Below are positions 1-64,000 of a DNA stretch of 64,000 nucleotides, piece by piece. This stretch comes from a virus. The translations under genes and the position numbers were made by a program. The notes under the pieces were generated by a model. The model made no database searches. It was not told where the DNA came from and was given only the letters and a program-made list of their open reading frames with translations. How positions within the stretch are numbered: the stretch's first letter is position 1; the number at the start of each line of letters is the position of its first letter. The stretch spans positions 1 to 64,000 of the IMG/VR virus record IMGVR_UViG_3300020601_000007; one strand, 5' to 3'.

Positions 1-622
1 CAAGGAGTGAAGCGGGTGCGTCAGCGAGCGAAAGGAGTTTCTCATCATTGAGTTCAATCGAACCATCCTCGTCCAAAAGTGACTCTGGGAAGATGAAAAT
101 GATGCTAAGGGCGACTGCTTCGCCGTCCTTATTCCTTCCAAGGAGACAGGGATAAAGACCATCGCCTAAACCGGCATCTGTCCAGACCCCATCCTCATTG
201 GCATTCCACCAGTAGTTGTCTGGGTCTTTCTCATATCGGTCGTATTCCCACTCTCGTGCAGCCTGTCCGTCTTCGTTGTTGTATTTCACAGCATTCCAAA
301 TGCTCATCCGTCCACTGTCGACGCCAAGGCTTGAGTTGTATTCCCATTCGCTGACTTTTTCGTAGCGCCTCATTCCTTCAGCCCTCGGGCTTTTCCGGAT
401 GATACGCAGTCTTGCGACTCGCTCGCCGAAATTGTAGGTTTTTTCCTCACCTTCTTTGGTGGTGTATTGGCCTGTTATCTCGCCTCGAGCAACCCGGACT
501 TCGTATTCTCCGGGCTTCATCGCTATTTCAAATTCGCCGACTTCTGTGCCCACGCTGTAACACGGGTCAGTTGCGGCCACGCTCTCACCGAGCGTGATGT
601 TGCAGAGTTTTTGCTCTTGCAC
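1..622 (-). CDS. DUF4241-like protein, partial (runs off the left edge)
   Basis: Not in the ORF track because there is no stop in the window. Manual translation from motif GTG at 622 is open to base 1 and contains LGVDSG...GLGDGLYPCLLGRNKDGEAVALSIIF. Confidence 0.6.
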   Translation of the reverse strand, partial: MQEQKLCNITLGESVAATDPCYSVGTEVGEFEIAMKPGEYEVRVARGEITGQYTTKEGEEKTYNFGERVARLRIIRKSPRAEGMRRYEKVSEWEYNSSLGVDSGRMSIWNAVKYNNEDGQAAREWEYDRYEKDPDNYWWNANEDGVWTDAGLGDGLYPCLLGRNKDGEAVALSIIFIFPESLLDEDGSIELNDEKLLSLADAPASLL

Positions 623-629
623 GATTGGC

Positions 630-1067
630 TCATTCGTTTTTGAGCCGTTGACATTTTCGACAGTGCCCCCAGTCACACCATTTGGACGGGTGGGCTTCTT
701 CGATGAAATCCATGACCAAGTCAGCGTAGTGCTCGTCGTGCATGGTTTCCATGATGTGTTCAGAAAATTGGAGTCGTTCCTCCAGAACGTCGATTTTGTC
801 GTAGGTTCTCTTCAACTCAGCAATCAGGTCAGGAACGGCGGCCATAGCAATCAAATTACAATGGTCTTCCACCGTCAGGAGTCCGTCATTGTTTATCACG
901 TTGTAATTCCAAGACGGGTATTGGGCGATGATAGAGTTGTTGCGTCCCGCCTCTTCAGCATGGATTTCGCCTCCATCATGTTCCCATTTTCCTTCTGACA
1001 TACCTTCAAACTGAGTCAAGTCGATTCGCTGCGGCTTGTCCGCAGTTGGTTCATCGTTTGATGACAC
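630..1067 (-). CDS. hypothetical protein
   Basis: ORF 630..1154; in-frame CAATC-GTG start at 1067, directly after the primase stop. Confidence 0.7.
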   Translation of the reverse strand: MSSNDEPTADKPQRIDLTQFEGMSEGKWEHDGGEIHAEEAGRNNSIIAQYPSWNYNVINNDGLLTVEDHCNLIAMAAVPDLIAELKRTYDKIDVLEERLQFSEHIMETMHDEHYADLVMDFIEEAHPSKWCDWGHCRKCQRLKNE

Positions 1068-1074
1068 GATTGCC

Positions 1075-2205
1075 TCACCACAAAGGTGGGCTTGGTTCAA
1101 AGTCGTCCAAGTCATCTGCGTTGATGACTTGACACAGGCGTCCTCTCTTGCCATGAATGGTTCCCGGTAGACGAATGATTCGTCTTGGGTCAGGGGTGAC
1201 GTCGTAGTCGATGAGGATTCCTTCTCTCTTCACACGCTTGACAAACCATGTTTTCCATGCCTTGTCGAGTCGTTGGAGTTTTGCCGAGGGTGTATGCTTG
1301 TTCCCTGCTCGGTAGAGTTTCTCAATGCTCTCTTTCGCCTCGCCGTGTAGATTCGGTTCGAGTCTCCAGCCGAAGTCAATGAGGTGGAATCCTTTACCGC
1401 CACTGAAAACAATGACGGGTTCTTGGTCCGATACGATGTCTTGTTCCTGATACCATTCCAACAGTTTCTTCGTTTCCGCTGCTGATTCCTCGAACGTCTC
1501 CATTTCGTAGTCGACGTCGAAATACAGTTCACGGAAGAAAAATGTGTTGTTCCTGACATGGGACATTCCTTTCTTCTTGAATTTCTTGGCACCGCCCTTG
1601 CTTAGCGGGTCGGGGCCGATGGATTGCGGGTTATACCATGCACCAGTTGAATAATACACATGGTGCGGGGCATATTGCATCAAGCGACGTTTGAGGTTTT
1701 TCTTGCCTCTTTCGTCGTTCTTGAATGTGTCCAGCAATTTCATGACGCGCATCCGTTGCTGCCGTTCGTCCCAGATGAAGAAGCGTAATTGCCTCCACTG
1801 AGCGTAGGGCGGGAGCCACAAGTTGTTGTGGTCCACATTCTGGTAGTAGCGTCGTATGGCGCGTGTTCTGCGCCTCATTACCAATCGTTGTTGCTCTTTC
1901 CATTCTGGGGTCTGTCGTAGCGATACATCGAAGCATCGTCGAAGAGCCCTTGCCGTCAGCGTAGCCAGCGGTAGTGCAGGGCAGTCGCAATCGTTTGCTC
2001 CTTTCCTATCACATGCTGGGTGATGTTGCTTCGGGAAATATTTCCCGAAGAGGCTGATGACATTCAATGGATTGCGAATAAATGAACGGAGGTCATAGGC
2101 GTGGTGTTCACAGAACACCTCACCCGGCTTCGCTTCCAATTTGCAGCGAGTTCCGTCTTTCTTCGTAGCGTCACAACGAGTGTAGTTGTGTTCCCATTCG
2201 GTCAC
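1075..2205 (-). CDS. priS: archaeo-eukaryotic primase catalytic (small) subunit with N-terminal Cys/His finger
   Basis: AEP motifs RELYFDVD, FSGGKGFH, DYDVTPDPRRIIRLPGTIH; N-terminal CxATKKDGTRC...FCEHH; motif GTG start. Confidence 0.88.
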   Translation of the reverse strand: MTEWEHNYTRCDATKKDGTRCKLEAKPGEVFCEHHAYDLRSFIRNPLNVISLFGKYFPKQHHPACDRKGANDCDCPALPLATLTARALRRCFDVSLRQTPEWKEQQRLVMRRRTRAIRRYYQNVDHNNLWLPPYAQWRQLRFFIWDERQQRMRVMKLLDTFKNDERGKKNLKRRLMQYAPHHVYYSTGAWYNPQSIGPDPLSKGGAKKFKKKGMSHVRNNTFFFRELYFDVDYEMETFEESAAETKKLLEWYQEQDIVSDQEPVIVFSGGKGFHLIDFGWRLEPNLHGEAKESIEKLYRAGNKHTPSAKLQRLDKAWKTWFVKRVKREGILIDYDVTPDPRRIIRLPGTIHGKRGRLCQVINADDLDDFEPSPPLW

Positions 2206-2223
2206 GATTGCTCTTTTCGAGCG

Positions 2224-2745
2224 TTATTTGGGAGTTCCATCACCATGATGATACGTGTGGGGTCGGTATTCACAAGTGACAAGGTCACAGAGGTTGTTCT
2301 TTGCTGTATAAACAGTCGCACCGCACGTTTCACACGTTTTTGTCGCATGTTGCGATTGCCGCATGCGCTCGTAATGCAGTTCGGATAGTTCCGAAGCGCT
2401 TCGCGCTGGAATCCTTTGACTCTCGAGTGCTTCGTCGAGCCAAATGCTGTGTGTGTAGTTTTCATCGTTGATGTTGCTCCATACGAGGATGCGGATTCTG
2501 CCGCCTTCGTTTTCAACCTTTATCTGCGCTCCGTGCCCATCGACCGACATCGCGTCACCGTAGCCTTTGAACATCAGGTAAAAACCGTCGTGGTTTTCAC
2601 TGTTGTCGTTGGCTGTTTGTGATGAAACGATTTTGTAGGCGACTGATTCGCCCTCGTCGTTCCAAGGTTTGATGATTCCTCGATTCAGAATTTTGATTGT
2701 TGGTTCATTGTTCCACCAATCTTCTATGTCTTTTTCTTCAGACAC
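2224..2745 (-). CDS. hypothetical protein with C-terminal CxxC
   Basis: In-frame CATTC-GTG start at 2745. Confidence 0.7.
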   Translation of the reverse strand: MSEEKDIEDWWNNEPTIKILNRGIIKPWNDEGESVAYKIVSSQTANDNSENHDGFYLMFKGYGDAMSVDGHGAQIKVENEGGRIRILVWSNINDENYTHSIWLDEALESQRIPARSASELSELHYERMRQSQHATKTCETCGATVYTAKNNLCDLVTCEYRPHTYHHGDGTPK

Positions 2746-2755
2746 GAATGAGGAC

Positions 2756-2959
2756 TCAGTCCTCTTGTTGTTGCAGTTTCTCCCACGCATTGTCAACACG
2801 AGCATTGTCAGGCATTTCTAAGCCCCATGCATTCCAAATTGCCTCTTCACATGTCTTGCAGTATCGAGGAACGATGTTTCCATGGTGGTCAACATCAAGG
2901 TCGATTTTCGGCAAGGAAATGCGGCATTTGAAACAGAGGGAACCGTCGTAGTCCTTCAT
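2756..2959 (-). CDS. small CxxC/CxxC zinc-finger protein
   Basis: ATG overlaps the upstream stop (ATGA); CFKC...CKTC. Confidence 0.6.
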   Translation of the reverse strand: MKDYDGSLCFKCRISLPKIDLDVDHHGNIVPRYCKTCEEAIWNAWGLEMPDNARVDNAWEKLQQQED

Positions 2960-3375
2960 TCTCGTCTCTCCGGAGCGGGGGGGTTTGGATTCAATACAGC
3001 CCATTGGCTCTTGCATCCTTTGCACCAAAAGTTGAACGTTTTTTTCGCAACCGCGACTTGGGCGAGTTCGCCACAGCCGTCGCAGACATCATCACCAACA
3101 TCATAGTGTCGGATACCACGGAGAGAGGCCGCTTTGGCCAACTTGAGGAACCTTTCAGTGTATTCGGGGTTCATCATGGTCTCGACCGTTTTGTTTTTCA
3201 GTTCAAGGTCGGAGATGGTGTCTTTCGCGATTTGTTCAACCGCCTCGTTGTAAGAGGCTCCGCACGAGGAACACAAGACTTGCGTTTCAGAGTCACGCTG
3301 GTCGTGTGCCATTCTGTGCATTTTGATTCGTGTGTCTAAGCAGAAGACACATGCTGGTGTATCATTGGATAACAC
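2956..3375 (-). CDS. double zinc-ribbon protein
   Basis: Motif GTG at 3375; four CxxC pairs. Confidence 0.65.
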   Translation of the reverse strand: MLSNDTPACVFCLDTRIKMHRMAHDQRDSETQVLCSSCGASYNEAVEQIAKDTISDLELKNKTVETMMNPEYTERFLKLAKAASLRGIRHYDVGDDVCDGCGELAQVAVAKKTFNFWCKGCKSQWAVLNPNPPAPERRE

Positions 3376-3382
3376 GATTGCC

Positions 3383-3697
3383 TTACGAGGTGGCGTAATA
3401 TCGACTGTCTGGTGGACAGTCGCACTTTTGCTTTTCACCGTAAGGCGTTGTGGTGAGACACTCTTTTTCTCCCTCCCAATACCGACACACTACCCCGTAG
3501 TATTCGGGGTCATCTTCAGCGAGGTGCAGGCAATTGGGACATAGGTCTCGGTTGTGGTGAGGGTGCATGGTGATGTGCCAGCCTTCCTCATTTTCAGCGC
3601 AAGAAACACAGAAGGCACCACAGTTGGAGCAGTCGATGCTCTCATCTGGGCATTCCTCGTTGCATTTGTTGCACTTTGGTGTCCATTCATTGGTCAC
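3383..3697 (-). CDS. Cys-rich zinc-finger protein
   Basis: Motif GTG start; several CxxC. Confidence 0.65.
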   Translation of the reverse strand: MTNEWTPKCNKCNEECPDESIDCSNCGAFCVSCAENEEGWHITMHPHHNRDLCPNCLHLAEDDPEYYGVVCRYWEGEKECLTTTPYGEKQKCDCPPDSRYYATS

Positions 3698-3718
3698 GAT
3701 TGCCCGAAGGCATGGACC

Positions 3719-4543
3719 TCATTGGGTCCAGAAAGGATGGTCGTCTTCTTCGGTCTTGGCCCAAAAGCACCCTGATACGCCCCGTCCAAACGGGAGCATA
3801 GAGAATGATGCTTTTTCATCGGTAGACCAGCGCATGGCGGCTATCATCCGCCAACCTGAAGCAATCAGAATGAACGGTAGTTGTGCTTCAAGGCTCGGGT
3901 CAAGAGCCTCGCTGCAACCTTCGTTCTCAAAAACACTGACGATGTGTTTCCACATCTCTTGTGTTGTTCTGGCAAAGTGTCTTCGTAGCACCCAGCGCTC
4001 CCGTAGGATTTCGGGGCGTGTTTGCACTGGGTTGTGCTCGAGGATAAATTCCTCACACAGAACCACAAGTTGCTGTATCAGAGCGTCTTCTTTGACACGC
4101 TGGTCCCACACTGTGCTTGCACGGAAATGGTTGTGAAGGTCCTGAGGATTCAATTTCCAAAGTTCCTTCTTTCCGTCATACAGTTTGGCACTTTTGACTT
4201 CATCCAGTGGAGCAGATTGTTCTGGCTCCGTGGTGGTTGTTGGCATGAACGTTCTCATTTCGAGACCACGTTCGTTGGCTATCGTTGTGAGCAAGTGCTC
4301 CTTGAATTTCGTAGCCACCTCAGTGATTGTTTTCCGAGAGTCGTCTTCGTCGCTGCCTCCATCGCCTTGCAGGAACTTGTTCAGTCCCTGCTCAGCCTCG
4401 AGCAGCATGCCAAAATAAATTTCGACGGCTTGACGTGTCTTCTGCATGATGGTGACGAACTGTCCGACAGGTATCGGGGTTTCAAGTTCGATTCCATCAC
4501 AAGAAACAACGTTGCCGTCGTTATCCATGTGGATTCCTTCCAC
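3719..4543 (-). CDS. hypothetical protein
   Basis: 274 aa; motif GTG start. Confidence 0.75.
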   Translation of the reverse strand: MEGIHMDNDGNVVSCDGIELETPIPVGQFVTIMQKTRQAVEIYFGMLLEAEQGLNKFLQGDGGSDEDDSRKTITEVATKFKEHLLTTIANERGLEMRTFMPTTTTEPEQSAPLDEVKSAKLYDGKKELWKLNPQDLHNHFRASTVWDQRVKEDALIQQLVVLCEEFILEHNPVQTRPEILRERWVLRRHFARTTQEMWKHIVSVFENEGCSEALDPSLEAQLPFILIASGWRMIAAMRWSTDEKASFSMLPFGRGVSGCFWAKTEEDDHPFWTQ

Positions 4544-4552
4544 GATTGGAGG

Positions 4553-4732
4553 TCAAGACCTCCGGTGAACCTCAGCCACCATTTCATGAATCGGGTTTGG
4601 TCCCTTGTTGATACGGACCAGTGCGCCTTGTTCGTAAAGGAACTCGGCTGCACTCCATTCAGAAGTGGGCTGAAATCTCTTGTCGCGCCATTGGCTGCGA
4701 CGGGCTGCGAAATACGGCGAAGGTTCGGTCAT
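4553..4732 (-). CDS. small hypothetical protein (59 aa, below the ORF-track cutoff)
   Basis: ATGA overlap with the upstream stop; its TGA lies in the junction hairpin at 4548-4563. Confidence 0.55.
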   Translation of the reverse strand: MTEPSPYFAARRSQWRDKRFQPTSEWSAAEFLYEQGALVRINKGPNPIHEMVAEVHRRS

Positions 4733-4932
4733 TGGTAGTCCTCCTCTTCAAACTCGGCTTGTTCGTTGGCTATCTGCTTTGCCTTGTCTCGCTCTTCGGC
4801 GAGAGCAGAGACGGCTTTGCTGAAAGCCTGTGCAACTTCTTCAGACCTGACTTGAGACGCCATGTCAATCAACATGGCAGTCGCATTTCTGAGGCCTTCG
4901 TAGTAGCCGAGGTGATAGTCAGAGGAACTCAT
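4729..4932 (-). CDS. small hypothetical protein
   Basis: ATGA overlap; GAGGAGGA RBS. Confidence 0.6.
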   Translation of the reverse strand: MSSSDYHLGYYEGLRNATAMLIDMASQVRSEEVAQAFSKAVSALAEERDKAKQIANEQAEFEEEDYQ

Positions 4933-5270
4933 TCCTCCTCACTCCTCTTTTGCATTTCGCTTGCTGGGATTTCTCCATCAGCGGTGAGGACAATGTCCTC
5001 TTCTTCACATGTCTCGTGGTAAATGGTCTTCTTCAGCGACTTCAAGGGGTAGTCGTTACCGTTCCATTCGCCGTGATATGAAAACACGGCGTGAACAGCC
5101 ACTTCCTTGAAGTGGATGCTCTGGGACTGTGCCACCGCGATGGCAATTTCCTTTTTGTCGTATCTGAACCGTTCCACGTGGGCATGGTCGTTTGTGCATT
5201 CGACCTCGAAGTAGGCGTCAAATTCTCCTGACTGCGCTACCGCGAGGATGGTGTGTGTGCTTGCGCTCAC
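4929..5270 (-). CDS. hypothetical protein
   Basis: Motif GTG at 5270 (alternative ATG at 5291). Confidence 0.65.
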   Translation of the reverse strand: MSASTHTILAVAQSGEFDAYFEVECTNDHAHVERFRYDKKEIAIAVAQSQSIHFKEVAVHAVFSYHGEWNGNDYPLKSLKKTIYHETCEEEDIVLTADGEIPASEMQKRSEEE

Positions 5271-5287
5271 GATTGAGACGAAGGGAA

Positions 5288-5875
5288 TCATTCCTCTTCG
5301 GTCTCGGGGACGGGGTCGTCCACATTTTCGGTGTGAATCAAGTTCTTGAAAATCAGGCTGTATGCTCGGGAAGCAACCGGACCTTGCAGCAGGTTAATCC
5401 AATCCCTTTTGTTCCACTCAGCGTATTCACTGTCGGTCGTGGCAACGAAAGGAACCATCGTTTGATTCCCTGTTTCGACGCAATCATAGGTGTATTCTCC
5501 TGTGTTCACGTCAGCCACAAAAAACATGTGGGGCATAGCGCCCTCAAATCTGAGGCGCCCTTCAAATGTGCAATTGTAAAACACGATGTAATCATCGCTA
5601 TCGCAAGTGAAGGTCACGTTTCGGAATACGCATCGTGTGAAAGCATTTGAAGTTCCATCGTCCAGTCGACCTCGAAAATTCAGTTGTTCGTAGGTCTCAT
5701 TTCGGTAGGAGTTACCAATCATTGGGCGTATTGGCCTCGTTCCCCGGCTTTCCCGGTAGCGGGCCAACGTCTGTTTCAATTCATTGATTTCTTCCTGCAA
5801 CTCCTCCATTTTCGAGGCTTTGCTTGTGATTTCGGGCGGCTTGAGCCGCCATAAGAGAGTTTTGTCTTCTCTCAC
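5288..5875 (-). CDS. hypothetical protein with a short beta-helix-like (FxxxxF) segment
   Basis: Motif GTG at 5875; FTRCVFRNVTF...FYNCTFEG. Confidence 0.6.
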   Translation of the reverse strand: MREDKTLLWRLKPPEITSKASKMEELQEEINELKQTLARYRESRGTRPIRPMIGNSYRNETYEQLNFRGRLDDGTSNAFTRCVFRNVTFTCDSDDYIVFYNCTFEGRLRFEGAMPHMFFVADVNTGEYTYDCVETGNQTMVPFVATTDSEYAEWNKRDWINLLQGPVASRAYSLIFKNLIHTENVDDPVPETEEE

Positions 5876-5883
5876 GATTGAGG

Positions 5884-6144
5884 CTAATCGCCTCGTGTGT
5901 AGTAAAAGTGCTGTATTCGGCAGGGGAGCACGACGGTCAAATTGCACTCGTCGCAGCATCTCCCCAGTGTCACCGGCGTTGGGTTGTGCCCCATGCCATG
6001 AAACCGGATACCGCAGATGGCACATTTGTGCCAGTGCTTTATGATGATTTCAATCGGAACGCCTGTTTCATTGGCTAACGCCATTTCTTGCTCTGTGACA
6101 AGGTGTTCAGGTTTCCCGGTTAAGCGCCTTTTCAGATTGCTCAC
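5884..6144 (-). CDS. small zinc-finger protein
   Basis: Motif GTG; CAIC...GHNPTPV...RCCDECN. Confidence 0.65.
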   Translation of the reverse strand: MSNLKRRLTGKPEHLVTEQEMALANETGVPIEIIIKHWHKCAICGIRFHGMGHNPTPVTLGRCCDECNLTVVLPCRIQHFYYTRGD

Positions 6145-6155
6145 GATTGCCTCCG

Positions 6156-6512
6156 TCAGTTTCTCACCTTGAGGGTGTTTTCAGGATAAGCGAGGTTCCC
6201 ACAGTTGGGGCAAAGGAAATCAGTGTCTGTGTTGTCTGTTTCCTCTTTGAGGACTGCTTTCTGTCCGTGCTGAGATTGTCTCCAGCCGCACCAGTGTTCA
6301 GTCCTGACTTGTCTGATGTGTTTGCATTCGTAACTCGGCTTTTTCACATGGTGTAAAATCCAGCCGGGGCACGAGCAGCGCCATTCCCGTGTCAGTTTGT
6401 TCGTCGACGGGCGGTAGATGTCTTGAATTGACACTTCGTATGACACATCATCTCTTGATTCAGACGAGACTTCAATTTTGAAGCGCTCGTTGGAGATACA
6501 TGCGTATTTCAC
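6156..6512 (-). CDS. SWIM zinc-finger protein
   Basis: CSCPGW...CKHI (CxC-x(n)-CxH) plus CPNCG; motif GTG. Confidence 0.75.
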   Translation of the reverse strand: MKYACISNERFKIEVSSESRDDVSYEVSIQDIYRPSTNKLTREWRCSCPGWILHHVKKPSYECKHIRQVRTEHWCGWRQSQHGQKAVLKEETDNTDTDFLCPNCGNLAYPENTLKVRN

Positions 6513-6521
6513 GATTGGGGC

Positions 6522-7832
6522 TCATTCGTCCCCGGTCTCATCATCAAGTTCGATGTTCATGAGTTGTCGCAGGCGGTTGGCCTGCTGTTGGCTCTTTGAG
6601 GTGACAGCAAGAAGGCGGGCATCGAAGGCGTTCTGAACCCCTGATTGGGGAGCAGTAGCCTCGGTAATGCCGCTGCCGACTACCTGTCGCATGTTTCCGA
6701 GTTTCCTCTTCAAATCACGCTGCTCACGGAACAAACGGTCGATTTCCTTTGGCAGGTCCTCGTCGTCTGAATCGCGCACAACGGTGAGTAGGTCTTCGTA
6801 GTATGCGTTCACCGAAGAGACAACTTCTCGAGCAACGTCCTGTCGCAGATATTCCATCTGGCGGGCGTCGTCAACATATCCAAGAAGACGGAAGGTCGTT
6901 GCCGACGAAGCCGTGACACGCACGAGTTCGCCGTCTTCTCCTTCTTCGTAGGAGTCTTCTATCAGGTTCACAGTTCCGAACCAGTTGATGAGTTCCGAAA
7001 AGGGCACGAGGTATTCCATGTAGCGTTGGTCTCGATTCCAGTCGGGGATGTAGTAGACACCGCCGGAAGAACCTCCGAAGCGCATGCCGCCGACGTCCTT
7101 TACAGCACGTCGCATGATGGCACGCAGAGCCTCTTGGTCCACGGTGGTGGCTTCCCGAATCAATCCTTGTCGTAGGGTGTTGGTCACTTCCCGAATTTGC
7201 TCGGGACTCACCTTCACTGATGCATCCCATGGCGTGACTTCGTAAAGTCCAGCCAGTTCGCTCAGTTCCGCACGGGTCGAATTTTCCAGTGTTCGTCCAT
7301 GCAGGGTTTGGTGCACATATCGTCGGGTCCACTTGTAAAGTTCGCTTCCTCGTTGTGGTGGGATGTAGCGGATTCGGAAGAGGTCTTCCGTCACGCTGTC
7401 CCACTGTCCGGTAGCGACGTTCTTTCCTCGCCATCGGCGAACAAGTTTCCATTCCTTGCTATGTCGCAACATGACGACTTCGTAGAAGACTCTGGCGACT
7501 CTGTTGCCGCTTTTGTCTTCCCAGTCATCTGTCTCGACAAGACCAGCGTCTCGGTTCAAGTCCTTCAATGCAAAAGAGAAGGCTTTGCTTCCGCTCCGTG
7601 GTCTGGGCACCCAAGAATCCCAATCAATCCCATGGTGGGACCAATCGTATGGTTCTGATGCCCCGTAGCCGGGTATTCCCAACTCTCGTCCTTTCGAGAC
7701 CAATTCCTCATAGGGAACTGTGCCAGCAAAAATGGCATAGAACCCGAGGTGGCCCCGACAAGGGACTTCGGTGTTGTTACTCACGAAGCCCTCTTCTTCA
7801 AGCGGGCTTCTTTGGTTTGCGTCATTTGACAC
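6522..7832 (-). CDS. DUF6744/DUF3150-like protein
   Basis: GGVYYIP motif and helical C-terminus; motif GTG at 7832; family recalled, not searched. Confidence 0.5.
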   Translation of the reverse strand: MSNDANQRSPLEEEGFVSNNTEVPCRGHLGFYAIFAGTVPYEELVSKGRELGIPGYGASEPYDWSHHGIDWDSWVPRPRSGSKAFSFALKDLNRDAGLVETDDWEDKSGNRVARVFYEVVMLRHSKEWKLVRRWRGKNVATGQWDSVTEDLFRIRYIPPQRGSELYKWTRRYVHQTLHGRTLENSTRAELSELAGLYEVTPWDASVKVSPEQIREVTNTLRQGLIREATTVDQEALRAIMRRAVKDVGGMRFGGSSGGVYYIPDWNRDQRYMEYLVPFSELINWFGTVNLIEDSYEEGEDGELVRVTASSATTFRLLGYVDDARQMEYLRQDVAREVVSSVNAYYEDLLTVVRDSDDEDLPKEIDRLFREQRDLKRKLGNMRQVVGSGITEATAPQSGVQNAFDARLLAVTSKSQQQANRLRQLMNIELDDETGDE

Positions 7833-7867
7833 GATTGGCTCGCACAGCGGGCCGTAGTTGTTGGCTT

Positions 7868-8113
7868 TCAAGCCATCTCGTCAGACCATTCGTCACGCAC
7901 AGCGTTGGCGCTGGCGGATGCAGCCATCATGGCTTCCATCATGGTCAGACGGGCAAAGATATGAGCACACACGAATGTTGGTCCGATGATGCTGCCTCGT
8001 CCGGGCAGCGCCACTTCTACGACAACATCGTCCAAAGCAACCCCGTCAATGTTGAGGGTCACTTGACTTCCGATGTCTTCTTTCGTGTATGTTTTGTCGT
8101 TTTGATTCGACAC
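7868..8113 (-). CDS. hypothetical protein
   Basis: Motif GTG start. Confidence 0.6.
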   Translation of the reverse strand: MSNQNDKTYTKEDIGSQVTLNIDGVALDDVVVEVALPGRGSIIGPTFVCAHIFARLTMMEAMMAASASANAVRDEWSDEMA

Positions 8114-8123
8114 GATTGGACGC

Positions 8124-9026
8124 TCACAGGCGCCCGATGAAGTTGTCTCCGTGTTTTACCGTTCGCTTGGACGGCTTCACTTTTGAGACCTTCATAAGTC
8201 GGTTGTTGTTTTGAGGCCAGATGAATTCGTGATTCATCAGTTGTTCTCTGGTAATGAACCACCTGCCAGCGGGAATGTTCTTTTCCCGGCCTTCGGGGTC
8301 TCTTACCCTCACCGGTTTGGGGATGTCCAATACACATGGCGTATTCATCATGTTCACATGCTGAATGACACTTGGCTTCAGCCGCCCAGTGAAAGACGAA
8401 GGAACCCTTTCGAGGTCCTCTTCCTGTTTCCAAAAGTGCGGCAAGACTCCTTGCTGAGGGAAGTGAGAAACGTCCTCTTCCTCAGGGGGAAGAGCAAGTT
8501 TCAGCATCTCTCTGAATACAGGTGTGATGGTAGGGTCTCCCAATTGAGCATATTCTCCACATTGGAGATTGGTCCAAATTTCGTGCATGGCGTTGTGATA
8601 AATCGTCGCAACTGCTTGCTTACGGTAAGGTTGTTGTGCAGTTTGCAGTGCTTCCGGTAAGACACGTCGCATCGTTGACGTCGTGCTTTCCTCACGCATC
8701 ATGTAAAACAACCCTTCCTCCGGGTTGGTTTGCGGAACGTTGCACGTGGGGTTGAATTGGTAAAAGACCAACCAGAAATCCTGAGAGAGTCTCAAGTGGA
8801 TGGTCGGTGTATTGTGTTTCCTCGCGGTCCCGTTCGTTAAGTCGACGGGGTAACTCACGACTTTTTCCCGAACATGTTGCGGAACAAACAGGTTAGTAGT
8901 GTATCCTTGGGCATTGGTTGTAAATTGTTCCAAGAAACGTTCGTTTGACACGGTCGGGTGTATTTTGATTCTGTCACTCATGAGCAGTTGCTCGAGAGTG
9001 AGATTGGGGCTATTGGTTTCAGCCAC
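8124..9026 (-). CDS. hypothetical protein
   Basis: 300 aa; motif GTG start. Confidence 0.75.
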   Translation of the reverse strand: MAETNSPNLTLEQLLMSDRIKIHPTVSNERFLEQFTTNAQGYTTNLFVPQHVREKVVSYPVDLTNGTARKHNTPTIHLRLSQDFWLVFYQFNPTCNVPQTNPEEGLFYMMREESTTSTMRRVLPEALQTAQQPYRKQAVATIYHNAMHEIWTNLQCGEYAQLGDPTITPVFREMLKLALPPEEEDVSHFPQQGVLPHFWKQEEDLERVPSSFTGRLKPSVIQHVNMMNTPCVLDIPKPVRVRDPEGREKNIPAGRWFITREQLMNHEFIWPQNNNRLMKVSKVKPSKRTVKHGDNFIGRL

Positions 9027-9035
9027 GAATGAGGC

Positions 9036-9299
9036 TCATTGAGCCTCGGTTTTTTGCGTTTCGGAGTCTTCCTCTTCTTCTTTGTGAACAACTCGCATGT
9101 AGTGTGTTGGTGCGTTGTCACTTTTGCGGAAGTCTTTCGGCCATATTTCGATGGTGTCTCCGTATTGCAGTCGGCGAAACGCCATGAGGTCGACCTTACC
9201 GTCTTCAAGTTTGACGGTGTAGTAGGTCTTGTCTTCGCGTTTCAGGTTCTTGATTGTTCGGACCCAAAGGCCCGTGAGGTAGGTGTTGAGCCGTCCCAC
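9036..9299 (-). CDS. hypothetical protein
   Basis: Motif GTG start. Confidence 0.65.
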   Translation of the reverse strand: MGRLNTYLTGLWVRTIKNLKREDKTYYTVKLEDGKVDLMAFRRLQYGDTIEIWPKDFRKSDNAPTHYMRVVHKEEEEDSETQKTEAQ

Positions 9300-9308
9300 G
9301 AATGTTCC

Positions 9309-9746
9309 TCAGTGTATCAGTGCTTCACAATGACACAGACCGAAGAACTTGTCGAAGGCGTATGTCCCCGGATTGAGTTGCTTCAATGCGTTGGACGGGC
9401 CTTCGAGTTGGACCGTGAACGGAGTAGGTCCGAGAACCTCCTCCATGTTTTCCCATGGTTCAGTCGACAGATACACTGTGGCTTCGTAAAGCGAAGTGTG
9501 CTGTCGATTCAGAGTTTTCATGGTGACTTTGAACACGGCGTATTCCTGCGTGCGTTTCAGCAACGTAAAGGAAAACGTCCGTTCCAATCCACCTGCAACT
9601 TCTGTTGGGAACTCTCTTTTGTGAGAGTGCACGAATTCGTATTTCAGGAAATCTGCTACATCAACGTAGATTCGCCCGTATTGGTTGTATCTCCGTTTGA
9701 TGGTTTCCTCGGTTTCGTTTCCCATTCGGTTTAGACGCCTGTCCAC
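9309..9746 (-). CDS. hypothetical protein
   Basis: GTG preceded by GAGGA; tiles between neighbours. Confidence 0.6.
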   Translation of the reverse strand: MDRRLNRMGNETEETIKRRYNQYGRIYVDVADFLKYEFVHSHKREFPTEVAGGLERTFSFTLLKRTQEYAVFKVTMKTLNRQHTSLYEATVYLSTEPWENMEEVLGPTPFTVQLEGPSNALKQLNPGTYAFDKFFGLCHCEALIH

Positions 9747-10129
9747 TCCTCTTCACCTCCGGAGAGGCGAGAAAGGAATTGCTCGACAAAGCGGTTCCAG
9801 ACATCGGGGTTGTTCACGTATCGTGGTTGTATGAGATTTGTTGCATAGATGAAATACGGGAGAGCGTGTTCCCTGAATTCCCTTCCCCGTTGATTGAGTC
9901 CAGTAGCAGTGAAGAACGAAGTCGCATCAACCATGGATGCGACGTCGTCTGCTTGCTGCTGTATTTTGAAAAGCAAGTTCGACACTCGCATTCCAACTTT
10001 CATTCCCTGCACTCGCAGGTAGGGGGGGATGAATTCTTCTCGGTTTATCCCGAGGTGTATCCATCCATTTTTGAGAACCCGGTTGCTCTTGTAGGGTTCA
10101 TCCACACGGTTTTCACATTGTGTTTCCAC
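9731..10129 (-). CDS. hypothetical protein
   Basis: Motif GTG at 10129. Confidence 0.65.
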   Translation of the reverse strand: METQCENRVDEPYKSNRVLKNGWIHLGINREEFIPPYLRVQGMKVGMRVSNLLFKIQQQADDVASMVDATSFFTATGLNQRGREFREHALPYFIYATNLIQPRYVNNPDVWNRFVEQFLSRLSGGEEEWTGV

Positions 10130-10140
10130 GAATGAAGTGG

Positions 10141-11235
10141 TCACGAGACATCAAGTTCTTCGGCCACTTCTTGGTGCTCGGTTGAAATGTCTTCACCGAG
10201 TCTTGCTTTCTGCGCAATAAAGGCGAGATACCATTCTCGCACTGCTTGTTTTTGTTGTTCATTCATTTCTTCACCATCTGGTGCTTTGGCCCAATCTCCT
10301 GCATTGAGGTCCCCCCCACACATGTGGGGGATGAACCTCTCGGTTTGGATAAAGGGCTTGAGGGCTTGGGGTGAGATGAAGGTTCTGACATAATTCGCCA
10401 GTTGATTCTCTGCTTTGAACACAGGGAAAACCACCTTTTCCGTTGCTTTTCTCAAGCACGCTCCACTCCAAGATTTTCCTTTGATTCCGATAACAGGCCG
10501 TCGTCCAGTGCTTCGGGCTGAATCGAACATCATTCCTCTGAGCGTTGTTTTCGCAACGCCAATAAAGACTACATCCTTTCCTTTTGCGCCTGCTCTTGTT
10601 AGGCAGCGCTTGAGGTCATTCGCAGATATTTGAATCACGTAGGACGTTTCTGTCGCAGCGTAAAATCTGGTTTTGACCTTTTTCGGGATGTAAATTGGTG
10701 CCATTTGCGGGCTGTAAAGCCCAATGCCAGAAGGCGCAAATGTAGCAAGAATGAATTTCTCCTTTTCCTTGAGAACCTGCTGGCGCAGGAAGGAATATGG
10801 GAGTTCAAATTGATAGTCGGTTTGGAAGAGTTCTCCGTAATCGACGATGACGTTTTCACCAACATAAGACGGTGTGCAGTCATGTGGCAGCATTTCGCTG
10901 CGCAGAATAAATGACGTTTCAGTTACGATAACATCAAGTGGTCCAGAGTCCTTCCGATAAGCGTGATAGGAGGTAGCAAAACTTGCCTTGAAAGGCAAGC
11001 CTGCTCCTACAATTTCGGGCTTGTTATCGACGAAAATGCTCTGGCTGTCTTGTCCGCCATGGAAGACAATTTTCTTTCCATCAAAATACACAGTCAGAGC
11101 GCGATGCCCAATACTGTGTCCGGATTTGTTATACATTCCGAGGGAAGAGAAAATTTGACTTGCCGTTTTTGACGGACGTATGATTGTGACGCCACTGTGT
11201 GGTCGGGCGTCATTCAAGGTGAGTTCTTTCACCAC
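10141..11235 (-). CDS. hypothetical protein (beta-rich; sliding-clamp-like fold possible but unverified)
   Basis: Motif GTG at 11235; 364 aa. Confidence 0.7.
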   Translation of the reverse strand: MVKELTLNDARPHSGVTIIRPSKTASQIFSSLGMYNKSGHSIGHRALTVYFDGKKIVFHGGQDSQSIFVDNKPEIVGAGLPFKASFATSYHAYRKDSGPLDVIVTETSFILRSEMLPHDCTPSYVGENVIVDYGELFQTDYQFELPYSFLRQQVLKEKEKFILATFAPSGIGLYSPQMAPIYIPKKVKTRFYAATETSYVIQISANDLKRCLTRAGAKGKDVVFIGVAKTTLRGMMFDSARSTGRRPVIGIKGKSWSGACLRKATEKVVFPVFKAENQLANYVRTFISPQALKPFIQTERFIPHMCGGDLNAGDWAKAPDGEEMNEQQKQAVREWYLAFIAQKARLGEDISTEHQEVAEELDVS

Positions 11236-11246
11236 GATTGAGAAGG

Positions 11247-11435
11247 TCAAGCCCTCCCGTTGTGCATGTCCTCGACACGCTTCTGAACTTCGTCAACGCT
11301 TGTTGCGATGAAGAAGGATTCCAGCCGTTCAAGGACTTCAGCAATACGCTGAGTGCTCTCAGCAATTGATTGAATGGAGTTTTCCATGCGTATGATTCGT
11401 CTCATGGTATCCAGTTCGATTTGTGTGTGTGACAC
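11247..11435 (-). CDS. small coiled-coil protein
   Basis: Variant motif CACTC-GTG at 11435 after a GCGCA-CC-TGCGC hairpin. Confidence 0.55.
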   Translation of the reverse strand: MSHTQIELDTMRRIIRMENSIQSIAESTQRIAEVLERLESFFIATSVDEVQKRVEDMHNGRA

Positions 11436-11447
11436 GAGTGCGCAGGT

Positions 11448-11484
11448 GCGCAAAAGAAAAAACCGACGGCGAAAGCCGTCGGCA
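11448..11484 (-). terminator. hairpin plus U-tract terminator-like element
   Basis: CCGACGGC-TTTC-GCCGTCGG followed by TTTTTTCTTTTGCG; same tail at about 19700, 21905 and 30240. Confidence 0.6.
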
Positions 11485-11521
11485 AATGACGATTGGAAGC
11501 AAATGCTTCCCAAAATCAAGT

Positions 11522-11908
11522 CTATCTCTGTTCTTTGAGATGCTCGAGGTAAGGAATCATGTTGTTAAGCACTTCAATCTGGGTCTTCAAAGCATCATTC
11601 TCAAGTTTCAAATTGGACATTTTGCCTTCCAGAAGCGTGAGTTTTCGTTGACGTTGTCTTGACTGTTCAGCGACAGCCTTGAGTTGAATTTCCAAGTGTT
11701 CCTTTTCGCTTCTGACTCTGAGAAGAGATGCTTCCAGTGCCGTATTTGTATCGTGTTCCTCTTCGAGCAAAGCGTTCTTGAGCAATATCTGCTTCTTCAC
11801 TTCGTTTTCGAGGCCAACAATGACCTCCTCGAGTTGCTTGATTTTTTCTTCTTTTGAAATTTTTACAGAGATTGAATCTCTGTTAGCGAGTCTTTCAATG
11901 AATCTCAC
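11522..11908 (-). CDS. coiled-coil protein
   Basis: Motif GTG at 11908; heptad-rich. Confidence 0.7.
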   Translation of the reverse strand: MRFIERLANRDSISVKISKEEKIKQLEEVIVGLENEVKKQILLKNALLEEEHDTNTALEASLLRVRSEKEHLEIQLKAVAEQSRQRQRKLTLLEGKMSNLKLENDALKTQIEVLNNMIPYLEHLKEQR

Positions 11909-11955
11909 GATTGCACCGTCACCAACGAATCCGGAGTTCGTCCGGGTCGTCGTAT

Positions 11956-12510
11956 TCACAGGTGCGTATTTCTGAAAAGGGCTGTATCAATGACAGGGGT
12001 TTCATCAGTTTGGGGGTGGTGAAATCCCCAGCCCCACTTTCCCCTCTTATCGCATACCGGTTCAGGTCCCGACGGCATAGGTCGAGCCCATTGGGGGTCC
12101 TCTGCGAGTAGGCGATTTCTGAATGCTTCAATCTTCGCTTGCAGGTCTTCTGCATTTTGCTCAGAAAGCATCCCAATCACCTGTCGCATGCACTGTTGTT
12201 GGTCAACAATCAGGGCATAGAGGCGGTATTGGTCTTTTCTTAGGGCAGCGTGGTCGTCTTTGAGCGCGTTGTATTTTGCACTCACGGCACGAAGAAAGGT
12301 TTCCTTGGTTTCCAGTTCCTTTCCGATTACCTGACAATGAGCCATCAGTTCAGTTTTGTCCCTCTGCAACTTCGCTAAAGCGTCATTGGACTGCTTCAAT
12401 TTCTCGCACGTTGAGTCGTGGACACTTTGAAGAGCCTTGAGTTGCTCACTGAGAGGGATGATTGTGCGTGGGGTATTTCCCACGTTGAGTCGATTCATAA
12501 AGGTCGACAC
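11956..12510 (-). CDS. coiled-coil protein; N-terminus shared with ORF 23440..23958
   Basis: Motif GTG; MSTFMNRLNVG. Confidence 0.7.
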   Translation of the reverse strand: MSTFMNRLNVGNTPRTIIPLSEQLKALQSVHDSTCEKLKQSNDALAKLQRDKTELMAHCQVIGKELETKETFLRAVSAKYNALKDDHAALRKDQYRLYALIVDQQQCMRQVIGMLSEQNAEDLQAKIEAFRNRLLAEDPQWARPMPSGPEPVCDKRGKWGWGFHHPQTDETPVIDTALFRNTHL

Positions 12511-12519
12511 GAATGACCC

Positions 12520-13026
12520 TCATTCTGAGGAGTCTTGAGGCATGCGGAGCAGTGATGCTCCTTTCCTTGTGTTGGTTATGGTCCGCTTCAATTCTGCGTT
12601 TTCCGCTTGAAGTTCGTTGTATTGTTCTGCCAGTTTTTCAAAAGCAGTGCCTTTGTCTGGTTCCATGAAGCGCAGTTCTGTCGGCAGGTCTCCTGCTTTC
12701 AATATCGCTTCCATTTTCTCGTCTTTTTCTTCAAGTTGGAATTTGAGTTGTTCAACCTCGGCCTTGGTAGCCATCAGTTGAGACTCAACCTTCATCATCT
12801 CGAAGCGAGGGACCATTTTTTGGAACTCGACCCCGTATTCAATAACAGATTCGAGTTGTTTGATTTTTGATTCCAGTTCGCTGATTTGCGCACCTTGGTC
12901 GACTATCCGCATTTTGTTCTTTGCGGCTTCGTCATACAGTCTCGTGCGTTCTTTGCGTGAAATCTCAACCATTTCGTTTTCATCATCGGAATGGTTAATT
13001 GGGGATATGAGAACTTTTCTCTTCAC
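12520..13026 (-). CDS. coiled-coil protein
   Basis: Variant CATTCG-GTG at 13026 after the GTCTC-AATTGA-GAGAC hairpin that holds the upstream stop. Confidence 0.65.
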   Translation of the reverse strand: MKRKVLISPINHSDDENEMVEISRKERTRLYDEAAKNKMRIVDQGAQISELESKIKQLESVIEYGVEFQKMVPRFEMMKVESQLMATKAEVEQLKFQLEEKDEKMEAILKAGDLPTELRFMEPDKGTAFEKLAEQYNELQAENAELKRTITNTRKGASLLRMPQDSSE

Positions 13027-13036
13027 CGAATGTCTC

Positions 13037-13735
13037 TCAATTGAGACGGTAAATGTAGAACGTGTGCGTTCCAATTTGAACTTCATGCTCCTCGTGGTCG
13101 TAACTTGCGACGAAATTTCCTCGTCCATCAGCGCCAATTGCTGCTTCGACGAATGAGTTCAACCCACAGGTTGATTCAATCAGTCGCCGAACAGCGTCAT
13201 TTGCGCTTTCACACTGCGGTTGCAGTGCAGAAAAGACCTCTTCAGGTAGGCTTGTCTGGCCCGCAAGAAAAGAAGTGTTGAAGGCCCAGAGCGATTCACG
13301 AATGTATTCGCTCGCTCGGGCATCTGCTTCTTCATCAGTGCAGACCAGCCAGTCTGAGTGCTCGTCACCGCTAAAGTCATCAGTCACGTATTCGATGTCT
13401 TCACCAGCGACGTTGAAGTCGTAATGCAGCCGAATCCTATCGGAGGATGAAATCCTGTGGATGTCGATTCGGTATTGACCGCCACTCGAAAAGTGAGTAG
13501 CGAGGGCATAGCCTCGGGCAAAACCAAGGCCGACACTTTCATGTCCTGAAAGTTCACGTTGCATTTGTGTTATGATTGGGAGAGGACTCAGGATACATGT
13601 TCGACCGAACATTCGTGGATTCGAGCCTTCACTTTCTGCACTGACACTTTCCGGGTCAGTGAAAAGGCTGTATCTCTTCTCTCTCTCCTCTACGGACTCT
13701 TTTGGTGGTCCGTTGAGTCGCGTTTCAAACGACAC
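13037..13735 (-). CDS. hypothetical protein
   Basis: Motif GTG at 13735. Confidence 0.7.
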   Translation of the reverse strand: MSFETRLNGPPKESVEEREKRYSLFTDPESVSAESEGSNPRMFGRTCILSPLPIITQMQRELSGHESVGLGFARGYALATHFSSGGQYRIDIHRISSSDRIRLHYDFNVAGEDIEYVTDDFSGDEHSDWLVCTDEEADARASEYIRESLWAFNTSFLAGQTSLPEEVFSALQPQCESANDAVRRLIESTCGLNSFVEAAIGADGRGNFVASYDHEEHEVQIGTHTFYIYRLN

Positions 13736-13742
13736 GATTGGC

Positions 13743-13988
13743 TCAGAGGAAACTTGTTGTTCCAATGGCCACCAAGCCCTCTTCTTCGTTGTTGGCGATG
13801 ACGAGGGCGAGGTCTGGTGCCACACGGAACAAGAAACGTTCGTTTGTTCCGCCGTCAAGCACCGTTCCTTCCAAGCAAAACCCCGGTGAGAGGTCGCTTG
13901 AGAATTCTTCGATTTCAAGTGAGTTTCGTCGCATGGCTTGAGCCACTCGAGGTTTGACTCTCACTTTCTTGATGGTGATGTTCACCAC
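13743..13988 (-). CDS. hypothetical protein
   Basis: Motif GTG start. Confidence 0.65.
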   Translation of the reverse strand: MVNITIKKVRVKPRVAQAMRRNSLEIEEFSSDLSPGFCLEGTVLDGGTNERFLFRVAPDLALVIANNEEEGLVAIGTTSFL

Positions 13989-13997
13989 GATTGGGCC

Positions 13998-14936
13998 TCA
14001 GTAGGCCCGTAGGATGTCCAGCGAAGGAAGCACTGCTTCCTGACTGAGACAAAGTAGGGTCGGGTTGTCCCCTTCCCCAACGACAAAGTCGCCATTGGAG
14101 TTCGCAGCAGCAGCACGCATGAGTTTCTGAACAACTTCCGTTGCCATCTCACGCTCACTCTCAGTAGCCTCGACGGACTCAATGAGAGCATTGGTGTCGG
14201 CGGTTGAATTCGCCTCAATTGCTGACTTCATGGCATCATAGATGCCGCTGAACATTTCTCCGATAGGGCGACCCTTCGGTTTCTTTGGTGTGTTGAGTTT
14301 CGGTGAGCCTCCGCCTGAGCCCTTCGGTTTCTTGGCTCCTTTCGGAACTTTGATTGTTCGGGGCTTCTGAGCGTAAGGAACTGAATCCTTCTTGGCTTCT
14401 GCTTCGGCAGCCTTCTTGGCAGCGATACGTTCACGCATTCGTTCTCCAGCAGCCTTACGCTTCTCTGGGGTCCAGCCTGCGGTGCTTCGCTTCTTGGGCT
14501 TTGCCTTGGGCTTTGCTTCCTCGGGTTTCTGCTCTTCCGTTTGCTTGCTCTTTGGTTTTGTCGACCAAGGCTTTTCAGCACGGATTGCTTTCATCCTTTC
14601 AGACGCTGCCTTTCGCCTTTCCGGCGTCCAGCCAGATGCTTTGGGCTTCACTTTTTCTTCTTGTGCCTTCGATACAGGCACTTTCAACACGGGCTCCTCT
14701 TTCTGAGGGGCAGTTTGATTTGACGAGTCATCAACAGAAGAAGGCTTCTTGAAAATTCCAGACTCAAACAACAACATGTGCTTGAGGTGGTCCAGATATT
14801 CCTTCTCGGTATCGAACTCGTATGTCACGGTGTAACGTGGCACGGTTGCAGGTCTTACGTTGGCGTTTCTCCTATTTAATCGGGATGAAATCCCATTTTG
14901 GTGAGCATTTGCCCGGATGGGCAAGCCAGTGCTCAA
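13998..14936 (-). CDS. Lys-rich, probably nucleic-acid-binding protein with duplicated GWTPE(R/K)RKAA(S/G)ERM motif
   Basis: Two internal repeats; very basic; start uncertain. Confidence 0.65.
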   Translation of the reverse strand: MSTGLPIRANAHQNGISSRLNRRNANVRPATVPRYTVTYEFDTEKEYLDHLKHMLLFESGIFKKPSSVDDSSNQTAPQKEEPVLKVPVSKAQEEKVKPKASGWTPERRKAASERMKAIRAEKPWSTKPKSKQTEEQKPEEAKPKAKPKKRSTAGWTPEKRKAAGERMRERIAAKKAAEAEAKKDSVPYAQKPRTIKVPKGAKKPKGSGGGSPKLNTPKKPKGRPIGEMFSGIYDAMKSAIEANSTADTNALIESVEATESEREMATEVVQKLMRAAAANSNGDFVVGEGDNPTLLCLSQEAVLPSLDILRAY

Positions 14937-15017
14937 GGCTGGACGCTTTGTCTGGGTTATTGGTTCAATAACCCGTCTCGAGAACGTCGTCGCCAGTCCC
15001 GCCTGCTTACGATTGGC

Positions 15018-15710
15018 TCACCCATACATTGGGTTGTAGCCGTTGGTTTTGTCTTTGGATTTGTCTTCTGAGGAGACCTTTTCGTCGTTGCTGAGCACTT
15101 GGTTCTCGTCGATTTTGAATTCGACGAGGGGCCCGCTATTGTCGAAACCTCGAATTTTGACATTCAGGGCGTTGACATCAATGGGGCGTAGTGAATGCCG
15201 CCCCATTTCTTGGACGACAAAACTGCCAGCAGCGGAAAGCACTTCCTCAACGAAACGTTCCATTTCGTTGAGTGCATCCGTCAGATTTTCCTTGACATAT
15301 TGGAAGGCTTCATCGGATTGAGGCGAATGTTTGTTGCGAACTTCTGCTTGTCGTAGCAGAACCTTCCCGATAGCGTTCTTCATTTTCGGGGTGTTCACAA
15401 AGTCGACAGCAGGATTGAATTCACCTGCTTCCATTTTTTGCTTCATTTCATTCCGGATGTTGTCATCCTCATTCCATGCTTTACGAAGGAGTTCCATTGA
15501 CTCCTGAAAGAGCACGTCGAAACCAGCAACAACATCTCGGCTCGTGGTCCCACGAATGTCTCGTATCAGGACCCACGGTAGTCTTCGTTTTTGCGTGGTT
15601 TCGAGGTAGTCGTCTCCCTCTTTTTCATACACATGGTAAATTGCCAGAGCAGTCAACATCTCGGCGAAGTTGAGTGTCTCTGGTGTTCGTCCATTCCAGA
15701 TGGCTCGCAC
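15018..15710 (-). CDS. hypothetical protein
   Basis: Motif GTG start after a GAC-GAAA-GTC hairpin. Confidence 0.75.
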   Translation of the reverse strand: MRAIWNGRTPETLNFAEMLTALAIYHVYEKEGDDYLETTQKRRLPWVLIRDIRGTTSRDVVAGFDVLFQESMELLRKAWNEDDNIRNEMKQKMEAGEFNPAVDFVNTPKMKNAIGKVLLRQAEVRNKHSPQSDEAFQYVKENLTDALNEMERFVEEVLSAAGSFVVQEMGRHSLRPIDVNALNVKIRGFDNSGPLVEFKIDENQVLSNDEKVSSEDKSKDKTNGYNPMYG

Positions 15711-15799
15711 GATTGACTTTCGTCATTGGTAAAAAGGAAAGGGGAGCAACGCTCCCAGCAGGTTCCTTGAACGAATGCCCCGAAGGGCGGTAGACGTTA

Positions 15800-17503
15800 T
15801 CAGATTCGACTGAAATCCCTTGGCACAGCCTTTGCCTTGTCGGCGTTAGGACGTGCACTTGCTGGAATCAGCCGCTTTGCCATGGCTTCCTCTCGGAGGG
15901 CCTCAATGGTCTTTTGGTCCGCTGCCGGACCGACCATCTCAAGGGCCTCTACGAGTTCGTCCATTGTTGGCTCACGTTCCCCGTCAGCAAATGAAACTGC
16001 ACAGGCCTTTCGGACTGCCGCTTCGATGCCACGACCGTTGAAGTCCTCGGTTTGTGCAGCCAAGGCTTCGATGTCGAAGTTATCGGGGTTTTCTTTGAGT
16101 TCGGTCAATTTGAGTTTGAAAATTTCGGCTCGTGCCTCTTCGGTTGGTAGGTCGAAGAAGAACTTGTCTTCAAACCGGTCGAGGAGTTCTCGCGGTAGTT
16201 TGTCCATGTGGTTGCATGTAAAGACGAAATACACGCCATCCGTGTTCTCCTGCATGAAAGTCAGGAGAAGGGACAGCACGCCTTGGGAGGCGCCGCCGTC
16301 TCGGGCAGCGTCTGTCGTCGCAAACAATTTTTCCGCTTCATCCACGAGGACGATACAGGGAGCACCCGCAACAAACTGTTTCAGTTGGTTGCGGAATAAA
16401 TTCTCTGAACCGCCCACCAGTTCGTTCTTCATGTGGTTGGCTTGCATGAGATACAGTTGCATGTTCATGCTGTTGGCCATGGCTTTCGCAATCATGGTTT
16501 TGCCGGTTCCGTGAAGACCGTGGAAGATGGTGCCCATGGGAGGGCGTCCGAACTTTTCAATCGCATTTGGTTTGAACCTTTGCGCATTGACTTGCACGAT
16601 GCGCTTGACATTGTCAAGACCACCGAGGTCGTCAAACGTCACTTCGGTTTTCAGGATGTTCATTCCCTTTGCCTTCATGATGTTGGTCCGTTCGTTGTTG
16701 AGCCATTCTGGCGAGAACGTTCCCGTGCTGCCAAGACTCATCAACAAGTTGTTTTCCGTCTCAAATGACGTGAAACCTGAACATGCTCGTGCTACAACCT
16801 CAATTTCCTCTTGGGTCAGTTGGGCTGGTAGTTGATAATCCGAAAATTGGTCGGGGTCGTTTTTGAACGTCTCGACGTATCGGGTAACCATTTGAGTGCG
16901 GTCAGTCAAGGTAGGGAGCGGCAGGTCGATAACTCGAATCAACTGCTCCAACTCGACTGGAATTTTCCACGCCTCAGGGCTAAGCATGATAACGGTTTTT
17001 GGTTGACCCGAATCGCAGATGTCTCGAAGGAGAACTTTCTGCGCGTCAAGGGTCGTCGGTTCTTTCGGCATAGGAGCCGAACCGATGAAATTTTGCCAGT
17101 CACATAGGACAAAATTTACACCTCCAGATTGGGCTTTGGGGTCGTAGTCTCGGATGAACGAGAAAATCTCGTCGTAATCGTCGACAGCGACGTCTTCGCC
17201 TTCGATTGGGCGACACATGAGCGAGCGCTCATCGTCTTCGTCCAACTCTTCTACTGGGACATACGCTCCGTCCTCGTCATCGGCGAACAGTCCATATCGG
17301 CGGAAGCCGGTGGATTGATGCCAAACGTAGGTTTTGCGTGCGTTTCCAGAGTCTCTGTTGAGAGTGGGTGCTTTTCGCACTGCGAAGTCGCAGATTTCTT
17401 TAATCGCCTCTTTTTCTTCTGGGGTGCTGAATGCGACACCGGCCATGGCTGCTGAAGCGCATTCCATAAGGGCGGTGTCCAAGATGTCTTTAAATGTAGA
17501 CAC
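15800..17503 (-). CDS. Ycf46-like AAA+ ATPase
   Basis: FDDLGGL, Walker A GLHGTGKT, Walker B IVLVDEAEK, LLDRF...FFFDLP; degenerate N-terminal AAA-like domain. Confidence 0.85.
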   Translation of the reverse strand: MSTFKDILDTALMECASAAMAGVAFSTPEEKEAIKEICDFAVRKAPTLNRDSGNARKTYVWHQSTGFRRYGLFADDEDGAYVPVEELDEDDERSLMCRPIEGEDVAVDDYDEIFSFIRDYDPKAQSGGVNFVLCDWQNFIGSAPMPKEPTTLDAQKVLLRDICDSGQPKTVIMLSPEAWKIPVELEQLIRVIDLPLPTLTDRTQMVTRYVETFKNDPDQFSDYQLPAQLTQEEIEVVARACSGFTSFETENNLLMSLGSTGTFSPEWLNNERTNIMKAKGMNILKTEVTFDDLGGLDNVKRIVQVNAQRFKPNAIEKFGRPPMGTIFHGLHGTGKTMIAKAMANSMNMQLYLMQANHMKNELVGGSENLFRNQLKQFVAGAPCIVLVDEAEKLFATTDAARDGGASQGVLSLLLTFMQENTDGVYFVFTCNHMDKLPRELLDRFEDKFFFDLPTEEARAEIFKLKLTELKENPDNFDIEALAAQTEDFNGRGIEAAVRKACAVSFADGEREPTMDELVEALEMVGPAADQKTIEALREEAMAKRLIPASARPNADKAKAVPRDFSRI

Positions 17504-19007
17504 GATTGACTTTACGGGTGGGATTGAGGCAGAAGCGCAAGGGTAAGACGCCTCAGGTCGGGGATGGACCCTTAACCCGGAGGTTGCTCACCCCACCTGC
17601 TTTCATTTTGCATTCTCAGGTAGGTGTTCGTGTCTAAGCGCATAGGCCTGCTTTGCCTGAAAATCAGGAAATAGCAGGGTAATTTTGTGCTCAGTAATCA
17701 CAGACTCTTCGATTCCAAGGAGCATCCGGTAGCGTAGGCTACTTTTCGCACAGATGCAACAGTAATGTCCGTTGCAGCCGTATCCTGATAGATTCTGGTG
17801 AAAAACCGGAATGAACAGTCGATTCATTTCTTGTCTTTCCAGATTTAAATCAGGAAGTCTTTCCTTTTCAGGTTAGAAGTTTGAGATTTGTATTCTTTTG
17901 AATGCAATATTTGGTCGGTTTCTGATGATTCAGAACCACCTCAACCAGATATTGACTGAGTTGTGATTTTTGTCTTGAGCAGTTGTTGTTCTGCTGCCCA
18001 GTCCATTTCGCCGCTCTTCTGGAGTTCCACACGTGTGGTATCCAGTTTTGGTTCACTTTTCAGGCGGAATGTTCGTTCGTAGTGTTCCTGAACACATTTT
18101 CCATCGTCTCTGGCCTTCAGTGCTCTGGAGACAGGTGTGTTCAGATTCTTGTTGACAGTTGAGGAGAAATTTGCCAGTTGGCGTCTTCTACTCCTTTTTC
18201 TTTCGCATCACTCCTGTGATGGATGTTCTGTCTGTTGATTGGGAATTTCCTTGTTCTTTTCCTCCGCATGCGCCCTTTGTCCAGACGCTAATGTTTCCTC
18301 TTCCCCAGTGTGGGAAGTTTCATCCATTTGTTTCAGATTCTGATTACGAGATTTCGTCAATTTCTGAATTACTTCATCCGTCGGCGAATTCGTGGTCTCG
18401 GTGGTTTCCATGGATTCCATGGGTCCCCTGAGGTTCAAGTTCTTTTCCCTTTTACGATACAAATGTCCGTTGTGTTTGTGCGCCGTGCAATTTTCGGTAA
18501 TTAACCGTCTCTGACATGTTTGATGGAAGTCAGTGGTCGTGTGTTCCGAAATGGTCTGCTTCAGATTTACCATCGTGAGTGGTAATTCTTCGATGCATGC
18601 AGCGGGCGTCAACTCAGTTTTTCCAATATTCCTCCTTTCACGGACGTTGCACCTGCTTTTGGCAGGATTTATCTCGTGAATCAGGTAGACCCGGGAACTT
18701 ATCCCAGCATTTCGCCGAGGAACTCGAGTCGTATTGGTAGTTGAACTTCCACAATTTTTCGATGAATAAATCGTCGATATTTGCGGATGTATTTGTTTGG
18801 TGTCGGTGGTGGGCGGTGGCCGCAATAGGCTCTCGCACGCTCAGCGTGCATGCTCCTTTTCTGCGTCCTTTTTGCCGTCCGTCCTTTTGCGTCCCGCAGC
18901 GCGCTGAGCGTGCGAGAGCATTTTTATCCGTCATTGGGGGACGGTTGTCCCCCTCAGTGGCAGTTTCCTGCCAATCCCGAATGGGCGGTTGTAGCGCCCG
19001 GTGAGCA

Positions 19008-19223
19008 TCACCCGTGCCGGAGAGTCTGTCCAGTCCCCTTGCCGCCTTCATAGCGTTCAGAGGTGTGTTTGGACTCGCCCTTGCCGAGTTTCTTGCTCAG
19101 TTTCTTGAATATGTCGTCAGTCACTGTTTCACATTTGATGCCCTTGAGCCCATCTGTTTTCAGTTCCACTCGCCCATCAGGGTAGTAGCGGATGACAACT
19201 GTTTCTTTTTGCTTTTTCTTCAT
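19008..19223 (-). CDS. DUF2997 family protein
   Basis: IRYYPDGRVELKTDGLKGIKC...TSERY pattern; next to DUF1257. Confidence 0.75.
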   Translation of the reverse strand: MKKKQKETVVIRYYPDGRVELKTDGLKGIKCETVTDDIFKKLSKKLGKGESKHTSERYEGGKGTGQTLRHG

Positions 19224-19688
19224 TCAGAACCCTCCTTTGGAGAACGTCGCTTCGTAGCAGGTGTTTCCTTCTTCGTCGACGACTTTCTTCAGTGTGTGCT
19301 TCTTGAAGCCCTTCTTTTTCAATCCATGCTTCACAAATGCGTGGTTGGTCTTTTGCAGAACAGCAGATACCACGGTAGCGCGGCTGGTGTTTTCGATGTC
19401 GGCTTCTTGGATTTGCTTTCGGTTGTGTCCGACCGCATACCAATCTGCTACGACTTCGTAGTTACCAGTTTCTGTGTTTGCTTCAAAGCCGATGTCACCA
19501 GAATTGCCAAGCCGGACAACAATGTCCGCCTGCATCTGGCGTCCGCTTCGTTCACCACGAACGGGCAGTTTCTCGCCCTCATTCGCTACGAGGACGCATT
19601 GGTCCCCAAACATTTCCTGAAGGGCCTCAATGAGGTGTTCCTTCTTCCACACTTCAAGTGTGGTGGGTGTCTTTCTAACAACTGACAC
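19224..19688 (-). CDS. DUF1257 (Ycf35-like) protein
   Basis: LIEALQEM...ADIVV...DIGF...YEVVADWY; motif GTG at 19688. Confidence 0.75.
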   Translation of the reverse strand: MSVVRKTPTTLEVWKKEHLIEALQEMFGDQCVLVANEGEKLPVRGERSGRQMQADIVVRLGNSGDIGFEANTETGNYEVVADWYAVGHNRKQIQEADIENTSRATVVSAVLQKTNHAFVKHGLKKKGFKKHTLKKVVDEEGNTCYEATFSKGGF

Positions 19689-19698
19689 GATTGACTTT

Positions 19699-19737
19699 CG
19701 CGCAAAAGAAAAACCGACAGCAGGGTATGCCGTCGGC
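19699..19737 (-). terminator. hairpin plus TTTTTCTTTTGCG terminator-like element
   Basis: CCGACGGCA...TGCTGTCGG stem followed by a U-tract. Confidence 0.55.
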
Positions 19738-19768
19738 GTTTTCTTTGTTCGTAGGTCGTGTAACGGTT

Positions 19769-19842
19769 GCCCCGTAGGGCGGAAAAGGCCGCTCAAGCAG
19801 CCTTGGCTGCAAGAGAAGCGTTGTTCAGCACAGAGTGCTGGA
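19769..19842 (-). ncRNA. structured repeat B, copy 1 of 7 (others ~22901, 25571, 26196, 27072, 27641, 28387)
   Basis: Three hairpins: stem with UCU loop, GCAGCC-AA-GGCUGC, GCCC-UACG-GGGC; covariation between copies. Confidence 0.65.
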
Positions 19843-19865
19843 AGCCGACAGGGGTCGGGGCGTTC

Positions 19866-21245
19866 TCACCCTTGAGAGAGTGATTGTGCCTCGTCCTCGT
19901 CTTGGCGCTCCCCAGAGGGGAATGCCTTGCCGGTGCGGCGAGTCGCAGCAGGTGGTCCACGCTTGCTCTTCGTCTTCTTGGAGGCCGGAGCCTCGTCGTC
20001 GATGATGAGCCAGTGACCGTTGTGGAGACGCAGGGTCTTTCCATTGTCCATGGAAACCTGCATCACATCAAGGTCATCTTCAGTGATGGTGTAGGGTGCC
20101 AAGTCCTGATACTCGGGCCCGTAGGCGGGCTTGAGTTCAGGGTTGGGCAACCAACCACGGGAGAGAAGACCAGCACGGGACCACGCCTTGTGCGCCTCCA
20201 CGTCTCGGAGGAGGTGTGCACGTGCAGGGTTGAGGACGGTCCCATCAGGGAAGGTGACGATTCGGTTCAGGTAAAACGAATCGTCACCCTTGTTGGGCGT
20301 CTTCACGTAGACCCAGTCAATGTCGACACTGACGGGGTCACCGGTGCGGGTGTGGTGTGAGTCTGGTCCATCCATGACCACGGCACGCTGTGGGAAGACG
20401 TTGACAGTCTTCTTGAGGCGCCATGCCTTGGATGGTGCTTCCTCGTCCTTGAGGCGGTAGTAGGCCTCGAAGACTTTGCGGAAGCGGGTCTTCGTCAAAA
20501 CCGTGCCCTTGGCGACCGTCAACTTGACGGGCTTACCTCGGGAAGTGGTGTTGAAGGTGTGGGTGTCGTGCAGCCAATGTGCGAATTGGCCACCGGCGGT
20601 GAAGTCAGGGTTGTAGCCCTTCACAATGCCTTCTTGAACCGCTTCGCCCATGCCTTGGAAGGCATCGAGGGTCAGGTTCTGTTCGGCAAGGAAGTGCAGG
20701 AATCCCTTGTTGTAGGATTCCACTCCTGCTTCAAACGCCGCCTGCACGGCGGCGTTGATGCGGGGACGTGAGTGCTTCGTAAAGAGGTCAGCGCTCATTT
20801 CCCTGTCAGCCTTCCCGAAATCGAGTTCCGGGTGCAGCGTCAAGAACGTGCGGAATGCGGTGAAACCGAATCCCCTGCCGTAGGCATCAGTCAAGCCCTT
20901 CCTGTCCGAAAGGTCCTTCAGTTCCCTGAAGGTGTCAATGGCCAAGTTGGGGTCGACGACGAAAATGGCAAGCGAGGTCATCATGTCGAGGATGTCCTGC
21001 ACGGTGTGGGCGGCCAGTTGGCCTCCCTTGCGTGGGACATTCATCAACAGTTGACAGAACATCAGCGTCCACTGAGCGGACGAGACGATTCCGTTGCGAG
21101 CCACGGTCGAAACCTTGGGTCTGTTGTCGTTCTTGTTGCGATTGGCGTTTCCTCGGGCCTCTCGCCCGCTGGAGCCGCTCTTTGCTCCATTCTTGTTTTT
21201 GGTAGACATAGAGTCACCGATTGGAAGGAGTGACCAAATGGTCAT
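19866..21245 (-). CDS. hypothetical protein, 447-459 aa
   Basis: Long ORF; alternative ATG at 21209 preceded by CAATC-GGTGA. Confidence 0.8.
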   Translation of the reverse strand: MTIWSLLPIGDSMSTKNKNGAKSGSSGREARGNANRNKNDNRPKVSTVARNGIVSSAQWTLMFCQLLMNVPRKGGQLAAHTVQDILDMMTSLAIFVVDPNLAIDTFRELKDLSDRKGLTDAYGRGFGFTAFRTFLTLHPELDFGKADREMSADLFTKHSRPRINAAVQAAFEAGVESYNKGFLHFLAEQNLTLDAFQGMGEAVQEGIVKGYNPDFTAGGQFAHWLHDTHTFNTTSRGKPVKLTVAKGTVLTKTRFRKVFEAYYRLKDEEAPSKAWRLKKTVNVFPQRAVVMDGPDSHHTRTGDPVSVDIDWVYVKTPNKGDDSFYLNRIVTFPDGTVLNPARAHLLRDVEAHKAWSRAGLLSRGWLPNPELKPAYGPEYQDLAPYTITEDDLDVMQVSMDNGKTLRLHNGHWLIIDDEAPASKKTKSKRGPPAATRRTGKAFPSGERQDEDEAQSLSQG

Positions 21246-21382
21246 TCACTTCCGTTGTGCGCCTGTTCCTGCTGTTTGTTCTTCGGTTTTCGAGGAACGT
21301 ATCCAGTAGGGTTTGCAGTTTTGAGTGATTGCGTCAGATTCGCAGGTTTGCGGTTCTGATTTTTCTTCGGTGCAGGTTGCAC
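21242..21382 (-). CDS. small basic peptide (46 aa)
   Basis: Motif GTG at 21382 with perfect GTGCA-ACC-TGCAC hairpin; stop overlaps the next ATG. Confidence 0.45.
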   Translation of the reverse strand: MQPAPKKNQNRKPANLTQSLKTANPTGYVPRKPKNKQQEQAHNGSE

Positions 21383-21904
21383 GATTGACTTACGGGTGGA
21401 GCGACGGTTTGCTGAACCGACCGCTCCGGGCAGGAGGCTTTGAATGCCTGCGAGGGCACCTCCCTATGTCTGACCTTGGTGTAGCGTTCGTCCCACGAAA
21501 CAACACATGTGCAAGCACATGGCTGTCGGAGTTCGATACCCTTACATGAAATCCCCGAAGGCGGGTTAAGCCTCCATTCACGCTCTCATTCCTTCAGCAC
21601 ACCATGTGGGACGGTCAGTCACGAATGAGAGCATTCATGATGTGCTGCGATTGTTACGGGTGGGACTGCTGCTCCGCACAGCAGCCCCGGCGAGACACTG
21701 CAAAGGTGAAGAGCAGCGTCAAGGTCTTGGTTGTTTGTCCCCGGGAACGAATCCCTTCGGCGCATCCACAAGACAACGGATAACGCACAACGATTGACGA
21801 ATGTTCCAATCAGTCCACAGCCGCCCTAATCGGAGACGACGGCTTGTGGGCCAATGGGCGTATTTGGGCACCTTCCCTCGAATAAATCCAAGTTCCAGCG
21901 ACCA

Positions 21905-21945
21905 CGCAAAAGAAAAACGGTCAGCAAATTTGCATCTGCTGACCA
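21905..21945 (-). terminator. hairpin plus TTTTTCTTTTGCG terminator-like element
   Basis: GGTCAGCAGAT...ATTTGCTGACC stem followed by a U-tract. Confidence 0.55.
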
Positions 21946-22197
21946 TTCCTCTCCAATTGACGACTGGCAACCCTCACGAGGTAAATCACCTCGGTATTGG
22001 GTTTGCCGGACGAGACTGCCTTGCTTGGCGGCTTGTTGGTTTTTTCGCCGCAGCATCGTTCTCTCGATGCTTATGGGGTGGAGAAACAAGTCCGTTTCAC
22101 CCCGAACCCTCCGTTCGGGTTCTTTCAAGTCCTCTTGCCCTTTTGCCTGTCGGCAGGGAAAGACCCTACCGGGTCTTTTGAGGCTTAAACAGTCTCA

Positions 22198-22473
22198 AAC
22201 GATTGGCTACCCTCCGGAGGAATAATCCTCCTTTGGGTGCCACATGCTGCGAGCCCCATAGTGGCAAGGGGGGCAATTCGTCACCGCCCGCAGCACTAAC
22301 TGAGCATGGTGTGCCACCACCATTGATTGCTCAGATAACGATTGGCTACCCGCCGGAGGAATAATCCTCCTTTGGGTGCCACATGCTGCGCTCTCCCCAT
22401 AGTGGCATGGGTCAATGTGCACGTCAGGACTTGACGGTGTCGCAGCACTAACTGAGCATGGTGCCCAGATAAC
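22198..22473 (-). ncRNA. two tandem copies of pseudoknotted structured repeat D
   Basis: UGCUGCG/CGCAGCA stem; CCC(C)/GGG(G) hairpin whose loop UGCCAC can pair with downstream GUGGCA; GGAGGA/UCCUCC hairpin; third copy at 31025. Confidence 0.65.
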
Positions 22474-22487
22474 GACTGAGGGTCGTC

Positions 22488-22530
22488 TCCCCTCCAGTGT
22501 ATATACGCTGGAAGGAGTGATAACACTCAA
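22488..22530 (-). promoter_or_regulatory. promoter-like repeat C, copy 1
   Basis: CCCCTCCA(G/T)TGTATATACGCTG plus GTGATA(A/G)CAC; 4 copies in the window. Confidence 0.6.
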
Positions 22531-22837
22531 GAAAACCTCTCCCTTTCAAGCCTCAATTCCGTCGAATTGTCGGTCTTGAGTGGTTGAGGTGCCTCTGAAC
22601 ATGTTGTTTCGTTGGGCCGTTGATACCATCTCAGGCTTGACCGAACGTATGTTCGTGGCTCAACCGTGGTGAGGCTCAGACTTGCCAGAGTCATCTCCAC
22701 GGAAGGAACAGTTAGCAATCCGGGCCCGTGCACTGTTCAAACAGCGGGCTTCGGTTATCATAGGGCTCTCAGCAGGGGAGACGGTTCACGCCTCCGGGCC
22801 GAGAGGAATATCCCCTCAAACGGGTGGAGAGGTTGTT

Positions 22838-22879
22838 CCCCTCCATTGTATATACGCTGCAAGAAGTGATAGCACTCAC
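22838..22879 (-). promoter_or_regulatory. promoter-like repeat C, copy 2
   Basis: Same TATA core and GTGATAGCAC site. Confidence 0.6.
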
Positions 22880-23010
22880 GCAGGAATACATGTAACGGTT
22901 GCCCCGTAGGGCGGAAAAGGCCGCTCAAGCAGCCTTGGCTGCGTGAGAAGCGTTGTTCAAGTCAGAGACCTGAGAGAGAAGACAGTGCAGTGTGTTGAGC
23001 ACTCAAATGC

Positions 23011-23427
23011 TCAGCCGTTCCCATATCGTGTTGGCCACGAAGCAGGGTCGCCTTGACTGTTCTTGATTGCGTCTCGCATCTCATCGCTGAGGTCGAGGAG
23101 CGTATCAGCACAGTTCGTGCAGCAGCGGTGCCCGTTGAACACACCGAGGGTGTGTGCGGGCTTGCGGCAAAAGTAGCACTTGTTGTCGTAGGTTCCTCCA
23201 TTGTAAATGGAGACCTCGATTCCGTCCTTGTAGCACCGCCACTTTGGTGTCCGTGGGGTTCTCGGGATGGTGTAGGTCTCGCATTCATGGCATCGTCCAC
23301 ATGTGCAGTCGGTTCGGATGAGTGAGAGTGCTCCCACCATCGTGCGAAGGCTCCTGTTGAACTCTTCGTTGTCTTCTTGTGGAGAGGAATCCCCCTCTCC
23401 CGGGGTTGCGTCATTGTTGGTTGACAC
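23011..23427 (-). CDS. zinc-finger protein with shared leader A
   Basis: MSTNNDATPGEGDSSP; CxC/CxxC motifs; motif GTG. Confidence 0.7.
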   Translation of the reverse strand: MSTNNDATPGEGDSSPQEDNEEFNRSLRTMVGALSLIRTDCTCGRCHECETYTIPRTPRTPKWRCYKDGIEVSIYNGGTYDNKCYFCRKPAHTLGVFNGHRCCTNCADTLLDLSDEMRDAIKNSQGDPASWPTRYGNG

Positions 23428-23439
23428 GAATGAGACCAG

Positions 23440-23958
23440 TCATTGACTGGGCTCGGTTTTGAAAATGAATCCTTGGTCTCGTCCTCGGGTTGGTCTGGCT
23501 GGAGGTTTTGCACTCCAGTAGTCCTCCAGCCTACTGGAGTGAGGTTTTGCACTCCAGTAGTCCTCCGAGATTTTCATTTCGAGTTCTTGGCGGCGTTGTT
23601 TCACCTTGTAAAGGAAGTTTCTGTGAAACCCCTTTTTCAAGTCTTCAATAGCCTCTTCTCTGCGTTTCTCCGCCCACTCGAACGGAGTTGCACGGTGGCC
23701 ATACTTCTCGATTTTTTCGATAAAAATCGGGTTGTGGCAACTGAGCCCGTTGAAGAGGTTAGCGATGGCCGCTTTTGTGTAGCCCACGGGGGGCTTTGGG
23801 AGGCATGCCACGGCAGCCATGCTTGCTGTAAAAACATCAAGCATGTTCGCAGGGGACTTCCACCGGTATTCATTTTCGTGTTGATTGACAGAAGGCTGTT
23901 CAGCCTTTGCCGTGCGTGGGGAAGTCCCCACGTTGAGTCGATTGATAAAGGTCGACAC
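23440..23958 (-). CDS. hypothetical protein with EDYWSAKP duplication
   Basis: Motif GTG at 23958 (alternative ATG at 23988). Confidence 0.65.
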   Translation of the reverse strand: MSTFINRLNVGTSPRTAKAEQPSVNQHENEYRWKSPANMLDVFTASMAAVACLPKPPVGYTKAAIANLFNGLSCHNPIFIEKIEKYGHRATPFEWAEKRREEAIEDLKKGFHRNFLYKVKQRRQELEMKISEDYWSAKPHSSRLEDYWSAKPPARPTRGRDQGFIFKTEPSQ

Positions 23959-23987
23959 GATTGACGAATTGAGGTCATTCTCAGCCA

Positions 23988-24236
23988 TCAGGCTTCGACG
24001 TATTCCTCGTAGATGTATTCGTCCGTCTCAATCCGTAGTTTGAGTTGGGACGCAGATGCAATCTGAAATTTCGGAACAATTCGTCCGCTTTCAGTGCATT
24101 CAGTGCACGGTTCAAAGAGGTTCTTATCGGATGTCTCCCAGCAAGTGGGGCATTTCCAAAGTGGAAACCTCATGTCATGTGCGTCGATTTGGCCCTTGCA
24201 TCCGCAGGGGCATTGGTGTCTCCCATCATGTGACAC
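23988..24236 (-). CDS. small Cys-rich protein
   Basis: Motif GTG; CPCGC, CPTC, CTEC. Confidence 0.65.
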   Translation of the reverse strand: MSHDGRHQCPCGCKGQIDAHDMRFPLWKCPTCWETSDKNLFEPCTECTESGRIVPKFQIASASQLKLRIETDEYIYEEYVEA

Positions 24237-24249
24237 GAATGGAGAACCG

Positions 24250-24843
24250 TCATTGACAGTCCTCCGGGTTGTGTAAAAGTTCAGCGCAATCGAAGTTTGC
24301 TTCGATATACCAAGTCAGTTCCGTTGGCTTGATGCCGGGGCGATGACCGAAGGCGATTGATACCTCCTTTTCTCCCCAAAGTCCGAACCAACGGACATTC
24401 AGTTGTCCGAGCGGCCAAATCGTCCATCTCTGGTTTGGTCCCCAATATTCCGACGTATGGAATCTTCTGCCCCACTCTCGACAGGCGTCAAGGGTATAGG
24501 GCGATTCCTCAATGCGGGTTTGGTTATCCATGCAGCGACAGCGCTTTATTTCGCCATCGTAGCCGACAGTTTGGGGGTGGTTGACCTTCCCCCGGTAGCA
24601 TCCGGCTCTGTGATAAATAGACGTTTCTTTGTCCTTGTAAAAGTTCATAGAAAGAATTTCTTGGTCGCAGTCAGGGCAGTGGAGGGACAAGCCACCGAGG
24701 TTCTCTCGGATATGCGTTGCTCCACAGCAAAGGAATTCTGGCGTGCAAGGCCAATATCCGTCGCTATCGCATCCTTTCATGTGCGCCAACTTTTTGATTT
24801 TCAAAGGCTCTTGAGCCTCTGTGATTGCGTCATTGGATGACAC
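24250..24843 (-). CDS. Cys-rich hypothetical protein
   Basis: Motif GTG at 24843. Confidence 0.65.
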   Translation of the reverse strand: MSSNDAITEAQEPLKIKKLAHMKGCDSDGYWPCTPEFLCCGATHIRENLGGLSLHCPDCDQEILSMNFYKDKETSIYHRAGCYRGKVNHPQTVGYDGEIKRCRCMDNQTRIEESPYTLDACREWGRRFHTSEYWGPNQRWTIWPLGQLNVRWFGLWGEKEVSIAFGHRPGIKPTELTWYIEANFDCAELLHNPEDCQ

Positions 24844-24856
24844 GAATGAAGGAGGG

Positions 24857-25168
24857 TCATTGACCGTCCTTCTCACGCTCCTCGCTTTGGAGCATGCCTT
24901 CATAGAGGCGAACAGCCTCCAGAAAGGGTTTGAGCAGAGCATCACGCTGTTCCTCATTGAGGTAGCGTGGTTTGCTCCAATAAGGCAAAGGTCCCATAAC
25001 GAACTTGAATGGGTTGTGCAAAAATTGCTCATAAGTCAAGTTGATGTGCTGAAGCACACTCGATGGAACTTTTCTGCCTTTGGTGATTACCCCCTCGAAC
25101 TCACGAGAACTCGGAACTCGGGGGAAGTCGGGAATCTCCCGACCTTGGGGGGTGCGACTTTGAGTCAC
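24857..25168 (-). CDS. hypothetical protein
   Basis: Motif GTG start. Confidence 0.65.
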   Translation of the reverse strand: MTQSRTPQGREIPDFPRVPSSREFEGVITKGRKVPSSVLQHINLTYEQFLHNPFKFVMGPLPYWSKPRYLNEEQRDALLKPFLEAVRLYEGMLQSEEREKDGQ

Positions 25169-25566
25169 GAATGGTCAGTGGTTTTGGCCACTGCCTTTTG
25201 GCGTTTTACCGCCATTTTTGTCCGACAGTCGAGGCAATACAGTTCGCCTTGTCCCGTGCGGTTTTCACACCGCCACGGACCGAAAACGGTCTTGTTGTTG
25301 CCGAAGTGCACTTTCCACCCCTCGTGCGAGGAATAGAAGTGTATTGGTCCTCCATTGTGGTTGAAACAAAGTGAATCAACGCGCCAAATGTCCTTCTGTT
25401 GAAAGGTTTGGGTAGAGGATTTGTCGGGGGTCCAGAAGCCGATTCCTTGAACCATCGGGGTGCGGTTGATGTATTTCACACTCCTGAGGTATCCGAGGCG
25501 CTCGGCTCGTTCGATTGCTCCCCTCAAAAATGGAAGAGGGGTTAGACGAAATGACAATTTTGTCAC
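25165..25566 (-). CDS. hypothetical protein with C-terminal zinc ribbon
   Basis: Variant CATCC-GTG at 25566, downstream of a repeat B copy. Confidence 0.6.
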   Translation of the reverse strand: MTKLSFRLTPLPFLRGAIERAERLGYLRSVKYINRTPMVQGIGFWTPDKSSTQTFQQKDIWRVDSLCFNHNGGPIHFYSSHEGWKVHFGNNKTVFGPWRCENRTGQGELYCLDCRTKMAVKRQKAVAKTTDHS

Positions 25567-25654
25567 GGATGGCCGCTCAAGCAGCCTTGGCTGCAAGAGA
25601 AGCGTTGTAACACGTCAGAGACGTGGATGCACAAAGCAACTGAACCACTGATGG

Positions 25655-26191
25655 TCAGTCCCAGTCGTCACAGCCGCGGGGGCAATACTTGAGGACGTAG
25701 CCCCTCCAGAGGACGTTTGCTCCGGTCAGAAGGTTGTAGTGGTAGCGGGGGTAGTCCGTCTGAGCAATCAAGTGCTCAATGGGTTCCCATCGCTTCACAA
25801 CGTTCGGTTTCCACTGTGTCGAGTCGTCAGTCCCGAAGGTTCTGACAGCGAAGTCAGCCAGCAGTTGCGTGAAAAGCCGCACATCTGCGCGGCAGTCGTA
25901 GCAGAAATCCTTTTCCTTTCGGAAACGTTCTGCCCACTCTTCTTTCGATGCGAAGAGTTCGCTGACAATGGACTTCACCTTTTCCTCGTCGATGACACGC
26001 ATGCCGTCTTCGGTGGAAAATGCTTCCATCTGAATCCGCATTCCCGCTCCGCCCACGTTGAGGGACATGAGGTGGATTGCTTCAGGGTCGAGCAGTGCTT
26101 CTTGGAACACGATGTCGAAGACATCGAGTCTGTTGCTTGTGTTTGGAGAGGAATCCCCCTCTCCCGGGGGTGCTTCGTTTTTGGTTTGCAC
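25655..26191 (-). CDS. hypothetical protein with shared leader A
   Basis: CACCC-GTG start; VQTKNEAPPGEGDSSP. Confidence 0.7.
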   Translation of the reverse strand: MQTKNEAPPGEGDSSPNTSNRLDVFDIVFQEALLDPEAIHLMSLNVGGAGMRIQMEAFSTEDGMRVIDEEKVKSIVSELFASKEEWAERFRKEKDFCYDCRADVRLFTQLLADFAVRTFGTDDSTQWKPNVVKRWEPIEHLIAQTDYPRYHYNLLTGANVLWRGYVLKYCPRGCDDWD

Positions 26192-26290
26192 GGGTGCCCC
26201 GTAGGGCGAAAGGTCGCTCAAGCAGCCTTGGCCGCAAGAGAAACGTTGTTACAGCACAGAGTGCTGGATGTTGGGCGAAACAACGGAGTC

Positions 26291-27067
26291 TCAGAACTTG
26301 TGGATGACTTCCCACAAGTCGTTCTCACTGAGGTGCGTTCGCACCTGCTTTCGATACGCCGCTTGGGATGGTCGACCGGGCTTCCCCTTGGTAGGGGGTT
26401 CGGTGATACCCAAGTGCGCACGAAGTCGCATGAGGTTGTCGTGGGTCATCACATCGAACAGTTGCTCGAAGTAGATGCCGTCAGTTGGTTCTGCCTTGTT
26501 GAAGTTGCCATCGTCGACAGTAGCGTTCTTCAGGAAGTCCGCTTGGGTGTCTTCGACAATGCGCTCCAGAAGGTAGGCCTGAACCGCTGCGAAATTCTGC
26601 TTCAAGAACTTCGTCGGTTGCTTGTTCCACTTCTGCTCGAACATTCCCTTGTTGGCCGTGGTTTTGACGACCCAGTGGCCATCATCAGCCGCAGGTCCCA
26701 AAATCAAATGTCCGAAAATGGAGTCTCTGAGGAACACAGCAGGCCCATCCTTGTGCATGTGGACAAACCACCAGTTGTCAAAGGAGACACTGAGTGGTCG
26801 GCCACAGCCAAGCATCCCGTGAACATTCGCGTGCTGCTTGAGAGCACGCTGTGCTTGACGTTCTTGGTTGTTCGCTTGCTGGATGGCATGCTTCGTCAGG
26901 TAGGCAAAGTTTCCCTTGCGTGCCATCGCTTCGATGCAAAGGCACATCACCCTGACAAATTCTGTCAGTTGCGTTGTTGTCCAGTGTCCGATAGCATCAG
27001 ACACCTTCGCCGGTGTGTTTGGAGAGGAATCCCCCTCTCCCGGGGGTGCTTCGTTGTTGGTTTGCAC
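26291..27067 (-). CDS. hypothetical protein with shared leader A
   Basis: CATCC-GTG at 27067; the ORF-track extension to 27682 overlaps the neighbouring gene. Confidence 0.7.
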   Translation of the reverse strand: MQTNNEAPPGEGDSSPNTPAKVSDAIGHWTTTQLTEFVRVMCLCIEAMARKGNFAYLTKHAIQQANNQERQAQRALKQHANVHGMLGCGRPLSVSFDNWWFVHMHKDGPAVFLRDSIFGHLILGPAADDGHWVVKTTANKGMFEQKWNKQPTKFLKQNFAAVQAYLLERIVEDTQADFLKNATVDDGNFNKAEPTDGIYFEQLFDVMTHDNLMRLRAHLGITEPPTKGKPGRPSQAAYRKQVRTHLSENDLWEVIHKF

Positions 27068-27167
27068 GGATGCCCCGTAGGGCGAAAGGTCGCTCAAGCA
27101 GTCTTGACTGCAAGAGAAACGTTGTTCAGCACAGAGTGCTGGAATGAAGACTCGTTGGTTGCAGGGT

Positions 27168-27629
27168 TCAGATGTTCCCACAGGAGCAGCGGTTGCCACA
27201 CGACACCCTTCGGTAGTCGTGCTTCTCCTTGCATCCTTTACACATGGGCATGACGGGGGTTCCCCTCCCATTGAATTTCTGCCAAAGGATTGCGCGGTCA
27301 GGGCAACGGACGGTCTTCGCGTCGCAGCCACCGCCAATGCGATAGCCCTTGCATGCGTGGACGCCCAGTTTTTCGAGCGTTTCTTCCGGAACGTTGCCAC
27401 TTGGCACAGTGAGGGAATATCGAGGATTCCCACCGGCTGCCAAAATAGCCCAGTATCGGTCGTGCTCTTCCTGTGGAGAGTCGAGATTTCGGATGTATTT
27501 TTTGATGATATACATCGGATAACCCTGCTCAACGAAGTGGTTTTTCCATTGTTGGTCCGACCACCATTCTCGGTCTTCTTCTGGAGAGGAATCCCCCTCT
27601 CCCGGGGTTGCGTCGTTGTTGGTTGACAC
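27168..27629 (-). CDS. Cys-rich protein with shared leader A
   Basis: Motif GTG; MSTNNDATPGEGDSSP. Confidence 0.7.
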   Translation of the reverse strand: MSTNNDATPGEGDSSPEEDREWWSDQQWKNHFVEQGYPMYIIKKYIRNLDSPQEEHDRYWAILAAGGNPRYSLTVPSGNVPEETLEKLGVHACKGYRIGGGCDAKTVRCPDRAILWQKFNGRGTPVMPMCKGCKEKHDYRRVSCGNRCSCGNI

Positions 27630-27734
27630 GATTGACGGGTGCCCCGTAGGGCGAAAGGTCGCTCAAGCAGCCTTGGCCGCAAGAGAAACGTTGTTCAGCA
27701 CAGAGTGCTGGATGTTGGTCGAAACAAACGAACT

Positions 27735-28382
27735 TCACGCAAAGAGAGCCTCAAGACCATCATGGTCAGGGCGCTCCGATTTGCATTCTGCACAGCAGCC
27801 TTGGTAAGGCAACCACTGGTTCGGCCATCCCGCTTGTAGGGTGATTGGCTTGACCAGTTGCGCTTCGTAGTAGCATTCGGTGCAGATGTATTCGTTTTCA
27901 GTCAGATTCGATTCGCCCTCGACGGGCTCCTTGGTGTCGTTCAGGTTGATGCGATACCAAGTCGGCGTTTCCTTACCCCTGCTCAGCAGTTGCGGTCTGC
28001 GCAAGTAGGTGAAGAACTCAGGGTGGTCAAAAATCAGATAAGCAGTGCTCATCTTCGGAATGAAGGTTGGCCAATTTTTATCAGTCGGGTGAATCCAGCC
28101 ATCTGGCACGTCAGAATCGAGCCGTCGACCATCGCGGTGACCGCCAGCAGCCAAAATCTCGTTGGTGCTGACATGTCCCCAGTATCGACAGTTGACTGAA
28201 TCATCATGATACACATCGTGTGGCCCAGCGTAGTCGTAGAAGACTCGGTCGCCGAAAAGCCTGAATGCTCGAATGTCCCAATCATGGATGTGAATGGTTT
28301 TTCGTTCTCGCGTTGTGTTCAATTGCTTGACAGTTGGAGAGGAATCCCCCTCTCCCGGGGGTGCTTCGTTGTTGGTTTGCAC
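27735..28382 (-). CDS. hypothetical protein with shared leader A and C-terminal CxxC pairs
   Basis: CATCC-GTG at 28382. Confidence 0.7.
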   Translation of the reverse strand: MQTNNEAPPGEGDSSPTVKQLNTTRERKTIHIHDWDIRAFRLFGDRVFYDYAGPHDVYHDDSVNCRYWGHVSTNEILAAGGHRDGRRLDSDVPDGWIHPTDKNWPTFIPKMSTAYLIFDHPEFFTYLRRPQLLSRGKETPTWYRINLNDTKEPVEGESNLTENEYICTECYYEAQLVKPITLQAGWPNQWLPYQGCCAECKSERPDHDGLEALFA

Positions 28383-28481
28383 GGATGCCCCGTAGGGCGA
28401 AAGGCCTCGCAAGCAGCCTTGGCTGGTTGAGAAGCGTTGACAGCACAGAGTGCTGGGATGAAGACTCGATGCTTGCGGAAC

Positions 28482-28724
28482 TCATTCGTCGGTCAGTTCG
28501 AGCAGTTCGCCAATGAGTTCAGGGACAGAGTTTTCTTCTTCGAGCGAAGCGAATTGCTTCTTGATGAAATCCCTGAGAATTACGATGAGACGGTTCTTCA
28601 TGGCGAGGCGGGCCTCAAGTTCGGCCACCTTTTTCATCGCCAGTTGCACGGCATACGAAATTCGAGCATCCTCTTGGGCTTGCTTGAGTTCTTCGGGTGT
28701 GCGTGGTCCCCATCCTCCCATCAT
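28482..28724 (-). CDS. small coiled-coil protein
   Basis: GGAGG RBS; ATG overlaps the stop of the 31-aa peptide. Confidence 0.6.
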   Translation of the reverse strand: MMGGWGPRTPEELKQAQEDARISYAVQLAMKKVAELEARLAMKNRLIVILRDFIKKQFASLEEENSVPELIGELLELTDE

Positions 28725-28816
28725 TCATCCCTCCGTGAGGGCTGGTCGCATGTCTTGCAGTCTTCTTGTGGAGAGGAATCCCCCTCTCCCGGGGTTGCGT
28801 CGTTGTTGGTTGACAC
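28721..28816 (-). CDS. 31-aa peptide MSTNNDATPGEGDSSPQEDCKTCDQPSRRDE (leader A plus CxxC core)
   Basis: Manual translation from motif GTG at 28816. Confidence 0.5.
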   Translation of the reverse strand: MSTNNDATPGEGDSSPQEDCKTCDQPSRRDE

Positions 28817-28823
28817 GAATGAC

Positions 28824-29663
28824 TCACTGGACGAGAGCGCAGTGCCCCATAGGAGCACGGCGTTCAAACCACTCGTCGAGGAAAGCCTTGAACTTCTCAA
28901 CGGTGCTCACGTCTCGGTCGTGCTTGTCAAAAACACAGCCGGACAGTTGCCCGTTGGGGTCAATGCTCAGTTCCTCATAGCCAGCGTAGCACTGGCTGAG
29001 CCCCAGCATGTGATGTGTGCAGGGCTCGGTGAGTTGGTTTTGGGTTTTTGTCCCAGTGATGTCGAGGTGGTCCAGTTCAAACGCTTCTTGAAAGAGTTCC
29101 TCAAAGCGCTCCATGGAGCCGTAGTTTTGCGCAAGCGGCTTCATCATCAGGTGAGAAATGCTGCTTGAACGCCTGTCGAGTCGCTTGATGAAGGAAGGGT
29201 CCTTCACCCAGTCAAAGACTTCGACAGAATATGTCAGATTGACATTGAAGTGTCCCTTCCAGCCGTTGTCGTCGAGGTAGGCGGCTGCCTTCTCAACGAA
29301 CGTTGTTGCTTGTTCTGGGTTCGCAAACCGCTCCGTATCAACAGACATCGAGATGATGTCGAAGTTGCGGAGCAGCGTTGGGCTCATGCTCAAAATCACT
29401 TGGTGGGTCGTCGTCATGTTGACAACCATACCGAGTTCCTTTGCCACCTCAGCAAGACCAAGGTGTTCGGCCATCCTCGATTGAGGGTTGACCAAGAGCG
29501 CCAGTTCGTTGAATCCAGCGGTCGATGCCGTCTCAAGGATGTCCTCGAAATACGACATGGGCAATTCGGCTTGAAGGAGTTCTTCAAGGCCGGGAATATC
29601 AGTCAGATAGCATCCAGTGCAACTGAGTCTGCAATCCCGGGTGGGGTGTAAGAAAAGTCTCAC
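28824..29663 (-). CDS. radical SAM enzyme with twitch/SPASM-like C-terminus
   Basis: CRLSCTGC (CxxxCxxC); CYAG...SIDPNGQLSGC. Confidence 0.85.
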   Translation of the reverse strand: MRLFLHPTRDCRLSCTGCYLTDIPGLEELLQAELPMSYFEDILETASTAGFNELALLVNPQSRMAEHLGLAEVAKELGMVVNMTTTHQVILSMSPTLLRNFDIISMSVDTERFANPEQATTFVEKAAAYLDDNGWKGHFNVNLTYSVEVFDWVKDPSFIKRLDRRSSSISHLMMKPLAQNYGSMERFEELFQEAFELDHLDITGTKTQNQLTEPCTHHMLGLSQCYAGYEELSIDPNGQLSGCVFDKHDRDVSTVEKFKAFLDEWFERRAPMGHCALVQ

Positions 29664-29786
29664 GATTGACGAATGCCGTCCCGCCGAGCGGGGAGGAGGG
29701 CGCAGGTGGGCGTCACCTCCTGCCCCAAAGGGCGGCGGGTTGGGTTGGCATTGGGCTCACAGCATCTGGTCAATTCATTCAGCGAA

Positions 29787-30224
29787 TCAGAGGTCTCGCC
29801 ACGGATTGAATCCAGTCATCCATTGATACCAGTTGGAGCAGCCTGAGCAGGTTGCTACGCTGGGTTCAAGTTCAGTCCATCTCTTCACGCTTCCCTTGGG
29901 AATCGTCTCGATGAGAATGGTGGGGATGTTCCACTTTTGGAACCTCTTATCGTCGTCTAAACGGAAGTGCCGAAAGATGGTGGAAAGGAATCCCTCGTGT
30001 GGACAGGGACAGACATCCGGGTCGTAGGCCATGGATGAATCCCAACTGAGAACGGTTTCTCGGGTTGGTAAATCCTCGTATTCGCTGGGGTCGCGTCCAA
30101 ATGCGGTGTAGGCGGCCCAGACATAGGCGTCGTAGACGTCGCCGATGTCATCAGGCAGAGATACGCTCTCTTGGGCGGAGGAAACAGCCCGTTCCTCTTG
30201 GGGGTTAGCGTCTTTTTTGTTCAT
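29787..30224 (-). CDS. hypothetical protein
   Basis: ATG at 30224 preceded by CAATCGGTTACA. Confidence 0.6.
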   Translation of the reverse strand: MNKKDANPQEERAVSSAQESVSLPDDIGDVYDAYVWAAYTAFGRDPSEYEDLPTRETVLSWDSSMAYDPDVCPCPHEGFLSTIFRHFRLDDDKRFQKWNIPTILIETIPKGSVKRWTELEPSVATCSGCSNWYQWMTGFNPWRDL

Positions 30225-30238
30225 TGTAACCGATTGTA

Positions 30239-30275
30239 GCGCAAAAGAAAAATCCCACGGCATCTGCCGTGGGTG
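30239..30275 (-). terminator. hairpin plus TTTTTCTTTTGCG terminator-like element
   Basis: CCCACGGCA-GA-TGCCGTGGG followed by a U-tract. Confidence 0.55.
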
Positions 30276-30976
30276 TCTGGCATCGCCTGACTTTTCTTTT
30301 CATTACGGGTGGGACGGGGATGCACACTGAGAATTTTCGTGCACGCTCCGCCCCCTTTCGTGCACGGGGTGCACGCTTTTTGGGGTTTGGGGGGTTCTCT
30401 CAGATTTGGCGTAGTCCTAATTCATAGCCGGTCCCCCCGGACGATTGACGGGTGGGGCGGTTTCAACATTGTCTGCGCATCACAATGCTCAGCCCCTTAC
30501 AGTGCAAGTGCACTGGATAAGTGGGGCACTGCCCCACTTGTTGTCGCCTTTTCATCGGCGCAACGATTGACGGGTTCACATCTGTTTTTCACCGGCCTTC
30601 CTCGTGCATTATCGCCTTCACCCGAAGTGGTCAGGCGCATTTTGTAGCCCGAAAGGGCATCAATGCACGCACAATGGTCTCTGCCCTTGCGGACAGGTAG
30701 TCGGTGTTCTGTTCGCCCCACATGGGGCGCCATCGCATTACTTGCGGCCATGAGGCACAAGGCGTTTCCGCCGAGGCCCACGCTTCTAATTTCTGGCCCT
30801 CTCAGATGTGAGAGTTGAGCGTGTTAATCGTTAAAATCGGCACTTTCACTACCGGGCGAACACTCTATGAGCATCGCTCTGGTTCGCTTTTCGTTCCAGT
30901 GCCTAAAGTCGATTGAACGACTTTGCGGGTGGAGGGGGTCTACCATGTTAGGGCTGTCTCCAGCACATAGGTGACC

Positions 30977-31016
30977 TCCCCCTCCATTGTATATACGCTG
31001 ACAGCAGTGCTATCAG
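30977..31016 (-). promoter_or_regulatory. promoter-like repeat C, copy 3
   Basis: cccctccattgtatatacgctg; operator-like site inverted (gtgctatca). Confidence 0.55.
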
Positions 31017-31024
31017 TCGTGCAT

Positions 31025-31193
31025 AACGATTGGCTACCCGCCGGAGGCTTCTGGCCGACCTCTAAGGCCGTCGTCAGAAGAAGTCTCCTCCTTTGGGTGC
31101 CACATGCTGCGAGCCCCCATAGTGGCAAGGGGGAGCAAAACTTTCAGAGAAAGCCCCCCGCAGCACTACCTGAGCATGGTGCCCAGATAACGG
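31025..31193 (-). ncRNA. structured repeat D, copy 3
   Basis: Conserved core; variable stems replaced by other base-paired stems. Confidence 0.65.
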
Positions 31194-31232
31194 TTGGAGG
31201 GGGTTCGGGAAAACACATACAAAATAACCCTT

Positions 31233-31280
31233 CCCCCTCCATTGTATATACGCTGGAAAGGGTGATAGCACTCAAGAAAA
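31233..31280 (-). promoter_or_regulatory. promoter-like repeat C, copy 4 (head of the left gene array)
   Basis: Same TATA core and GTGATAGCAC site. Confidence 0.6.
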
Positions 31281-31480
31281 GGTGGGGTGGCGCATGAAGA
31301 ACAGTCAAGAGAAACTGGCTCGGGGTGCGCCGCCCCGGAGAGTCCCCGGGCGAACTGCCGTTGGAGAACTCGAAAATAAAGGTTGGGAGTGTGCGGAAAC
31401 CATGGGCCCCAAACCCAGAAAGCCCACCCCGGGCCACACACCCCCGGAGGTGCCGGGGCATGCGATGGAACAAGGACGAC

Positions 31481-31789
31481 CTATTTGTTCTTTGGGGGAT
31501 TGATTTCAACCCATCCTCGACGAATGCGCTCCTCCTCAGGGAGGTTTTCTGTCATCGCCCAGAAGGACGTGGTGACGTTTGAGCCATCCTTTCGCTCCGT
31601 CCTCATACGACGGAATTGTGGTCGGCGGCGCAGCAGATTCGCAAGACCAGCGGTAGTGACGCCGTCCTTGGTGTTGCTGTTCAACCAGTCTCGGATAGCG
31701 TGAAAGGTGAGTTCCTTGACGTTGTCGTTTTCCTCATACACACGGAAACAGCGCTCGATATTCTGAACCACTCGGCTGTATCGAGCCAT
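31481..31789 (-). CDS. winged-helix protein (DUF3860-like)
   Basis: IRDWLNSNTKDGVTTAGLANLLRR; family recalled, not searched. Confidence 0.55.
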   Translation of the reverse strand: MARYSRVVQNIERCFRVYEENDNVKELTFHAIRDWLNSNTKDGVTTAGLANLLRRRPQFRRMRTERKDGSNVTTSFWAMTENLPEEERIRRGWVEINPPKNK

Positions 31790-31790
31790 T

Positions 31791-31913
31791 TCAAGTCCTC
31801 CTTGCCATGTATTCATCAATGAGCCGCTGAATGACTTCCCAGTTGGACTCACGGGCGAGGGCGAGGCCCTTCAAACGCTCAAGGTCATATTTTCGGATTC
31901 GGGTTGTGGTCAT
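31791..31913 (-). CDS. small ribbon-helix-helix/antitoxin-like DNA-binding protein
   Basis: MTTTRIRK..LERLK...ESNWEVIQRLI. Confidence 0.6.
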   Translation of the reverse strand: MTTTRIRKYDLERLKGLALARESNWEVIQRLIDEYMARRT

Positions 31914-32036
31914 AGCGTCGTTCGCTGCCATTGATACGCTGAGAGCGCTGAAGCATATAAGGCAGACTCCTCCTGAGGCATACCAGACCACTTCCTTTAA
32001 GTCCACAGCGGAAGTGGATTGTTTTTGGGAGCAACC

Positions 32037-32489
32037 ATGCAGACCTACACCTATTACCTGACAATTGAAGTTGAAGCGATGAATGATGAATCAGCCGAAA
32101 ACAAACTCGAAGGGCTGTTGAAAGGGCTTGATTTGAAGAAAAACAAGCACCTGACCCTGACGAGCCTCGAATTGGATGACGGCGGCGAGGGCGAAGGAGA
32201 CACCGGAGACGAGGAAGAAGAGGAGTCCTCTCCGACCACCAAAAAAGAGCGCCCCCCTATCCGCCTGCCCAAAGGAAAGGGCTCCGCAAAGTGGGACGAT
32301 GAATTTGAGGATGCTGATTGGGACGAACTCGATGAAGAAAAGAAGGAGAAAGTCAAGGTCAGCGCAGAAGAACTTGCCAGTGACGATGATGACTGGGAGT
32401 GGGAAGACGACGACTGGGATGCTGAGGAAGACGATGATGAAGACGATGATGAAGACGACGACATCAGCGGGCTCCTGAAGGGTCTTTGA
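32037..32489 (+). CDS. highly acidic protein
   Basis: D/E-rich C-terminal half; TTTAA box upstream. Confidence 0.7.
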   Translation: MQTYTYYLTIEVEAMNDESAENKLEGLLKGLDLKKNKHLTLTSLELDDGGEGEGDTGDEEEEESSPTTKKERPPIRLPKGKGSAKWDDEFEDADWDELDEEKKEKVKVSAEELASDDDDWEWEDDDWDAEEDDDEDDDEDDDISGLLKGL

Positions 32490-32725
32490 TGTATTCCGCT
32501 GACGACCCGTGGGGAGAAAACGCTCTTCTCCGGGCGGATGAGCCGCCGCTCAAAGCCCATGCTATTCTGTGCGCAATTTCTGCCTTTGTTTTCGGGATTT
32601 ATTTTCTGCTGAGTGTTTTCGTTGACGGTGCTCAAGTGGGGCAGGTTGGGTGGCTTTTGCTGACCGTGTATTTCGTTTGGCGTAGCATCACGTATTTCCA
32701 AGAACTGAATGCTGATTTGGATTAA
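32486..32725 (+). CDS. two-TM membrane protein
   Basis: Two hydrophobic segments. Confidence 0.6.
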   Translation: MMYSADDPWGENALLRADEPPLKAHAILCAISAFVFGIYFLLSVFVDGAQVGQVGWLLLTVYFVWRSITYFQELNADLD

Positions 32726-32755
32726 CCCTTTATCCGAAGAGGTATTGCGTAATCC

Positions 32756-33010
32756 ATGGAAGACGATTCGTTGTTCCGTGTTAAGGGGCACCCACTCCAG
32801 TGTAAGCACCGCCCGTTGAGCGATGCCGAGGCAGCGCTTTTGCTCAGGGAAGAGGGAATTGAATTGAGTCAAATCCCTCCAATTTTCGCAGACGACCCCG
32901 CTTTGGAGTCAATTCGTGTCCCGGTAGGGACTGTAATCGAGGTGACACGGCCTGAAGTCTTCGGATTTCCCGAGCACAGGTATTATCGTCGCATTGTCAT
33001 TGGATGGTGA
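32756..33010 (+). CDS. rpo5: RNA polymerase subunit Rpo5 (RpoH; Rpb5 C-terminal domain only)
   Basis: H-PLQ-KH...LSQIPPIFADDP...GTVIEVTR...YYRRIV; TTTAT box about 27 nt upstream. Confidence 0.9.
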   Translation: MEDDSLFRVKGHPLQCKHRPLSDAEAALLLREEGIELSQIPPIFADDPALESIRVPVGTVIEVTRPEVFGFPEHRYYRRIVIGW

Positions 33011-33011
33011 T

Positions 33012-33455
33012 GTGAAGTTGGAGATATGGACGGACGGGTCGTGCTACAAGAGCGACAGCACGGATGCGATTGGCGATGCAGGCTCCGGTATCGTCTGCAT
33101 TGATGCTGACAATGACAAAATCCTGTTCCTCTTGGGAGAATACATCGGAGTGGAGTCGAACAACTACGCAGAATACCGAGCAATCGAACTTGGCCTTGAA
33201 GAGGTGAACCGCCGATATGAGGTGGACGAGTCCTTTGAAATTGAAGTCGTTTCCGACTCAAAATTGGCAGTCAATACCCTCTCTGGAAATTGGAAGACCG
33301 ATAAGCCACACTTGAGAGAAATCATGGCCCGCATTCAAGAAATTGAAGCAGACATGGGAGTCATTCTTCAATATTCGTGGGTCAAAGCCCACATCGGGAT
33401 TCACTACAACGAACTGGCCGACTATCTGGCATACAACGCTGCGAGGGGAGATTGA
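33012..33455 (+). CDS. rnhA: ribonuclease HI
   Basis: WTDGS, NNYAEY, SDSKL, WVKAHIG...NELADYLA. Confidence 0.92.
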   Translation: MKLEIWTDGSCYKSDSTDAIGDAGSGIVCIDADNDKILFLLGEYIGVESNNYAEYRAIELGLEEVNRRYEVDESFEIEVVSDSKLAVNTLSGNWKTDKPHLREIMARIQEIEADMGVILQYSWVKAHIGIHYNELADYLAYNAARGD

Positions 33456-36400
33456 TGGTTATCATGGAGCCGGAAGAGGACTCGCTGCGAGTCAGCAAAT
33501 TCTTCTGGTTCCTTCCGTATGCAGAAATCAAGGATACCGTGGAGCGAGGCCGTGGTCAACGGGTTTTTTCTTTCGACCAACGCTTTGTGCCCAGTGACAA
33601 ATTTTCAGCAGCAAAGTGGTTTTACACAGACGAAGCCGCTGGCCTGAGGGCTCAATCTGACCACATGGTCATGGTGTCTGTTCAAAACAAGACCTTCGAG
33701 CCAACTGTCAACACGCCTGTGAAGCCGGATGACTATTTGGACGCTGACATTTTCCACACAGGAGAAGAAACCGAATACCCCGGATACATCATCGAAGCAT
33801 TTGAGGCTGAACTCCGCTTCTTCGTCGTCGACAACTTCTCCATGTTCTCGAAGGTTCATGAGTGGCATTCCCTTGACATGGGCTTCCTGAGCCCTGAAGA
33901 GGTTCTGGCGATGTCCAAGGTCAAAGTCACAGACCCTGAGATTTACAACGAGGATGCCGAGCGCTCACCACGAAGGAACGGTCCAGAGGACATTCGGATG
34001 GGAACCTTCGAGAAGGACACCGCCTGCGGAACCTGCCAAAAAACATGGAAGAACAATTTCCTTCAGTCGTGCCCCGGTCACTTTGGACATATCTCACTGG
34101 AGGTCCCGATTCCCAACTGGATGTTCATTGGCGGTGACAAGGAGCCGCTATCGGCGTCCCCGCTGTTGTATGCCCTCAACAGCACTTGTATGCATTGTAG
34201 TGGTCTCCTGATTGCCAAGAAGGAGAATTTGGAACTGCTGGAGGAAAAGGTCACAGCCGTGCGAGAAAGCAACCTGCTGAACACCGCAGGATACGACATC
34301 ATCCGAAAAACGGTGAAAATGCTCATCAATGTGGAGCACAGTGCGCGCTGGAGCGAGGCTGGGCTCAAAAAGAAGGATGTCCCTAAGAACATCACATGCC
34401 CGCACTGTGAGCAAGTCTCTCCTCAACTCACGTTCCATTTGTCGTATTCTGCTGGGCAACAGTTCGTATTTGCGCCGAAGGAAGGTGCTTATGACCCTGA
34501 GAAAGACGAAATGGTGTATTATCCGTATAAGCAGGTCCACGATTGGCTGCAAGACATCAGCGAAAAAGACGCCTCAATGCTCGGCTTTTCTTCTGGCTCT
34601 CGTCCTGCTGACATGTTTTTCACAAACCTACCTGTTATCCCAGTGGTAGCACGACCACCTGCGTCAACGCCCAGTGGGGGGCTCGTCCCCAATGACCTCA
34701 GCGACCTTTATTCCAACGTGGTCAAAATCAACAACCGAATCAAGCGGGACCGCGCCGCCGCCTCGCAGGTTGAGCGGTTGAGCAAGAAATTGTTTCAGGC
34801 AGTCAGCCAGTTGTTGACAGGACAGAAGTCCTCCATCGGTTCCGGCGGCATGAGGACAGCCTTGACGAAGGCTGGGCTTGCTCCACAGAACCTTCGTGGT
34901 TTGTTCGACCGAATCACAGGGGTTGGCCGCCAGAAAAACACCATGCGGCGCAACCACCAAGGGAAAGTGAACGAGGGCGTTGCGTATTCGGTCATCACGC
35001 CTGACCCCTCGTTGGAAATCAACGAAGTCGGCGTTCCGTATCCAGTCTGTCTTGAATTGACCATCGAAGAGGAAGTGACTGAAAGCAACATCGAGTTCCT
35101 CCGTCAATGCGTGCTCAACGGCAAGCAAACCGCCATCAGGAAGGGCCAGAAATACAAGGACATCGACCCTTCTCGATACCCCGGAGCACATTACCTTCGA
35201 CCCCCATCGAGCAGTGGCTATGACCTCGGTTTCGAGGACGTGCCAGAGCGATACCGAGCCAGCACACGGCGGGTCGTGAGCGCTGAAGTCCAAATCGGGG
35301 CAAAGGTCAAGCGAAACATCATCGCTGGGGACATCATTCTTTTCACACGCGCACCGGCCCTGCACCGTCAAAACATGATTGCGTTCAAAGTGGTTCCGAG
35401 CAAGAGCCGAAGCCTTTCATTCAATCCGTCCGTGTGCATACCGTTCAACGCAGATTACGACGGAGATGCCATGCGTATGTTCGTTCCACAAACCAAGGAA
35501 GCCATTGAAGAGGCACGCACAACCATGATGCCATCACACCAGATGTTGCACACACGATACGGACGGACGTTCCTCACGTTCGACCAAGACGAAATCAGCG
35601 GTTCGTATTTGCTCACATTCAAAAACAAAGAAGCCGAAGGTGGAATCCATCCAGACAAAAGGAATGGCTGGGGCTTTGACGAGGATGGCTATCCCATCCT
35701 TTCTCGGAATCGCGTCCTCAACCTGCTCTCACGGGCGTTCACACGCACAGACGACGGCCTTGATTACATGACTCAGTTGCCCAACCCGATTTCCAAGGGG
35801 CCTTACAAGGGGTGCTATCGTGGACGAGACATTGTCTCAATGTTTATCCCTGATGGAATCAACGCAGAATACAAGGCCAAGGACGGGGAAACGAACGTTG
35901 TGATTGAAGACGGAATCGTCAAAGAGGGCGTTCTGGATGAGAAGTTCTTTGGAACAAAATCAGGAGTCCTCGCTGCTGCATTCGTTTATCGCTTTGGCTG
36001 GGACGAGGGACATCGACAGTTGGAACGGATGACCAACCTTCTGTCTCGGGTTGTTTTCGCAGCGCACATGGAATACGGTTTCTCTCTGGGCATCACTGAT
36101 ATTTCATTCAAGGGACGGCAGGCTGAGTGGATTGGCGACCCCATCCTCGGAGGACCGGTAGGGAGGTTTTACGACGGAATTGACGAGAAGTTCGAGGAGG
36201 TCAACGAACGGGTCTCTGAAGTTGAGCGCTTGTTCCGTTCTCGCCGTTTGAATGAAATCGAGGGTATCACCGAAGCAGACCTCAAAACCGCTCTCAAGGA
36301 CCCTGTTCTGGCAAAAGAGCAGGTCATTGGACGAATCACCAAGGAATACGAGGACTACGCACAGAAAAGTGTTCTGGATGAGCAGCCAAGCACAAACGCC

Positions 36401-38212
36401 ATGAACATCACAGTGAACTCAGGGGGGCGTGGAAACAAAAGCCAACTTCAGCAGATGACTGCGGTTTATGGTCAACATCAACTGACAGGCGAAGGGCGCC
36501 CTCGCCACGGCATCAACCCGGACAGGACACTCGCCCACTTCAAGGGAGGACAGGTTATTGTCCCAGCAGATGCGGGTGATGAGGACGCCTTCTTTGACAT
36601 GGATGGGAATTTGGTCAAACTTGTCGTCCACCCGATTGAGCCGAATGCAAAGTCTCAGGGGCTTGTCAGCCAGTGTTATGCTCGTGGTCTTGACCCAGCC
36701 GGATATTGGTTCGCTTCGACCGCAGGGCGGCGCAAACTGATGGAGTCTTCGCAGGGTGGAATCCAGAAATCGGGATACATGGAGCACAAAATGAAGCGTG
36801 CCATGGAGAACCTCATGGTCGATGAAAAGCAGCGTGTGATTGACATTCGTTCAGGCAACATCGTTTCTTTTGCTGTGGGCGGCGATGGCCTTCGGCCATA
36901 CCGAGCACGAGGCCCAGATGATGACAAAGGAGAGGGTCTTGACTTCCAACCACTGCTTCTCGACCACCAATGTATTCACGACAGGTCCCTTTATGACCAC
37001 TGCGAAACCTGTGCAAATGGACCTCAGTCCCGGCTGCAATTCGATTTTTTGCCTCAAAACCTTGAGAAACGGATGTTAGAACTGTTTTCCGGCAGGAAAG
37101 TCGACCTCAAGACGGCTGCAAGCCTGAAGAAAGAAGCCAAGCGGTATTATCAAGAGTCCATCGTTCCGACTGGTGAAATGATTGGGTCCACAGCAGCAGC
37201 AAACCTTGGTGAGCCTGCAACACAAGCCGGGTTGCGAGCATTCCACGGTGGTGGAAAGGGAAGCGTCCCAACAGTCGACCGGCTGGTGCAATACCTTGAA
37301 CTCAAGCGAGCAGAACAACAGCAGCCTGTGACCACGGTTTATCTGAAAGACGAATACAACAACGAAGAAAACGCCAAGCGTCTGGCGAATTTCAGCACGG
37401 GCATCAGGCTCAGTGAAATCGTCAAGTCCGTGGAATACGACACGGAAAATTACCGCATCATTGTCAGTTTCAACGAGCAATACAGCGAACTCTTCACCAT
37501 TGATTTCGACTACGTCTACCACACCCTCAACAAGCAAATGAAGAAGTTCGGGAGGGAAATCATTGAGATGACAGCAGGAAACGATGTCATCATTCAATGT
37601 CACGGCGAATACCGAGACCTTTTGCTCGCGAAAGAGTCGCTATCAGCCATTCCAATTTCCGGAATCAGGGACTCAGGATTGGCTTTTGCTGTCCAGAACA
37701 ATGACAACGGACGTTGGGGTGTTGAATTGAAAGGCCCAATCAAGGGAAACGACGAAATCAAAATCCCCACCTTCTGGAAGGACATCGTTGGTGTTCTTGG
37801 GCCGTATTGCGACTTGAGCCTGACTGAGTTCAGTGATTCTTGGATGGTCTACAACATCATGGGACTTGAGGCTTCGCTGATGCATCTGACGCAGATGCTC
37901 TCACGACAAATGAACGGTGCACCCGGTGTGAGCGGCATTGGTCCGCTTGACTATCGCTACATTCGCACGATGACGGACTACATGGGCGTGTTTGGTCGCC
38001 CTGTCGGTCTTGGTGTGGCTGGTCACATGGTGAAATACAACCGTTCGGTTCTTGCTGCGATGGGTGGGGAGAATCCGTGGATGAGCATCATCCCCGGTGC
38101 AGCCGTAGGGAACAGCGACAAATTGCTCGGGCCTGTTGAGGCGGTTTCGTCAGGAAAGACGCTCAATGTTGGGCAGGTGTATCGAGAAAAGACTCAAGCA
38201 GATGATGTTTGA
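33455..38212 (+). CDS. rpo1: DNA-directed RNA polymerase largest subunit, unsplit A'+A'' (Rpo1-like), divergent
   Basis: CGTC...CPGHFGHI zinc site, RAPALHR, catalytic NADYDGD (35447-35467), SGGRG, KSGYMEHKM, GEPATQ...FHGGG; TGATG coupling to rnhA. Confidence 0.93.
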   Translation: MVIMEPEEDSLRVSKFFWFLPYAEIKDTVERGRGQRVFSFDQRFVPSDKFSAAKWFYTDEAAGLRAQSDHMVMVSVQNKTFEPTVNTPVKPDDYLDADIFHTGEETEYPGYIIEAFEAELRFFVVDNFSMFSKVHEWHSLDMGFLSPEEVLAMSKVKVTDPEIYNEDAERSPRRNGPEDIRMGTFEKDTACGTCQKTWKNNFLQSCPGHFGHISLEVPIPNWMFIGGDKEPLSASPLLYALNSTCMHCSGLLIAKKENLELLEEKVTAVRESNLLNTAGYDIIRKTVKMLINVEHSARWSEAGLKKKDVPKNITCPHCEQVSPQLTFHLSYSAGQQFVFAPKEGAYDPEKDEMVYYPYKQVHDWLQDISEKDASMLGFSSGSRPADMFFTNLPVIPVVARPPASTPSGGLVPNDLSDLYSNVVKINNRIKRDRAAASQVERLSKKLFQAVSQLLTGQKSSIGSGGMRTALTKAGLAPQNLRGLFDRITGVGRQKNTMRRNHQGKVNEGVAYSVITPDPSLEINEVGVPYPVCLELTIEEEVTESNIEFLRQCVLNGKQTAIRKGQKYKDIDPSRYPGAHYLRPPSSSGYDLGFEDVPERYRASTRRVVSAEVQIGAKVKRNIIAGDIILFTRAPALHRQNMIAFKVVPSKSRSLSFNPSVCIPFNADYDGDAMRMFVPQTKEAIEEARTTMMPSHQMLHTRYGRTFLTFDQDEISGSYLLTFKNKEAEGGIHPDKRNGWGFDEDGYPILSRNRVLNLLSRAFTRTDDGLDYMTQLPNPISKGPYKGCYRGRDIVSMFIPDGINAEYKAKDGETNVVIEDGIVKEGVLDEKFFGTKSGVLAAAFVYRFGWDEGHRQLERMTNLLSRVVFAAHMEYGFSLGITDISFKGRQAEWIGDPILGGPVGRFYDGIDEKFEEVNERVSEVERLFRSRRLNEIEGITEADLKTALKDPVLAKEQVIGRITKEYEDYAQKSVLDEQPSTNAMNITVNSGGRGNKSQLQQMTAVYGQHQLTGEGRPRHGINPDRTLAHFKGGQVIVPADAGDEDAFFDMDGNLVKLVVHPIEPNAKSQGLVSQCYARGLDPAGYWFASTAGRRKLMESSQGGIQKSGYMEHKMKRAMENLMVDEKQRVIDIRSGNIVSFAVGGDGLRPYRARGPDDDKGEGLDFQPLLLDHQCIHDRSLYDHCETCANGPQSRLQFDFLPQNLEKRMLELFSGRKVDLKTAASLKKEAKRYYQESIVPTGEMIGSTAAANLGEPATQAGLRAFHGGGKGSVPTVDRLVQYLELKRAEQQQPVTTVYLKDEYNNEENAKRLANFSTGIRLSEIVKSVEYDTENYRIIVSFNEQYSELFTIDFDYVYHTLNKQMKKFGREIIEMTAGNDVIIQCHGEYRDLLLAKESLSAIPISGIRDSGLAFAVQNNDNGRWGVELKGPIKGNDEIKIPTFWKDIVGVLGPYCDLSLTEFSDSWMVYNIMGLEASLMHLTQMLSRQMNGAPGVSGIGPLDYRYIRTMTDYMGVFGRPVGLGVAGHMVKYNRSVLAAMGGENPWMSIIPGAAVGNSDKLLGPVEAVSSGKTLNVGQVYREKTQADDV

Positions 38213-40916
38213 ATCCACTATCCAAGGTTCGGATGTCCCACCCCATCGCACGATAAATCGTTGACATGACGTTCTTGACGTGCCGCTGTGCGACTGCTTC
38301 GTAGTCGACGGTGTATTCTGCGATTTCTTCTGCTTCTCGGAAAGCGATGATGCCGTTCGTTGGGATTGGCGTCGGGCCGTCCTTCACAAAAATCCAAGAC
38401 ACAGAGTCGCCCTTCTGGATGTTCTCAGTGCTGTTTGGTGAAAGGTGCTCGTTATACCACAGGCTGATTGTCGAGGACCAATAATTGTCCACGTAGCAAG
38501 CATCCTCGTCCTTTCCTTCGTCTCCTGTTTTGGGGAGGGGGCAGACACCACAATCGCAATTGATTTCCAAGCCACGCCAGTCCAAATGATGTGGGAGGTG
38601 CTTACCGACCTTGACGTTGGCCTTCATCTGTGAGATGTCCTGCTGCCCGCTGACAATGCTCCGCACCAATTTCTTGACATCACGCTGTATCAGTCGCTCG
38701 GACTTCCCGTCAAACAGTTTCTTCAAGGTTTCAATCTGCACATCACGACCCACAGGAGCAGTGTTCGTTTGCTTTGCTTCCATGCCGCTCATTTTGATGC
38801 GGGCCCATGGGTCGGTGTTGATGTCGTAATCCAGCACCTTGAATCCCTTCTTGTCGTCCCACACCTTGCGCCCTGCGTATCGGTTCTTCTTGGCGATGAA
38901 ATACCGGTCCATGATGACCTCAAGGTCAACCACAACAGCGTCGGATTGAAGTTTTTCTTGAATGCTTTCCGTCAAGAGTGTGCAGACGCGCTCAGATTCT
39001 TCCAGAACCTGCTCCTTGGTCCATTCTGATGGCATCGTGACGAAAATCGAATCAGTGTGACCGAACACCACTCGGTGACCCTCCTTCTCAGCGAGGTCTT
39101 TGATGAACAGCAGCGAGTCCCTTCCACCTTTGGTGATGGTTGCAGCAACGTCTCGGTCATACCAACTGAATTTGTCAAAGGCCATGATACCGTAAAAGGA
39201 TGCACGAAGACGCTTGACGTTCAATTGCATGGTGTTCCACTTGAGGGCACCCTTCTTGTCGCCATTGGCTTCTGCCTCCTTGAGAAGCGCTTTGTATTCA
39301 TCACGCTTCTTGTCAAGGTCGAGAACGATGCGTGGAAGCACACCCATAGGGCTGCGACGGAAGCGAACACCGTTGTGTCCAATGATGTCATCCGGCAGGT
39401 GTTCCATCCCGGGACGAACCTTGGTGCTGGAACAGGTGTTTTGCGAAACCATCATTGAGGGGTAAAGGCCAGCGAAGTCTTTGATGACAGTCCAATCGTG
39501 CAGACCGACAGAATCAGTGTAGACATCGTAGTCATCTGGCTCTCGTTCCTGAGGTTCTTTTTCTGGGTTCATCACGATGGCACCTCGCAGTTTCTCTTCC
39601 TCGTCTTCATCATCCTGCTGCTCCTCATTCCACCCCGGTGTTTCGCTCTTCCAGTCGGCGTAGCGCTCGAATTGAGTGCGAGCGAGATAGGTTGCATAGA
39701 AGGTGGATTTGAACTGACAACCAGCAAAGGCCTGCATGGACTTGAAGGAATTGATGACGTTGTATGCGTTGTCAATTTCAACCAGCAATTCGACGTCACG
39801 GATGTTGTATTGAAGGAACTCGTCCCAGTCCTTGTCGTAGTCCTTGGAGAAGAAGTCGGGGCTCGGTTGCTTCCCTCGTCCAAAGAGTGTTTGGGCAACG
39901 GTTTCCAAGCGATTCCCGGGCAGTTCGTTGTTTGTGCTGTCCTTATACAGACGACGGAAGGCCACCATCATGTCCAGCGTGTCGATTCCTCGGATAGGCT
40001 GGTATTGCCACTTGTATTCTCGGCCACCTTTGAAGGACGGTGGGTCGACGATACCGTATGGTGAAAGAACAGCACCACCGAACACCTGTCGGCGGAATAG
40101 ACCGTTCTCGCACTGACCCGCCATGCTGTTCATTGGGTGCGGGATGTCCAGTGATTCCATGCGATGATACAGAACAGGGAAGTCGTATCCAGCACTGTTC
40201 CACCCTGTGAGAACATCGAAGTCCATGGAAAAGACCCAATCAGCAAAGTGCGTGAGCATTTCCCGCTCGGTAGCGAAGCGGTATTCAAAGCCCCATTCAT
40301 GCTTGGTGTTCTGACGCTCCCACTTTGGGTGGCAGGCAAAGGCAGTGTATTGCTTGGTGAAATTGGAATACACCACGATGGAGTTCACCATTTGATTGTC
40401 CTGCCAGATGTTCAGCCGGGTGTTTTCCAACCAGTCCATTTTGTCTGGGTCGTCACCACGGAATTGGAGTGCTTCGATGTCAAAATACCCCACATGGTAG
40501 TCGGAGTCGTGCGATTCAAGGTCGAGTTTCTGGTCAATGACGACAGCGTCCTCCTGTGGGAGGTCAGCCCCATACACAGGCCCGTAATTGTTGAGGAAAT
40601 AGCGCACCTTCGCAGACGTGTAGCATTCGACACGATACAGCGGCTGCTTGTCCTCGGTCTGTCCGTCTTGAACAAAGGAATGAATCTCCTCATTGTTCTT
40701 GAAATATGCAAGCACTTGGTCAGTCGTCTCGAAGTCGATACCGCGCCCGTTGCGAAGCAAACGGAAGGTCTTGGGAGACATGAAGAAGCGAGGGTATTGG
40801 TCATAGAAATCCACCTTTCGGCAACCGTCCTCACGGTATCGCACTGCAACACGATGTCCGTCAGTCGGGCGTCCTTTCCACCCCGGCGATTGTTCACAGA
40901 TGCTGATGTTGGTCAT
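38163..40916 (-). CDS. polB: family B DNA polymerase with 3'-5' exonuclease
   Basis: FDIE, GWNSAGYD, YNIRDV, DFAGLYPS, KRLRASFYG, FGHTDS, KKNRYAG. Confidence 0.93.
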   Translation of the reverse strand: MTNISICEQSPGWKGRPTDGHRVAVRYREDGCRKVDFYDQYPRFFMSPKTFRLLRNGRGIDFETTDQVLAYFKNNEEIHSFVQDGQTEDKQPLYRVECYTSAKVRYFLNNYGPVYGADLPQEDAVVIDQKLDLESHDSDYHVGYFDIEALQFRGDDPDKMDWLENTRLNIWQDNQMVNSIVVYSNFTKQYTAFACHPKWERQNTKHEWGFEYRFATEREMLTHFADWVFSMDFDVLTGWNSAGYDFPVLYHRMESLDIPHPMNSMAGQCENGLFRRQVFGGAVLSPYGIVDPPSFKGGREYKWQYQPIRGIDTLDMMVAFRRLYKDSTNNELPGNRLETVAQTLFGRGKQPSPDFFSKDYDKDWDEFLQYNIRDVELLVEIDNAYNVINSFKSMQAFAGCQFKSTFYATYLARTQFERYADWKSETPGWNEEQQDDEDEEEKLRGAIVMNPEKEPQEREPDDYDVYTDSVGLHDWTVIKDFAGLYPSMMVSQNTCSSTKVRPGMEHLPDDIIGHNGVRFRRSPMGVLPRIVLDLDKKRDEYKALLKEAEANGDKKGALKWNTMQLNVKRLRASFYGIMAFDKFSWYDRDVAATITKGGRDSLLFIKDLAEKEGHRVVFGHTDSIFVTMPSEWTKEQVLEESERVCTLLTESIQEKLQSDAVVVDLEVIMDRYFIAKKNRYAGRKVWDDKKGFKVLDYDINTDPWARIKMSGMEAKQTNTAPVGRDVQIETLKKLFDGKSERLIQRDVKKLVRSIVSGQQDISQMKANVKVGKHLPHHLDWRGLEINCDCGVCPLPKTGDEGKDEDACYVDNYWSSTISLWYNEHLSPNSTENIQKGDSVSWIFVKDGPTPIPTNGIIAFREAEEIAEYTVDYEAVAQRHVKNVMSTIYRAMGWDIRTLDSGFKHHLLESFLDTPAQH

Positions 40917-41116
40917 TTTGAAACCTCCTCGCCACTCGGTAGCGAAGCACCCGTGAATCGCCACTCATGAGCAGTCACCTTGAGGTTTTTGAGGAACAGC
41001 AACTCCAAAGCCTCACCGAGGTGCTTTTTGCAGACGTGAACAGTGGATACCAAATGGGTTTTGCCCTCAGTGACGGCTGGGTCGCCACAAAAATCGCACT
41101 TGGGGAAAAAGGTCAT
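40913..41116 (-). CDS. small zinc-finger protein
   Basis: CDFC...CKKH; overlaps the polB start. Confidence 0.6.
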   Translation of the reverse strand: MTFFPKCDFCGDPAVTEGKTHLVSTVHVCKKHLGEALELLFLKNLKVTAHEWRFTGASLPSGEEVSK

Positions 41117-41246
41117 TTCTTCCCCTCCCTCTTGTAATAGGCGTCGGCCTCACGCAATTGCTTGAGGAACCATTTCTGCACCTCAGATGATGCTTTCGGG
41201 TCGTGGTATCCTGCACGCAATTTTGCCAAGTCGTATTTTTGCTTCT

Positions 41247-42101
41247 TCATGGTGTCACCTCGTCAGCGATGCGCACAACGCTCCCGTCGTGGTTGTATTC
41301 GATTGCGCGATGGTGAGCGAGCCACAGAAGGGGGTAATAATGGCCCTCGAAATATTCAGAACGATGAGCGTGTCCTGCCCATGCGTCCGTTGAGACGCCG
41401 AAGAACGGTGCGATGTATTCACGGATTTCTTTGGAGGTGATGACATGTCCTTTCTCAAAGCGTTGCAGCCAAACCCACATGATGCGAGCGTAGCGTTTGT
41501 TGACGCGATGAACCTGCTCTTTGACCTCGCCCGTTTCCCTGTTCTTTCGGAACACGGTGAGGTAAATGTCTCCCTCTTTGTTGTCAATGCGGGTGTATCG
41601 TTCCTTCTTTTCTGTCTGCAAAAGCAAACGGGCGCCTTCGATACCTTCGGAGATGGGAAGCACTGTCTGCCCGGGTAGCAGTTCGATTTCTTCGGGCACA
41701 TCCTCCATCATGTCTTGCGTTGCCTGTGCGACTTCTTTTGCAGTGCAGCCAGCGACACATTTGAAGCCGACCAAAGCGACTTGGAGGTTGTTTTGCTTGT
41801 TGTCCTTCCCCTTGGCAGCACACGAAGGGCACTGAGCGGAATACCAACCATCACCACCAGAGCGGGTGAGGTTCACCAAATGCTCTCGTGCCTCCCACAC
41901 GCTGTTCTCACCGCGTGCGTCAAGGAAAGGCAGTGGTTTGCCTGAATTGTGGGCTTCGACCAGTGCCTCGAGTCGTGCAAGTTCAGCCTCGCTTGAAAAC
42001 AGGACGAAGCCATTGGACACCCGCTGGTGTTTCAGTTTGTAGTCGGCCCGGGGAACATCCCCTGCCATCTCCAAGTAAGTCATCACTGGAACGCTGAACA
42101 T
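41247..42101 (-). CDS. protein with primase-type zinc-binding domain
   Basis: WYSAQCPSC...D...NLQV...FKCVAGC; TTTAT box upstream. Confidence 0.6.
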   Translation of the reverse strand: MFSVPVMTYLEMAGDVPRADYKLKHQRVSNGFVLFSSEAELARLEALVEAHNSGKPLPFLDARGENSVWEAREHLVNLTRSGGDGWYSAQCPSCAAKGKDNKQNNLQVALVGFKCVAGCTAKEVAQATQDMMEDVPEEIELLPGQTVLPISEGIEGARLLLQTEKKERYTRIDNKEGDIYLTVFRKNRETGEVKEQVHRVNKRYARIMWVWLQRFEKGHVITSKEIREYIAPFFGVSTDAWAGHAHRSEYFEGHYYPLLWLAHHRAIEYNHDGSVVRIADEVTP

Positions 42102-42139
42102 AGGCGGCTCTCATCGCCTCAAGCACATAAACCTTCAGG

Positions 42140-42685
42140 TCAGACTTGCGTATCCTCATCATCGGGAACGGTGTCCTGCGAGCCCTTGCCGACTTTGGGA
42201 ACAGCCGAGACGACTGTTTTCAGGGTCTTGTCAACAGCACCCATGGCGGAACCAGCAACGTATCGTGCAGGGTTGATTTTCTCGTCTGCATCCTTGTCTC
42301 GGAGGGCAGATGGGACACCTTGGTTGGTCATGTGGTGAAGCATGAGCCATGCTTGCGCATCGGTCAGTTCTTCACCGTGGCCTTCACGGACCCAGTGCTT
42401 GATGGTCTTCAGAACTGCACGGTATCCGTGCTCAGCGAATTGCTTGTTCATCGTGTCAATCCAGTCTTCTTGCAGAATGACGATGTTCTTGAACGTCTTT
42501 GCCAGAATACCGACTTCTTTTCCTTCGTAATCGTAGCGGACCTCTTTGCCCATGAAGTGGGCTGGAACGCAGCGGCCATATAACTTACCGAAGAATCGCA
42601 CGAAAAATGTCGAAATCATAGAGCGGTCGGATTTCACTTTGCGGTTCAGTTTCATTACCACACTGATTGCCTCGTGATTTTGCAT
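42140..42685 (-). CDS. hypothetical protein
   Basis: 181 aa; start uncertain. Confidence 0.6.
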   Translation of the reverse strand: MQNHEAISVVMKLNRKVKSDRSMISTFFVRFFGKLYGRCVPAHFMGKEVRYDYEGKEVGILAKTFKNIVILQEDWIDTMNKQFAEHGYRAVLKTIKHWVREGHGEELTDAQAWLMLHHMTNQGVPSALRDKDADEKINPARYVAGSAMGAVDKTLKTVVSAVPKVGKGSQDTVPDDEDTQV

Positions 42686-42832
42686 CAGTGTCTTTCAGTG
42701 CAGCGTTTGTGTGGAGATTCACCCCCAGCCAGTCATAAAGAACCCAAAAATCGTCATCCCGTTTTTTGTTCTCAAAACACTCATAACGTCCGTTCTGCAT
42801 GCTCATTTTGCGATGTTTTTTTTGAAGAGCCA

Positions 42833-43153
42833 TCAAATCACCTTGCAGCGCAGAGTCTCCTGCCCGCACTTTGGACACTGCGTAGGCGTATGAAGTTCTT
42901 TGGGCTCCCCGAGCCCTGTCATTTGGTTGCGGTAGTCGCAGGGACCGGTGCAGATGAACAGAAATGTCCGTGCCTTTCCGAGGAGCACCTCGCCAAAGCG
43001 CTCGAATTGTGCACACACCTTCAGCATCTCCGAATCGGTGATTTCCAGTTCAGCCACCTTGATTCCCTTTGCTTTCACGATGAAATTCCAGCCGTTTGCC
43101 ACCTGTCCGACATTGAAACTCATTCCGTTCTTCTCAAGAATTTTCTCGCTCAC
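42833..43153 (-). CDS. zinc-ribbon protein
   Basis: CTGPC...CPKCG; GTGA overlap with the recombinase stop. Confidence 0.6.
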   Translation of the reverse strand: MSEKILEKNGMSFNVGQVANGWNFIVKAKGIKVAELEITDSEMLKVCAQFERFGEVLLGKARTFLFICTGPCDYRNQMTGLGEPKELHTPTQCPKCGQETLRCKVI

Positions 43154-44061
43154 AACAATGCCTCCCATTCGTATTCGTGATTTTCTCCATCCTCAGTCTG
43201 ATATTTTCCTTTGTAGAATTCTTCCTTTTGGATGATGCCTCGGATTGTTGGGCCGGTCCAAACCTTCCCCTCCTGACGGGTGGGAACGTTCCTTTCATCC
43301 AGCGCCTTTGCCACCTCAGAATAGGTCATCCCTGAGCGATGGAGAGCGAATATTTCTTTCAAAATGGGAACCTCTGAAGGCTCTGGAACCAGCATTCCCT
43401 TGTCCTCACTTTCCTCCGTCTTAGCGAAGAGCGATGCATAGCCGTATGGTGGACGGCCAGTGTGTTTCCCAGCGTTCTTTTTGCCTCGCAGTCCTGCTTT
43501 CGTGCGTGCCTTGATGAGGTCCACCTCCATGGCCGCAAAGGCTGTCATGATGCGGAAAATAAGCATCCCAACCGGGGTCGTAGTGTCAACTTGAATGTCA
43601 AGAAAAGCGAAGTCTCGGTCAGCCGTTCGCAGCGTATCCGCCCACTCACCAGCGTTCCTGACGTTGCGGTGGAGGCGGTCCATTTTGGCCCCGACAACCA
43701 CATCCCATTCATTCATTTCCTCCATCATCTGCTGATAGGCTGGCCGTGAAACGTTCGTTCCTGAGAAACCCTCATCCCGATACACCTTGACGACCTCCCA
43801 GCCTTGCATGGCGCAATAGGCACGGCACTCTCGCACCTGCTGGTCGATGGAGGTCTCCGATTGAAGGTCGGTTGATACCCGTCCGTAAATGACGGCTCGA
43901 ATCGGTTCCTCAGATGTTTCAGAACCCCCCCTTGTCAGAAGGGGGGCAAATGACAGGATTCCAACAGGGATGGTATAAGCAAGTGAATGAATCAGGTATG
44001 CAATCATCGGTTTGCCCTCATAATCAGGGGGTAAAGCGGTGGAAATAAAGGTTGGTGCCAT
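43150..44061 (-). CDS. serine recombinase (resolvase plus recombinase domain)
   Basis: YGRVSTDLQ catalytic Ser, DEGFSG, RPAYQQM, DRLHR, GRPPYGY; start uncertain. Confidence 0.9.
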   Translation of the reverse strand: MAPTFISTALPPDYEGKPMIAYLIHSLAYTIPVGILSFAPLLTRGGSETSEEPIRAVIYGRVSTDLQSETSIDQQVRECRAYCAMQGWEVVKVYRDEGFSGTNVSRPAYQQMMEEMNEWDVVVGAKMDRLHRNVRNAGEWADTLRTADRDFAFLDIQVDTTTPVGMLIFRIMTAFAAMEVDLIKARTKAGLRGKKNAGKHTGRPPYGYASLFAKTEESEDKGMLVPEPSEVPILKEIFALHRSGMTYSEVAKALDERNVPTRQEGKVWTGPTIRGIIQKEEFYKGKYQTEDGENHEYEWEALL

Positions 44062-44327
44062 GTAATGTGGGCACTTTACATCTGGCCATGAACCCTTTCC
44101 TTTACCATTTCACCCTTTACATCTCCACTTTTTGCTGTTTTTTGCCCCTTTAGGGGGGGTATGAAGGGGTAAAATCAGGATTCTTGAAAAAATCTGCTGA
44201 ATTCTGGCCAAAAAGAGGGATTTCGGGGGTTCGACACCCGAACTCCCCCTATTTCCCTTGAAGGGTGGGTTTGCACAAGGGGCCTTTCTGCAAAAGGTTA
44301 TAGGCCTTTGAGCCTGAGACAAAATTC

Positions 44328-44573
44328 ATGGCTCGACACAAGAGGACGCTTCGGTTCATTCACCGCATCCTCGAGGAAAGCGATAGGCCCCTGACGGCAG
44401 ACGCCATCCGAGACCTCATGGCATTGATGCAACATGGTTACAAAGGAACAGCATCCAGCACCCCCTCTACGAGGGTCATCGCTCAATTGCTCTGTCGGAA
44501 GCAATTCGAGAAAGTCGACACCCTGCCTTGTCGGACAGGGCTATATACGCTCGCCACGGAGGAATCATCATGA
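44328..44573 (+). CDS. winged-helix-like protein
   Basis: ILEESDRPLTADAIRD; TTATA box about 30 nt upstream. Confidence 0.55.
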   Translation: MARHKRTLRFIHRILEESDRPLTADAIRDLMALMQHGYKGTASSTPSTRVIAQLLCRKQFEKVDTLPCRTGLYTLATEESS

Positions 44574-45485
44574 ACGAAGTGAGCGTTTTCATTGGCGTCC
44601 TTGCGGCTGTCCTGACATATTTTTTCGCTCCGTTTTTGTTCCGAAAGGAACCAACGGAACGCGTCGTTTATTCGAGGGGATACGTCCCAGCCCGCTGGAT
44701 GTGGGAAATCGAACTGATGGAAAAGGAGGAGGAATGATGTATCACGAATCTGAAGAAGGAAAGCGAGTCAAAGAGTGGGAGAGTGAATTCAAGGAAAACC
44801 TTGACGCTTTTGACAGGCATGAGGAGGCCCACATGCAGTGCCCCACATGCTACGAATTGTTTCCAAATGCGGCGCCAGCGTTCATCTCACTGTTGCTCAG
44901 TGTTGAGTGCATCCCCTGTTGGACAGCAAGGAAATACCCCGGGAAGGTGGAAGACGAATGAAATATTGGGTGAATTTTGACAAGGTGCTGAATGCGAAGG
45001 ACGCCCGAAAGCAGGGCCTCAATCCTGTTATTCGGTGGCACAGCCCCGGTATGAGACTGGGCAAGAGCGTGATTTTCAAGTCCGAATCCGGTTGGAAATA
45101 CCCTCTTTGTGAGGTCTGTGATGAACAGGATTGGCCGGGTGTTGACGGTATCGCCAACGGGTGCGGGCTGATTGAATACCCAAAACGTTCCATGAACTTT
45201 TGGTGCACGTTTTGTTTCATGAACAATCACGCAGAAAAGGTCGTTCATCGGATTTTAGGAACACCGGAAGAACGGGGGTGGGATTGAATGACCGAAGTGC
45301 TTGACGCCAAAATGAAGGACGAGTGTCACATCATGCTCCTTGTGCGCCGAGACAGCGGTGACGTGTGGGAAGACTACGGTTCCATCCTGCGCGTTGAGCG
45401 GGCCATTTTCGACGGTCTGCTCGACTGGGTTGGAGACAAAGAGCCACCTGAGTGGTGGGAGGGAAAGAAGCATGGGATTGCATGA
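44570..45485 (+). other. run of four small coupled hypothetical ORFs (44570-44737, 44734-44961, 44958-45287, 45288-45485)
   Basis: ATGA overlaps and GGAGG-type RBS; two carry CxxC pairs. Confidence 0.55.
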
Positions 45486-46014
45486 AAATTTCGGAAGCGG
45501 GAACGCAGATGCGAACCCTGAACTCAAGCCAAACGATGTCATCATGACACCACGACATATCGCCAAGCAGATGATTGACTTCTACGAAATCAAGGACTGT
45601 GAGAGGGTGCTTGACCCCTGCGCAGGCGACGGAGCGTTCTTCGACCAATACCCCAAGGAGGCCATCAAATACCGTATGGAAATCAGTGAGGGTTTGGACT
45701 TCTTCGATTGGGATGTCAATCGCAGCCCGCATATTGACTGGATTATCACCAATCCGCCATACAGCATTTTCCCGCAGTTCCTTGAGCACTGCTTCAAAGT
45801 CGCAGACAACGTGTGTTTGCTGATTCCCTTGGCCAAATTGGTGTCAAGCCTGAAGCGAATCAACATGGTGATGGACTACGGCGGCATTGTTTCCATGCGT
45901 GTCATCGGTGCCAGCCGCTGTGGATTCCCATTTGGTTTCCCTGCTGCCGCTATCCACATGAAGCGAGGATACACAGGGGAGACACTGATTGAGATGTGGG
46001 AGGACAGCCAATGA
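45472..46014 (+). CDS. N6-adenine DNA methyltransferase
   Basis: VLDPCAGDG (motif I), IITNPPY (motif IV). Confidence 0.85.
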   Translation: MGLHENFGSGNADANPELKPNDVIMTPRHIAKQMIDFYEIKDCERVLDPCAGDGAFFDQYPKEAIKYRMEISEGLDFFDWDVNRSPHIDWIITNPPYSIFPQFLEHCFKVADNVCLLIPLAKLVSSLKRINMVMDYGGIVSMRVIGASRCGFPFGFPAAAIHMKRGYTGETLIEMWEDSQ

Positions 46015-46256
46015 CCTTCCCGAGGAAGCAACAGCGAGAGTGTGCCAACCTTCACTGCCGACGGCTGATTTCCAACCACTACAAGAATTGCGTGAGGTGC
46101 GGAACATGCGCACGCTTGGAGAGGGAGGCGAATGAATGATTGTCAAGCGCTGGTGCCGCCGTTGCGGTCAACAGAAGCCCCTCAAGGATTTCGATGAGGC
46201 AGGAGACCACCTCCGCCGATATTGCAGCGAGAGATGCGTCTCAGGAATCAAGTGAG

Positions 46257-46330
46257 CGCCCCTGCCCGGATTTGAACCGGGGTTATCGGCTCCGCAAGCC
46301 GATGTGATGTCCAAACTACACTACAAGGGC
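46257..46330 (-). tRNA. tRNA-Arg(GCG)
   Basis: Cloverleaf: acceptor GCCCTTG/CAGGGGC, anticodon arm TCGGC-TTGCGGA-GCCGA, T arm CCCGG-TTCAAAT-CCGGG; no encoded CCA; TTTAT box about 28-32 nt upstream. Confidence 0.92.
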
Positions 46331-46365
46331 AACGGACGTTGCTCATACGGCTCGGCCATAAAGGT

Positions 46366-46584
46366 TCACTTGTGAAAATTGCAGCGCCCACCAAAACGGA
46401 CACGACCGACCTGACGACACGGTTTCCCCTGAGAATTGATAGCGCCACAGCGGTATCGTTCAGGTGGGTTCCGATGGCAATTGTAGCACAGGAGAGGCTC
46501 TTCCTTGTCCTTCCTCTTGTTCACGGAGGACGCTGACACACCCTCACCACAAGCCACACAATGGTTCGCATGAATACGGTGCAT
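46366..46584 (-). CDS. double zinc-finger protein (DUF5763-like finger)
   Basis: CVAC...CYNC...RCGAINSQGKPC...CNFH. Confidence 0.55.
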   Translation of the reverse strand: MHRIHANHCVACGEGVSASSVNKRKDKEEPLLCYNCHRNPPERYRCGAINSQGKPCRQVGRVRFGGRCNFHK

Positions 46585-46979
46585 GCAACCTTCGCTTGAA
46601 GCAACGGACTTAACCTTCACGGGTGGTTCGGACAGAACGTATATATGCGAGATACCTGCGAGCGCATACACATGAACCAAGAGTGGGCATACGGGGTCCT
46701 GATAATTGGCCTTTGCATGGCTTGGATGTGGTGGTTGAGCACGAAACTCGAACCTCATAGTGAGCATCCTATTACCCCCGAACCGTGGTCAATTCACCCG
46801 AAAAAGGAGCGTGAAGAAGAATGATGGGGATGAAATTTCGGATTGAATGCTACAATCAGGGGCTTGATGACTGGATTCTGTATGCTTTTGCCAAGACCGA
46901 AAATGACGCCCGCCAGAAAATGTCGATGGCCATTTTGAAAACACAACACACGGCTGTCCGTATGACGGAGGTGGCCTGA

Positions 46980-47207
46980 ATGCCCTCCATACCATGTGGT
47001 TCCTGCGGTAAATACATCACAGTGAAGCCTCGCAGTGTGCTTGAACATCGCCCTAACCTATGCAGTGCCTGCTACCGCCCTCAACTTGAGTCCGGGCATT
47101 TCCGGTGCAAGGCAACAAATCGGCACGGAAAGCGCTGTTCACTTCCGACCAAGCCCGGGCACGAGACATGCACGGTCCACCTTGGAGCGATGGAGGTGAG
47201 GGTTTGA
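46980..47207 (+). CDS. double zinc-finger protein, paralog of 46366..46584
   Basis: CGSC...CSAC...RCKATNRHGKRC...CTVH; GGAGGT RBS. Confidence 0.65.
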   Translation: MPSIPCGSCGKYITVKPRSVLEHRPNLCSACYRPQLESGHFRCKATNRHGKRCSLPTKPGHETCTVHLGAMEVRV

Positions 47208-47637
47208 CATATATCGAACCACCAAAGAAGCATTCTCACCACCCCTGCTGGTATTGTGGTGGACGAGTCATTTGGTCGTGCGACTACGACCCAGAAGGTC
47301 TGGGCTACGATGAAGGAACAGAAGGGATTGTTTCGCACCTGCACTGCATGGACTGTAATGCGTTCATCGAATACCGACGAATTCAAGGGGAGCAATACGA
47401 CGAGGATGATGCCTGATGCCACTTTCCCGTAAGAGCGAGTTCTTTTGTGGCCGTATTCTTGCTGTTCTTGAGCACCATCGGGGTCAGTGGATGACCTCAA
47501 AACAGGTTGCTGAAAGTCTTCCCGATGAAACAGTGTATGCTTGGAACAGCAGCACGGTAGCCATGCTGCTTGGCATCATGGGCAGGAAAGGGCAGATTGA
47601 GGTCCAAACGACGTCACCAAAAAAATACAGGGTGTAA
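47204..47637 (+). other. two small ORFs: zinc ribbon (47204-47416) and winged-helix-like (47416-47637)
   Basis: CWYC...CMDC; WMTSKQVAE; coupled starts. Confidence 0.55.
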
Positions 47638-47639
47638 GC

Positions 47640-48242
47640 ATGGGCCTTTACGTCTTCAAATCAAGTCATGCAGACTACATCAAAGTGGGGTTCACCTCTT
47701 GGGATAACCCGTGGTATCGTGTGAACGGCTCCGCTGGCGTTCCTTTGGGTTTCAGCAGCGTCCGACACCCCGAGAGCCTCAAGGGGCGCGTTGGTCCGAG
47801 CGACCTCGAACTGTTAGGTTGGTGGCCTGAATGCACGCATGAGCAGGAGAATGCGATACACACACTGTTGCGGCGCATCAGCGTTGTCGGCGAATGGTAT
47901 GCGCTGGAGGAACTACCGCTCTTCTTTTCGTTAATGAAGGCCTCCTGTGGCTCCTCAAAGCATGAGTCGGTGAGGACGCCCGAGAAGCCCCTCAAGTCCG
48001 AGGAAGTGGCCCCTGAGCCCCCAAAGAACCCAACGCCAAGGAGTGGGCAAAGGTGGAGCCCAGAAGAGGACCAGAAACTGCGGAGCCGTGTTGGGCAGCA
48101 GTGGAAAGAAGTGAGCCCTGTTGATTTTGTCAAGCAGAATCATGAGTGGTTTGGCCGCTCAAAAACCGCACTGATGGCTCGGCTCAAAAAACTCGGAAAG
48201 GTCGTGTGGGAAGAAAATAAGGCCAATTGGAAGGTGTCATAA
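47640..48242 (+). CDS. GIY-YIG/T5orf172-like nuclease domain fused to a Myb-like motif
   Basis: GLYVF...YIKVGFT...GEWY; RWSPEEDQKL. Confidence 0.65.
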   Translation: MGLYVFKSSHADYIKVGFTSWDNPWYRVNGSAGVPLGFSSVRHPESLKGRVGPSDLELLGWWPECTHEQENAIHTLLRRISVVGEWYALEELPLFFSLMKASCGSSKHESVRTPEKPLKSEEVAPEPPKNPTPRSGQRWSPEEDQKLRSRVGQQWKEVSPVDFVKQNHEWFGRSKTALMARLKKLGKVVWEENKANWKVS

Positions 48243-48247
48243 CCTTC

Positions 48248-49706
48248 ATGTCCAATGGGGTGCTTGCATTGACCATGGAGGAGGATTGGGATGATGAGAC
48301 TCCCGCTTGGACGGTATCCGAAGAACCCGAATACAACCCAGTCCAAGCCCTCAAGGATTTAACACCCCTTGCTGAGTTCCTGATGTCCAGTGCGAGTTCA
48401 CTTTCCTTCAAGGGCGTGCGCACGGGCGTGGAATTCGATGGGGAGTTCCTCTTCGAGACCATTGAATTGAAAGACTTCAAACAGGCTTACATCAAAATGT
48501 GTTACCACAAAGGAGACCTCGTTTCTGTCGCCGTTTGCCACAAGGACTACGATGCCCCACAAATCATTCTGCCAGCGCCGGATGTCTTCGTTGAAGGCTG
48601 AACAAACGAAACCACAGGAATGGTTAAAGGGCGTATCCCCTTGGTTTGGAATCCCGGTGATACAATGGCAACAGGAGTCGAAGAATATCTGGCTGAAATG
48701 GGAATGACAAAGGCGATGCTTGAGGTCCTTGACCCAACGCTGAGCAACACACGACAGGTGTCGCTGAAGACATTTGGCATGGTTGAAGACCAGAAACAAA
48801 CCACACTCCTGAATCTCCCCGTGAAGACCGCTTGATTTAATTCCACGACGTGGAAAGAGCAACACATGGGACGAAAAAAGCGCGGTGACCTGAGAAGCAG
48901 GGAACTCTCCTTGCATCTGCGAATCCAAACCAAAAAGGACCTCATCAGCAGGCTTCTGGAACAGTTCGCTGACCTCAAAGAAAAAATTTCTGAGGAAAAG
49001 GCCGACCTGCGCTCAATGCTCGAGGAGCATCGGGACATACGAAACGAATTGAAAGAACAAGAGGGATACCAATGGTAAATACGAAAGTGACAGAAGGAGA
49101 AAGGGCAGATGCTGAATGGTGGCTCGGGTATTGGAAGAACGTTGCATCGTGGCTCGTTCATCAACTTGAGGACGAAGTGAAGCACGAAGGGTCAATCGCA
49201 GCGACCATCCCTATCATCAAGCGAGAACTGGCTGGTCAATATGGGAATCAGTGATGTTCTGAAGGATTTTGGAGACAGCGTTGTCTCCGGTGCAGCAGAA
49301 ACGATACGCACAGAAGGGAAGGACTTCACTGTCCGAGTCAACCTCGACATCCCTGTGGATGACAAGGCGATTATCGCCCTTGCATTCAGCCAAATCAAGG
49401 AGCAAGCAAAAGAGGCAGCGGAGAAAATAGACCGGCGCTGGAAAATCACACAGGCCATGTTCGGTGTGGCCATCGTCCTTCAGTTCGCAGCCACCATCCT
49501 AAACGTTTAAGACCACGTTGCAGAAGGGACGGTTCATGAAATACGTGGTGATTGACAAAAGTGACATGGACGCCGTCAGGGTCCTTTTCATTGGGAACGA
49601 CAAGGCAGAAGTGCAAGGGTGGCTCGGTGGCTACAAGAAAATGACCGATGCTGCTGGACTTTGGAACGCAGGGGACATCGTGGTGGCTCCCTATGACGAC
49701 GAATGA
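48248..49706 (+). other. cluster of six small hypothetical ORFs (48248-48601, 48620-48835, 48866-49078, 49072-49254, 49241-49510, 49536-49706)
   Basis: Tiled ORFs; TTTAA boxes before 48866 and 49536. Confidence 0.55.
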
Positions 49707-50598
49707 GAGCATTCGCTCAAACGGGAAGCGGTGGCAAAACAACCACATCTCACCGAGCAAACTGAATGTTTGGCTCAAGTGTCCTGCTGCCTTCTGGTTC
49801 CACTACATCAAGCGTCTACCCCGTAAGAACAAGGTGTTCTTCCCGCAGGGAACGGCTGTTCACTTTGGTGTTGAACTCCTCAATAAAGACCTCAACATGG
49901 GGAAGACCCCGGACTACGACTATTACGTCCTGAAAATGGAGGAGGTTTGGAATGAGGAAATCGAACGTGGAGGAGAACTCTTCGACTCAAAGGACAACGA
50001 AATCGCTCCCAGCCGATATTCCTACCACTTCAACGAGGTGGAGCGCTGGTTCAAAATTTATTTTGATGCTGCCGAGCGAGGCGCTGTCCCAGACTTTGAC
50101 CCCACCTCAGTCATTGAGACAGAACTGGACGTGATGCGCCGTGTCATCCACCCTGTCCATGGTGACCTCGGTGTGTTCATTCGTGGCAAAATTGACTGGG
50201 TCATCGACCTCGACAGCGACGTAGCGCGCCTTGCTGACCTGAAAACAGCCTCGACCCATTGGATGGGTCAGTGGAGCGAAACCAAGGCGAGTTCACAACT
50301 CCAAGCAACCGCATACGGCTACGCCGTGGGCAAGGACCTCGACTTTTCCTACATGGTCATCCCAAAGGCATCAGCAAAGGATGCACCCTCGACAAGGCTG
50401 GAGCACTACCGCACGAAGCGAGGTGCTACCCAATACGCAAAATTGGAAGACCTCATCTACAACTTCGTTCAGCAAACGGACGTTTTGAACAACTACGAAG
50501 GGTTTGTCCCGTATCCGAACCCTGACCCGAGCAAATACAAGCACTGCAACAAACTGTGCGACTACAAGGCCGCCTGTCAGAAGGAATTCTTTGAGTGA
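49693..50598 (+). CDS. PD-(D/E)XK nuclease, Cas4/RecB/AddB-like, with four Cys
   Basis: ISPSKL..W.KCP, GKIDWV, DLKT, QATAY, CNKLCDY..C. Confidence 0.85.
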   Translation: MTTNESIRSNGKRWQNNHISPSKLNVWLKCPAAFWFHYIKRLPRKNKVFFPQGTAVHFGVELLNKDLNMGKTPDYDYYVLKMEEVWNEEIERGGELFDSKDNEIAPSRYSYHFNEVERWFKIYFDAAERGAVPDFDPTSVIETELDVMRRVIHPVHGDLGVFIRGKIDWVIDLDSDVARLADLKTASTHWMGQWSETKASSQLQATAYGYAVGKDLDFSYMVIPKASAKDAPSTRLEHYRTKRGATQYAKLEDLIYNFVQQTDVLNNYEGFVPYPNPDPSKYKHCNKLCDYKAACQKEFFE

Positions 50599-50603
50599 TA
50601 TGA

Positions 50604-50840
50604 ATGCTGTTTTGGGATGAGTGGCTCGGCTTTGACTGGATGGCATTCCGCCAGTTCCTGTTCAGTGTTGGTTGCCTCAGCCTGATGATTTCCCTTATCG
50701 CTACAACCGAGGGACATGCGTGGTGGCAGCCATACGCTTCTGTCTGGGGCTTCTTTGCCTCAAACGCTACAATCTCCATCATCGGGGCCATGTTTGCCAT
50801 GACAGCGCTCTTTTGGTTTTGGAGGTTCAAGGTGGTTTGA
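50604..50840 (+). CDS. two-TM membrane protein
   Basis: Hydrophobic segments. Confidence 0.5.
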   Translation: MLFWDEWLGFDWMAFRQFLFSVGCLSLMISLIATTEGHAWWQPYASVWGFFASNATISIIGAMFAMTALFWFWRFKVV

Positions 50841-51448
50841 TGAAAGCGATATATCTGCATAACACCAACAAGTCGACACCGATTGACTTCTTCCTACCTA
50901 TCGCACAGGAGTATGCGTTGAAACTTGGCTGGACGAAACCAGTGGTTTTTTCTGACGGATGGGACGAGCCAGAGGACTGGAACATGATGGTGGAATACGC
51001 CACGCACAAAACGAACCGCCTGACGGATGTCATTTTGATAAATTTGAGCCGCTGGCATGGGCGACTTGAGCAAGCAAAAGAGGAACTCACGCACTTGGAA
51101 AATCATGGAATTGTGGTGCACGTGGTTCAGACCAGTCACTTTTTGCCCAAAATACACGACAAACGGACGTTGGAGAGGGCTTTTGACATTATTTCGAGTT
51201 GGACCTATTTCACGGACGTTATGTCGCTCAAAACACGGGAGGGCATGAGGCACCGAAAAGGCGGTCGCCTCCCCTACGGGCTCACGCGAGAGAACGGAAG
51301 CGTGGTCCAACACCCAGAACACTATCCAATCGTCGAGCGAGTGATGGGCATGTATGAAAGAGAAGTCGCTGTCCCTGAGATAGCACGGGACATGAACATC
51401 TCACAGTCAAAGGTCCGCTCAATCATCCGGGCTTGGAAAGACCGTTAA
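50840..51448 (+). CDS. degenerate serine-recombinase-like protein with C-terminal HTH
   Basis: Resolvase layout and GGRLPYG retained; YxRVS and DRLxR lost. Confidence 0.55.
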   Translation: MKAIYLHNTNKSTPIDFFLPIAQEYALKLGWTKPVVFSDGWDEPEDWNMMVEYATHKTNRLTDVILINLSRWHGRLEQAKEELTHLENHGIVVHVVQTSHFLPKIHDKRTLERAFDIISSWTYFTDVMSLKTREGMRHRKGGRLPYGLTRENGSVVQHPEHYPIVERVMGMYEREVAVPEIARDMNISQSKVRSIIRAWKDR

Positions 51449-52560
51449 GCGAAAATGTCCAGTGGATTATTGCCACGGCCACGACGGGTGCCACGCTGCT
51501 TTGTGAAATATCGCATGGCCAACAAATAGGCGACCACAGCAGCCGGGATGGCATAAGTCCCGGTCGTGCGCACGGCTGAACCGACGATGCTCCGTGGGGC
51601 TGGTTCAGACACGCCGAGTTCGCCCATCAATTTACTGCGCTGAGCATGAAGTGCGCTGATTCCTTTTCGGACGTTAATGGCCATGTTGCGAAGTCCCTGT
51701 GAATTGCTGTCACCATTGAGAAGAACAGATTTTTGGTTGTAATCAGTCTGCAACACAGTCACCAACAGAGAGAGGCCACCAATCGCACCGGGTTCCAGTG
51801 CCTCGGGCTTGGTTTTCTGCAAGTGTCGAGCGTAGTTGAGATTCTTCCTCGCAGCATCAAGTTCCTGCTTCTTTGCGATGAGTATTTCCTCCTGCTCCTT
51901 GATTTGCTCGTTGATGACTACCAAGGATTTGTCCAATTTCGTGATGCCGTCCTGAACTTCGGCTAATTGCTTGGTTTTGGTAAAGGTCTCCCTGTCTGCT
52001 TGGTCGAGGTTATCGGGGATGTGGGAAACCATCATTGTGGATTCCTCGAATGGACGTGCGCTCCTACCGTATCTCGTCTTGAACCTGCTTTTGTATTCTG
52101 CGTGGACCTTGGCCTTGGAAGCCTTGGGACCAAGGTCCTTTTCAACCTGCAAATACAGTTCCGTGCCTTTGATTTCCCCTGTGTTCGTAGGGGTGGCATC
52201 TGATTCCCAGTCCCTCACTGAAAGAGACCAATCGTCATCCAGACCGTCCCCACCCTTAACGATGGTCGGGTCATCAAACACGCTGGATGTTCGTGTCATG
52301 AACTGGTTGGAGATGTCCACATCATTTGCGATATTGCGCGCTGTTTCGTATTGCAGGCGTCGTGCCCTGTCGTTTCCAAAGTCGATTGCACCCATGGCGT
52401 TGAATCGGGCCTTCTTGATGCTCTCGTTTGCCATCTGGCGAACATAAGTGGGTGGCCCACTGATTGCTGAGATTTGGTTTCGGATGGCTCGCTGTCGGTT
52501 CCGAGCCTTGTGAACGTGAGCCAATTGTGCATTGAATTCTGCTCGCTTCATTCGTTCCAC
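51445..52560 (-). CDS. coiled-coil protein with C-terminal membrane anchor
   Basis: 371 aa; C-terminal hydrophobic helix and basic tail. Confidence 0.7.
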   Translation of the reverse strand: MERMKRAEFNAQLAHVHKARNRQRAIRNQISAISGPPTYVRQMANESIKKARFNAMGAIDFGNDRARRLQYETARNIANDVDISNQFMTRTSSVFDDPTIVKGGDGLDDDWSLSVRDWESDATPTNTGEIKGTELYLQVEKDLGPKASKAKVHAEYKSRFKTRYGRSARPFEESTMMVSHIPDNLDQADRETFTKTKQLAEVQDGITKLDKSLVVINEQIKEQEEILIAKKQELDAARKNLNYARHLQKTKPEALEPGAIGGLSLLVTVLQTDYNQKSVLLNGDSNSQGLRNMAINVRKGISALHAQRSKLMGELGVSEPAPRSIVGSAVRTTGTYAIPAAVVAYLLAMRYFTKQRGTRRGRGNNPLDIFA

Positions 52561-52868
52561 TTCCTTGTCAGGTATGAAAGCAACATCATGCCTCCAGCAG
52601 TGCCCAAATACGACATGCTGAACAGCGCTCTGAAACTGTTGTCTCCCAGTGCTTTTCCAACGGCGAAGCCTAAAACACCTGTTCCTACGCCGAATGAAGC
52701 GTAGTGCGTGACTTTTCCGACCTTTTTGAGTGCTGGGGACACGCCACTGAGAGCGTTAGCGAGTTGTGCTGCTTGGTGGACGTTTCCCATCATTCCTTCA
52801 CTCTCCGGCATTTTGTATGTTGATGATTTGACTGTGTGTGCTTTGACCTTTGACATGTCCCGGCTCAT
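52548..52868 (-). CDS. small membrane protein
   Basis: Two hydrophobic Gly-rich helices. Confidence 0.6.
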   Translation of the reverse strand: MSRDMSKVKAHTVKSSTYKMPESEGMMGNVHQAAQLANALSGVSPALKKVGKVTHYASFGVGTGVLGFAVGKALGDNSFRALFSMSYLGTAGGMMLLSYLTRKWNE

Positions 52869-53152
52869 GCATTCAGCACCCCAAGCGTGATGATATACAA
52901 CCCGGCAACTGTTGTAGCACCCTTTGCTGTTGCGACTTTACGGAACTTGAGCGTCCTCTTGAGTTCCTTGACAACATTTTCTGCCCCGGGGAAACCAAGG
53001 CCAGCGTAGACCAAGGTTGCTCCAAGAAGTAATTTCTGTTGGCGGGGAGAACGGATGTTGATGATGGGGAGGTCAACGAATCCGAGACCGTTGTTTCCCA
53101 TCGAACCGAACGCTCGTGCCCGTTCAAATTGGACGTTGCGTGCGCTGCTCAT
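52865..53152 (-). CDS. small membrane protein
   Basis: Two hydrophobic helices; GLG motif. Confidence 0.6.
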   Translation of the reverse strand: MSSARNVQFERARAFGSMGNNGLGFVDLPIINIRSPRQQKLLLGATLVYAGLGFPGAENVVKELKRTLKFRKVATAKGATTVAGLYIITLGVLNA

Positions 53153-53171
53153 GGTCCTCGCATGCCATCCA

Positions 53172-53624
53172 TCAAATTAACCGTTTCGTTGACAAGTCGA
53201 ATACTGGCATGGGCATCTCGGTCAGTGCGTATTGAAATATTGCTTCACCTCTGCGGGTATTCAGATTCCAGCGAAGGTAAGAATATTCAGCAAAGAAGGC
53301 GCTGCCGTCCTCGTAATAGGTGCCGTATTTGTATGCCCTTGCCATGCGTTCGAGGGCTTGACGGTGTAATATTTTGTCCGCACCAGAAAAATATGGGAGT
53401 GCCATGGCGCGCTGAACGAACGTGTCGATGTCAGTCACGTCCGAATATTCGCTTGTGACGCCCTCGTCCCTCCACAATGTTGGTGGGTGCGGGACTTCAC
53501 TACGGCGCCCATAGCGACCCGTTTGGTATTGGATGGTCGGTATCGCCGCAGCGACATTCCGTGTCTGGGAAACGAACAGCAAAGCAACCGCAAGGATGAG
53601 CACCGTGCGCCTGCTTGACATCAA
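53172..53624 (-). CDS. membrane-anchored protein, paralog of 53626..53988
   Basis: N-terminal TM; YQTGRYG...IDTFVQRAM...ALE. Confidence 0.65.
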   Translation of the reverse strand: MMSSRRTVLILAVALLFVSQTRNVAAAIPTIQYQTGRYGRRSEVPHPPTLWRDEGVTSEYSDVTDIDTFVQRAMALPYFSGADKILHRQALERMARAYKYGTYYEDGSAFFAEYSYLRWNLNTRRGEAIFQYALTEMPMPVFDLSTKRLI

Positions 53625-53625
53625 A

Positions 53626-53988
53626 TCACGCCTTTGGGATTGGCCATGTCAAGTCGACTTTACGGTTGTAATACACTGCTTCGTTGATGGCATTCTCCAA
53701 AGCATCTCCGTTTGCGAACGTGTATCCGTATTGGTAATTCAACATCGCCCGGTCAACGTATTCACGGATGGAGGAAGAGGAAGCCGTGTATTGGGGCCAG
53801 CGCTGCGTGAGGTATCGGTAGGTCGAAAGGCTCATCTCGGTGCCATACCCGGGCCATATTTCAGTGGAAAAAGAAATACGGTCTCGCTCACCGTATTGCC
53901 CGGGAACGTATTTCGGTCCAAAAACGGTGTTTGCGACACCAATCAGTGCTGCTGCGATGACGATATTCCGAATGCTCAGGAGTTTCAT
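53626..53988 (-). CDS. membrane-anchored protein, paralog of 53172..53624
   Basis: N-terminal TM; YVPGQYG...IREYVDRAM...ALE. Confidence 0.65.
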   Translation of the reverse strand: MKLLSIRNIVIAAALIGVANTVFGPKYVPGQYGERDRISFSTEIWPGYGTEMSLSTYRYLTQRWPQYTASSSSIREYVDRAMLNYQYGYTFANGDALENAINEAVYYNRKVDLTWPIPKA

Positions 53989-54026
53989 GTCAGGCCGCCC
54001 TGACACCTTGGAGGTAGGCAGTCAAA

Positions 54027-54767
54027 TTAAGCGTTTTGTCCCATGTGCCCAAAGCGTCCGGCTTGAGGGTTCCCCGGTTGCTGTGGCATCATACCGGGCT
54101 GCATTTGGTTCTGCGCAGGGGGGAGGCCGAGGGTTCCACGGATGAGAGAAGAGCCGAAACCACCCAACGCTGCACCCATCCCCGCCCGTTGTGGCTGCAT
54201 CATCTGTTGCTGTTGCATCATCTGCTGTTGCATCATTTGTTGCTGCATCTGCTGCTGCATCATGTTCTGTTGGTGTCCACCCATCAACTGCATGGCTTGC
54301 ATGTCTGCCTGAGAGACAGCCATCTGCATTTCTTGGGTTGGGACGACCTTTGACACCTGCATGTCGATGTTCTCCTGCGTGATGGAGGAATATTCCGTTG
54401 CTGCTTCAGCGTTCACGGTGAGTGCCCCACCTCGCTCGCTTGATGAGACAATGGCTCCGCTCTTGAAGAGAGAATACATTTCCTTCCGCACAACAAGGGC
54501 GATGAGGTTAGCGAATTCCGTCATGAAATTGGGGTATGAGAGGAAGAAAAGGGCAACTTGATTCGGATGTGCTGCCATCAAGTGGTAAAACAGCGCCACT
54601 TGGTCCTCGTTGTTCATTCCGTTGGTCATGCTGTCGACCTGACTCATCGCAGCCTGTCCGGCCATAGCCGTCAAACCTGATTGATTGGCAGCAGCCGCAA
54701 CTTGTCCGAGGCCATTCGGCATCAGAGATTGTGAGTTATTCGAGTTTCCAAAGAGTCCCATTTTCAT
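54027..54767 (-). CDS. Gln/Met-rich low-complexity protein
   Basis: MMQQQ repeats; AGGAG RBS. Confidence 0.7.
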   Translation of the reverse strand: MKMGLFGNSNNSQSLMPNGLGQVAAAANQSGLTAMAGQAAMSQVDSMTNGMNNEDQVALFYHLMAAHPNQVALFFLSYPNFMTEFANLIALVVRKEMYSLFKSGAIVSSSERGGALTVNAEAATEYSSITQENIDMQVSKVVPTQEMQMAVSQADMQAMQLMGGHQQNMMQQQMQQQMMQQQMMQQQQMMQPQRAGMGAALGGFGSSLIRGTLGLPPAQNQMQPGMMPQQPGNPQAGRFGHMGQNA

Positions 54768-54810
54768 TCGCTCCTACCTAACGCACGTATGTCATGGACT
54801 TGAACATTCC

Positions 54811-55587
54811 TCATTGATATGCCTCCCTCATCGCTGTGTCAAAGGCAGCGTCAAACATCTGCTCTTGGCTTTGTTCTTGCTCCATGTATTCATTGATGGT
54901 TTCCGCATGGCCGTAGGGACGTCCGTCTGTCCCGACGCCATTGATGTAGTCGTAATCGAAAATCAACATCGAAATGCGGTTTCGCCCGACCGAGTCTGGG
55001 ACACGCACGATGGGAATCCCATCCTTCTCGGCTTCAATGAAGGCTTCTCCCCACTTGGAGGCAAGGGGTGTTTGCGGCTTTTCTGCGGGTTTCTTGATGG
55101 GGATGAACGAAACCCCCTTCTTCCTCATCTGACGGAAAAAGCCGCGCTCGTTTTCCCTTTCTTCTTGCTCCATCCACTCACTGAGCAATTTGAACAACTG
55201 AAGTGCTTGTGGGCAATACGTTCCCGACATTGGTCGTCCACGCCCCGGGATGACACCGGTCCATGGTGTGAACTGGATTGTTCGGCCACGGTCGTCGAGA
55301 AGGTATTCTCGCTTAAGGTCCCCGTAGTCTTGATTGCGACAATCCACCCCAGTGACGACGCACTGGTATGGTTTGTTGTGCTTGTAGCCGAAGAACCCAA
55401 TGGTTCGCTTCACTGGCTTCAGCGTCTTGACAGCGCGCTTGATGTTTTTCTTTCGCGCACGCACGGGGTCGGCGTGTCGGCTAAACTCAAAGTCGATGAC
55501 AGGCGTCACCGCATCCCAGTCCATGTTTCGGTTCTGTGGCAAGGTGCCAAACAGTTCTTTCATTCGTTCCTCTTGGTAGTTGTTCAT
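54811..55587 (-). CDS. hypothetical protein
   Basis: 258 aa; ATGA-coupled to the GTPase. Confidence 0.7.
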   Translation of the reverse strand: MNNYQEERMKELFGTLPQNRNMDWDAVTPVIDFEFSRHADPVRARKKNIKRAVKTLKPVKRTIGFFGYKHNKPYQCVVTGVDCRNQDYGDLKREYLLDDRGRTIQFTPWTGVIPGRGRPMSGTYCPQALQLFKLLSEWMEQEERENERGFFRQMRKKGVSFIPIKKPAEKPQTPLASKWGEAFIEAEKDGIPIVRVPDSVGRNRISMLIFDYDYINGVGTDGRPYGHAETINEYMEQEQSQEQMFDAAFDTAMREAYQ

Positions 55588-56318
55588 AGGTCACTCATCC
55601 CTTTCATTATCGCGTCTTCCACGTTCCAGCCAACCATGGCCGATACAGCGTCCACCCTTGCCGGGATGCGCATTTCTTGGAGTTGGTAAAGGTGTTCCTT
55701 GAAAGGAGCGAAAATCGGGTGTTCTGAAATCAAACCCCGCTCCCATTGAGAATAACCCTGTTCATCCATCCATTCGTCAGCCTTGTTTGCGAGAATAATG
55801 ATGCGTGAAGGACGCCACTTTCGCGCCTTGAAGCGCCGAATGAGACCGATTCCCCGTGGTTTCTTTCCTGTCATGAGGGACTCCACGATGTATCCGAGAG
55901 CCAATTGATTCGATGTGTCGTCTGGATTGAGGAGATGACGGTGGTCAATCATGATGATGAGCGTTTTGATTCGACGCTGATACATGTCTCGCAACCACAT
56001 GGGGAAATATTCCTTGTGCCCACCAATGTCCCTTGAAACGACCGTTTTGTGGAGGCCATCTGAACGGACCCTGTGGATTTGCTTTGTCGGCATTTTGTGG
56101 TTTCTGGTCAGCCAAGAGCGCCGGTGATGCGTCCTCTCATTTTCCCCCAACGGGCGAACCTTTCCTTCTGTCATCAATTGGCGGTCGAGGGTTGACTTCC
56201 CCGTCTCGCTGAAACCATACACACCAATGTTGTGCGTGACGTATGTCCCTGCCTTGTCAAAAAACCGCCAGAAACCGTGAGCAACAACAATTGCGCTGGT
56301 TGAGATGGGGTCGACCAA
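55584..56318 (-). CDS. small Ras/Arf-like P-loop GTPase
   Basis: G1 GFSETGKS, G3 DIGG, G4 NKAD, G5 VSA. Confidence 0.8.
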   Translation of the reverse strand: MVDPISTSAIVVAHGFWRFFDKAGTYVTHNIGVYGFSETGKSTLDRQLMTEGKVRPLGENERTHHRRSWLTRNHKMPTKQIHRVRSDGLHKTVVSRDIGGHKEYFPMWLRDMYQRRIKTLIIMIDHRHLLNPDDTSNQLALGYIVESLMTGKKPRGIGLIRRFKARKWRPSRIIILANKADEWMDEQGYSQWERGLISEHPIFAPFKEHLYQLQEMRIPARVDAVSAMVGWNVEDAIMKGMSDL

Positions 56319-56322
56319 TCAA

Positions 56323-56541
56323 TCACCCCAGAATCCATCCGATGATACCAGCGTGACCCGATGCCTTGTAGATGGCGTAGTCGGTGACCGCTGTCACGAC
56401 CACGCCAGTGCCTGTGAGAATCAGGGACCAGAAGGCGTATTTGATGCGCAGGTATCGCATCGCCCATGTTGTCCCCAAGTGCGTGTTTTTCATCAGGGAT
56501 TCCACTTGAGCGTCCTGACTGTCGTTGAAAATGATGCCCAT
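56323..56541 (-). CDS. small membrane protein
   Basis: One TM helix. Confidence 0.6.
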   Translation of the reverse strand: MGIIFNDSQDAQVESLMKNTHLGTTWAMRYLRIKYAFWSLILTGTGVVVTAVTDYAIYKASGHAGIIGWILG

Positions 56542-56650
56542 TTCACTCTCCCCTGCTGTTCATTCCACAATCATCGGTGTTGATAACACCGTTGGTCTCC
56601 ACGGACCATGCGCTTGCATGTGCCCCCAGAGGCCGTTGGTGCACCGCATC

Positions 56651-57469
56651 TCACTCCGCTGCTTCGGTCATCGGCTCGGTCCCGCTTGGTGTCAAGTCGA
56701 GCGAACTCGTCGCGGATGATGGAGCGGAGGGTTGCGTAGTCGGGATAGGGGAGTTCAGCGTCAGTTTCGGGCCTATCGGGATTCCCATGATTCGGTGCCG
56801 GTCGATTCCGAACTGCTCCGGGGTCAGGGGTGCTTGCGGTGCTGATTGGCTTTGTAATGCCTGAATCTGCGCCATCACCTGCTGAATCCCTTCCAAGTTT
56901 CCCATCAGTTGCTGAGATTCTGTTGGGGTGATGACATTGTCTGCCATCGCTGCTGAGAGGTTTCCCTGATACATGGCCATCTGTTGTCCAAGAACCACCT
57001 CAAGTTGTGCCTTTTCCTGCTCGAACTTCAATTGTGCCATGCGGCGTCGGTTGGAGTTCCGCATTCGCTTGAGTTGTCGGCGGTGCTGGGAGGAATCCTC
57101 AAACATCGCTCGGTAGATGAAATAGAACGCTGCTTGGACTGAAAACCCAGCGAACCCGTAGAAAATAGCGCTCTCGTATGCAGTGTTGAAGTGGCTCCAT
57201 GTCCAGTTCACATACAGCAGAATACAAAACGCAAGCAAAATTGATTGGAACAACATGGTTCCAAGCAATCGCAACTCGCTCTCTCGCAACTGGTCCCGGT
57301 AGTCCTGCTCTTCGTCACTGACTTCACCCAAAAGGGTGTTCAGGAGCGGGTTGTTCCCAATGATGTCAGGACTGACAACCAATTCGTGCCACCTCCAAAA
57401 GTCCAAGCATTTCAATCCGGTCTGCTGGTTCATGCGTGAAGAGTTCAACCCCTTCGGGGCCCTCCACAA
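56651..57469 (-). CDS. two-TM protein with cytoplasmic coiled coil
   Basis: Two TM helices then a Q/R-rich helix; start uncertain. Confidence 0.65.
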   Translation of the reverse strand: MWRAPKGLNSSRMNQQTGLKCLDFWRWHELVVSPDIIGNNPLLNTLLGEVSDEEQDYRDQLRESELRLLGTMLFQSILLAFCILLYVNWTWSHFNTAYESAIFYGFAGFSVQAAFYFIYRAMFEDSSQHRRQLKRMRNSNRRRMAQLKFEQEKAQLEVVLGQQMAMYQGNLSAAMADNVITPTESQQLMGNLEGIQQVMAQIQALQSQSAPQAPLTPEQFGIDRHRIMGIPIGPKLTLNSPIPTTQPSAPSSATSSLDLTPSGTEPMTEAAE

Positions 57470-57536
57470 TCACCAGAAACCTTGCCTCGGAACCTCGCAG
57501 GGCCCGGATACCTTCCTGTATTTGTTTCACATTCAT

Positions 57537-57815
57537 TCAATTCACCTTGTAGGTTTTGAGGATAACCTGAACATCCTTCATTGAGTCAGAACTGAGATTC
57601 CCCTCCATCACTTCAAACAACTTCATGGCAGTTTTGAGGGATTTGGGAAACCAAAAGAGGTCGTATTTCGGACTTTTCTCGATGGTAATGCCGTTCCCAT
57701 CGAAATTGTATTCCTTCGTGCTGAACCACTCATCGGGGAGTGTCATTTCCCAGTCTCGCGCCTCTTGAAGACCACGGACAGACTTCACCAACTTGACACA
57801 GACTTGATTCGTCAT
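57537..57815 (-). CDS. hypothetical protein
   Basis: ATG just after the thermosome stop. Confidence 0.55.
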   Translation of the reverse strand: MTNQVCVKLVKSVRGLQEARDWEMTLPDEWFSTKEYNFDGNGITIEKSPKYDLFWFPKSLKTAMKLFEVMEGNLSSDSMKDVQVILKTYKVN

Positions 57816-57819
57816 TTGC

Positions 57820-59358
57820 TCACTCTCCGAATTCGTCCGGTTCACGGGCGATGATGATGTTGTCAATACGCAAGAGCATGGACGCCGTGGACGTAGCAGA
57901 CTCAAGAGCGCGTAGAACGACCTTCATCGGCTCCACGACCTTTTCTGCTGCCATGTCGACGACCTCCCCAGTGTAGACGTTGAGGCCTGCGGTCTTGTTG
58001 CCCTCTGCGTGTGCCTTGCGAAGTTCTCGAAGGGTGGCGATAGGCTGCATCTGCCCGCTGTTCTCGGCAAGGGTCAGGGGGATGATTTCCAGTGCATCTG
58101 CGAATGCTTCGACTGCGAGGGACTCAAGTCCACCGACGCTCGTAGCGAATTCACGCAGGCGAATAGCCAACTCAACTTGAGATGCTCCTCCGCCCGCCAG
58201 AACCTTGCCCTCTTTGCGAGCAACGTGAACGACACCGATTGCATCATCCATGGCACGAGCGATTTCTTGGGATGCCTGCTGGGTAGGGGCTTGGACCACG
58301 ATGGAAACAGCGTTCTTGTTTGGTGTTCCTCGTAGCAAAAAGAAACCGCGCTGTCCGTTGGTGGACTCGACCTCTTCAATGGCCTCGCATGTTCCGAGGT
58401 CGTCAGACTCAAGGTCTTCGAGTTCTGCCACGATGAGAGCGTTGGTCGCATCAGAGATGGCCTCAAGGTTGGAGGCGGAACAGCGGCGACAGGCGATGAT
58501 GCCGTTGCGAGCGAAAATTTCAGCAAGGGTCGGGTGAATGTCCTTCATTGTCAGAATAACGTTCGTTCCAAGGTTGGCGATGTGTTCAGCCATGTTGGCG
58601 ATGAGAGTGCGCTGGCGCTGACGGAAGGCTTCGGCTTCTTCTGCACTGTTGAATTGGAGGTTGGTCCCCTTCGCCATGGCAGGTAGGTCAAGAGCACCTT
58701 CAATGAGAGCGATGCGCGCATTGTCAAGGCTGGAAGGCATGGCGCTGTGCATTTTCATTTGACCGACGAGAATGCCGTCAGGAGCATAGGACTCCGAAAC
58801 GGGAGAACCGTAGCGAGAAAGGACATTGATGGAACCCGGTGCAGCCTGCTCGGTTGCCTTCACGCACAGTTCAGCCAGATGTTCTCGTTCCACTTCTGCG
58901 GTTTTCCCTGTCATGGCGGTCATAGCGATGTCCAAGAAATATTCGTCAGCAGGGATGGTCAGGTCCTCGATGATTTCTTGGCACTTAGCAAGGGCGATTT
59001 GGTATCCATTGACGATGGTTGTTGGGTGGACTCGCTTTGCGAGAAGGTCTTCCGCTTGCTTCAGCAGTTCTCCGGTCTTGACAATGGCTGATGTGGTTCC
59101 GTCGTAGCACTCTTCTTCCTGCGTGCGTGCGACTTCCACCATCATTTTTGCAGTGGCGTGCGTGAAGTTCGTTTCTTTCAGGATGGTTGCACCATCATTG
59201 GTGATGACGGTTCGGCCAGTGGCATCGACCAACTGCTTGTCCATCCCCTTTGGTCCAAGTGTTGAGCGAACGAGTTCAGCGACAAATTTGCCGATGCTGA
59301 TGTTCACTTCTTGGGCGGTTTGCTGCTTTTGCTGCTTCGCGTCGGTGGGTTGACTCAT
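57820..59358 (-). CDS. ths: group II chaperonin (thermosome subunit)
   Basis: STLGPKGMDK, TNDGATIL, YDGTTS, GGGASQ, LAENSG, V(V)EP, LLRIDNII. Confidence 0.93.
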   Translation of the reverse strand: MSQPTDAKQQKQQTAQEVNISIGKFVAELVRSTLGPKGMDKQLVDATGRTVITNDGATILKETNFTHATAKMMVEVARTQEEECYDGTTSAIVKTGELLKQAEDLLAKRVHPTTIVNGYQIALAKCQEIIEDLTIPADEYFLDIAMTAMTGKTAEVEREHLAELCVKATEQAAPGSINVLSRYGSPVSESYAPDGILVGQMKMHSAMPSSLDNARIALIEGALDLPAMAKGTNLQFNSAEEAEAFRQRQRTLIANMAEHIANLGTNVILTMKDIHPTLAEIFARNGIIACRRCSASNLEAISDATNALIVAELEDLESDDLGTCEAIEEVESTNGQRGFFLLRGTPNKNAVSIVVQAPTQQASQEIARAMDDAIGVVHVARKEGKVLAGGGASQVELAIRLREFATSVGGLESLAVEAFADALEIIPLTLAENSGQMQPIATLRELRKAHAEGNKTAGLNVYTGEVVDMAAEKVVEPMKVVLRALESATSTASMLLRIDNIIIAREPDEFGE

Positions 59359-59404
59359 GTTTCTCAGAAGGGCCCGTTTGACAAGTGGGCTTAAAGGAAG
59401 CGGC

Positions 59405-59872
59405 TCAAACCGCAATCCAATGAAGGGTCTGACTGCCACTGGCTGCACACAAGAAAATGGATGAACCACGTGTGATTTCAAGGGTCAGCGAACCACCTGC
59501 CGCAATTGGGAAGCCGACGGTTGCTGAAGTCGCTGAATTTCCTACCCGAATGACTTGCCCGTTTCCAGAATCTGCGCTGAGCGTGATGCTACGTTGCGCG
59601 ACAATCGGGATGATTTGATTGTTGGTCCCGCTTGCATAGGCGTCGGAATAATAGTCGTCAAGAGAACGTGCGGTGTTCGTGATGGTCATCGACACGAAGC
59701 CGTATTCAGTCCCTCCTGCACTGCGCAGTGATGGGAACTTCTCAACGCCACTATCTACGGTCTTCAATTTGGCGTAAGCGGAATCAGAATCAACCACGCC
59801 TTCGAGGGGGTAATTGTCAGCCCCACCCGAACTGGGTCCTTTGCGCTTGACGCTTATGGGTTCTCCTGCCAT
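59405..59872 (-). CDS. beta-rich putative virion/spike-base-like protein
   Basis: NGQVIRVG...GFPIAAGGSLTLEI pattern; inference only. Confidence 0.45.
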   Translation of the reverse strand: MAGEPISVKRKGPSSGGADNYPLEGVVDSDSAYAKLKTVDSGVEKFPSLRSAGGTEYGFVSMTITNTARSLDDYYSDAYASGTNNQIIPIVAQRSITLSADSGNGQVIRVGNSATSATVGFPIAAGGSLTLEITRGSSIFLCAASGSQTLHWIAV

Positions 59873-59953
59873 GATGACAATGCAGGGTGCTCTTGCTCTT
59901 GAGTGTTTCTGAACATGGGATGCTTTATGACCACAACGTCAAGAGCGTGCAGC

Positions 59954-60391
59954 ATGAAGGTCGTAAGCCGCCCGGAAGTCAAAGGTCCAACAGGGAACTG
60001 CAAAGCATGTGGGTCAGTGACTCGCTCACACATCCTCGAGAAAGCCACTTATGAGGAATACGAAATCGTCACATCGGAAGAATACGAAGAATACGTTGAC
60101 GACTTTGAAGAGGAAACCGGAGAGGAGGAAATTGAACTCCGATACCGTTTGCTTGACCGTCCGACTGTCATGTGTCATCGTTGCTGGGTTCCCTTCCGAG
60201 AGGCTCAGTGCACTCACCTTGAAGAGCACCTCGAAGAATGGCTGGAGGCCCCGCTGGAACACACTCCAAAAATCAAAGTGTTCCTTGCCCGATGGAAATA
60301 CCACTGCTTTGACGAAATTGCAGACAAAGGCAAAGACAACGTCCGTTCTCTTCGCACTGCCATCAAGGAGGCGATGTTGAATGTCGAATGA
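59954..60391 (+). CDS. zinc-ribbon protein
   Basis: CKAC...CHRC. Confidence 0.6.
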   Translation: MKVVSRPEVKGPTGNCKACGSVTRSHILEKATYEEYEIVTSEEYEEYVDDFEEETGEEEIELRYRLLDRPTVMCHRCWVPFREAQCTHLEEHLEEWLEAPLEHTPKIKVFLARWKYHCFDEIADKGKDNVRSLRTAIKEAMLNVE

Positions 60392-60611
60392 AAAAGCCAT
60401 GGCCATCATTGACGACTGTCGTGCTCGTCTCCAAGAAGCCGGGGTCGAGGATGTCATGATTGCGATGGGCGGGGAGGGCGGGGTTGCTTTCTCCTTCAGT
60501 GGCGCTACGAAGACACTCGCCTACCTCTCAATGTCTGCATGGCTTGAAGTCATGATGTCGTCCATGGCGAGTCAGCATGTGGAATCAGGACCACTGACAG
60601 ATGATATTTGA
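60381..60611 (+). CDS. hypothetical protein
   Basis: GGAGG RBS. Confidence 0.55.
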   Translation: MSNEKAMAIIDDCRARLQEAGVEDVMIAMGGEGGVAFSFSGATKTLAYLSMSAWLEVMMSSMASQHVESGPLTDDI

Positions 60612-60621
60612 GGTTGGTAAC

Positions 60622-61248
60622 ATGGCAAAAGACGAACGAATCAAAGCAAACGAATGGGAGGTCAAAAAGCGGTGCCCGATTTGCAGCGACATCGCTGCGA
60701 ACAAAATCGACCTTGAAGGAGAACAACTGTTTGATGACCCTGAGAAGAAGAAGCCGATGTTCTGTCCCAACATTCTGGACAAAGAAACCGGGCAAATGTG
60801 TGGGCACACCGACATCCGTATTTTCCACGAAATTGGTTCAGTGGAAATCGCACGCACGTCCACGCGTGGGGACACGCAGCCTTGGGCACACATTACGGTT
60901 GTCCGATGCATGTCCTGCGACTGGCGGCATGTTGTCGCCACCAACCCCTGTTTGGGCAACCCGTGGGACGAAGTGATGGGCTTTGCACGCCCGATGGACC
61001 AATCGAAGGAGACCAAGCGCAAGATTCGGTTCTCCAACGAGCAGGCGGTCGGACTGCGAGCGCATGATGAGAAATACGACAAGAAAACGGCTCTCCGGAA
61101 CAAAAGGTATAAGTCCACGCGTAAGGTGCGTAATCATGAGGAGGGTGGAAAGGCATCCCAAGGAACAGAAAGTGAGTTCACCTATGTCCCGACAAAAGAA
61201 GAGAAGCGCCTCCCCCGATTCAGCAAAAACAAAAAGAAAAAGGATTGA
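60622..61248 (+). CDS. zinc-binding basic protein
   Basis: CPIC, CPN...CG, CMSC. Confidence 0.65.
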   Translation: MAKDERIKANEWEVKKRCPICSDIAANKIDLEGEQLFDDPEKKKPMFCPNILDKETGQMCGHTDIRIFHEIGSVEIARTSTRGDTQPWAHITVVRCMSCDWRHVVATNPCLGNPWDEVMGFARPMDQSKETKRKIRFSNEQAVGLRAHDEKYDKKTALRNKRYKSTRKVRNHEEGGKASQGTESEFTYVPTKEEKRLPRFSKNKKKKD

Positions 61249-61430
61249 TTGAGATGGCAAAAGAAATCAAAGAAACGAACATCAGCGTGAGCATGAACTA
61301 CAAAGGACTCGAATTCACCTTGTCCCAGCAAGTCAGCAACTACGAACTCGAAGAGCGACTCGACATTTTGGTCGCTCAAGTCAAGGCGTTGTCTGCTGCC
61401 TCCGCTGGCTTGGCAGACCCCGAAGCCTGA
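61245..61430 (+). CDS. small hypothetical protein
   Basis: Tiled after the previous ORF. Confidence 0.5.
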   Translation: MIEMAKEIKETNISVSMNYKGLEFTLSQQVSNYELEERLDILVAQVKALSAASAGLADPEA

Positions 61431-61431
61431 T

Positions 61432-61779
61432 TCAAGCACGCTTTTTTGCGTAGCGGTATGCCAGCAAAGGCAGACCGATTAAAATCGTCAGATTTACCAC
61501 TGTTTTGGCCACAGCGCCAGCGTTCTCGCTGACCTTTTCCCTGACCTGCTCAACCGGTGTTGGTTTGTCGGGTGGGGCTAACGGGCCAAAGAAACCACTG
61601 GCTGACATGTCTACGCCTTGATACACTCCACCTCGACGCTTCGAGAATGGCGCAGCGCTCTTCTCATATCGGTTGTCGAGAGCGAGACTGTTGAAATCAT
61701 CTGCCCACGTCCTTGACATCGGGTCATGAGCGTGCGGGCTGAACCGTGTGGTCTTACGGTGCATGTCGTCGTGTCCCAC
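61432..61779 (-). CDS. C-terminally anchored membrane protein
   Basis: C-terminal TM and KKR tail. Confidence 0.6.
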   Translation of the reverse strand: MGHDDMHRKTTRFSPHAHDPMSRTWADDFNSLALDNRYEKSAAPFSKRRGGVYQGVDMSASGFFGPLAPPDKPTPVEQVREKVSENAGAVAKTVVNLTILIGLPLLAYRYAKKRA

Positions 61780-61952
61780 GCTCCCACCTCACTTTTGATT
61801 CCTTTCTACCAAAAACATCCCGGTGTGGGCAGCACTGTATCCAAGGAACGCCACTGCGAGACCCCTGCGCCCTCCCTTGAAGTGGTAAGCGGATAGGCCA
61901 AGGCAAGCGGCGGTGACGCTAAGCGTGAGCACCTGAGTGACTGAGAGAGCCA

Positions 61953-62183
61953 TCACCAGAAACCTCCCAAATAGCCCTCAGAATACGCTCGGTGCCTGAA
62001 AGGTGTTCCGGTTTCTTCACCGGAGGATGAGACCCTGTGGGCGTGCTCGTAGAAGTCATTTGAGTTATTAAACGTGACATAAGCGTTGGCTCCCCAAGCA
62101 ACAAGCAAGATGGCCAAGAGCCCGTAGAAAGAAACCATGTCTCTTTCCTCGAGATAGTCGTGGCCGTGGTCAAAATACCCCAT
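61953..62183 (-). CDS. small membrane protein
   Basis: One TM; GGTGA RBS. Confidence 0.55.
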   Translation of the reverse strand: MGYFDHGHDYLEERDMVSFYGLLAILLVAWGANAYVTFNNSNDFYEHAHRVSSSGEETGTPFRHRAYSEGYLGGFW

Positions 62184-62855
62184 TCAAATCACCACCATGT
62201 CTTCTGCGGTCTCAGGGACGAAGCCATCCATCGAATACAGGTTAGCGACTGCACCCTCGAGTTTGATTTCTTCTCGCTTTGCTCCGAATTGCTGTTTCCC
62301 AGTGAAGTGGGAAGGAGCAGAACCGAGACCGACGCTCTGTGCGATACGGCGTCGTAGAGAAGGCGGAGTGGACCTCATGCGGCCAAACATACCAGAGGAG
62401 GCTCCAGTGCGCTCCAGAAGCGTAGGAGCGGCTTCCTTGGGCATCATGGCGTGGGAGGCACTGGTCGATGTGGTCGTGGAGGTGGAAGCGCCGAGGCCTC
62501 CGAGTTCCTTCAGGCGGTCGGCTTGACCGGAGTGCATTTTCGAGGCGGCTTTCAATTCCGTCTGGATTTTCTCCAATTTCTCTTTTTGAGACTTGGACAG
62601 GTGAGCGAGAGAGGAAGCCTTCTCATGCTTTAGCCATGCTTCAGGTCCTTCTGCTGCGATTCCCATGTTGGCCACGCCATTGGTGTAGGATGCGGAATAC
62701 GGAGAAGAGCCTTTGGGGGCAGTGAGTGCTTTGATGAGACTGGTGCCAGCATAATACAAGGCGACAGCACCACAAAGAGAGACGATGGGGTGTTCATCCA
62801 CGAAACGGTCAAGTTCCGATGCGGTCGGGATAATCGTTCCAATAAATTTCACCAT
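62184..62855 (-). CDS. membrane-associated putative virion protein
   Basis: N-proximal TM; GLG motifs. Confidence 0.6.
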   Translation of the reverse strand: MVKFIGTIIPTASELDRFVDEHPIVSLCGAVALYYAGTSLIKALTAPKGSSPYSASYTNGVANMGIAAEGPEAWLKHEKASSLAHLSKSQKEKLEKIQTELKAASKMHSGQADRLKELGGLGASTSTTTSTSASHAMMPKEAAPTLLERTGASSGMFGRMRSTPPSLRRRIAQSVGLGSAPSHFTGKQQFGAKREEIKLEGAVANLYSMDGFVPETAEDMVVI

Positions 62856-63280
62856 CAGTTATCACTCCTAAAGGGGTCGTTGCTTTGCTGGTAGAGGTAA
62901 TATCCGCCAGCCCCACCACCGAACACAAGCGCACCAATCCCAGCAGCAAGTGCTGCTTTCTTCAGGGTGTAGGTGTTCAGTCGAGTGGAAAGGGAGGGGG
63001 CTGCCATGATGAGGATGAGACCAAGAAGCGCTCCACCGGCACCGATGGCACCGACTTGAGGAGCATTGAGGGCACCAAGGCCACTCATCTGACGATATGT
63101 CAGGTAGTCGTGAACGGCGTTCAATCGGTCATCTGCCGTAGCAACGTATGTTTGTGCCCACTCATCCACTTTGGTTTCAGGGCCGACGATGTCTTTCAAG
63201 CGAGATGCATTCGCATCTATGGAGCGTATTTGTGAGCGGACCATGTAGTTTGAGTGGCGGCTCAAACACGTCCCCTCCAC
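62855..63280 (-). CDS. membrane-associated putative virion protein
   Basis: Helical domain, GLGA, two TM. Confidence 0.6.
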   Translation of the reverse strand: MEGTCLSRHSNYMVRSQIRSIDANASRLKDIVGPETKVDEWAQTYVATADDRLNAVHDYLTYRQMSGLGALNAPQVGAIGAGGALLGLILIMAAPSLSTRLNTYTLKKAALAAGIGALVFGGGAGGYYLYQQSNDPFRSDN

Positions 63281-63750
63281 AACTTCTGAACGCCTGACAG
63301 ACCGGCGAAGACAGAAGCCCCAGTGTGGAGGTCAACAAGAGAGGACGGTGCTGGCTTCGCAATCGGTTGCTCTCCGTATCGTTGACGCATAGGGGCCGTT
63401 CCGGTCTTGTCAAAGAACGCTGACTCATAGGCTTGTGGGGTTGGTTTTGTTGGAGTCTTGAAACGGGTGTCAACATACAGGGAAGGGTTTCGGATGGGTG
63501 CAGCGTTCAAGTGCTGGGTGTCCCTGTAAAAATCACCCTTGTATTGCCCCTCATCGGGGGATGGAGCATAGGCACGGCCAAGGTTGCCGAGAGCCGCATC
63601 ACCGTATAGGATGCGTCGGTAGTTTCGCCCGATGAAATTGCTCGTGCCTTCAAGGACCATTGGGATAATAACTGCTCCAGAAAGAGCGGCCCACAGGATG
63701 TCTCGGTCAGCAAGTCGAAGCAACGGATGTTTATACGCCATTTTCATCAC
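63262..63750 (-). CDS. membrane-associated hypothetical protein
   Basis: N-proximal hydrophobic segment. Confidence 0.6.
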   Translation of the reverse strand: MMKMAYKHPLLRLADRDILWAALSGAVIIPMVLEGTSNFIGRNYRRILYGDAALGNLGRAYAPSPDEGQYKGDFYRDTQHLNAAPIRNPSLYVDTRFKTPTKPTPQAYESAFFDKTGTAPMRQRYGEQPIAKPAPSSLVDLHTGASVFAGLSGVQKLWRGRV

Positions 63751-64000
63751 CCATCAAAGGAAACCCGCTTCAGCCGACGGACTTCTGCACTATAAATCTG
63801 AACAGTCGGATTGTTGTCAGCAGGCGTTGTGAGGTTGCCGAAGGAAGTTCCGTTGTTATTCGTGTCAGTCGGACCGGCTGTGGTGTTTGTCGGGTCATAG
63901 TTTTGAAACACCATCGTTGGTGGCGGTGATGCAAGACCCGGAGCAACCGTCACTTTGCAGACGCCAGTGTATGCTGAGCCCCCGTTTGCTGCAAAACGTG
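63747..64000 (-). CDS. partial hypothetical protein (Thr/Asn/Pro-rich)
   Basis: Frame appears open to the right edge. Confidence 0.4.
   Translation of the reverse strand, partial: RFAANGGSAYTGVCKVTVAPGLASPPPTMVFQNYDPTNTTAGPTDTNNNGTSFGNLTTPADNNPTVQIYSAEVRRLKRVSFDG

Follow-up and report, generated by a model that had tools for sequence, protein, structure and literature searches.

The 64,000-nucleotide window analysed here belongs to the 110-kb record of an uncultured marine virus whose hosts are probably archaea. A 29-kb array of about 50 small same-direction genes lies on the minus strand at the left part of this record (positions 600–29680) and continues past its left end, with 80 kb beyond it on the other side. 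The array genes are probably of the early class, and family searches left most of their proteins without any match. About forty adjacent genes share an eight-letter start signal, CAWUC-GUG, placed between two small hairpins; the array genes with this signal have no ordinary ribosome-binding site or promoter. A literature search found no description of such a signal.

The exact motif CAWTCGTG was counted 37 times on the minus strand between 620 and 29668, against 36 copies in a previous sequence-only reading. Shuffled sequence contained 7.0 copies over the full 64 kb with both strands counted, corresponding to a chance expectation of approximately 1.6 for one strand of the 29 kb (about 1 in that reading). 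The genome-wide count on both strands showed the strong bias to the minus strand of the array, the motif being almost absent from the remaining 80 kb (one minus and five plus copies). An ORF of at least 80 codons was opened by 31 of the 37 sites and a 46-codon ORF by one more; most sites do start genes (33 in the earlier reading). The other five (28816, 21622, 15553, 13299 and 7972) are abortive or ORF-internal.

From right to left, all on the minus strand, the first junction, CAATCGTG at 29661–29668, opens a 279-aa ORF and is preceded by an overlapping CATTCGT (29668–29675). Exact junctions follow at 27627–27634 (153-aa ORF), 25166–25173 (103 aa), 24841–24848 (197 aa), 24234–24241 (82 aa), 23956–23963 (172 aa), 23425–23432 (138 aa) and 21380–21387, the last heading the 46-aa ORF, which shows an ATGA overlap with the next gene (19866–21245). 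The junction at 19686–19693 (154 aa) has a terminator T-run 13 nt before it. At 17501–17508, in front of a 567-aa AAA+ ATPase, a conserved element of about 35 nt replaces the upstream hairpin, and the junction at 15708–15715 (230 aa) stands behind a terminator. Next come 13986–13993 (81 aa; the site of a one-cassette indel relative to locus L031), 13733–13740 (232 aa), 12508–12515 (184 aa), 11906–11913 (128 aa), 11233–11240 (364 aa), 10127–10134 (132 aa), 9297–9304 (87 aa), 9024–9031 (300 aa), 8111–8118 (81 aa), 7830–7837 (436 aa), 6510–6517 (118 aa), 6142–6149 (86 aa), 5873–5880 (195 aa), 5268–5275 (113 aa), 4541–4548 (274 aa), 3695–3702 (104 aa), 3373–3380 (139 aa), 2743–2750 (173 aa), 2203–2210 (a 376-aa primase-like ORF), 1065–1072 (145 aa) and 620–627 (at least 207 aa, continuing off the record).

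The six variant junctions named in the sequence-only reading were all present, on the minus strand as well: CATCCGTG (CATCC) at 28380–28387, 27065–27072 and 25564–25571 (starts 28382, 27067 and 25566; ORFs of 215, 258 and 133 aa), CACCCGTG (CACCC) at 26189–26196 (26191; 178 aa), a form with one extra linker G at 13024–13032 (13026; 168 aa) and CACTCGTG (CACTC) at 11433–11440 (11435; 62 aa, behind a terminator). A seventh, CAACCGTG (CAACC), was found at 14841–14848 (14843; 281 aa). Among the five exact sites that do not head genes, CATTCGTG at 28814–28821 lies in a repeat copy and opens 31 codons, and the one at 21620–21627, in a non-coding stretch, only 14. Those at 15551–15558 (36 codons, improbable as a gene start) and 13297–13304 (39 codons) are ORF-internal. 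The copy at 7970–7977, inside the ORF starting at 8113, is missing from the ortholog in G004, a complete 140-kb genome of a distant relative, and is probably due to chance.

The GTG of the motif is the start codon, as shown by this same G004 ortholog (88% identity, equal length), in which an ATG occupies the codon matching the GTG and DNA similarity starts directly after it. In a pooled set of 181 sites, 162 (90%) open an in-frame ORF, the remaining frames giving 19 and 13, and 134 of these 162 have no in-frame ATG within 15 codons. Genes beyond the array start differently, with GGAGG or GGTGA and ATG. The upstream stop codon lies 7–13 nt before the GUG at 111 of the 181 sites, and about 50 sites have no ORF end within 30 nt. 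Since most junctions follow the upstream stop this closely and the array holds only four or five terminators, its transcription is polycistronic.

Folding placed the end of hairpin 1 at position −5, left the 4-nt linker unpaired and opened hairpin 2 at the G of GTG. Base-pair probabilities, computed in 90-nt windows around the sites, were 0.5–0.6 for pairing of positions −10 to −5 with upstream bases (0.3 at random positions) and 0.65–0.7 for pairing of 0 to +5 with downstream bases (0.28 at random positions), while the linker (−4 to −1) was unpaired with a probability of 0.8. An identical profile was obtained at 144 independent sites from relatives. Both hairpins were more stable than shuffled controls (mean z of −1.7 per hairpin, compared to −0.5 in displaced windows). 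In most cases hairpin 1 has the upstream stop codon within it, and it is more stable close to the end of an ORF (z of −1.96 versus −0.8). Its sequences at orthologous junctions are unrelated, yet all close at −5 or −6, and they are fully covarying across the virus lineage. At the window sites, no conserved sequence was found from −60 to −6, and at most sites neither an A/T-rich box nor a Shine-Dalgarno sequence from −50 to −6, in agreement with the earlier description of the flanks. The excess of G-U over A-C pairs on the sense strand, put forward there as a sign of RNA folding, exists (52:34 in hairpin 1 and 67:48 in hairpin 2, with 160:197 and 236:300 at the respective random positions) but is modest and weaker than stated, and the UUCG and GNRA loops invoked for the same purpose are not enriched. 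The central proposal of that reading, that two helices and the 4 nt linking them form a specific signal, holds: folding supports it, and the signal is conserved across the virus lineage.

Some copies of the motif supply no start codon and lie between a last gene and its terminator or beside non-coding repeats; these copies, and the terminators and repeats described next, are all on the minus strand. The orphan form, a hairpin followed by CAWTC-GT and a base other than G, stands between the last gene and the terminator. With CATTC-GTT at 15770–15777 it separates the ATPase stop from a terminator-like hairpin and T-run (15731–15756), and this orphan is conserved with covariation in all relatives. 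A hairpin with CAATC-GTC (11488–11495) lies ahead of a terminator, and CAATC-GTA (15008–15015) directly behind a stop codon. The G at +1 is retained even where no start codon is needed. Further terminator-like elements are a GC hairpin with T-run at 11448–11482, hairpins with T-runs at 19701–19735 and, upstream of the array, at 30239–30273, and an element with a T-run tail at 21905–21926. Three units begin 10–15 nt behind a terminator T-run. In non-coding DNA we found an overlapping pair CATTCGT/CAATCGTT at 21789–21803, CAATCGTT flanking non-coding repeats at 22198–22205, 22337–22344 and 31025–31032, CAATCGTC followed by a hairpin at 30440–30447, upstream of the array, and, at 30562–30569, CAATCGTT whose G opens a downstream hairpin. 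A repeat composed of a palindrome and a GTATATAC box is present in four copies on the minus strand, at 22489–22535 (then a hairpin and CAGTC-GTT, with the G 26 nt past the box), 22838–22884 (then a hairpin and CACCC-GTT), 30979–31025 and 31234–31280. In the window and in locus L034, GTATATAC boxes lie 26–28 nt before the G of the motif.

These non-genic junctions bear on the idea that the octamer and its hairpins form an internal entry or re-initiation site, independent of a Shine-Dalgarno sequence, that sets ribosomes on the GUG of an uncut polycistronic RNA. The in-frame start codon within the motif, the close upstream stops, the missing Shine-Dalgarno sequence and the stronger hairpin 1 near ORF ends would all suit it. 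However, the motif and hairpin 1 are kept, with covariation, at post-terminator junctions lacking an upstream ORF, which weakens the pure termination-reinitiation proposed earlier, and also at junctions lacking a downstream ORF; moreover, the motif flanks non-coding repeats, the approximately 50 sites distant from any ORF end are left over, and the pairing of hairpin 2 includes the start codon. To our knowledge the motif has no complementarity to rRNA. The use of different motifs by two virus lineages sharing an 88%-identical gene argues against a common host ribosome as the recogniser, and we consider this explanation unlikely.

In twenty related marine metagenome loci the motif occurs about once per kilobase, on the gene strand only. 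Over 155 kb of eight representative loci, CAATCGTG was found 124 times in sense and never in antisense orientation, and its single-substitution versions were near background, the final G excepted. G004 keeps the hairpin/4-nt/hairpin layout with another sequence, C-ACAG-ATG, which makes a virus-specific recogniser probable. The virus of this record has a gene for a fused Rpo1, one of a large family of such viral genes; the Rpo1 of G004 is divergent (29–34% identical), and the entire motif and the start codon differ along with it. Most G004 junctions are preceded by an A/T-rich box spaced like an archaeal TATA element (in 17 junctions its centre lies about 25.5 nt ahead of the ATG), indicating that in G004 the motif sits at the transcription start.

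A serious rival, missing from the options of the sequence-only reading, is a stop/start transcription signal: each junction would be a TATA-less initiator for a virus-modified RNA polymerase with the viral Rpo1, the first transcribed base being the G of GTG or the linker A, with hairpin 1 ending the previous gene and each gene forming its own leaderless transcript. It might be likened to the poxvirus late TAAATG initiator or to the gene-end/gene-start signals of mononegaviruses, and the promoters of the phage N4 virion polymerase are hairpins a few nucleotides upstream of the start site. Besides the G004 boxes, the GTATATAC boxes and the units beginning directly behind terminators, the sharp, lineage-specific motif changing together with Rpo1 speaks for it, and a need to start transcription with G would explain the obligatory GUG. 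On the other hand, upstream conservation at about 35 junctions is limited to the variable hairpin, neither this record nor the complete G004 genome yielded an Rpb2-family gene, and searches for TBP and TFB were also negative. An orphan junction firing straight into a terminator would be senseless as a promoter, and there would be no need for ordinary terminators within the array. A role in RNA is indicated by hairpin 2, which belongs to the transcribed coding portion and is retained in both lineages. Contigs from four metatranscriptome runs cover the array and several bridge junctions (622, 1067, 5270, 12510 and 13735), a weak objection, as they are assembled, give neither strands nor RNA ends and may include DNA. 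We regard this rival as possible but somewhat doubtful.

Gene order was compared between strains, and gains and losses fell exactly on the motif, as one-cassette indels with the motif at both ends. Cassettes also change place between relatives with unchanged orientation, and the junction types flanking one shared ORF differ between two virus lineages. A serine recombinase gene is located at 43150–44061 of the record. Junctions serving primarily as targets of a site-specific recombinase, as in integrons, could account for these observations, but the motif supplies an in-frame start codon and is therefore an expression signal. Integrons have attC and IntI, whereas the array shows no attC-like long imperfect palindrome and no adjoining tyrosine integrase. 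The integron-like option of the sequence-only reading is thus apt as a description of how the array evolves, with nothing integron-like in its machinery. Recombination at short conserved regulatory repeats (PeSLs) gives an equal pattern without a dedicated enzyme (PMC2839356, PMC4122927), and a recombinase target is in our view the least probable explanation.

Hardly more probable is an operator, at which a viral protein would bind or cut the common start region and switch the whole block off, initiation relying on something else, by analogy with T4 RegA and RegB acting on early mRNAs. One motif overlapping the start codons of one gene class, and almost absent from the remaining genome, is what it would produce; it leaves the translation of internal cistrons devoid of a Shine-Dalgarno sequence, as well as the orphan and non-coding junctions, unexplained.

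We propose, with a probability of roughly 40%, that the junction is an RNA punctuation site at which polycistronic RNA would be cut into hairpin-capped, leaderless or nearly leaderless GUG mRNAs. This option of the earlier reading appears to fit the sequences best, because the motif is conserved where no gene follows, namely between a last gene and its terminator and beside non-coding repeats. In this model, the element is a gene-boundary signal acting in the sense RNA of a probably early gene block, whose transcription would run in a few long units delimited by the hairpin and T-run terminators. In the folded junction RNA, an unpaired C-A-W-U-C linker would separate hairpin 1 from hairpin 2, which begins at the G of GUG. 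We infer that a sequence-specific factor, which the virus most likely encodes or directs, cuts the linker either after the C closing hairpin 1 (C|A) or immediately before the G. The freed cistron would be a short mRNA with its 5′ end at the GUG or 4 nt before it, protected by a hairpin at each end and translated leaderless, without a Shine-Dalgarno sequence. At junctions preceded by a promoter-like box, the transcription start would roughly coincide with the cut, giving primary and processed mRNAs a common 5′ end. A side effect is that recombination adds, removes and relocates gene cassettes at the repeated junction.

Several observations count against cleavage. The nuclease candidates sought in the record, beta-CASP and RNase III, were not found. 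The invariant 8-mer is stricter than general RNases need and is equally typical of a polymerase start signal and of a cleavage site. The G004 motif differs together with the divergent Rpo1 and sits at the transcription start. In the window, hairpin 1 also lies between the GTATATAC box and the motif, where it would hardly be transcribed if the box is a promoter, and the units beginning 10–15 nt behind a T-run leave no room for a separate promoter. Leaderless initiation should be impeded because hairpin 2 ties up the start codon.

As relatives keep the layout of hairpins and signal, the array looks like an undescribed way to separate and express genes. The punctuation model can be compared with the archaeal aCPSF1, which cuts after the C of a single-stranded CA and whose 5′-3′ exonuclease activity is slowed by structure (PMC3553952); the invariant, exposed CA of the viral motif matches this preference.

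The excess of the word CAWTCGTG that the sequence-only reading had reported on the minus strand was confirmed: 37 copies were counted between positions 620 and 29668, against an expectation from shuffles of 7.0 for both strands of the 64 kb. The remaining 80 kb contained one copy on the minus strand and five on the plus strand, and a genome-wide analysis of word enrichment did not reveal any second word comparably enriched. Thirty-one of the 37 sites opened an ORF of at least 80 codons and one opened an ORF of 46 codons, which an ATGA links to the gene that follows; the other five were abortive or located within ORFs. One-letter variants of the motif accounted for seven further genes. Counting from the G of GTG as position 0, nothing but the motif was conserved between -60 and +45 around the 37 sites, and neither an A/T-rich box nor a Shine-Dalgarno sequence emerged from 181 pooled sites.

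The pairing probabilities, computed in 90-nt windows, showed positions -10 to -5 paired upstream, -4 to -1 open, and 0 to +5 paired downstream, with a loop at approximately +6 to +9. The junction corresponds to two separate hairpins of 4–7 bp flanking the 8-mer. The folding claimed for these sites exceeded that of shuffled controls (mean z of -1.7 for each hairpin, and -0.5 in displaced control windows). Two supporting arguments fared less well. The excess of G-U pairs, taken as a sign of folding in RNA, was present but modest and, since the fixed GUG biases hairpin 2, was dropped as proof; UUCG and GNRA loops showed no enrichment, which removed the argument from special tetraloops. The sense-versus-antisense folding energy of hairpin 1 was uninformative and was dropped as well. 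A guide RNA recognising the motif was rejected, as the complementary word showed no excess, and we know of nothing convincing for a pairing of the motif with the 3' end of 16S rRNA or with the initiator tRNA. Rfam and tRNA scans of the window yielded a single tRNA-Arg(GCG) gene (46256–46330, minus strand) and nothing more, no curated RNA family matching the junctions.

Twenty loci were fetched from marine, estuarine and salt-marsh metagenomes, the ATPase homologs being approximately 50% identical. All loci of useful length (G+C content of 44–56%) carried the motif, approximately once per kilobase and on the gene strand only. In eight representative loci totalling 155 kb, CAATCGTG was found 124 times in the sense and never in the antisense orientation, and CATTCGTG 33 and 3 times, respectively. 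Single substitutions in the motif were near background, with the exception of the last G replaced by A or T (12/2 and 13/2). At orthologous junctions the sequences of hairpin 1 were wholly different, yet all folded, closing at -5 or -6, and hairpin 2 showed compensatory changes. A search of viral contigs with the ATPase as a single protein gave no match, the ATPase profile retrieved from them only distant ATPases devoid of the motif, and a thermosome search of genome contigs gave no match.

At 162 of the 181 non-identical sites the motif opened an ORF in frame, of 40 codons or more (19 and 13 in the remaining two frames), and 134 of these 162 lacked an in-frame ATG in the first 15 codons. The upstream ORF ended 7–13 nt before the GTG at 111 of the 181 sites. 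An 81-aa gene of unknown function at 8113–7868 (minus strand) is 88% identical to a gene of G004, a complete distant relative (L135:13792–14037, L135 being a piece of that genome). The DNA similarity begins right behind the start codon and ends at the stop codon, and the start, located at the same position, is ATG in G004 and GTG in the window. On these sequence grounds, the ATG at the same place together with the frame statistics, we regard the GTG as settled as the start codon. The 88% identity, despite Rpo1 proteins that are about 30% identical, points to a fairly recent gene exchange in which each copy carries the local junction. For the ATPase gene (15800–17503, minus strand), the database protein P0001 (555 aa) is 12 residues short of the ORF starting at the motif GTG; automatic gene calling thus appears to miss GUG starts.

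The window covers the first 64 kb of an IMG/VR virus record that measures 110,123 bp, with a completeness estimated at 79%. A fused Rpb1/Rpo1-type largest RNA-polymerase subunit is encoded on the plus strand at 33377–38212, and the window also encodes a family-B DNA polymerase, a group II chaperonin, a serine recombinase and a PD-(D/E)XK nuclease. An AEP primase-like protein and the AAA+ ATPase are genes of the array itself, most genes of which stayed unnamed in a Pfam analysis of 30 proteins. Very long multi-domain ORFs occupy the 73–110 kb part of the record, among them a 2957-codon ORF on the minus strand (73303–82176 of the record, L001:9306–18176) with HD, guanylate kinase, NUDIX, glutaredoxin, DUF7831 and DUF5824 domains; several of the adjoining ORFs of 850–1140 codons had no family match. 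Genes outside the array start with ATG behind a Shine-Dalgarno sequence of the GGAGG/GGTGA type. Several traits suggest that the host is an archaeon: hairpin-plus-T-run terminators and GTATATAC boxes in the record, a chaperonin of the archaeal/eukaryotic type, and one distant Rpo1 homolog binned as "Euryarchaeota archaeon". Family searches found no Rpb2 in the 110-kb record or in the complete 140-kb G004, and no TBP, TFB, beta-CASP or RNase III in the 110-kb record. Given the lack of Rpb2, TBP and TFB, the viral largest subunit may substitute for its host counterpart within the host polymerase.

G004 (IMG/VR record 3300020274_000001; 140,336 bp, complete, with direct terminal repeats), whose Rpo1 is 29–34% identical, showed no excess of CAWTCGTG. 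Another word, CACAGATG, occurred there 35 times on one strand and twice on the opposite strand, and the non-ATG forms CACAGATA and CACAGATT were strand-specific too. Two contexts could be distinguished. Between 53.6 and 90.8 kb (pieces L135–L137), a conserved element of 55 nt, located between genes and terminating in GGTTC-ACAG-ATG, was present in 17 copies, each before a small gene. It contains an A/T-rich box whose centre lies approximately 25.5 nt ahead of the ATG, the spacing of TATA boxes in archaea, and an inverted repeat GAACC/GGTTC closing at -5; judged by its sequence, the element looks like a per-gene leaderless promoter cassette. Between 47 and 54 kb, approximately eight copies consisted of variable 5-bp hairpins with loops of 3–4 nt, followed by C-ACAG-ATG, 17–25 nt past the upstream stop. 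This is the architecture of the window in other letters. The mean pairing profile of the G004 sites was that of the window and its relatives, and the CA at -5/-4 was common to both words: C(-5) and A(-4) were invariant, variants and G004 included, and A(-4) was unpaired. The same layout with a different word indicates that the layout is old and the word lineage-specific. As the 88%-identical gene is common to the two lineages, these probably encounter each other in one host, and different words within a common host would favour a recogniser encoded by the virus.

The motif also stood at sites without a gene. Past the ATPase stop, the same order of elements was observed in every relative: a hairpin followed by CAATC-GT(T/A) or CAATC-GG (15772 in the window, minus strand), approximately 10 nt, a GC hairpin with a T-run, a small covarying hairpin, and the next CAWTC-GTG (15710, minus strand). 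Such an orphan junction, with a motif-like word and no start codon after it, preceded a terminator and a true junction again at 11490/11435, and another orphan was located at 15010. In addition, CAATCGTT flanks non-coding repeats at 21.8–22.4 kb and 30.4–31.0 kb. The G at +1 was retained at all orphan and non-coding sites. The signal thus marks unit boundaries generally, beyond translation starts. Pure termination-reinitiation, in which the junction structure would guide the ribosome from one gene to the next, had been among the options of the sequence-only reading and fails here, as junctions stand without an upstream ORF or without a downstream ORF.

Terminator-like hairpins with a T-run were found on the minus strand at 11448–11482, 15731–15756, 19701–19735 and 30239–30273. 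The centre of the T-run lay at a fixed distance, approximately -22 from the G of the next junction, in 24 of 33 cases across lineages. This is about 4 nt too near for a start at the G, and the argument that these T-runs serve as TATA boxes was dropped, though the T-run may still serve the next unit as well. A repeat in four copies (22489–22535, 22838–22884, 30979–31025 and 31234–31280) associates a palindrome GAGTG-N4-CACTC with an adjoining GTATATAC box, then a hairpin and a junction-like word 26–28 nt downstream; this element was also present in the relatives L034 and L038. Before the ATPase junction, a conserved non-coding element of approximately 35 nt (GCGCTTCTGC ... TCCCACCCG; 17509–17560, minus strand) takes the place of hairpin 1 in most relatives (L031–L048). 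It includes a CACCCGT variant of the junction word, and TCCCACCCGTAA was found again at 21390, 21654 and 30303. Finally, repeats of approximately 60–110 nt (five to seven copies, 23011–28821, minus strand) comprise a junction together with roughly the first 16 codons, ahead of otherwise unlike ORFs; the copy at 28816 opens 31 codons only.

The backbone of the gene order was kept in relatives, and several families relocated without change of orientation. Gains and losses at the motif were observed: at 13988 the locus L031, approximately 92% identical to the window, possesses an extra 86-codon ORF with one and the same 12-nt junction sequence at either end, and the ends of blocks in the comparisons L043/L048, L034/L033 and L042/L048 fell between -6 and +2 from a motif G. 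The proposed resemblance to integrons held in this respect, as it did for the promoter-less co-oriented cassettes and for junctions conserved in structure and variable in sequence. The integron attC site, however, is an imperfect palindrome of approximately 57–141 nt with R/L core boxes. The window junctions do not have this architecture and the motif contains the start codon, so that an integron-like site was rejected; a tyrosine integrase IntI with attI and Pc was not encountered beside the array, the only recombinase seen being the serine recombinase 13 kb away. Recombination at the junction repeat is real and, by analogy with the PeSLs of T4-type phages, is probably a by-product of the repeat (PMC2839356, PMC4122927).

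We propose that the junctions are RNA-processing sites, to which we assign, hybrid form included, a probability of roughly 0.4. In the hybrid, the RNA would be cut at the motif at junctions without a box and transcription would begin at the motif at junctions with a box, giving one 5' end common to all mRNAs; this version fits all the data. Processing would explain the polycistronic layout and the scarcity of terminators, the orphan junctions ahead of terminators and the non-coding units, as well as the fact that both helices border precisely on a single-stranded stretch of 4 nt, and the conserved hairpin within the coding sequence. Parts of the array were present in four metatranscriptome runs and several contigs bridged junctions, a weak hint that junction-spanning RNA exists; as assembled contigs these provide no ends, strand or expression level, their coverage gaps are meaningless and DNA carry-over is possible. 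One contig of run X2 had its end precisely on the G of the start at 2205 and was not counted as evidence, because with approximately 58 contig ends and 43 sites in 20 kb the chance of this was roughly 0.1.

The sharp lineage-specific word, changing together with the viral Rpo1, could also be read as pure transcriptional stop and start at each junction. The obligatory G, the units starting directly behind terminators, and the boxes with a TATA-like spacing, both in G004 and at the GTATATAC repeats, would all be accounted for in this way. We regard it as the main rival, somewhat less probable than processing. It leaves approximately 35 box-less junctions and the orphan junctions unexplained: an archaeal TATA box approximately 26 nt before the start was absent at most window junctions, being restricted to the GTATATAC repeats and 17 G004 junctions. 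Moreover, it faces a record without Rpb2, TBP or TFB and a complete G004 without Rpb2. The translation-level, operator and recombination readings jointly take the share that processing and stop/start leave over.

In its most developed form, processing would amount to a new mechanism, a virus-specific RNA punctuation code expressing the accessory-gene arrays of an uncultured clade of marine viruses; we put it forward tentatively, at odds short of even. The members of this clade would have genomes of 100–140 kb, probably infect archaea, and encode the largest RNA-polymerase subunit only. A factor encoded by the virus would cut the helix/4-nt linker/helix junction, with the start codon inside, and long transcripts would be converted into leaderless mRNAs that are capped by hairpins and lack both a promoter and a ribosome-binding site. 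The code word would be CAAUC-GUG in the window virus and CACAG-AUG in G004, and genes crossing between lineages would acquire the local word.

Archaeal viruses are thought to use the ordinary signals of their hosts, namely TATA boxes, Shine-Dalgarno sequences and plain leaderless starts. Here, in an abundant lineage of marine viruses, an entire class of genes uses one invariant signal associating gene end, spacer and start codon, and GUG is obligatory within this fused gene boundary. Should the signal prove to be a processing site, it would represent, in compact form, what transcript punctuation is in mitochondria, and a natural case of leaderless mRNAs being made deliberately; should it prove to be a start site, it would represent an initiator without a TATA box, linked to the largest polymerase subunit encoded by the virus. 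In both cases, it provides a sequence rule for annotating these genomes, whose GUG starts gene callers appear to have missed, and a lineage marker, and makes the exchange of cassettes between viruses visible.

Among known systems, PeSLs are promoter-terminator cassettes, with a sigma-70 early promoter upstream of a normal ribosome-binding site (PMC2839356, PMC4122927). They resemble the window junctions as short conserved stem-loop modules separating almost all the small genes of a variable block of one orientation, on which the gains, losses and swaps among relatives fall, and hairpin 1, ending at -5 and adjoining the motif, corresponds to their stem-loop. They differ in that the window junctions have no conserved promoter or Shine-Dalgarno sequence from -60 to -6 (37 and 181 sites), an invariant part of 8 nt which includes the start codon, and a second hairpin within the coding sequence. 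The poxvirus late promoter initiator TAAATG is likewise a virus-specific short motif over the start codon of a gene class, in viruses with their own polymerase gene(s). In poxviruses an A/T-rich core precedes the initiator, hairpins do not flank it and the viral polymerase is complete, whereas most window sites have no upstream core and the second-largest polymerase subunit was not found. In mitochondria, tRNAs punctuate polycistronic transcripts, and MazF generates leaderless mRNAs; in these systems a long RNA is cut, guided by structure or by sequence, into units that can be translated and have almost no leader. The window junctions have no tRNA-like fold, and those systems belong to another domain of life and use other enzymes.

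With mimivirus the junctions share a hairpin of variable sequence at almost all gene ends, which in that virus is read in the RNA as a signal for end formation. The stems of the window are of 4–7 bp and directly adjoin the invariant linker and the start codon that follows, and an RNase III match was not obtained in the record; under the mimivirus "hairpin rule", long palindromes at mRNA 3' ends are cut by a viral RNase III-like enzyme before polyadenylation (PMC4402537). In histone pre-mRNA, CPSF-73 cleaves at a single-stranded CA after a stem-loop, and the related aCPSF1-type enzymes, present in all archaea, have a 5'-3' exonuclease activity slowed by structure (PMC3553952). The window junctions similarly present a short stem-loop and then an exposed, single-stranded CA. 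The preference of these enzymes is loose (CA only), in contrast to an invariant 7–8-mer differing by virus lineage, at which cleavage is only proposed; so strict and lineage-specific a word would require a further specific factor beyond an aCPSF1-type enzyme. Literature searches on such a motif, on archaeal viruses with polymerase genes and on Poseidoniales viruses yielded no description of the signal. It has one or two traits in common with each of the PeSLs, TAAATG, the hairpin rule and CPSF-73, and defining features of each were not found in it. We class it among the repeated regulatory junctions of viral gene arrays.

Follow-up and report, generated by a model that had tools for sequence, protein, structure and literature searches.

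In the hyperplastic regions of T4-type phages, promoter-early stem-loops (PeSLs), which Arbiol et al. are said to have described in 2010, form short repeated modules that precede many small, mostly orphan, co-directional genes and are shuffled between related viruses. The gene junctions analysed here are alike in all these respects; PeSLs, however, are sigma-70 early promoters lying in intergenic DNA upstream of normal Shine-Dalgarno (SD) plus AUG starts, whereas the present junctions show no promoter signal, their motif takes in a GUG start codon, the hairpin enters the coding sequence and the host is archaeal. A further comparison group is intercistronic processing (T7 RNase III sites, mitochondrial tRNA punctuation, CA cleavage at the histone stem-loop by CPSF73, archaeal aCPSF1), with which the locus shares a single-stranded, cleavage-type CA motif between stable helices at each cistron boundary, but in the present case pairing is predicted for C(-5), cleavage is a candidate only, and the conserved 8-mer includes the start codon, as in none of those systems. 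Termination-reinitiation coupling, reportedly documented in archaea and bacteria by Huber et al. in 2019, also places an SD-less start near an upstream stop, and the start-codon-sequestering hairpin of the MS2 replicase operator likewise encloses a start codon; in contrast to both, the stop here lies 8-14 nt upstream instead of overlapping the start, the module also occurs without an upstream ORF, and an invariant 5-nt motif precedes the start. Finally, leaderless GUG or AUG mRNAs are found in archaea and, as Shell et al. reportedly showed in 2015, in mycobacteria; they too lack an SD, use GUG and may resemble the present case in a leader of 0-4 nt, but their starts normally coincide with the 5' end of a primary transcript made from an upstream promoter and do not sit inside a hairpin, whereas those described here are mostly internal to operon-like arrays. 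We found no published description of a CAWUC-GUG start signal.

The window, meaning the whole 64,000-nt stretch that was analysed, encodes an archaeal-type RNA polymerase subunit A (Pfam Rpb1 domains 1-5, 33347-38209), a family B DNA polymerase (DNA_pol_B, 38166-40964), a resolvase (Resolvase and Recombinase, 43153-44109) and a thermosome subunit (Cpn60_TCP1, 57823-59484), and eight large ORFs at its right end gave no informative PHROG match in a non-exhaustive search of these eight. The same four genes characterize magrovirus group D-type elements, in which no morphogenetic block of HK97 type (capsid and terminase) is recognisable (Philosof et al. 2017, PMC5434244), and by gene content the genome matches this type of uncultured marine archaeal virus. 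On its minus strand, at 622-29668, motif matches and variants delimit a 30-kb array of about forty (~39) tightly packed, co-directional and mostly orphan cistrons that start with C-A-(A/T/C)-(T/C)-C-GTG. That strand carries 38 CAWTCGTG matches, 37 of them inside 622-29663 and each of these 37 opening an ORF, where about 3.4 per strand are expected by chance and five were found on the plus strand; the variants are CATCC (25566, 27067, 28382), CAACC (14843), CACTC (11435) and CACCC (26191). Array genes start at GTG without an SD, whereas the rest of the genome, which holds the polymerase gene along with further large genes, most of them unassigned, uses a GAGGTGA-type SD and ATG. Rfam 15 returned a single tRNA as the sole match at gathering threshold in the whole window and, over 1-32000 at E<=1, two chance-level matches only, neither at a junction.

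Related viruses show the same arrangement on 20 marine metagenome contigs, drawn from several ocean and estuary data sets, and a family set of 131 non-redundant sites was obtained in this way. Between viruses that share 49-55% identity in their AAA proteins, the 8-mer is invariant and its flanks have diverged; across the 131 sites, positions -30 to -6 carry almost no information and hold no detectable SD, and no TATA/BRE-like signal is conserved at -20 to -35 (information about 0). Averaged folding shows that each array cistron is predicted to begin with a phased RNA-level junction module: an upstream hairpin (HP1) ending at -5, which closes the preceding cistron and usually contains its stop codon; an unpaired A-W-U-C linker; a small hairpin (HP2) whose 5' arm begins at G1 of the GUG; and often a third, GC-rich hairpin (HP3) at about +25 to +47, so that HP2 and HP3 both fall inside codons 1-16. 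Over the family set, the probability of forming a 3' arm at -10 to -5 is 0.70, compared with 0.29 in controls (p 4e-29), and that of the GUG forming a 5' arm is 0.63, compared with 0.39 (p 1e-9). The linker is less paired than controls (0.30 versus 0.60, p 4e-24), and within the invariant CA step predicted pairing drops from 0.84 at C(-5) to 0.20 at A(-4). The arms fit their own partners better than chimeric ones, both in HP1 (0.75 versus 0.46, p 2e-27) and, with partners taken from other sites, at +4 to +7 of HP2 (0.63 versus 0.47, p 1e-10). Wobble pairs are biased to the sense strand in HP3 (52 G.U to 29 A.C, p 1e-6) and also in HP1 (p 0.03), and HP3 is 100% paired in orthologs, with two pairs altered on both sides.

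HP1 is exemplified at 9031-9047 (minus strand) by a 7-bp stem with loop AAU, the 3' arm of which runs up to and includes C(-5) of junction 9026; the upstream TGA takes its T from the end of the loop and its GA from the start of that arm. At 21 of the 131 sites no upstream ORF ends nearby; the motif is still present there and HP2 is kept (0.57), but HP1 is largely lost (0.31 versus 0.80), and HP1 therefore belongs to the end of the upstream cistron.

All junctions named here lie on the minus strand. The thirteen GTG starts cited in the first-pass annotation, preceded by CAATC, CATTC or CATCC, were found in place with the peptides and stems quoted for them, 1067 excepted: there, behind CAATC-GTG (VSSND, 1051-1072), a hairpin TCATC/GATGA at +4 to +17 leaves G1-G3 mostly unpaired (P 0.37). 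Among the other S-x-N-D starts, HP2 spans +1 to +17 with 7 bp including two G.U at 3375 (VLSND, 3359-3380), +1 to +14 as GUGUC/GACGC at 7832 (VSND, 7819-7837) and +1 to +17 with 7 bp at 24843 (VSSND, 24827-24848), while 23427 and its 16-aa leader (23380-23432) combine HP2 GUGUCA/UGACGC with a GC-rich HP3. The F-x-x-R-L-N starts comprise 12510 (VSTFMNRLN, 12487-12515), with HP2 GUCGA/UCGAC closed by G1:C, 23958 (VSTFINRLN, 23935-23963), with an identical HP2, and 13735 (VSFETRLN, 13715-13740), where GUGUCG lies opposite the 3' arm CGACUC; the K-D-I starts are 2745 (VSEEKDI, 2726-2750), with GUGUCU/AGACAU at +1 to +20, and the AAA ATPase gene at 17503 (VSTFKDI, 17475-17508), where HP2 runs from G1 and both an upstream ORF and HP1 are missing. 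For this AAA gene, automatic callers chose downstream ATGs or upstream extensions. Further stems are GUGCA-ACC-UGCAC at 21382 (21370-21387), GUGACA-AAAU-UGUCAU behind the CATCC variant at 25566 (25551-25571) and GUGAGA-CUUU-UCUUAC at 29663 (29648-29668). At 4543 (4529-4548) GUGGA/UCCAC provides another arm sequence in unchanged geometry, the window's strongest HP2 (7 bp, -7.1 kcal/mol) lies at 13988 (13972-13993), and at 19688 (19647-19693) HP2 GUGUC/GACAC (+1 to +22) is followed by an HP3 (+26 to +42) with compensatory changes in orthologs.

The first-pass annotation had proposed that selection in this array favours burying the GUG, which would imply gated translation or 5'-end protection. 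In this window the GUG is paired with probability 0.81 against 0.54 at 420 internal GTGs (p 1e-7), and with 0.80 against 0.63 in synonymous shuffles (p 1.6e-4) and 0.555 in codon permutations (p 1.4e-5), so that shuffles fold less well than the native sequence; the same holds at the 131 family sites, where +1 to +6 forms a 5' arm at P 0.60 and synonymous shuffles reach 0.45 (p 1e-9). Array starts are also more paired than those of 53 ATG genes in this genome that are led by an SD (0.84 versus 0.54, p 8e-7), and 35% of sites, against 18% of internal GTGs, have a compact G1-anchored hairpin with dG <= -2. The effect is moderate. Once upstream context is taken into account, the start GUG does not exceed internal GUGs in total pairing (0.69-0.81 versus 0.74-0.77), the difference being one of phase, in that the start GUG forms the 5' edge of a local hairpin beside the unpaired AWUC. 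These folding models therefore support selection, at the RNA level, for a hairpin with the GUG at the start of its 5' arm, and the refuting outcomes named in the first-pass annotation did not materialise, but "burying" overstates it because HP2 is weak (median -3.5 kcal/mol).

The reading that we favour, while holding it at somewhat less than even confidence, combines RNA punctuation with SD-independent initiation, a nuclease cut producing what would be near-leaderless GUG mRNAs capped by a hairpin. A trans-acting factor would recognise the invariant CAWUC-GUG where it is exposed between two helices; most likely this factor is an endonuclease cutting in the linker or at its edge, possibly 3' of C(-5) in the CA step. 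Such a position would match the preference of archaeal aCPSF1, an enzyme that cleaves after C in single-stranded CA and whose 5'-3' exonuclease activity is hindered by secondary structure (PMC3553952). Polycistronic transcripts would be resolved into units that end in HP1 and start within 0-4 nt at the GUG hairpin, the resulting (near-)leaderless mRNAs would be translated without an SD, and HP2 may keep 5'-3' exonucleases off the 5' end so created. RNA-library contigs span junctions 1067, 5270, 7832 and 12510, which fits polycistronic precursors, and one ends exactly at G1 of 2205, although assembled contigs cannot show RNA ends and a single such end has, by rough estimate, a chance of about 8% of being coincidental. 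The invariance of W-U-C-G-U-G is left unexplained by a CA preference and counts against the cleavage mechanism; moreover, C(-5) is predicted to be paired and thus does not offer a clean single-stranded CA, HP2 is weak and would therefore be a poor exonuclease block, and no candidate nuclease was found among the array proteins. In the systems studied so far, a 5'-terminal hairpin around the start codon and a GUG start are both unfavourable to leaderless initiation. Possible, though rather doubtful, is a dedicated gene-start system of group-D magrovirus-type viruses, in which CAWUC-GUG on a 4-nt single strand would be read by a specific viral or host factor, be it a nuclease or an initiation factor, and about 40 genes would start from GUG only, without an SD.

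Punctuation by cleavage must be weighed against translational coupling, which we regard as unlikely: ribosomes would stop inside HP1 and reinitiate at the nearby SD-less GUG, while HP2 and the re-formed HP1 would gate or cage the small subunit, so that a downstream cistron is translated only after the upstream one. The upstream stop indeed begins most often at -10 to -14 (69 of 110 sites, with TGA in 77%), the co-directional genes are closely packed and lack an SD, HP1 is strong only near the end of an upstream ORF, and RNA-library contigs bridge the junctions. Yet the classic overlapping stop/start is rare (4 of 110), the motif and HP2 persist at the 21 sites without an upstream ORF, an invariant CAWUC is not needed for reinitiation, and HP2 is too weak for a strict gate. 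By the usual ribosome footprint, moreover, a ribosome on a stop at -10 to -14 would abut HP2 and not open it. The presence of the signal with or without an upstream ORF speaks for an operator, at which a trans-acting RNA-binding protein would recognise CAWUC-GUG at the helix junction and globally repress or activate translation of the gene class, much as T4 RegA and MS2 coat protein bind start-codon regions. The 8-mer is invariant between helices conserved in structure and variable in sequence, and the signal is confined to one gene class, but no candidate RNA-binding protein was found among the array proteins, and both SD-less ribosome recruitment and the dependence of HP1 on an upstream ORF are left unexplained; we consider this reading improbable.

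The unrelated array proteins share N-termini, which the first-pass annotation had attributed to the hairpin; that they are unrelated was borne out by BLASTP among the 39 array proteins, where similarity is limited to residues 1-16 to 1-30. Pairing does contribute to these peptides, and some shared N-termini are duplicated junction-plus-leader modules. A 16-aa leader occurs in six copies, encoded by a near-identical 48-nt sequence ahead of otherwise unrelated proteins: beside 23427, near-identical copies start at 27629 and 28816, the VQTNNEAPPGEGDSSP variant at 27067 and 28382, and the K-for-N version VQTKNEAPPGEGDSSP at 26191. Junctions 12510 and 23958 have residues 1-16 (16 codons) in common, and AAYGAYGCAA-like strings recur within the S-x-N-D group. 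If a junction cassette was copied and recombined repeatedly, with genes shuffled at the 8-mer, this might account for the shared hairpins as well, with no selection on start pairing, and gene order among relatives does differ at junctions; however, many unrelated HP2 arms (GUGGA/UCCAC, GUGCA/UGCAC, GGUGA/UCACC, GUGAGA/UCUUAC and others) adopt one geometry, native arms beat chimeric ones and synonymous shuffles fold worse, so hitch-hiking of this kind is quite improbable as the whole explanation.

We think it very improbable that the signal is a DNA-level promoter or initiator, with each gene transcribed from CA(+1)WTC or G(+1)TG by a host or virus-encoded RNA polymerase and HP1 terminating the preceding unit. 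CAWTC looks like a pyrimidine-purine initiator, an Rpb1/RpoA-type subunit is among the virus's own genes, and sites after GC hairpin plus T-tract elements require a nearby start, but the region upstream lacks a conserved TATA/BRE-like signal, HP1 is weakest precisely at operon-first genes, the wobble bias points to sense-strand RNA and RNA-library contigs run across the junctions. To a protein signal for targeting, processing or N-terminal modification, with incidental pairing, we give almost no credence: position 2 is often a small residue and ortholog families keep their N-terminal peptide (VSVVRKTPT, for example, with a TCN-to-AGY serine codon switch), but hairpin geometry is constant while peptides vary, codon choice favours pairing, orthologs of L043 retain pairing in a shifted register despite a T-to-N change, and the HP2 3' arm is read in all three frames (31/34/42; D-A/D-T, G-R-H, R-K-T), which together with the match of arms to their own partners places the constraint on the RNA and not on the peptide.

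Because HP2 and HP3 lie within codons 1-16, their pairing and the duplication of modules shape the N-terminal peptides of unrelated proteins, and as the GUG is the first strand of a hairpin, RNA folding partly sets the first amino acids; N-terminal similarity of unrelated viral proteins can thus be an RNA footprint and not a protein signal. Little is known of gene expression in uncultured marine archaeal viruses, and here one genome has two distinct start types, of which CAWUC-GUG provides a sequence signature for correct start-site annotation and marks a gene class that is probably co-regulated. For studies of mRNA processing, or of initiation that is both non-AUG and SD-independent, in Poseidoniales-type hosts the junction offers a testable RNA element, and a dedicated CAWUC-GUG system, if true, would constitute a new archaeal mode of mRNA punctuation or initiation that forces RNA-dictated N-termini on proteins.

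The minus strand carries 38 matches to CAWTCGTG, of which 37 fall within 622-29663, compared with 5 on the plus strand and a chance expectation of about 3.4 per strand; once CATCC, CAACC, CACTC and CACCC variants are included, the motif opens some 39 genes. The first-pass annotation had proposed that a hairpin sequestering the GUG dictates the N-terminal peptides of this array, and all the starts cited there are indeed GTG codons following CAATC, CATTC or CATCC, and both the peptides and the stems given there are present. GTG serves as start codon in approximately 181 of the 185 motif-bearing ORFs from the array and its relatives, whereas non-array genes (genome positions 32000-110123, comprising window positions 32000-64000 and loci L001-L003) feature a Shine-Dalgarno (SD) sequence of the GAGGTGA/GGAGG type 5-9 nt before an ATG, so that start sites of two different classes coexist in the virus. 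One 459-aa array gene (19866-21245) is an exception to the GTG rule, with an ATG start after the SD-like GGAAGTGA. At 7972, 13299, 15553 and 21622 the exact CAWTC-GTG is followed by just 34, 39, 36 and 14 codons, respectively, in some cases within longer ORFs; these could be micro-ORFs, decoys or chance matches.

The record is a single 110,123-bp contig whose first 64 kb form the window, and Pfam assigns to it a fused Rpb1/RpoA-type RNA polymerase subunit (33347-38209), a family B DNA polymerase (38166-40964), a serine resolvase (43153-44109) and a thermosome subunit (57823-59484). The same hallmark gene set is listed for the unassembled "group D" magroviruses of Marine Group II archaea (Philosof et al. 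2017, PMC5434244), which a later paper still terms MCP-lacking (PMC11706807). For eight large ORFs at the right end no informative PHROG match was obtained, and a thermosome search of genome contigs, carried out as a host control, returned no match. Among 30 array proteins searched with Pfam, the AEP primase (1075-2205), the AAA ATPase (15800-17503) and a DUF1257 protein alone pass or approach cut-offs; the array content is otherwise orphan, and no nuclease or RNA-binding domain was detected in these 30 proteins.

Homologs of the AAA ATPase with 47-55% identity are found in marine data sets, and 20 of 20 metagenome loci carry CAWTCGTG on the gene strand (1-23 matches per locus vs. 0-1 on the other strand). 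Across ortholog alignments the 8-mer is invariant and its flanks divergent, with CAACC-, CACTC- or CATCC-type variants in a few members. Conservation of the ortholog proteins reaches back to codon 2, with a serine codon switched from TCN to AGY, and translation therefore does start at the GTG; automatic callers had the AAA gene begin at an ATG further downstream or extended it upstream. Between relatives, genes are also reordered at junction boundaries. In IMG/VR, single-protein scans returned no close relatives and an alignment scan only distant AAA homologs, and the distant loci used as negative controls are without the motif (0-2 matches each). Three high-GC IMG/VR loci (L021, L022 and L026) hold 3-4 matches on one strand vs. 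0.4-0.6 expected; these appear within coding sequence, without a nearby upstream stop or the junction layout, and are probably due to chance. A TYCCACCMG box is conserved before the AAA start in all relatives (L033-L048), with GCGCTTCTGC further upstream; on the minus strand of the window it lies at 17509-17545, 21388-21405 and 21640-21655, recurring before 21382 and 21622, and may be a promoter or leader element. A gene starting VRLF(L/I)HPTRDC forms the far end of the array here (28824-29663), and in three relatives (L034:15258, L038:14200 and L043:13940) it follows the AAA gene at a distance of a few genes; by eye it looks radical-SAM-like, with no Pfam match.

Base-pair probabilities were averaged for two sets of sites, 34 non-duplicate ones from the window and 131 non-redundant ones that include the relatives, and the two averages agree in the phased arrangement they show. 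Counting from the first G of the GUG (G1, or +1), the 3' arm of an upstream hairpin, HP1, occupies -10..-5 (probability 0.70 vs. 0.29 at control GTGs, p = 4e-29), followed by a 4-nt unpaired linker at -4..-1 (pairing 0.30 vs. 0.60 in controls, p = 4e-24) and by a second hairpin, HP2, with its 5' arm at +1..+6, an A-rich loop at +8..+10 and its 3' arm at +11..+22 (GUG as 5' arm 0.63 vs. 0.39, p = 1e-9). The upstream stop codon, TGA in 77%, starts at -10..-14 in 69 of 110 sites; with respect to the GTG it is found in each of the three frames. Many array genes hold one more hairpin, the GC-rich HP3, at about +25..+47 and within codons 9-16, e.g. at 19647-19663, 23380-23402 and 24800-24822. Positions +26..+31 act as the 5' arm of HP3 with a probability of about 0.5, vs. 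0.2 in controls. A pseudoknot between the linker and a downstream loop was considered and rejected, as GAWT/GAWTG complements show no meaningful enrichment or preferred position.

Mean GUG pairing in the window array is 0.81 vs. 0.54 for 420 internal GTGs folded alike (p = 1e-7), and it falls to 0.63 from a native 0.80 in synonymous shuffles (p = 1.6e-4) and to 0.555 from 0.80 in codon permutations (p = 1.4e-5). In the comparison of gene classes that the first-pass annotation had itself suggested, array starts likewise exceed the starts of 53 genes in this genome that have an SD and an ATG (0.84 vs. 0.54, p = 8e-7; dG(-4..+37) -7.3 vs. -5.1 kcal/mol), and family-wide the use of +1..+6 as a 5' arm is 0.45 in synonymous shuffles vs. 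a native 0.60 (p = 1e-9), so that the unusual start-codon pairing claimed in the first-pass annotation held on each of these comparisons. HP2 is nonetheless weak, with a median of -3.5 kcal/mol: compact G1-anchored hairpins with dG <= -2 are present at 35% of sites vs. 18% of internal GTGs, and strong ones (dG <= -5) show no excess over internal GTGs. When upstream context is allowed, start GUGs do not exceed internal GUGs in total pairing (0.69-0.81 vs. 0.74-0.77); the two then differ in pairing phase, not in total pairing. At 1067 the proposed GUG-burying hairpin is present but begins at +4.

In the ortholog family of the 19688 junction, pairing of HP3 reaches 100%, two of its pairs having changed on both sides, and that of HP2 80%, vs. 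29-36% in slid registers. G.U exceeds A.C on the sense strand in HP3 (52:29, p = 1e-6) and HP1 (39:26, p = 0.03), a bias indicative of sense RNA, not of duplex DNA; for HP2 it is uninformative outside the GUG itself. Fixed-register comparison of HP2 in the 13988 family revealed no pair changed on both sides, since two relatives (L043 and L037) preserve the pairing in a shifted register, and such shifts blur positional ortholog comparison.

We favour, with somewhat less than even confidence, a model in which an endonuclease cleaves the polycistronic transcript at the junction, yielding units that would carry HP1 at their end and a GUG hairpin within 0-4 nt of their beginning, and that would be translated as near-leaderless mRNAs. 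An invariant single-stranded 8-mer between two helices of variable sequence implies a trans-acting factor that reads it, and an operator of the RegA/MS2 type was weighed alongside cleavage. RNA-library contigs from four studies map to the array, some spanning junctions 1067, 5270, 7832 and 12510, and junction-crossing RNA thus probably exists; these contigs give no strand or expression level, may include DNA carry-over, and leave uncovered stretches meaningless. One stops exactly at G1 of 2205, although contigs cannot show RNA ends. Translational coupling or gating was also considered: at the 21 of 131 sites without an upstream ORF, the motif and HP2 (0.57) are kept, which speaks against pure termination-reinitiation, and HP1, which belongs to the upstream cistron, is mostly lost (0.31 vs. 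0.80). Such sites often come after a GC hairpin and T-tract. Terminator-like elements of this kind precede the GTG by 12-25 nt at junctions without an upstream ORF, both in the window (minus strand, 19689-19730, 15711-15799 and 11436-11470) and in relatives, and appear to divide the array into a number of transcription units.

Cassette hitch-hiking, in which copying of a junction cassette and not selection on pairing would account for the hairpins and the shared N-termini, was weighed as well: similarity among array proteins is confined to the first 16-30 residues (BLASTP), a 48-nt leader with HP2 and HP3 exists in six copies, and 16 codons are common to 12510 and 23958. Part of the N-terminal sharing is therefore plain duplication of junction-plus-leader modules and not, as first claimed, a product of the hairpin; that claim stands insofar as chimeras joining the 5' part of one site to the downstream part of another pair worse, both at +4..+7 (0.63 to 0.47, p = 1e-10) and in HP1 (0.75 to 0.46, p = 2e-27), and as the 3' arm occurs in all frames. 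Per-gene promoters were also weighed: no conserved TATA/BRE signal was found upstream of junctions and HP1 is weakest exactly where a promoter would be most needed, so that HP1 is not a promoter element. A peptide signal fits poorly with an HP2 3' arm whose first base falls in codon frames 0, 1 and 2 at 31, 34 and 42 sites, and whose GACAC/GACGC is read in the window as D-A/D-T, G-R-H or R-K-T.

For the proposed endonuclease, archaeal aCPSF1 offers a lead only: its preferred cut in unpaired CA dinucleotides lies 3' of the C, and secondary structure slows its 5'-3' exonuclease activity (PMC3553952). Folding predicts, however, that C(-5) is base-paired, and a preference for CA leaves the rest of the motif unexplained. 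No mention of the motif was found in the magrovirus papers searched, Rfam searches at permissive thresholds gave no match at the junctions, and no Rfam family corresponds to them. The closest concepts, namely T4-type PeSL modules, hairpin-flanked intercistronic processing sites, termination-reinitiation junctions and leaderless GUG mRNAs, each differ from the junction in a defining respect. The junction can be classed as a repeated regulatory module at the gene starts of a viral accessory array, and there is a real chance that whatever reads its CAWUC-GUG motif is something new.

Follow-up and report, generated by a model that had tools for sequence, protein, structure and literature searches.

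Repeat D, a candidate family of promoter-proximal structured RNAs on the minus strand of a 110 kb virus record

Introduction

What is encoded by an element that occurs three times on one strand of a virus record, each time close to a promoter-like sequence? The record (G000) is a 110 kb linear IMG/VR virus record, and the window analysed here comprises its first 64 kb. It encodes a family B DNA polymerase (PolB), the RNA polymerase largest subunit, a thermosome subunit and a primase. PolB, a thermosome subunit and an RNA polymerase A-type subunit form the gene set given for magrovirus group D in the respective section of Philosof et al. (2017, PMC5434244), and the record resembles this group in all three genes. 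The part of Xu et al. (2023, PMC10160649) on group D considers it as possibly plasmid-like. Elements of group D are so poorly known that their status as viruses or plasmids is still debated. By gene content only, the record can be placed with group D of the marine magroviruses, as an archaeal virus or mobile element. The sections of both papers that deal with group D describe no ncRNAs, promoters or junction motif, nor do they mention a structured ncRNA in magroviruses. Here, we ask whether the repeated element, termed Repeat D, is a structured RNA and which role it might have.

Results

Repeat D Is Present in Three Copies and Has One Syntenic Ortholog

Repeat D was found three times in the window, always on the minus strand, in reads of the sequence, with a repeat finder (families D6-D8) and by alignment, which confirmed the three copies that a preliminary description had placed at 22198-22473 and 31025-31193. 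Two copies are arranged in tandem with a spacing of 139 nt: copy A at 22337-22473 (22337..22478 together with its 5′ junction-like sequence CAGTCGTT at 22471-22478) and copy B at 22198-22336. Copy C is located at 31025-31193 (31025..31199 with its 5′ sequence CAACCGTT). The 3′ ending of all three is CAATCGTT, located at 22337-22344, 22198-22205 and 31025-31032, respectively, and the unit has a length of ~135-170 nt. An isolated module of the D 3′ hairpin (repeat family D7) is found at 21957..21996 on the minus strand, just before a terminator; it consists of GGCA-A-ACCC-AAUA-stem-UGA-GGGU-UGCC and is followed by AGUCGUC.

The only relative obtained was G001 (IMGVR_UViG_3300012920_000028, 72.8 kb), which encodes an RNA polymerase with ~51% identity and is syntenic with G000 from 31.4 kb onward. 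A covariance model (R1) identified copies A, B and C (153, 112 and 141 bits) as well as one D-like element, D′, in the relative (4055-4207, minus strand, 104 bits), and nothing else in the 183 kb searched; D′ had been included in the building of this model. Altogether, four D sequences from two genomes could be compared. Since the three copies are paralogs, blocks that are identical in them represent one observation, not three.

Searches with exact-core and degenerate D patterns against viral contigs yielded G001 only. Among metagenome contigs a 3.7 kb contig (L015, 99.9% identical), G001 and chance matches were retrieved; the 3.7 kb contig shows no differences to G000 inside Repeat D. The same contig has a length difference of ~13 nt in a short tandem repeat, D12 (23527-23541). 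Genome contigs searched by protein and pattern gave only bacterial chance matches, and the phage collection searched by DNA and protein yielded no match. A BLAST match at 28631-28652 of G001 was rejected as D, being an unrelated stretch with no other D feature.

The D Loci Lie Downstream of Promoter-Like Elements and Are Not Followed by an ORF

Both D loci had been reported to be directly downstream of a promoter termed repeat C, and indeed they were found 36-60 nt after a repeat C promoter-like element (repeat family D5, minus strand), which is located at 22489..22535 for copies A/B and at 31234..31280 for copy C. At the A/B locus it consists of the palindrome GTGTTATCAC, followed by GCGTATATACA and a hairpin GGAGGGG...CCCTC; the general layout is an operator-like palindrome, GCGTATATACA, a GGAGGGG...CCCCTCC hairpin and a junction-like CNNCCGT. 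This architecture is found four times in G000 (22489-22535, 22838-22884, 30979-31025 and 31234-31280) and four times in the relative (L007, at about 4243, 4777, 8021 and 8107). The consensus over both genomes comprises a GTG(A/C)TA(N)CAC palindrome, GCGTA(T/A)(A/G)TACAA(T/C)GGAG, a G-rich/C-rich hairpin and C(A/C)NCCGT. The hairpin loop has a few nucleotides in some copies and tens of nucleotides in others, and in four of the eight copies the G of the C(A/C)NCCGT motif is located 24-29 nt past the TATA-like box.

Just upstream of the promoter pair, an ORF (31481-31852, minus strand) codes for a small, basic and well-conserved protein of 123 amino acids. It has 13 relatives with 68-99% identity on metagenome contigs of up to 120 kb, and no Pfam domain. 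This protein is possibly a regulator of the palindromic operator and is a useful marker for gathering related elements.

The second recurring element is the junction motif CA(A/T)TCGTG, for which 56 matches were found on the minus strand of positions 1-31032 of the window, compared to 13 expected. About 40 minus-strand ORFs between 1 and 31 kb begin at the GTG of this motif, and the stop codon of the upstream gene (mostly TGA) is located 4-19 nt before it. The 36 nt upstream of the motif fold better than control positions (P = 2e-5), and for 24 out of 37 coding junctions the end of the upstream hairpin falls on the C or A of CA. On both sides of each D copy the motif occurs in a CAxyCGTT form, in which GTT replaces the coding GTG, as it does in the non-coding units generally. 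The junction motif could be an initiator for a virus-encoded polymerase or an RNA cleavage site giving leaderless mRNAs.

The A/B unit is closed by a hairpin with a TTTTTCTTTTGCG tract (21904..21950, minus strand), where a weak ctRNA match reflects the hairpin with its U tract. Hairpins followed by a TTTT(T)CTTTT(T)G(C/T)G tract were found on the minus strand at 30252, 21917, 19713 and 11462 of G000 and at 7612, 4009 and 930 of the relative. The hairpins differ in sequence and the tract is nearly invariant in both genomes; these elements are likely terminators inside the co-oriented array.

D′ lies in the syntenic place, in the order X RNA, promoter, D′ and hairpin with TTTTCTTTTTGTGC (oligo-T terminator). 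No ORF is present in these units, which read promoter, D, terminator in the relative and promoter, D, D, Y, terminator in G000. A 5′ leader, riboswitch or IRES-like element had been considered for Repeat D. Between copies A/B and the oligo-T terminator at ~21917 there is no ORF, the next element after copy C is another promoter, and the ortholog runs directly into a terminator; an ORF with a junction-type start does not follow D. Since both genomes show the succession of promoter-like element, D and terminator and lack an ORF there, we consider a leader, riboswitch or IRES unlikely; the layout agrees with a stand-alone small RNA gene. The relative has no D between the promoter pair that matches 30979-31280, so that copy C is an insertion in G000 relative to G001; it is flanked by CGTTAT on both sides. 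Since copy number and position differ between the two genomes, D is dispensable at the 31 kb site.

Two further non-coding stretches of the minus strand are shared by both genomes. Unit X (22616-22827; L007 4346-4558, minus strand) is located between two repeat C elements, is 71% identical between G000 and G001 and shows seven compensatory pairs with two-sided changes (RNAalifold) and no Rfam match. Stretch Z (21711-21790; L007 4606-4686, minus strand) is 78% identical, and its place in the array differs between the two genomes.

The Minus Strand of Repeat D Likely Encodes a Folded RNA

All structural features that had been listed for Repeat D were found in the sequence of the copies, together with one additional helix. 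This helix, P0, is a 7-bp hairpin (CUGGGCA/UGCUCAG) that uses CACCATGCTCAG of the conserved block CACCATGCTCAG(T/G)TAG as 3′ arm. In copy A it reads CUGGGCA-CCA-UGCUCAG (22452..22468, minus strand); in copy B a G-U pair is changed to A-U and the 3-nt loop is replaced by a 21-nt hairpin-forming insert. The core that follows (22383..22448 of copy A, minus strand) is closed by P1, GUGCUGCG/CGCAGCAU, a helix of 8 bp with a G-U as outermost pair (22441-22448 with 22383-22390). Inside the core, P2 is represented by three unrelated hairpins among the copies, CGUCA/UGACG, GGCGGU/AUUGCC and GGCUUUC/GAAAGUU (22422-22436 in copy A, minus strand). P3, CCC(CC)/GGG(GG), carries the invariant loop (U/A)UGCCACUAU; on the minus strand of copy A its strands are located at 22409-22411 and 22396-22398 and the UGCCAC of the loop at 22402-22407. 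The last part is the 3′ hairpin, ACCC-AAA-GGAGG...CCUCC-GG(C/A)-GGGU, after which the unit ends with CAATCGTT. In copy A (22343..22381, minus strand) it consists of P4a (UGGC/GCCA), P4b (ACCC/GGGU), an AAA/GGC internal loop and P5 (GGAGG/CCUCC). In copy C the loop of P5 is replaced by a 33-nt longer self-complementary segment.

The minus strand of Repeat D has MFE z-scores of -3.5 to -4.9 in the three copies and of -3.3 to -4.9 over both genomes. Shuffling gave P values of 0.12, 0.03 and 0.10 for the P2 hairpins (~0.01 when hand-combined by Fisher's method), and both inserts fold as helix extensions (shuffle P 0.015 and 0.07). The proposed helices contain at least eight G-U pairs, which would be A-C mismatches on the opposite strand, so that the many G-U pairs are specific for the minus strand.

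D′ retains the P3 hairpin, changed from CCCC/GGGG to (U)CCUC/GAGG(A), the 3′ hairpin and a possible loop-linker pseudoknot. In P5, GGAGG/CCUCC is changed to GGGGG/CCCCC, which is one two-sided compensatory change (A-U to G-C). The four-row alignment fitted to the model contains one two-sided change in 30 pairs, with covariation measures not above those of shuffles. P0 and P1 could not be aligned between D′ and the G000 copies; the P1 of D′ (GCGCCC/GGGCGU) derives from MFE folding alone, P2 is missing from this MFE fold, and the plus strand of D′ reaches a z-score of -4.7, a fold equal to or better than that of the minus strand. The idea of a structured non-coding RNA on the minus strand is supported by these data, and we consider it likely that Repeat D is a real structured RNA; the fold proposed for it is plausible but thinly supported.

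A Possible Pseudoknot Draws on the Base of the 3′ Hairpin

Directly 3′ of P1 the copies contain GUGGCA (22377..22382 in copy A, minus strand), which is complementary to the P3 loop. UGCCAC and GUGGCA would form six Watson-Crick pairs with -10.4 kcal/mol (shuffle P 0.016-0.033 in G000, to be counted as one observation because the copies are identical there). For the UGUCGC loop of the relative, GUGGUA at the equivalent position is a possible partner, with three wobble pairs, and GCGGC five bases further on is an alternative (-8.4 kcal/mol); the shuffle P is ~0.2. According to the model alignment, the ortholog retains all five pseudoknot pairs via one-sided changes.

In copy A, GUGGCA overlaps with UGGC, for which GCCA (22343-22346), located at the foot of the 3′ hairpin, is an alternative partner. 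This basal stem is UGGC/GCCA in G000, GGCUU/AAGCC in the relative and GGCA/UGCC in the isolated module at 21957-21996, and it is worth about -7 kcal/mol in G000 and about -10 in G001. Pseudoknot and basal stem draw on the same GGC stretch, and the same competition is possible in the relative. The basal stem gives D the geometry of most coding junctions, where the hairpin ends at the C: the C of CAAUCG is where the 3′ hairpin of copy A terminates, a geometry shared with the hairpins that precede 24 of the 37 coding junctions. Of the pseudoknot described earlier, the complementarity between loop and GUGGCA is present, and the pairing itself is weakly supported and competes with the base of the 3′ hairpin. 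As its partner overlaps with the basal stem, we regard the pseudoknot as possible but not as established; it may take turns with the junction hairpin.

Copy B carries GUGGCAC, the string found at the pseudoknot partner, once more in its P0-loop insert (22310-22330, minus strand), and thus the P3 loop of this copy has two possible partners.

Repeat D Has No Match in Rfam and No Conserved ORF

Repeat D was compared with Rfam 15 in searches of 10.5, 1.1 and 0.9 kb covering both genomes. No match to D was obtained at the gathering score or at E up to 10; the only hit at gathering scores was a tRNA outside D. No known family can hence be assigned to D, and the misfit to hammerhead and canonical HDV ribozymes noted by eye in the preliminary description extends to the other Rfam families. 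Models of self-cleaving ribozymes (hammerhead, HDV-like, twister, pistol, hatchet) likewise gave none at E up to 10, and the ribozyme suggested earlier found no catalytic-core match. ARAGORN detected no tRNA or tmRNA at D, the only tRNA of the window being located at 46256-46330. The internal loop AAA versus GGC (GGA in copy B) has no GA dinucleotide on both strands and does not fit the kink-turn of L7Ae-binding RNAs, in which tandem sheared G-A pairs come after a 3-nt bulge.

No ORF is conserved across the copies and the ortholog, and the frames of copies A and B differ due to the 139-nt spacing. Neither G000 nor G001 yielded a target complementary to D, be it to the conserved or to the variable segments, and the copies have no segment in common that is complementary to the junction motif. 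With neither a shared junction-complementary segment nor a repeated target in the genome, the trans-acting partner of the junction system, another of the earlier suggestions, found no support. Pfam searches revealed no RNA-binding or RNase domain among 30 window proteins, 20 of which are left-arm proteins with junction-type starts; almost all of these 20 are without a family.

Discussion

The invariant blocks (P3 loop, P1 strands and AAA/GGC loop) together with hairpins that are freely replaced suggest a folded RNA with a specific recognition surface. Our preferred reading, to which we give a probability of roughly 45%, is that Repeat D is a stand-alone structured RNA with a function in trans, serving to bind protein or as a scaffold or decoy. 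This mode of action was chosen because no recurring complementary target was found and no RNA-binding or RNase domain is present in the proteins scanned. D would accordingly represent a small family of minus-strand ncRNA genes of ~135-170 nt. Each unit would begin at a CNNYCG|UU form of the junction, just past the repeat C element and a promoter-proximal hairpin, and its end would be formed by an oligo-U terminator or by a hairpin that directly adjoins the following junction motif. The RNA would consist of the 5′ hairpin P0, the P1-closed core with a freely replaceable P2 and a P3 with a constrained loop of 9-10 nt, and the 3′ hairpin with its conserved AAA/GGC internal loop. The invariant P3 loop might serve as recognition surface, pairing either within the molecule as a pseudoknot or with a partner, and the RNA would be stable. 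The repeat and its limits, the syntenic ortholog and the lack of an Rfam match and of a downstream ORF are observed; transcription of D, the exact ends of the RNA and its action in trans are what we infer.

Alternatively, D could act in cis during transcription, as a read-through RNA similar to put or EAR or as a two-state switch that gates the 3′ junction. The promoter-proximal position at both loci, upstream of the terminators with the invariant tail (30252, 21917, 19713, 11462), would fit, as would the use of the same GGC by pseudoknot and basal stem (-10.4 versus ~-7 kcal/mol; -8.4 versus ~-10 in the relative) and a basal stem that mimics the hairpin geometry of 24 of the 37 coding junctions. 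However, the G001 unit that begins with the promoter pair at ~8021-8107 contains a terminator (7612) and no D, transcripts starting at the promoter at 30998 would be without D, and the comparison covers only two lineages. We regard a cis-acting element as unlikely.

Somewhat less probable still is a repeated DNA with no RNA function, either a junction-recombination cassette or a protein-binding element at the DNA level. It would fit that copy C is inserted relative to G001 with CGTTAT on both flanks and that A and B form a tandem duplication; recent duplication or gene conversion may account for the identical blocks. Yet the element is conserved in a relative with ~51% RNA polymerase identity, G-U pairs and one compensatory change preserve its hairpins, and its variable parts are swapped for other hairpins.

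Very unlikely, in our view, is a third group of readings in which D is a two-state RNA or the RNA part of a machinery for leaderless mRNAs. In the first case D would be tied to the hairpin-CAAUCG punctuation of the genome, with P3 loop and junction hairpin as rivals for the GGC, and would so gate events at the junction. In the second, D would help to split the left arm into ~40 RNAs that start with G|UG (coding) or G|UU (non-coding); this, if true, would be a virus-encoded route to leaderless mRNAs.

Of even lower probability is a stability element that, like an exoribonuclease-resistant xrRNA, blocks 5′-3′ decay. The layout of the G000 copies, with a P1-closed junction, a loop that can pair with the 3′ linker, a following hairpin and tandem copies, prompts this reading, but no xrRNA model matched at E up to 10, in the relative only a terminator follows D, so that there is nothing to protect, and the absence of P2 from the MFE fold there would mean that the three-way junction is not conserved. 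A ribozyme that cleaves itself at the flanking junctions, or cuts the left-arm hairpin-CAAUCG junctions in trans, is highly improbable: D is bracketed by junction motifs with GUU instead of the GUG start and belongs to the three ncRNAs that are conserved in the array, but it matches no known ribozyme family, has no conserved stretch complementary to CA(A/U)UCGUG, and ~40 junctions have no adjacent D. Least probable of all is a small peptide encoded by an ATG ORF over the 3′ hairpin (12 amino acids in A/B, 23 in C): its frame is uninterrupted in each of the three copies and preserved by the 33-nt insert, and the C/A difference is synonymous, but the mini-ORF with its ATG and stop is absent from G001, a junction-type GTG start is lacking, an in-frame insert is expected by chance in ~1 of 5 cases, and the long ORF at 22207-22530 takes A and B in different frames.

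A conserved and promoter-driven array of folded RNAs (D, X and Z) delimited by the gene-start motif of ~40 genes points to an unusual organisation of gene expression. D, if expressed, would be a new RNA family and a handle for defining transcript ends.

Comparison With Known Systems

HK022 put and Bacillus EAR are promoter-proximal structured RNAs of processive antitermination. D resembles them in being a structured RNA close to a promoter and ahead of terminators, within a long array of co-oriented genes; it differs in that no model match was obtained and in that, while D lies between promoter and terminators in the G000 units, it is absent from the G001 unit with the terminator at 7612. To our knowledge, no mechanism of this type is known in archaea.

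Flavivirus xrRNAs contain a P1-closed junction, a hairpin loop that pairs with the 3′ linker and a following hairpin, and occur in tandem copies. In D, the junction is likewise closed by P1, the linker just 3′ of P1 shows complementarity to a hairpin loop, another hairpin comes next and two copies are arranged in tandem. This three-way-junction layout with loop-linker complementarity is found in the three G000 copies, whereas P2 is absent from the G001 MFE fold, and the pseudoknot is weakly supported. In contrast to the xrRNAs, D matches no Rfam model, its ortholog in G001 has no P2 in the MFE fold and no downstream RNA to be protected, and it belongs to an archaeal DNA element.

The stand-alone RNA acting in trans of our preferred reading can be compared with the adenovirus VA RNAs, the EBERs of EBV and the phi29 pRNA, which are highly folded ncRNAs with their own promoter, often present as two adjacent copies; in the pRNA a constrained loop mediates tertiary or intermolecular pairing. 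D shows no similarity to them in sequence or covariance model, has an archaeal host and is known here from sequence alone. It shares with them that it is ~140-170 nt long, folded, non-coding, headed by a promoter-like element and present in adjacent copies, and its loop could mediate a pairing as well.

Follow-up and report, generated by a model that had tools for sequence, protein, structure and literature searches.

The window analysed here, 64 000 nucleotides long, is the first 64 kb of a 110-kb element of the "magrovirus group D" type from marine group II archaea, and in it six ORFs with unrelated bodies begin with one common short leader. Our preferred reading, which we hold with moderate confidence, is that this archaeal virus-like element has a portable gene-start module, of which the six leaders are copies, and that the module doubles as a recombination patch. 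Each start would be punctuated by an upstream hairpin, CA(A/T)TC, GUG, about 20 nt of unstructured A/C-rich codons, and a hairpin of 6–9 bp. The PGEGDSSP leader would be one sequence family that recombination or gene conversion has distributed and homogenised in a hypervariable island. Its translation product would be a disordered N-terminal tail, while the sequence would be held by the nucleic acid, chiefly the hairpin stem, and not by the peptide. With the intergenic repeats B and C, which are structured, it would make up a ready-made expression signal, and it would provide a brief stretch of homology where cassettes, each made of start, cargo and intergenic module, are gained, lost and rearranged from strain to strain.

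The element and its gene set

The element encodes PolB, a thermosome, a serine recombinase (43150–44061, 14 kb from the leader array) and an unsplit Rpb1-like gene. PolB, thermosome, resolvase and RNA polymerase A are all four found together, as in magrovirus group D (Philosof et al. 2017, PMC5434244; Xu et al. 2023, PMC10160649), which likewise comes from marine or brackish habitats; the type is assigned because the gene set is that of the group D description in PMC5434244. No head-tail genes were returned by a Pfam sweep. In a term search of these two papers, 'repeat' occurs in neither text, 'start codon' is absent from PMC5434244 and 'hypervariable' from PMC10160649. Marine group II archaea rank with the most numerous microbes of the ocean, and all knowledge of their viruses comes from metagenomes; the present locus gives a view of how such an element renews its accessory genes.

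The shared leader and its genes

The hairpin sequence GGAGAGGGGGATTCCTCTCC occurs exactly six times, always on the minus strand (at 23381, 26145, 27021, 27583, 28336 and 28770), against zero copies expected by chance, and there is no further copy elsewhere in the 110-kb record. Its two 7-bp arms form a perfect inverted repeat around an asymmetric spacer of 6 nt; all six copies have the same orientation and occupy codons 10–16 of the leader-bearing ORFs. Every copy is embedded in a block of 48 nt that begins with GTG and ends with CCA (GTG plus 15 codons) and is translated as V/M-(S/Q)-T-(N/K)-N-(D/E)-A-(T/P)-PGEGDSSP. The leaders are 87–100% identical over positions +4 to +48 and fall into type 1 (starts 23427, 27629 and 28816) and type 2 (26191, 27067 and 28382). 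The bodies behind them are pairwise 18–32% identical, which is the background level, and BLASTP detected no similarity among the bodies, or between a body and any other ORF of the genome. The earlier note's description of six ORFs with a common leader, unrelated bodies and invariant hairpin DNA is thus borne out. The genes concerned are as follows.

23380–23427, minus strand: leader type 1 (GTG to CCA; hairpin 23381–23400), opening a 138-aa Cys-rich ORF (23011–23427)
26144–26191, minus strand: leader type 2, opening a 178-aa ORF (25655–26191) with known orthologs
27020–27067, minus strand: leader type 2, opening a 258-aa ORF (26291–27067) with known homologs and an AF2 model
27582–27629, minus strand: leader type 1, opening a 153-aa ORF (27168–27629)
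28335–28382, minus strand: leader type 2, opening a 215-aa ORF (27735–28382) with known orthologs
28721–28816, minus strand: leader type 1, opening an ORF of only 31 aa
28824–29663, minus strand: 279-aa gene immediately upstream of the array, with a CxxxCxxC motif and weak similarity to radical SAM maturases

The TGA of the 31-aa ORF overlaps (ATGA, 28721–28724) the ATG of an 80-aa ORF (28482–28724), and this sixth copy is either a remnant cassette or an upstream coupling ORF. Several of the bodies are small and rich in CxxC pairs. The leader is predicted by AF2 to be a disordered, acidic tail; the model of the 27067 cargo reaches a pLDDT of 79 with residues 1–18 disordered, and the models of two cargos differ, one being alpha/beta and the other, a poor model, mostly helical. 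For the 279-aa gene the best family match is TIGR04317 (E = 0.007, 15.6 bits against a cut-off of 380), and Pfam gave nothing. A 463-aa ORF at 26291–27682 was rejected as a chance read-through and is not the real gene. Annotators should beware that gene callers mis-start or fuse these ORFs; read-throughs of 225, 431 and 463 aa are on record.

The earlier note had asked that misassembly at the repeats be excluded. The leader itself is genuine and not an assembly artefact, since it was found in independent assemblies (the related locus L010, and proteins from ENA, JGI and NCBI) and in 18 DNA runs, each holding 80–97% of the sampled words. Logan contigs are interrupted at the repeats and therefore give no confirmation of the order of cassettes in the present assembly.

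Intergenic repeats and island borders

Repeat B, a three-hairpin element, is present in seven copies in the gene block. As the earlier note had noticed, four of them stand ahead of leaders; the other three (19766, 22898 and 25566) lack the shared leader.

26193–26271, minus strand: repeat B (three hairpins), upstream of the leader at 26191
27068–27145, minus strand: repeat B, upstream of the leader at 27067, with a compensatory GCAGT/ACTGC change in helix 2
27638–27715, minus strand: repeat B, upstream of the leader at 27629, with a 7-nt insert before CAATCGTG
28384–28459, minus strand: repeat B, upstream of the leader at 28382
25566–25629, minus strand: repeat B without helix 3, leading into a 133-aa gene (GTG start at 25566) that has its own leader and hairpin
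22898–22975, minus strand: repeat B without leader, at the border of the island with a noncoding repeat region
19766–19844, minus strand: repeat B without leader, upstream of a gene starting at 19688
29661–29755, minus strand: repeat C, an intergenic module before the radical-SAM-like gene, which in L010 replaces repeat B ahead of the 28382 cargo
22198–22535, no strand assigned: left noncoding repeat unit, bracketing the variable island
31023–31280, no strand assigned: right noncoding repeat unit, in direct orientation relative to the left one

In repeat B 97% of cells are paired, and both partners have changed in six of the 17 pairs. Its covariation score of 0.332 compares with 0.123 in shuffles, and none of 500 shuffles reached it. 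Repeat B is therefore structured. The junctions that carry it are 88–105 nt long.

A general gene-start signal

The motif CAWTCGTG occurs 38 times on the minus strand of the window, compared with about seven copies expected on both strands, and in most cases it supplies the in-frame GTG of a long ORF in a minus-strand gene block at 0–30 kb. The average start consists of an upstream hairpin, CA(A/T)TC, GTG, an A/C-rich spacer, and a second hairpin that begins 19–24 nt after the GTG. Over 31 starts the 30-nt folding energy is −8.3 kcal/mol at +18/+21 and −8.2 kcal/mol at −33/−30, compared with −4.9 kcal/mol inside genes and −3.2 kcal/mol in the spacer (paired Wilcoxon, p = 2e-4, 5e-4 and 1e-3). 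A strong downstream hairpin is missing at about one-third of the CAWTCGTG starts. Most genes of the block have start-proximal hairpins, which are of unrelated sequence and encode unrelated peptides. Serial genes have their stop 7–21 nt before the next start or overlapping it, and the upstream hairpin often contains the TGA stop of the preceding gene.

The leader is thus not a separate device; its six copies are one homogenised family of the element's general start module. A second leader family, with two members in genes 11 kb apart, repeats the pattern of the six-copy family.

23900–23958, minus strand: second leader family, member 1 (MSTFINRLNVG.., hairpin CGTGGGGA/CCCACG)
12452–12510, minus strand: second leader family, member 2, with an 89% identical leader and an unrelated body

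Nucleic acid or peptide as the probable target of constraint

The constraint on the leader looks to act on the nucleic acid rather than on the peptide, because the stems are invariant while loop and spacer vary, because an ortholog has another peptide and another hairpin in the same place, and because compensatory changes are seen both in repeat B and in further start hairpins. The 14 stem bases are unchanged in eight DNA copies (six from the window and two from L010), among which the loop (GGGATT to GGGTTT) and the spacer vary. In orthologous proteins (dozens were read, and 55 sequences from four families were fetched) only the loop residues change within the hairpin part, D>V and S>T; residues 2, 4, 6 and 8 are free to vary, and the residues that stay constant coincide exactly with those encoded by the stem. 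The P0003/L011 ortholog of the 28382 cargo, which is 58% identical, carries the peptide MSNNNEKEDQSRGPAQ and the hairpin GGACCA/TGGTCC at the same distance. In other start hairpins CCACAC/GTGTGG corresponds to CCAACC/GGTTGG, and CCCCTC/GAGGGG to GCCCTC/GAGGGC. Alternatively, the identity of the stem could stem from recent common descent or from sequence-specific protein binding.

Sequence comparison also shows that the leader is translated, because conservation of the body begins immediately after it, because L010 has CTG where the window has the only in-frame TTG, and because the L011 ortholog has an ATG start at the equivalent position. All six cargos are in frame with the leader, and a purely regulatory module would have no need of in-frame fusion unless selection filters the fusions. 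The comparison of sense and antisense folding does not separate RNA from DNA; we infer that the hairpin acts at the RNA level, by helping to select the start codon, by reinitiation or by regulating GUG starts of a polycistronic RNA. A bolder proposal, which we put forward only tentatively, is that the locus has an as yet undescribed archaeal-virus punctuation system, hairpin-CAAUC-GUG-spacer-hairpin, which would have two roles: through processing, reinitiation or the binding of a factor it would direct how GUG-initiated genes are expressed from polycistronic RNA, and it would set the points of in-frame cassette exchange. The 48-nt leader with its 7-bp stem offers a compact handle on GUG-initiated gene expression in an uncultured archaeal system.

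It is unlikely that the leader is primarily a peptide tag sending diverse small proteins to one destination, be it virion, membrane, protease or modifying enzyme. Such a tag would suit a translated, disordered and acidic leader joined in frame to all six bodies, and orthologs of the 26191 cargo retain PGEGD(S/T)SP down to 78% identity. It would also have a precedent in the capsid targeting sequence (CTS) of T-even internal proteins (reviewed in PMC3012670), a short conserved N-terminus that is all these diverse, fast-changing small proteins have in common in T4. However, the CTS peptide is functional and is removed by the prohead protease, whereas here conservation tracks the RNA/DNA stem, the free residues lie outside what the stem encodes, most other genes of the block have start hairpins with unrelated peptides, and there is no known cleavage motif, partner or packaging. 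Of the targeting tag suggested in the earlier note, the shared N-terminal peptide on unrelated proteins stands, but the idea is weakened since the 58%-identical ortholog keeps a hairpin in place without the peptide.

Cassette exchange between strains

The DNA comparison across strains covers two related loci, L010 and L011. L010 is 95–99% identical to the window in DNA, yet its cassette order differs: radical-SAM-like gene, 27067 cargo, repeat C and 28382 cargo, plus two extra genes. Three breakpoints could be mapped cleanly against L010, all at the ..CGTG start motif or its flanks (at ..CGTG itself, or at a 19-nt direct repeat ending in CAATCGTGAG), and the leader travels with its cargo. L011 has a single repeat B between the orthologs of the 28382 cargo and of the 25566 gene, where the window has B-cargo-B-cargo-B-cargo-B, so that this three-cassette difference is bounded by repeat B. 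Between strains the bodies are well conserved and the leader is the part replaced. Cassette number and order thus differ among relatives, and cargo homologs with another leader exist (P0003), which upholds the earlier view of leader and repeat B as reusable modules on unrelated cargo. The accompanying idea of a stand-alone capture platform with its crossover just after the hairpin does not hold, as the mapped breakpoints lie at the start motif and start hairpins are general in the block.

The subtype alleles (S/Q, N/K, D/E and T/P) occur in mosaic combinations on one same cargo, which indirectly suggests crossovers inside the leader; recurrent mutation could also produce such mosaics in proteins. 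One short contig of 1.4 kb, possibly chimeric, suggests a joint inside the leader. We infer that exchange proceeds by homology-driven recombination rather than through a dedicated enzyme.

Integrons are the familiar case of a dedicated enzyme: an attC hairpin lies 3' of each promoterless ORF, the crossover falls within attC, and the tyrosine recombinase IntI is encoded beside the array. The present locus shares with them arrays of unrelated cassettes, each with a hairpin-forming repeat, and a content that varies among relatives. We nevertheless regard it as improbable that the hairpin serves the element's serine recombinase as its own site for site-specific recombination, of integron-like or invertase/resolvase-like type, at which cassettes are cut out and put in. 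The perfect inverted repeat with its asymmetric spacer, the six direct copies, the recombinase gene, the differing cassette order, the reassortment of subtypes against cargo and the contigs that hint at joints within the leader would all fit. Against it, the hairpin lies in the 5' coding region and the three clean breakpoints fall outside it, no copy is found near the recombinase gene, in the window the type-1 and type-2 spacers stay coupled to what follows the hairpin on its 3' side (QED/EED versus NT), and other genes have unrelated hairpins at the same position. Pfam scans of ORFs of at least 110 aa and of the island genes found neither a tyrosine recombinase or integrase nor a HUH transposase, and the Logan contigs contain no circle junction beyond what the repeats themselves explain.

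Descent of the six genes from old tandem paralogs, with bodies diverged past recognition and only the 5' end retained, is more doubtful still. The genes do stand in tandem, several have small bodies with many CxxC pairs, and remote homologs of the 27067 cargo open with MGTTND.., which is akin to the leader but has diverged from it. However, the bodies, 122 to 242 aa long, have no mutual BLASTP similarity, the two models differ in architecture (the second being poor), the second leader family links genes 11 kb apart, and conserved bodies with replaced leaders are the opposite of what paralogy predicts. Least credible of all is a RiPP-type recognition sequence for the adjoining radical-SAM-like enzyme acting on Cys-rich products: this enzyme has its CxxxCxxC motif and weak maturase match and lies directly ahead of the array in the window and L010, and L011 lacks both it and the leader, but that co-occurrence comes from two lineages only, the match is far under the family cut-off, the leader has just 16 aa, start hairpins are general in the block, and products of 138–258 aa, one folding at pLDDT 79, are not short precursor peptides.

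Comparison with known systems

The closest likeness to the portable start module is with the PeSL (promoter-early stem-loop) cassettes of T4-type phages (Arbiol et al. 2010, PMC2839356; Comeau et al. 2014, PMC4122927), short conserved stem-loop cassettes repeated between non-essential orphan genes of a hyperplastic region. Here the six leaders, seven copies of repeat B and second leader family are repeated likewise, and the island content differs among the window, L010 and L011. In both systems the end points of indels and replacements between close strains fall in the cassettes, in our case at the L010 breakpoints and the B-bounded L011 difference; the motor proposed for PeSLs is recombination between nearby copies (PMC2839356; PMC4122927). 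A further PeSL trait is mini-circles that arise by exchange between neighbouring cassettes; here joints in Logan contigs run through the repeats themselves and are possible graph artefacts. In contrast, a PeSL combines a sigma-70 early promoter with a terminator stem-loop, neither of which is involved in this archaeal host. Our module, hairpin-CAWTC-GTG-spacer-hairpin, has its GUG start codon within CA(A/T)TCGTG and reaches into the coding region as a translated 16-aa leader, so that exchanges must keep the reading frame. Exchange of unrelated cassettes at a conserved, structured start module is convergent with the shuffling of T4-type regulatory cassettes, with the difference that the module is partly translated. 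If the proposed punctuation system were real, it would be an archaeal-virus counterpart of integrons and PeSLs that operates at the start codon.

The spacing of serial genes, together with the ATGA overlap at 28721–28724, resembles archaeal translational coupling by termination-reinitiation (Huber et al. 2019, PMC6728339; PMC10666635). Coupling as described requires overlaps or very short gaps and has neither a conserved CAAUC-GUG motif nor flanking hairpins, whereas here both accompany the starts and the junctions with repeat B extend to 88–105 nt.

A leader shared by six genes

The 20-mer GGAGAGGGGGATTCCTCTCC occurs six times in the window, always on the minus strand, where chance would give none; no further copy was found in the whole record or in an IMG/VR scan. 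Each copy lies inside a 48-nt block, here called the leader, which runs from GTG to CCA, encodes (S/Q)T(N/K)N(D/E)A(T/P)PGEGDSSP and holds a 7-bp hairpin. The leaders are of two types (genes, leaders and the cargos, or bodies, that follow the leaders are named by their start coordinates):

Starts 23427, 27629 and 28816, minus strand: leader type 1
Starts 26191, 27067 and 28382, minus strand: leader type 2

The earlier note had described six ORFs with a common leader and an invariant hairpin, fused to unrelated bodies, with the intergenic repeat B ahead of four of the leaders. All of this was confirmed. The six copies of the 20-mer are exact and the leaders are 87–100% identical; the bodies stand at background identity, and BLASTP detected no similarity of the bodies to one another or to any other ORF, as expected if they are not simple paralogs. 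Five of the six leaders head ORFs of 138–258 aa. No cargo matched Pfam, NCBIfam or the Atlas search, and the 27067 cargo had no Foldseek match in the PDB. A protein search with the leader alone (region 1–40) returned the query's own cluster and nothing else, no relatives of five proteins or alignments emerged from IMG/VR scans, and two GTDB genome scans gave no matches.

The sixth leader opens only a 31-codon ORF (28721–28816, minus strand; ..QEDCKTCDQPSRRDE), whose TGA and the ATG of an 80-aa gene (28482–28724, minus strand) overlap as ATGA. The short ORF may be what remains of a cassette, or may act upstream to couple translation of the ATG-started gene. The 80-aa ORF was considered as an ortholog of a 117-aa ORF at the same position in L011, the locus of a distant relative, and this was rejected, the similarity being not significant (E = 0.17). 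Gene callers fuse or mis-start the leader-bearing genes. A 463-aa ORF (26291–27682, minus strand) reads across two cassettes out of frame, and 225-aa and 431-aa read-throughs of repeat B are found among public proteins (P0001, P0021).

General architecture of gene starts

The motif CA(A/T)TCGTG occurs 38 times on the minus strand of the window, compared with about 7 expected on both strands; 37 of these copies fall between 620 and 29668, and most give a long ORF an in-frame GTG. The remaining 80 kb of the element have hardly any copies, so the minus-strand block 620–29668 looks like a separate expression class. In this block the previous stop is TGA in 38 of 43 cases, and the distance from stop to start is 7–21 nt at most junctions and 88–105 nt where repeat B is inserted. 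Folding was examined at 31 CA(A/T)TCGTG starts, two of the three type-1 leaders being omitted so that one sequence was not counted thrice. The 30-nt folding energy has minima of -8.3 kcal/mol at +18/+21 and -8.2 at -33/-30, against -4.9 in in-gene controls, and at -3.2 the first codons have unusually little structure (paired Wilcoxon p = 2e-4, 5e-4 and 1e-3). The spacer after GTG is rich in A/C, and the downstream hairpins, which differ in sequence gene by gene, begin 19–24 nt past GTG in the approximately 12 clearest cases. The leader is one case of this general gene-start architecture, and its PGEGDSSP hairpin is a version of the general start hairpin that is common to six genes. Just ahead of the motif-bearing starts there is, on average, another hairpin, and the previous TGA stop often lies in or beside the loop of this upstream hairpin, e.g. 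CCAGTCAATGACTGG. A reading as stop-codon recoding or a polyprotein was dropped, the upstream TGA being not consistently in frame with GTG; sense versus antisense folding was uninformative as a discriminator of RNA from DNA, since the controls carry the same composition bias.

Leader sharing recurs, since a second family has the same pattern, with leaders 89% identical and unrelated bodies at starts 23958 and 12510:

23900–23958 and 12452–12510, minus strand: second-family leader (MSTFINRLNVG.., own hairpin), genes 11 kb apart

Translation and constraint of the leader

Sequence comparison shows that the leader is translated. Alignments of the 28382-cargo orthologs begin at the first residue past it, the sole in-frame alternative start in the window (TTG) is CTG in the close-strain contig L010, and the distant L011 ortholog has an ATG start at the equivalent position, with MSNNNE.. 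for MQTNNE...

The leader might accordingly be read as a peptide tag of the T4 CTS type (PMC3012670), but this explanation is weakened by the L011 ortholog of the 28382 cargo (P0003, 58% identity), which carries KEDQSRGPAQ in place of APPGEGDSSP and, at equal distance, another hairpin, GGACCA/TGGTCC; a cargo homolog free of the shared leader, for which the earlier note proposed a search, therefore exists. It is also weakened by the pattern of stem versus loop: all eight DNA copies, six from the window and two from L010, have the same 14 stem bases, whereas loop and spacer vary. Dozens of ortholog proteins were read, and their hairpin part shows just two substitutions: D>V, which is a loop-base change in L010 DNA (GAT to GTT), and S>T, whose position in the loop is deduced from the codons alone. 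Compensatory changes separate the window from L011 in other start hairpins (CCACAC/GTGTGG versus CCAACC/GGTTGG; CCCCTC/GAGGGG versus GCCCTC/GAGGGC), at the cost of amino-acid changes. In both cargos modelled with AlphaFold, the leader residues are predicted to be disordered. The constraint on the leader thus appears to track the nucleic acid.

Repeat B

Repeat B is a structured element of three hairpins, present in seven copies in all, three of them without a leader. Across eight copies, including a homolog in L011, 97% of cells pair and both sides are changed in 6 of 17 pairs; the covariation score is 0.332, compared with 0.123 for shuffles (0 of 500 reach it) and <=0.08 for slid partners. 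Repeat B and the leader together give a folding z of -3.6. Searches of Rfam with the leader, repeat B and the flanking noncoding repeats matched no family.

Cassette differences between strains

At the DNA level, the comparison of strains rests on two related loci, L010 and L011. The former is a 3.6-kb contig of a separate assembly (DNA identity 95–99%) with the order two extra genes, rSAM-like gene (28824–29663, minus strand, in the window), 27067 cargo, intergenic repeat C and 28382 cargo. Three breakpoints are mappable: (i) in ..CGTG, where the upstream context of 28816 is joined to the type-2 leader of the 27067 cargo; (ii) past the 27067 stop, with C in place of B up to CAATCGTG; and (iii) at a 19-nt direct repeat, GGCATTCGTCAATCGTGAG, bounding the two extra genes. 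The exact sequence in common at these joints is too short for assembly chimeras. The extra genes (L010 28–1108; 139 and 144 aa) start with leaders VSTIVNTQVENGSTQ and VSGNNHTQEEPASSQ, both of which include a GGAG..CTCC-type hairpin of their own, and were not found in window positions 12000–36000, the stretch compared.

L011 (70–86% identity) keeps the flanks and both noncoding repeat regions, and has other genes in the island between these regions. A single B homolog lies between its orthologs of 28382 and of the 25566 gene, where the window has B-27629-B-27067-B-26191-B. The island genes of L011 (2396–6473) encode a 222-aa nucleoside phosphorylase/MTA nucleosidase-like protein (assigned by eye), a pentapeptide-repeat protein, an 81-aa Cys-rich protein and a P-loop kinase-like protein. 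The noncoding repeat regions bracketing the variable island (21250–22900 and 30300–31300) contain units, 22198–22535 and 31023–31280, that are in direct orientation and 70–85% identical, and are about 85% conserved in L011, compared with about 70% for adjoining genes.

Cassette number and order thus differ in both relatives. The shuffling platform proposed in the earlier note holds in that cassettes vary at these modules, but its crossover just after the hairpin is not supported, the clean L010 breakpoints avoiding the hairpin. The same breakpoints stand against the hairpin as a dedicated recombinase site, as does the lack of any other copy of the site in the rest of the record, although the element does possess a serine recombinase. 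If the six genes were old paralogs, the bodies should have diverged under a retained leader; between strains the bodies are conserved and the leader is replaced, the wrong way round for that model. A RiPP leader for the neighbouring rSAM-like gene fits poorly with products that are folded proteins of 138–258 aa, and the rSAM assignment is very weak.

Leader mosaics and contig joints

Orthologs of the 26191 cargo in at least six other contigs (78–99% identity) all have the leader. Their spacer residues S/Q, N/K, D/E and T/P, the same states that divide the paralogous leader types in the window, occur in mosaic combinations, and all four combinations of position 4 with positions 2, 6 and 8 are found. 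These mosaics on one cargo point to exchange or gene conversion among leader copies.

P0021 (1.4-kb JGI contig) and an RNA-library contig link a 23427-type junction with the body of 27629, and B27067 with that of 28382; these joints are counted as weak, because they pass through repeats and may be chimeric. Sequencing runs were examined as contigs, which break at repeats. Joints 28333>27019 and 22918>25571 lie inside repeats and may be de Bruijn artefacts, and 27712>21000 probably stems from the B copy at 19.8 kb, just outside the stretch to which these contigs were aligned. RNA-library contigs match parts of most cassettes at >=99%, with DNA carry-over possible. One ends in Illumina adapter at 29678, 15 nt before GTG 29663, where the upstream hairpin has its foot; this single observation hints at a discrete RNA end.

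A proposed portable start module

The leader is best explained as a portable start module that is also a recombination patch. The module would comprise hairpin, CAWTC, GUG, spacer and hairpin, and its intergenic part could be either B or C; it would provide accessory genes with expression signals, and its repetition would let copies act as a recombination patch. The hairpin may serve in start-site selection or reinitiation at GUG on a polycistronic RNA (cf. PMC6728339, PMC10666635), or in RNA processing or regulator binding. Such a module would work like the PeSL cassettes of T4-type phages (PMC2839356, PMC4122927), but it has no sigma-70 promoter or terminator, is partly coding and is not a member of the PeSL family.

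Element and host

The window covers positions 1–64,000 of a linear IMG/VR record that is 110,123 bp long. Among its genes are those for an unsplit Rpb1-like RNA polymerase subunit, family B DNA polymerase, thermosome subunit, primase small subunit, AAA ATPase and serine recombinase. This content agrees with published accounts of "magrovirus group D", which give PolB, thermosome, resolvase and RNA polymerase A as its genes and leave its nature undecided (PMC5434244; PMC10160649). A marine group II archaeon is therefore the most likely host, which makes GTG starts plausible. The serine recombinase (43150–44061, minus strand; 303 aa, Resolvase and Recombinase domains) lies 2 kb from the sole tRNA gene, tRNA-Arg (anticodon GCG; 46256–46330), and the two may form an integration module.
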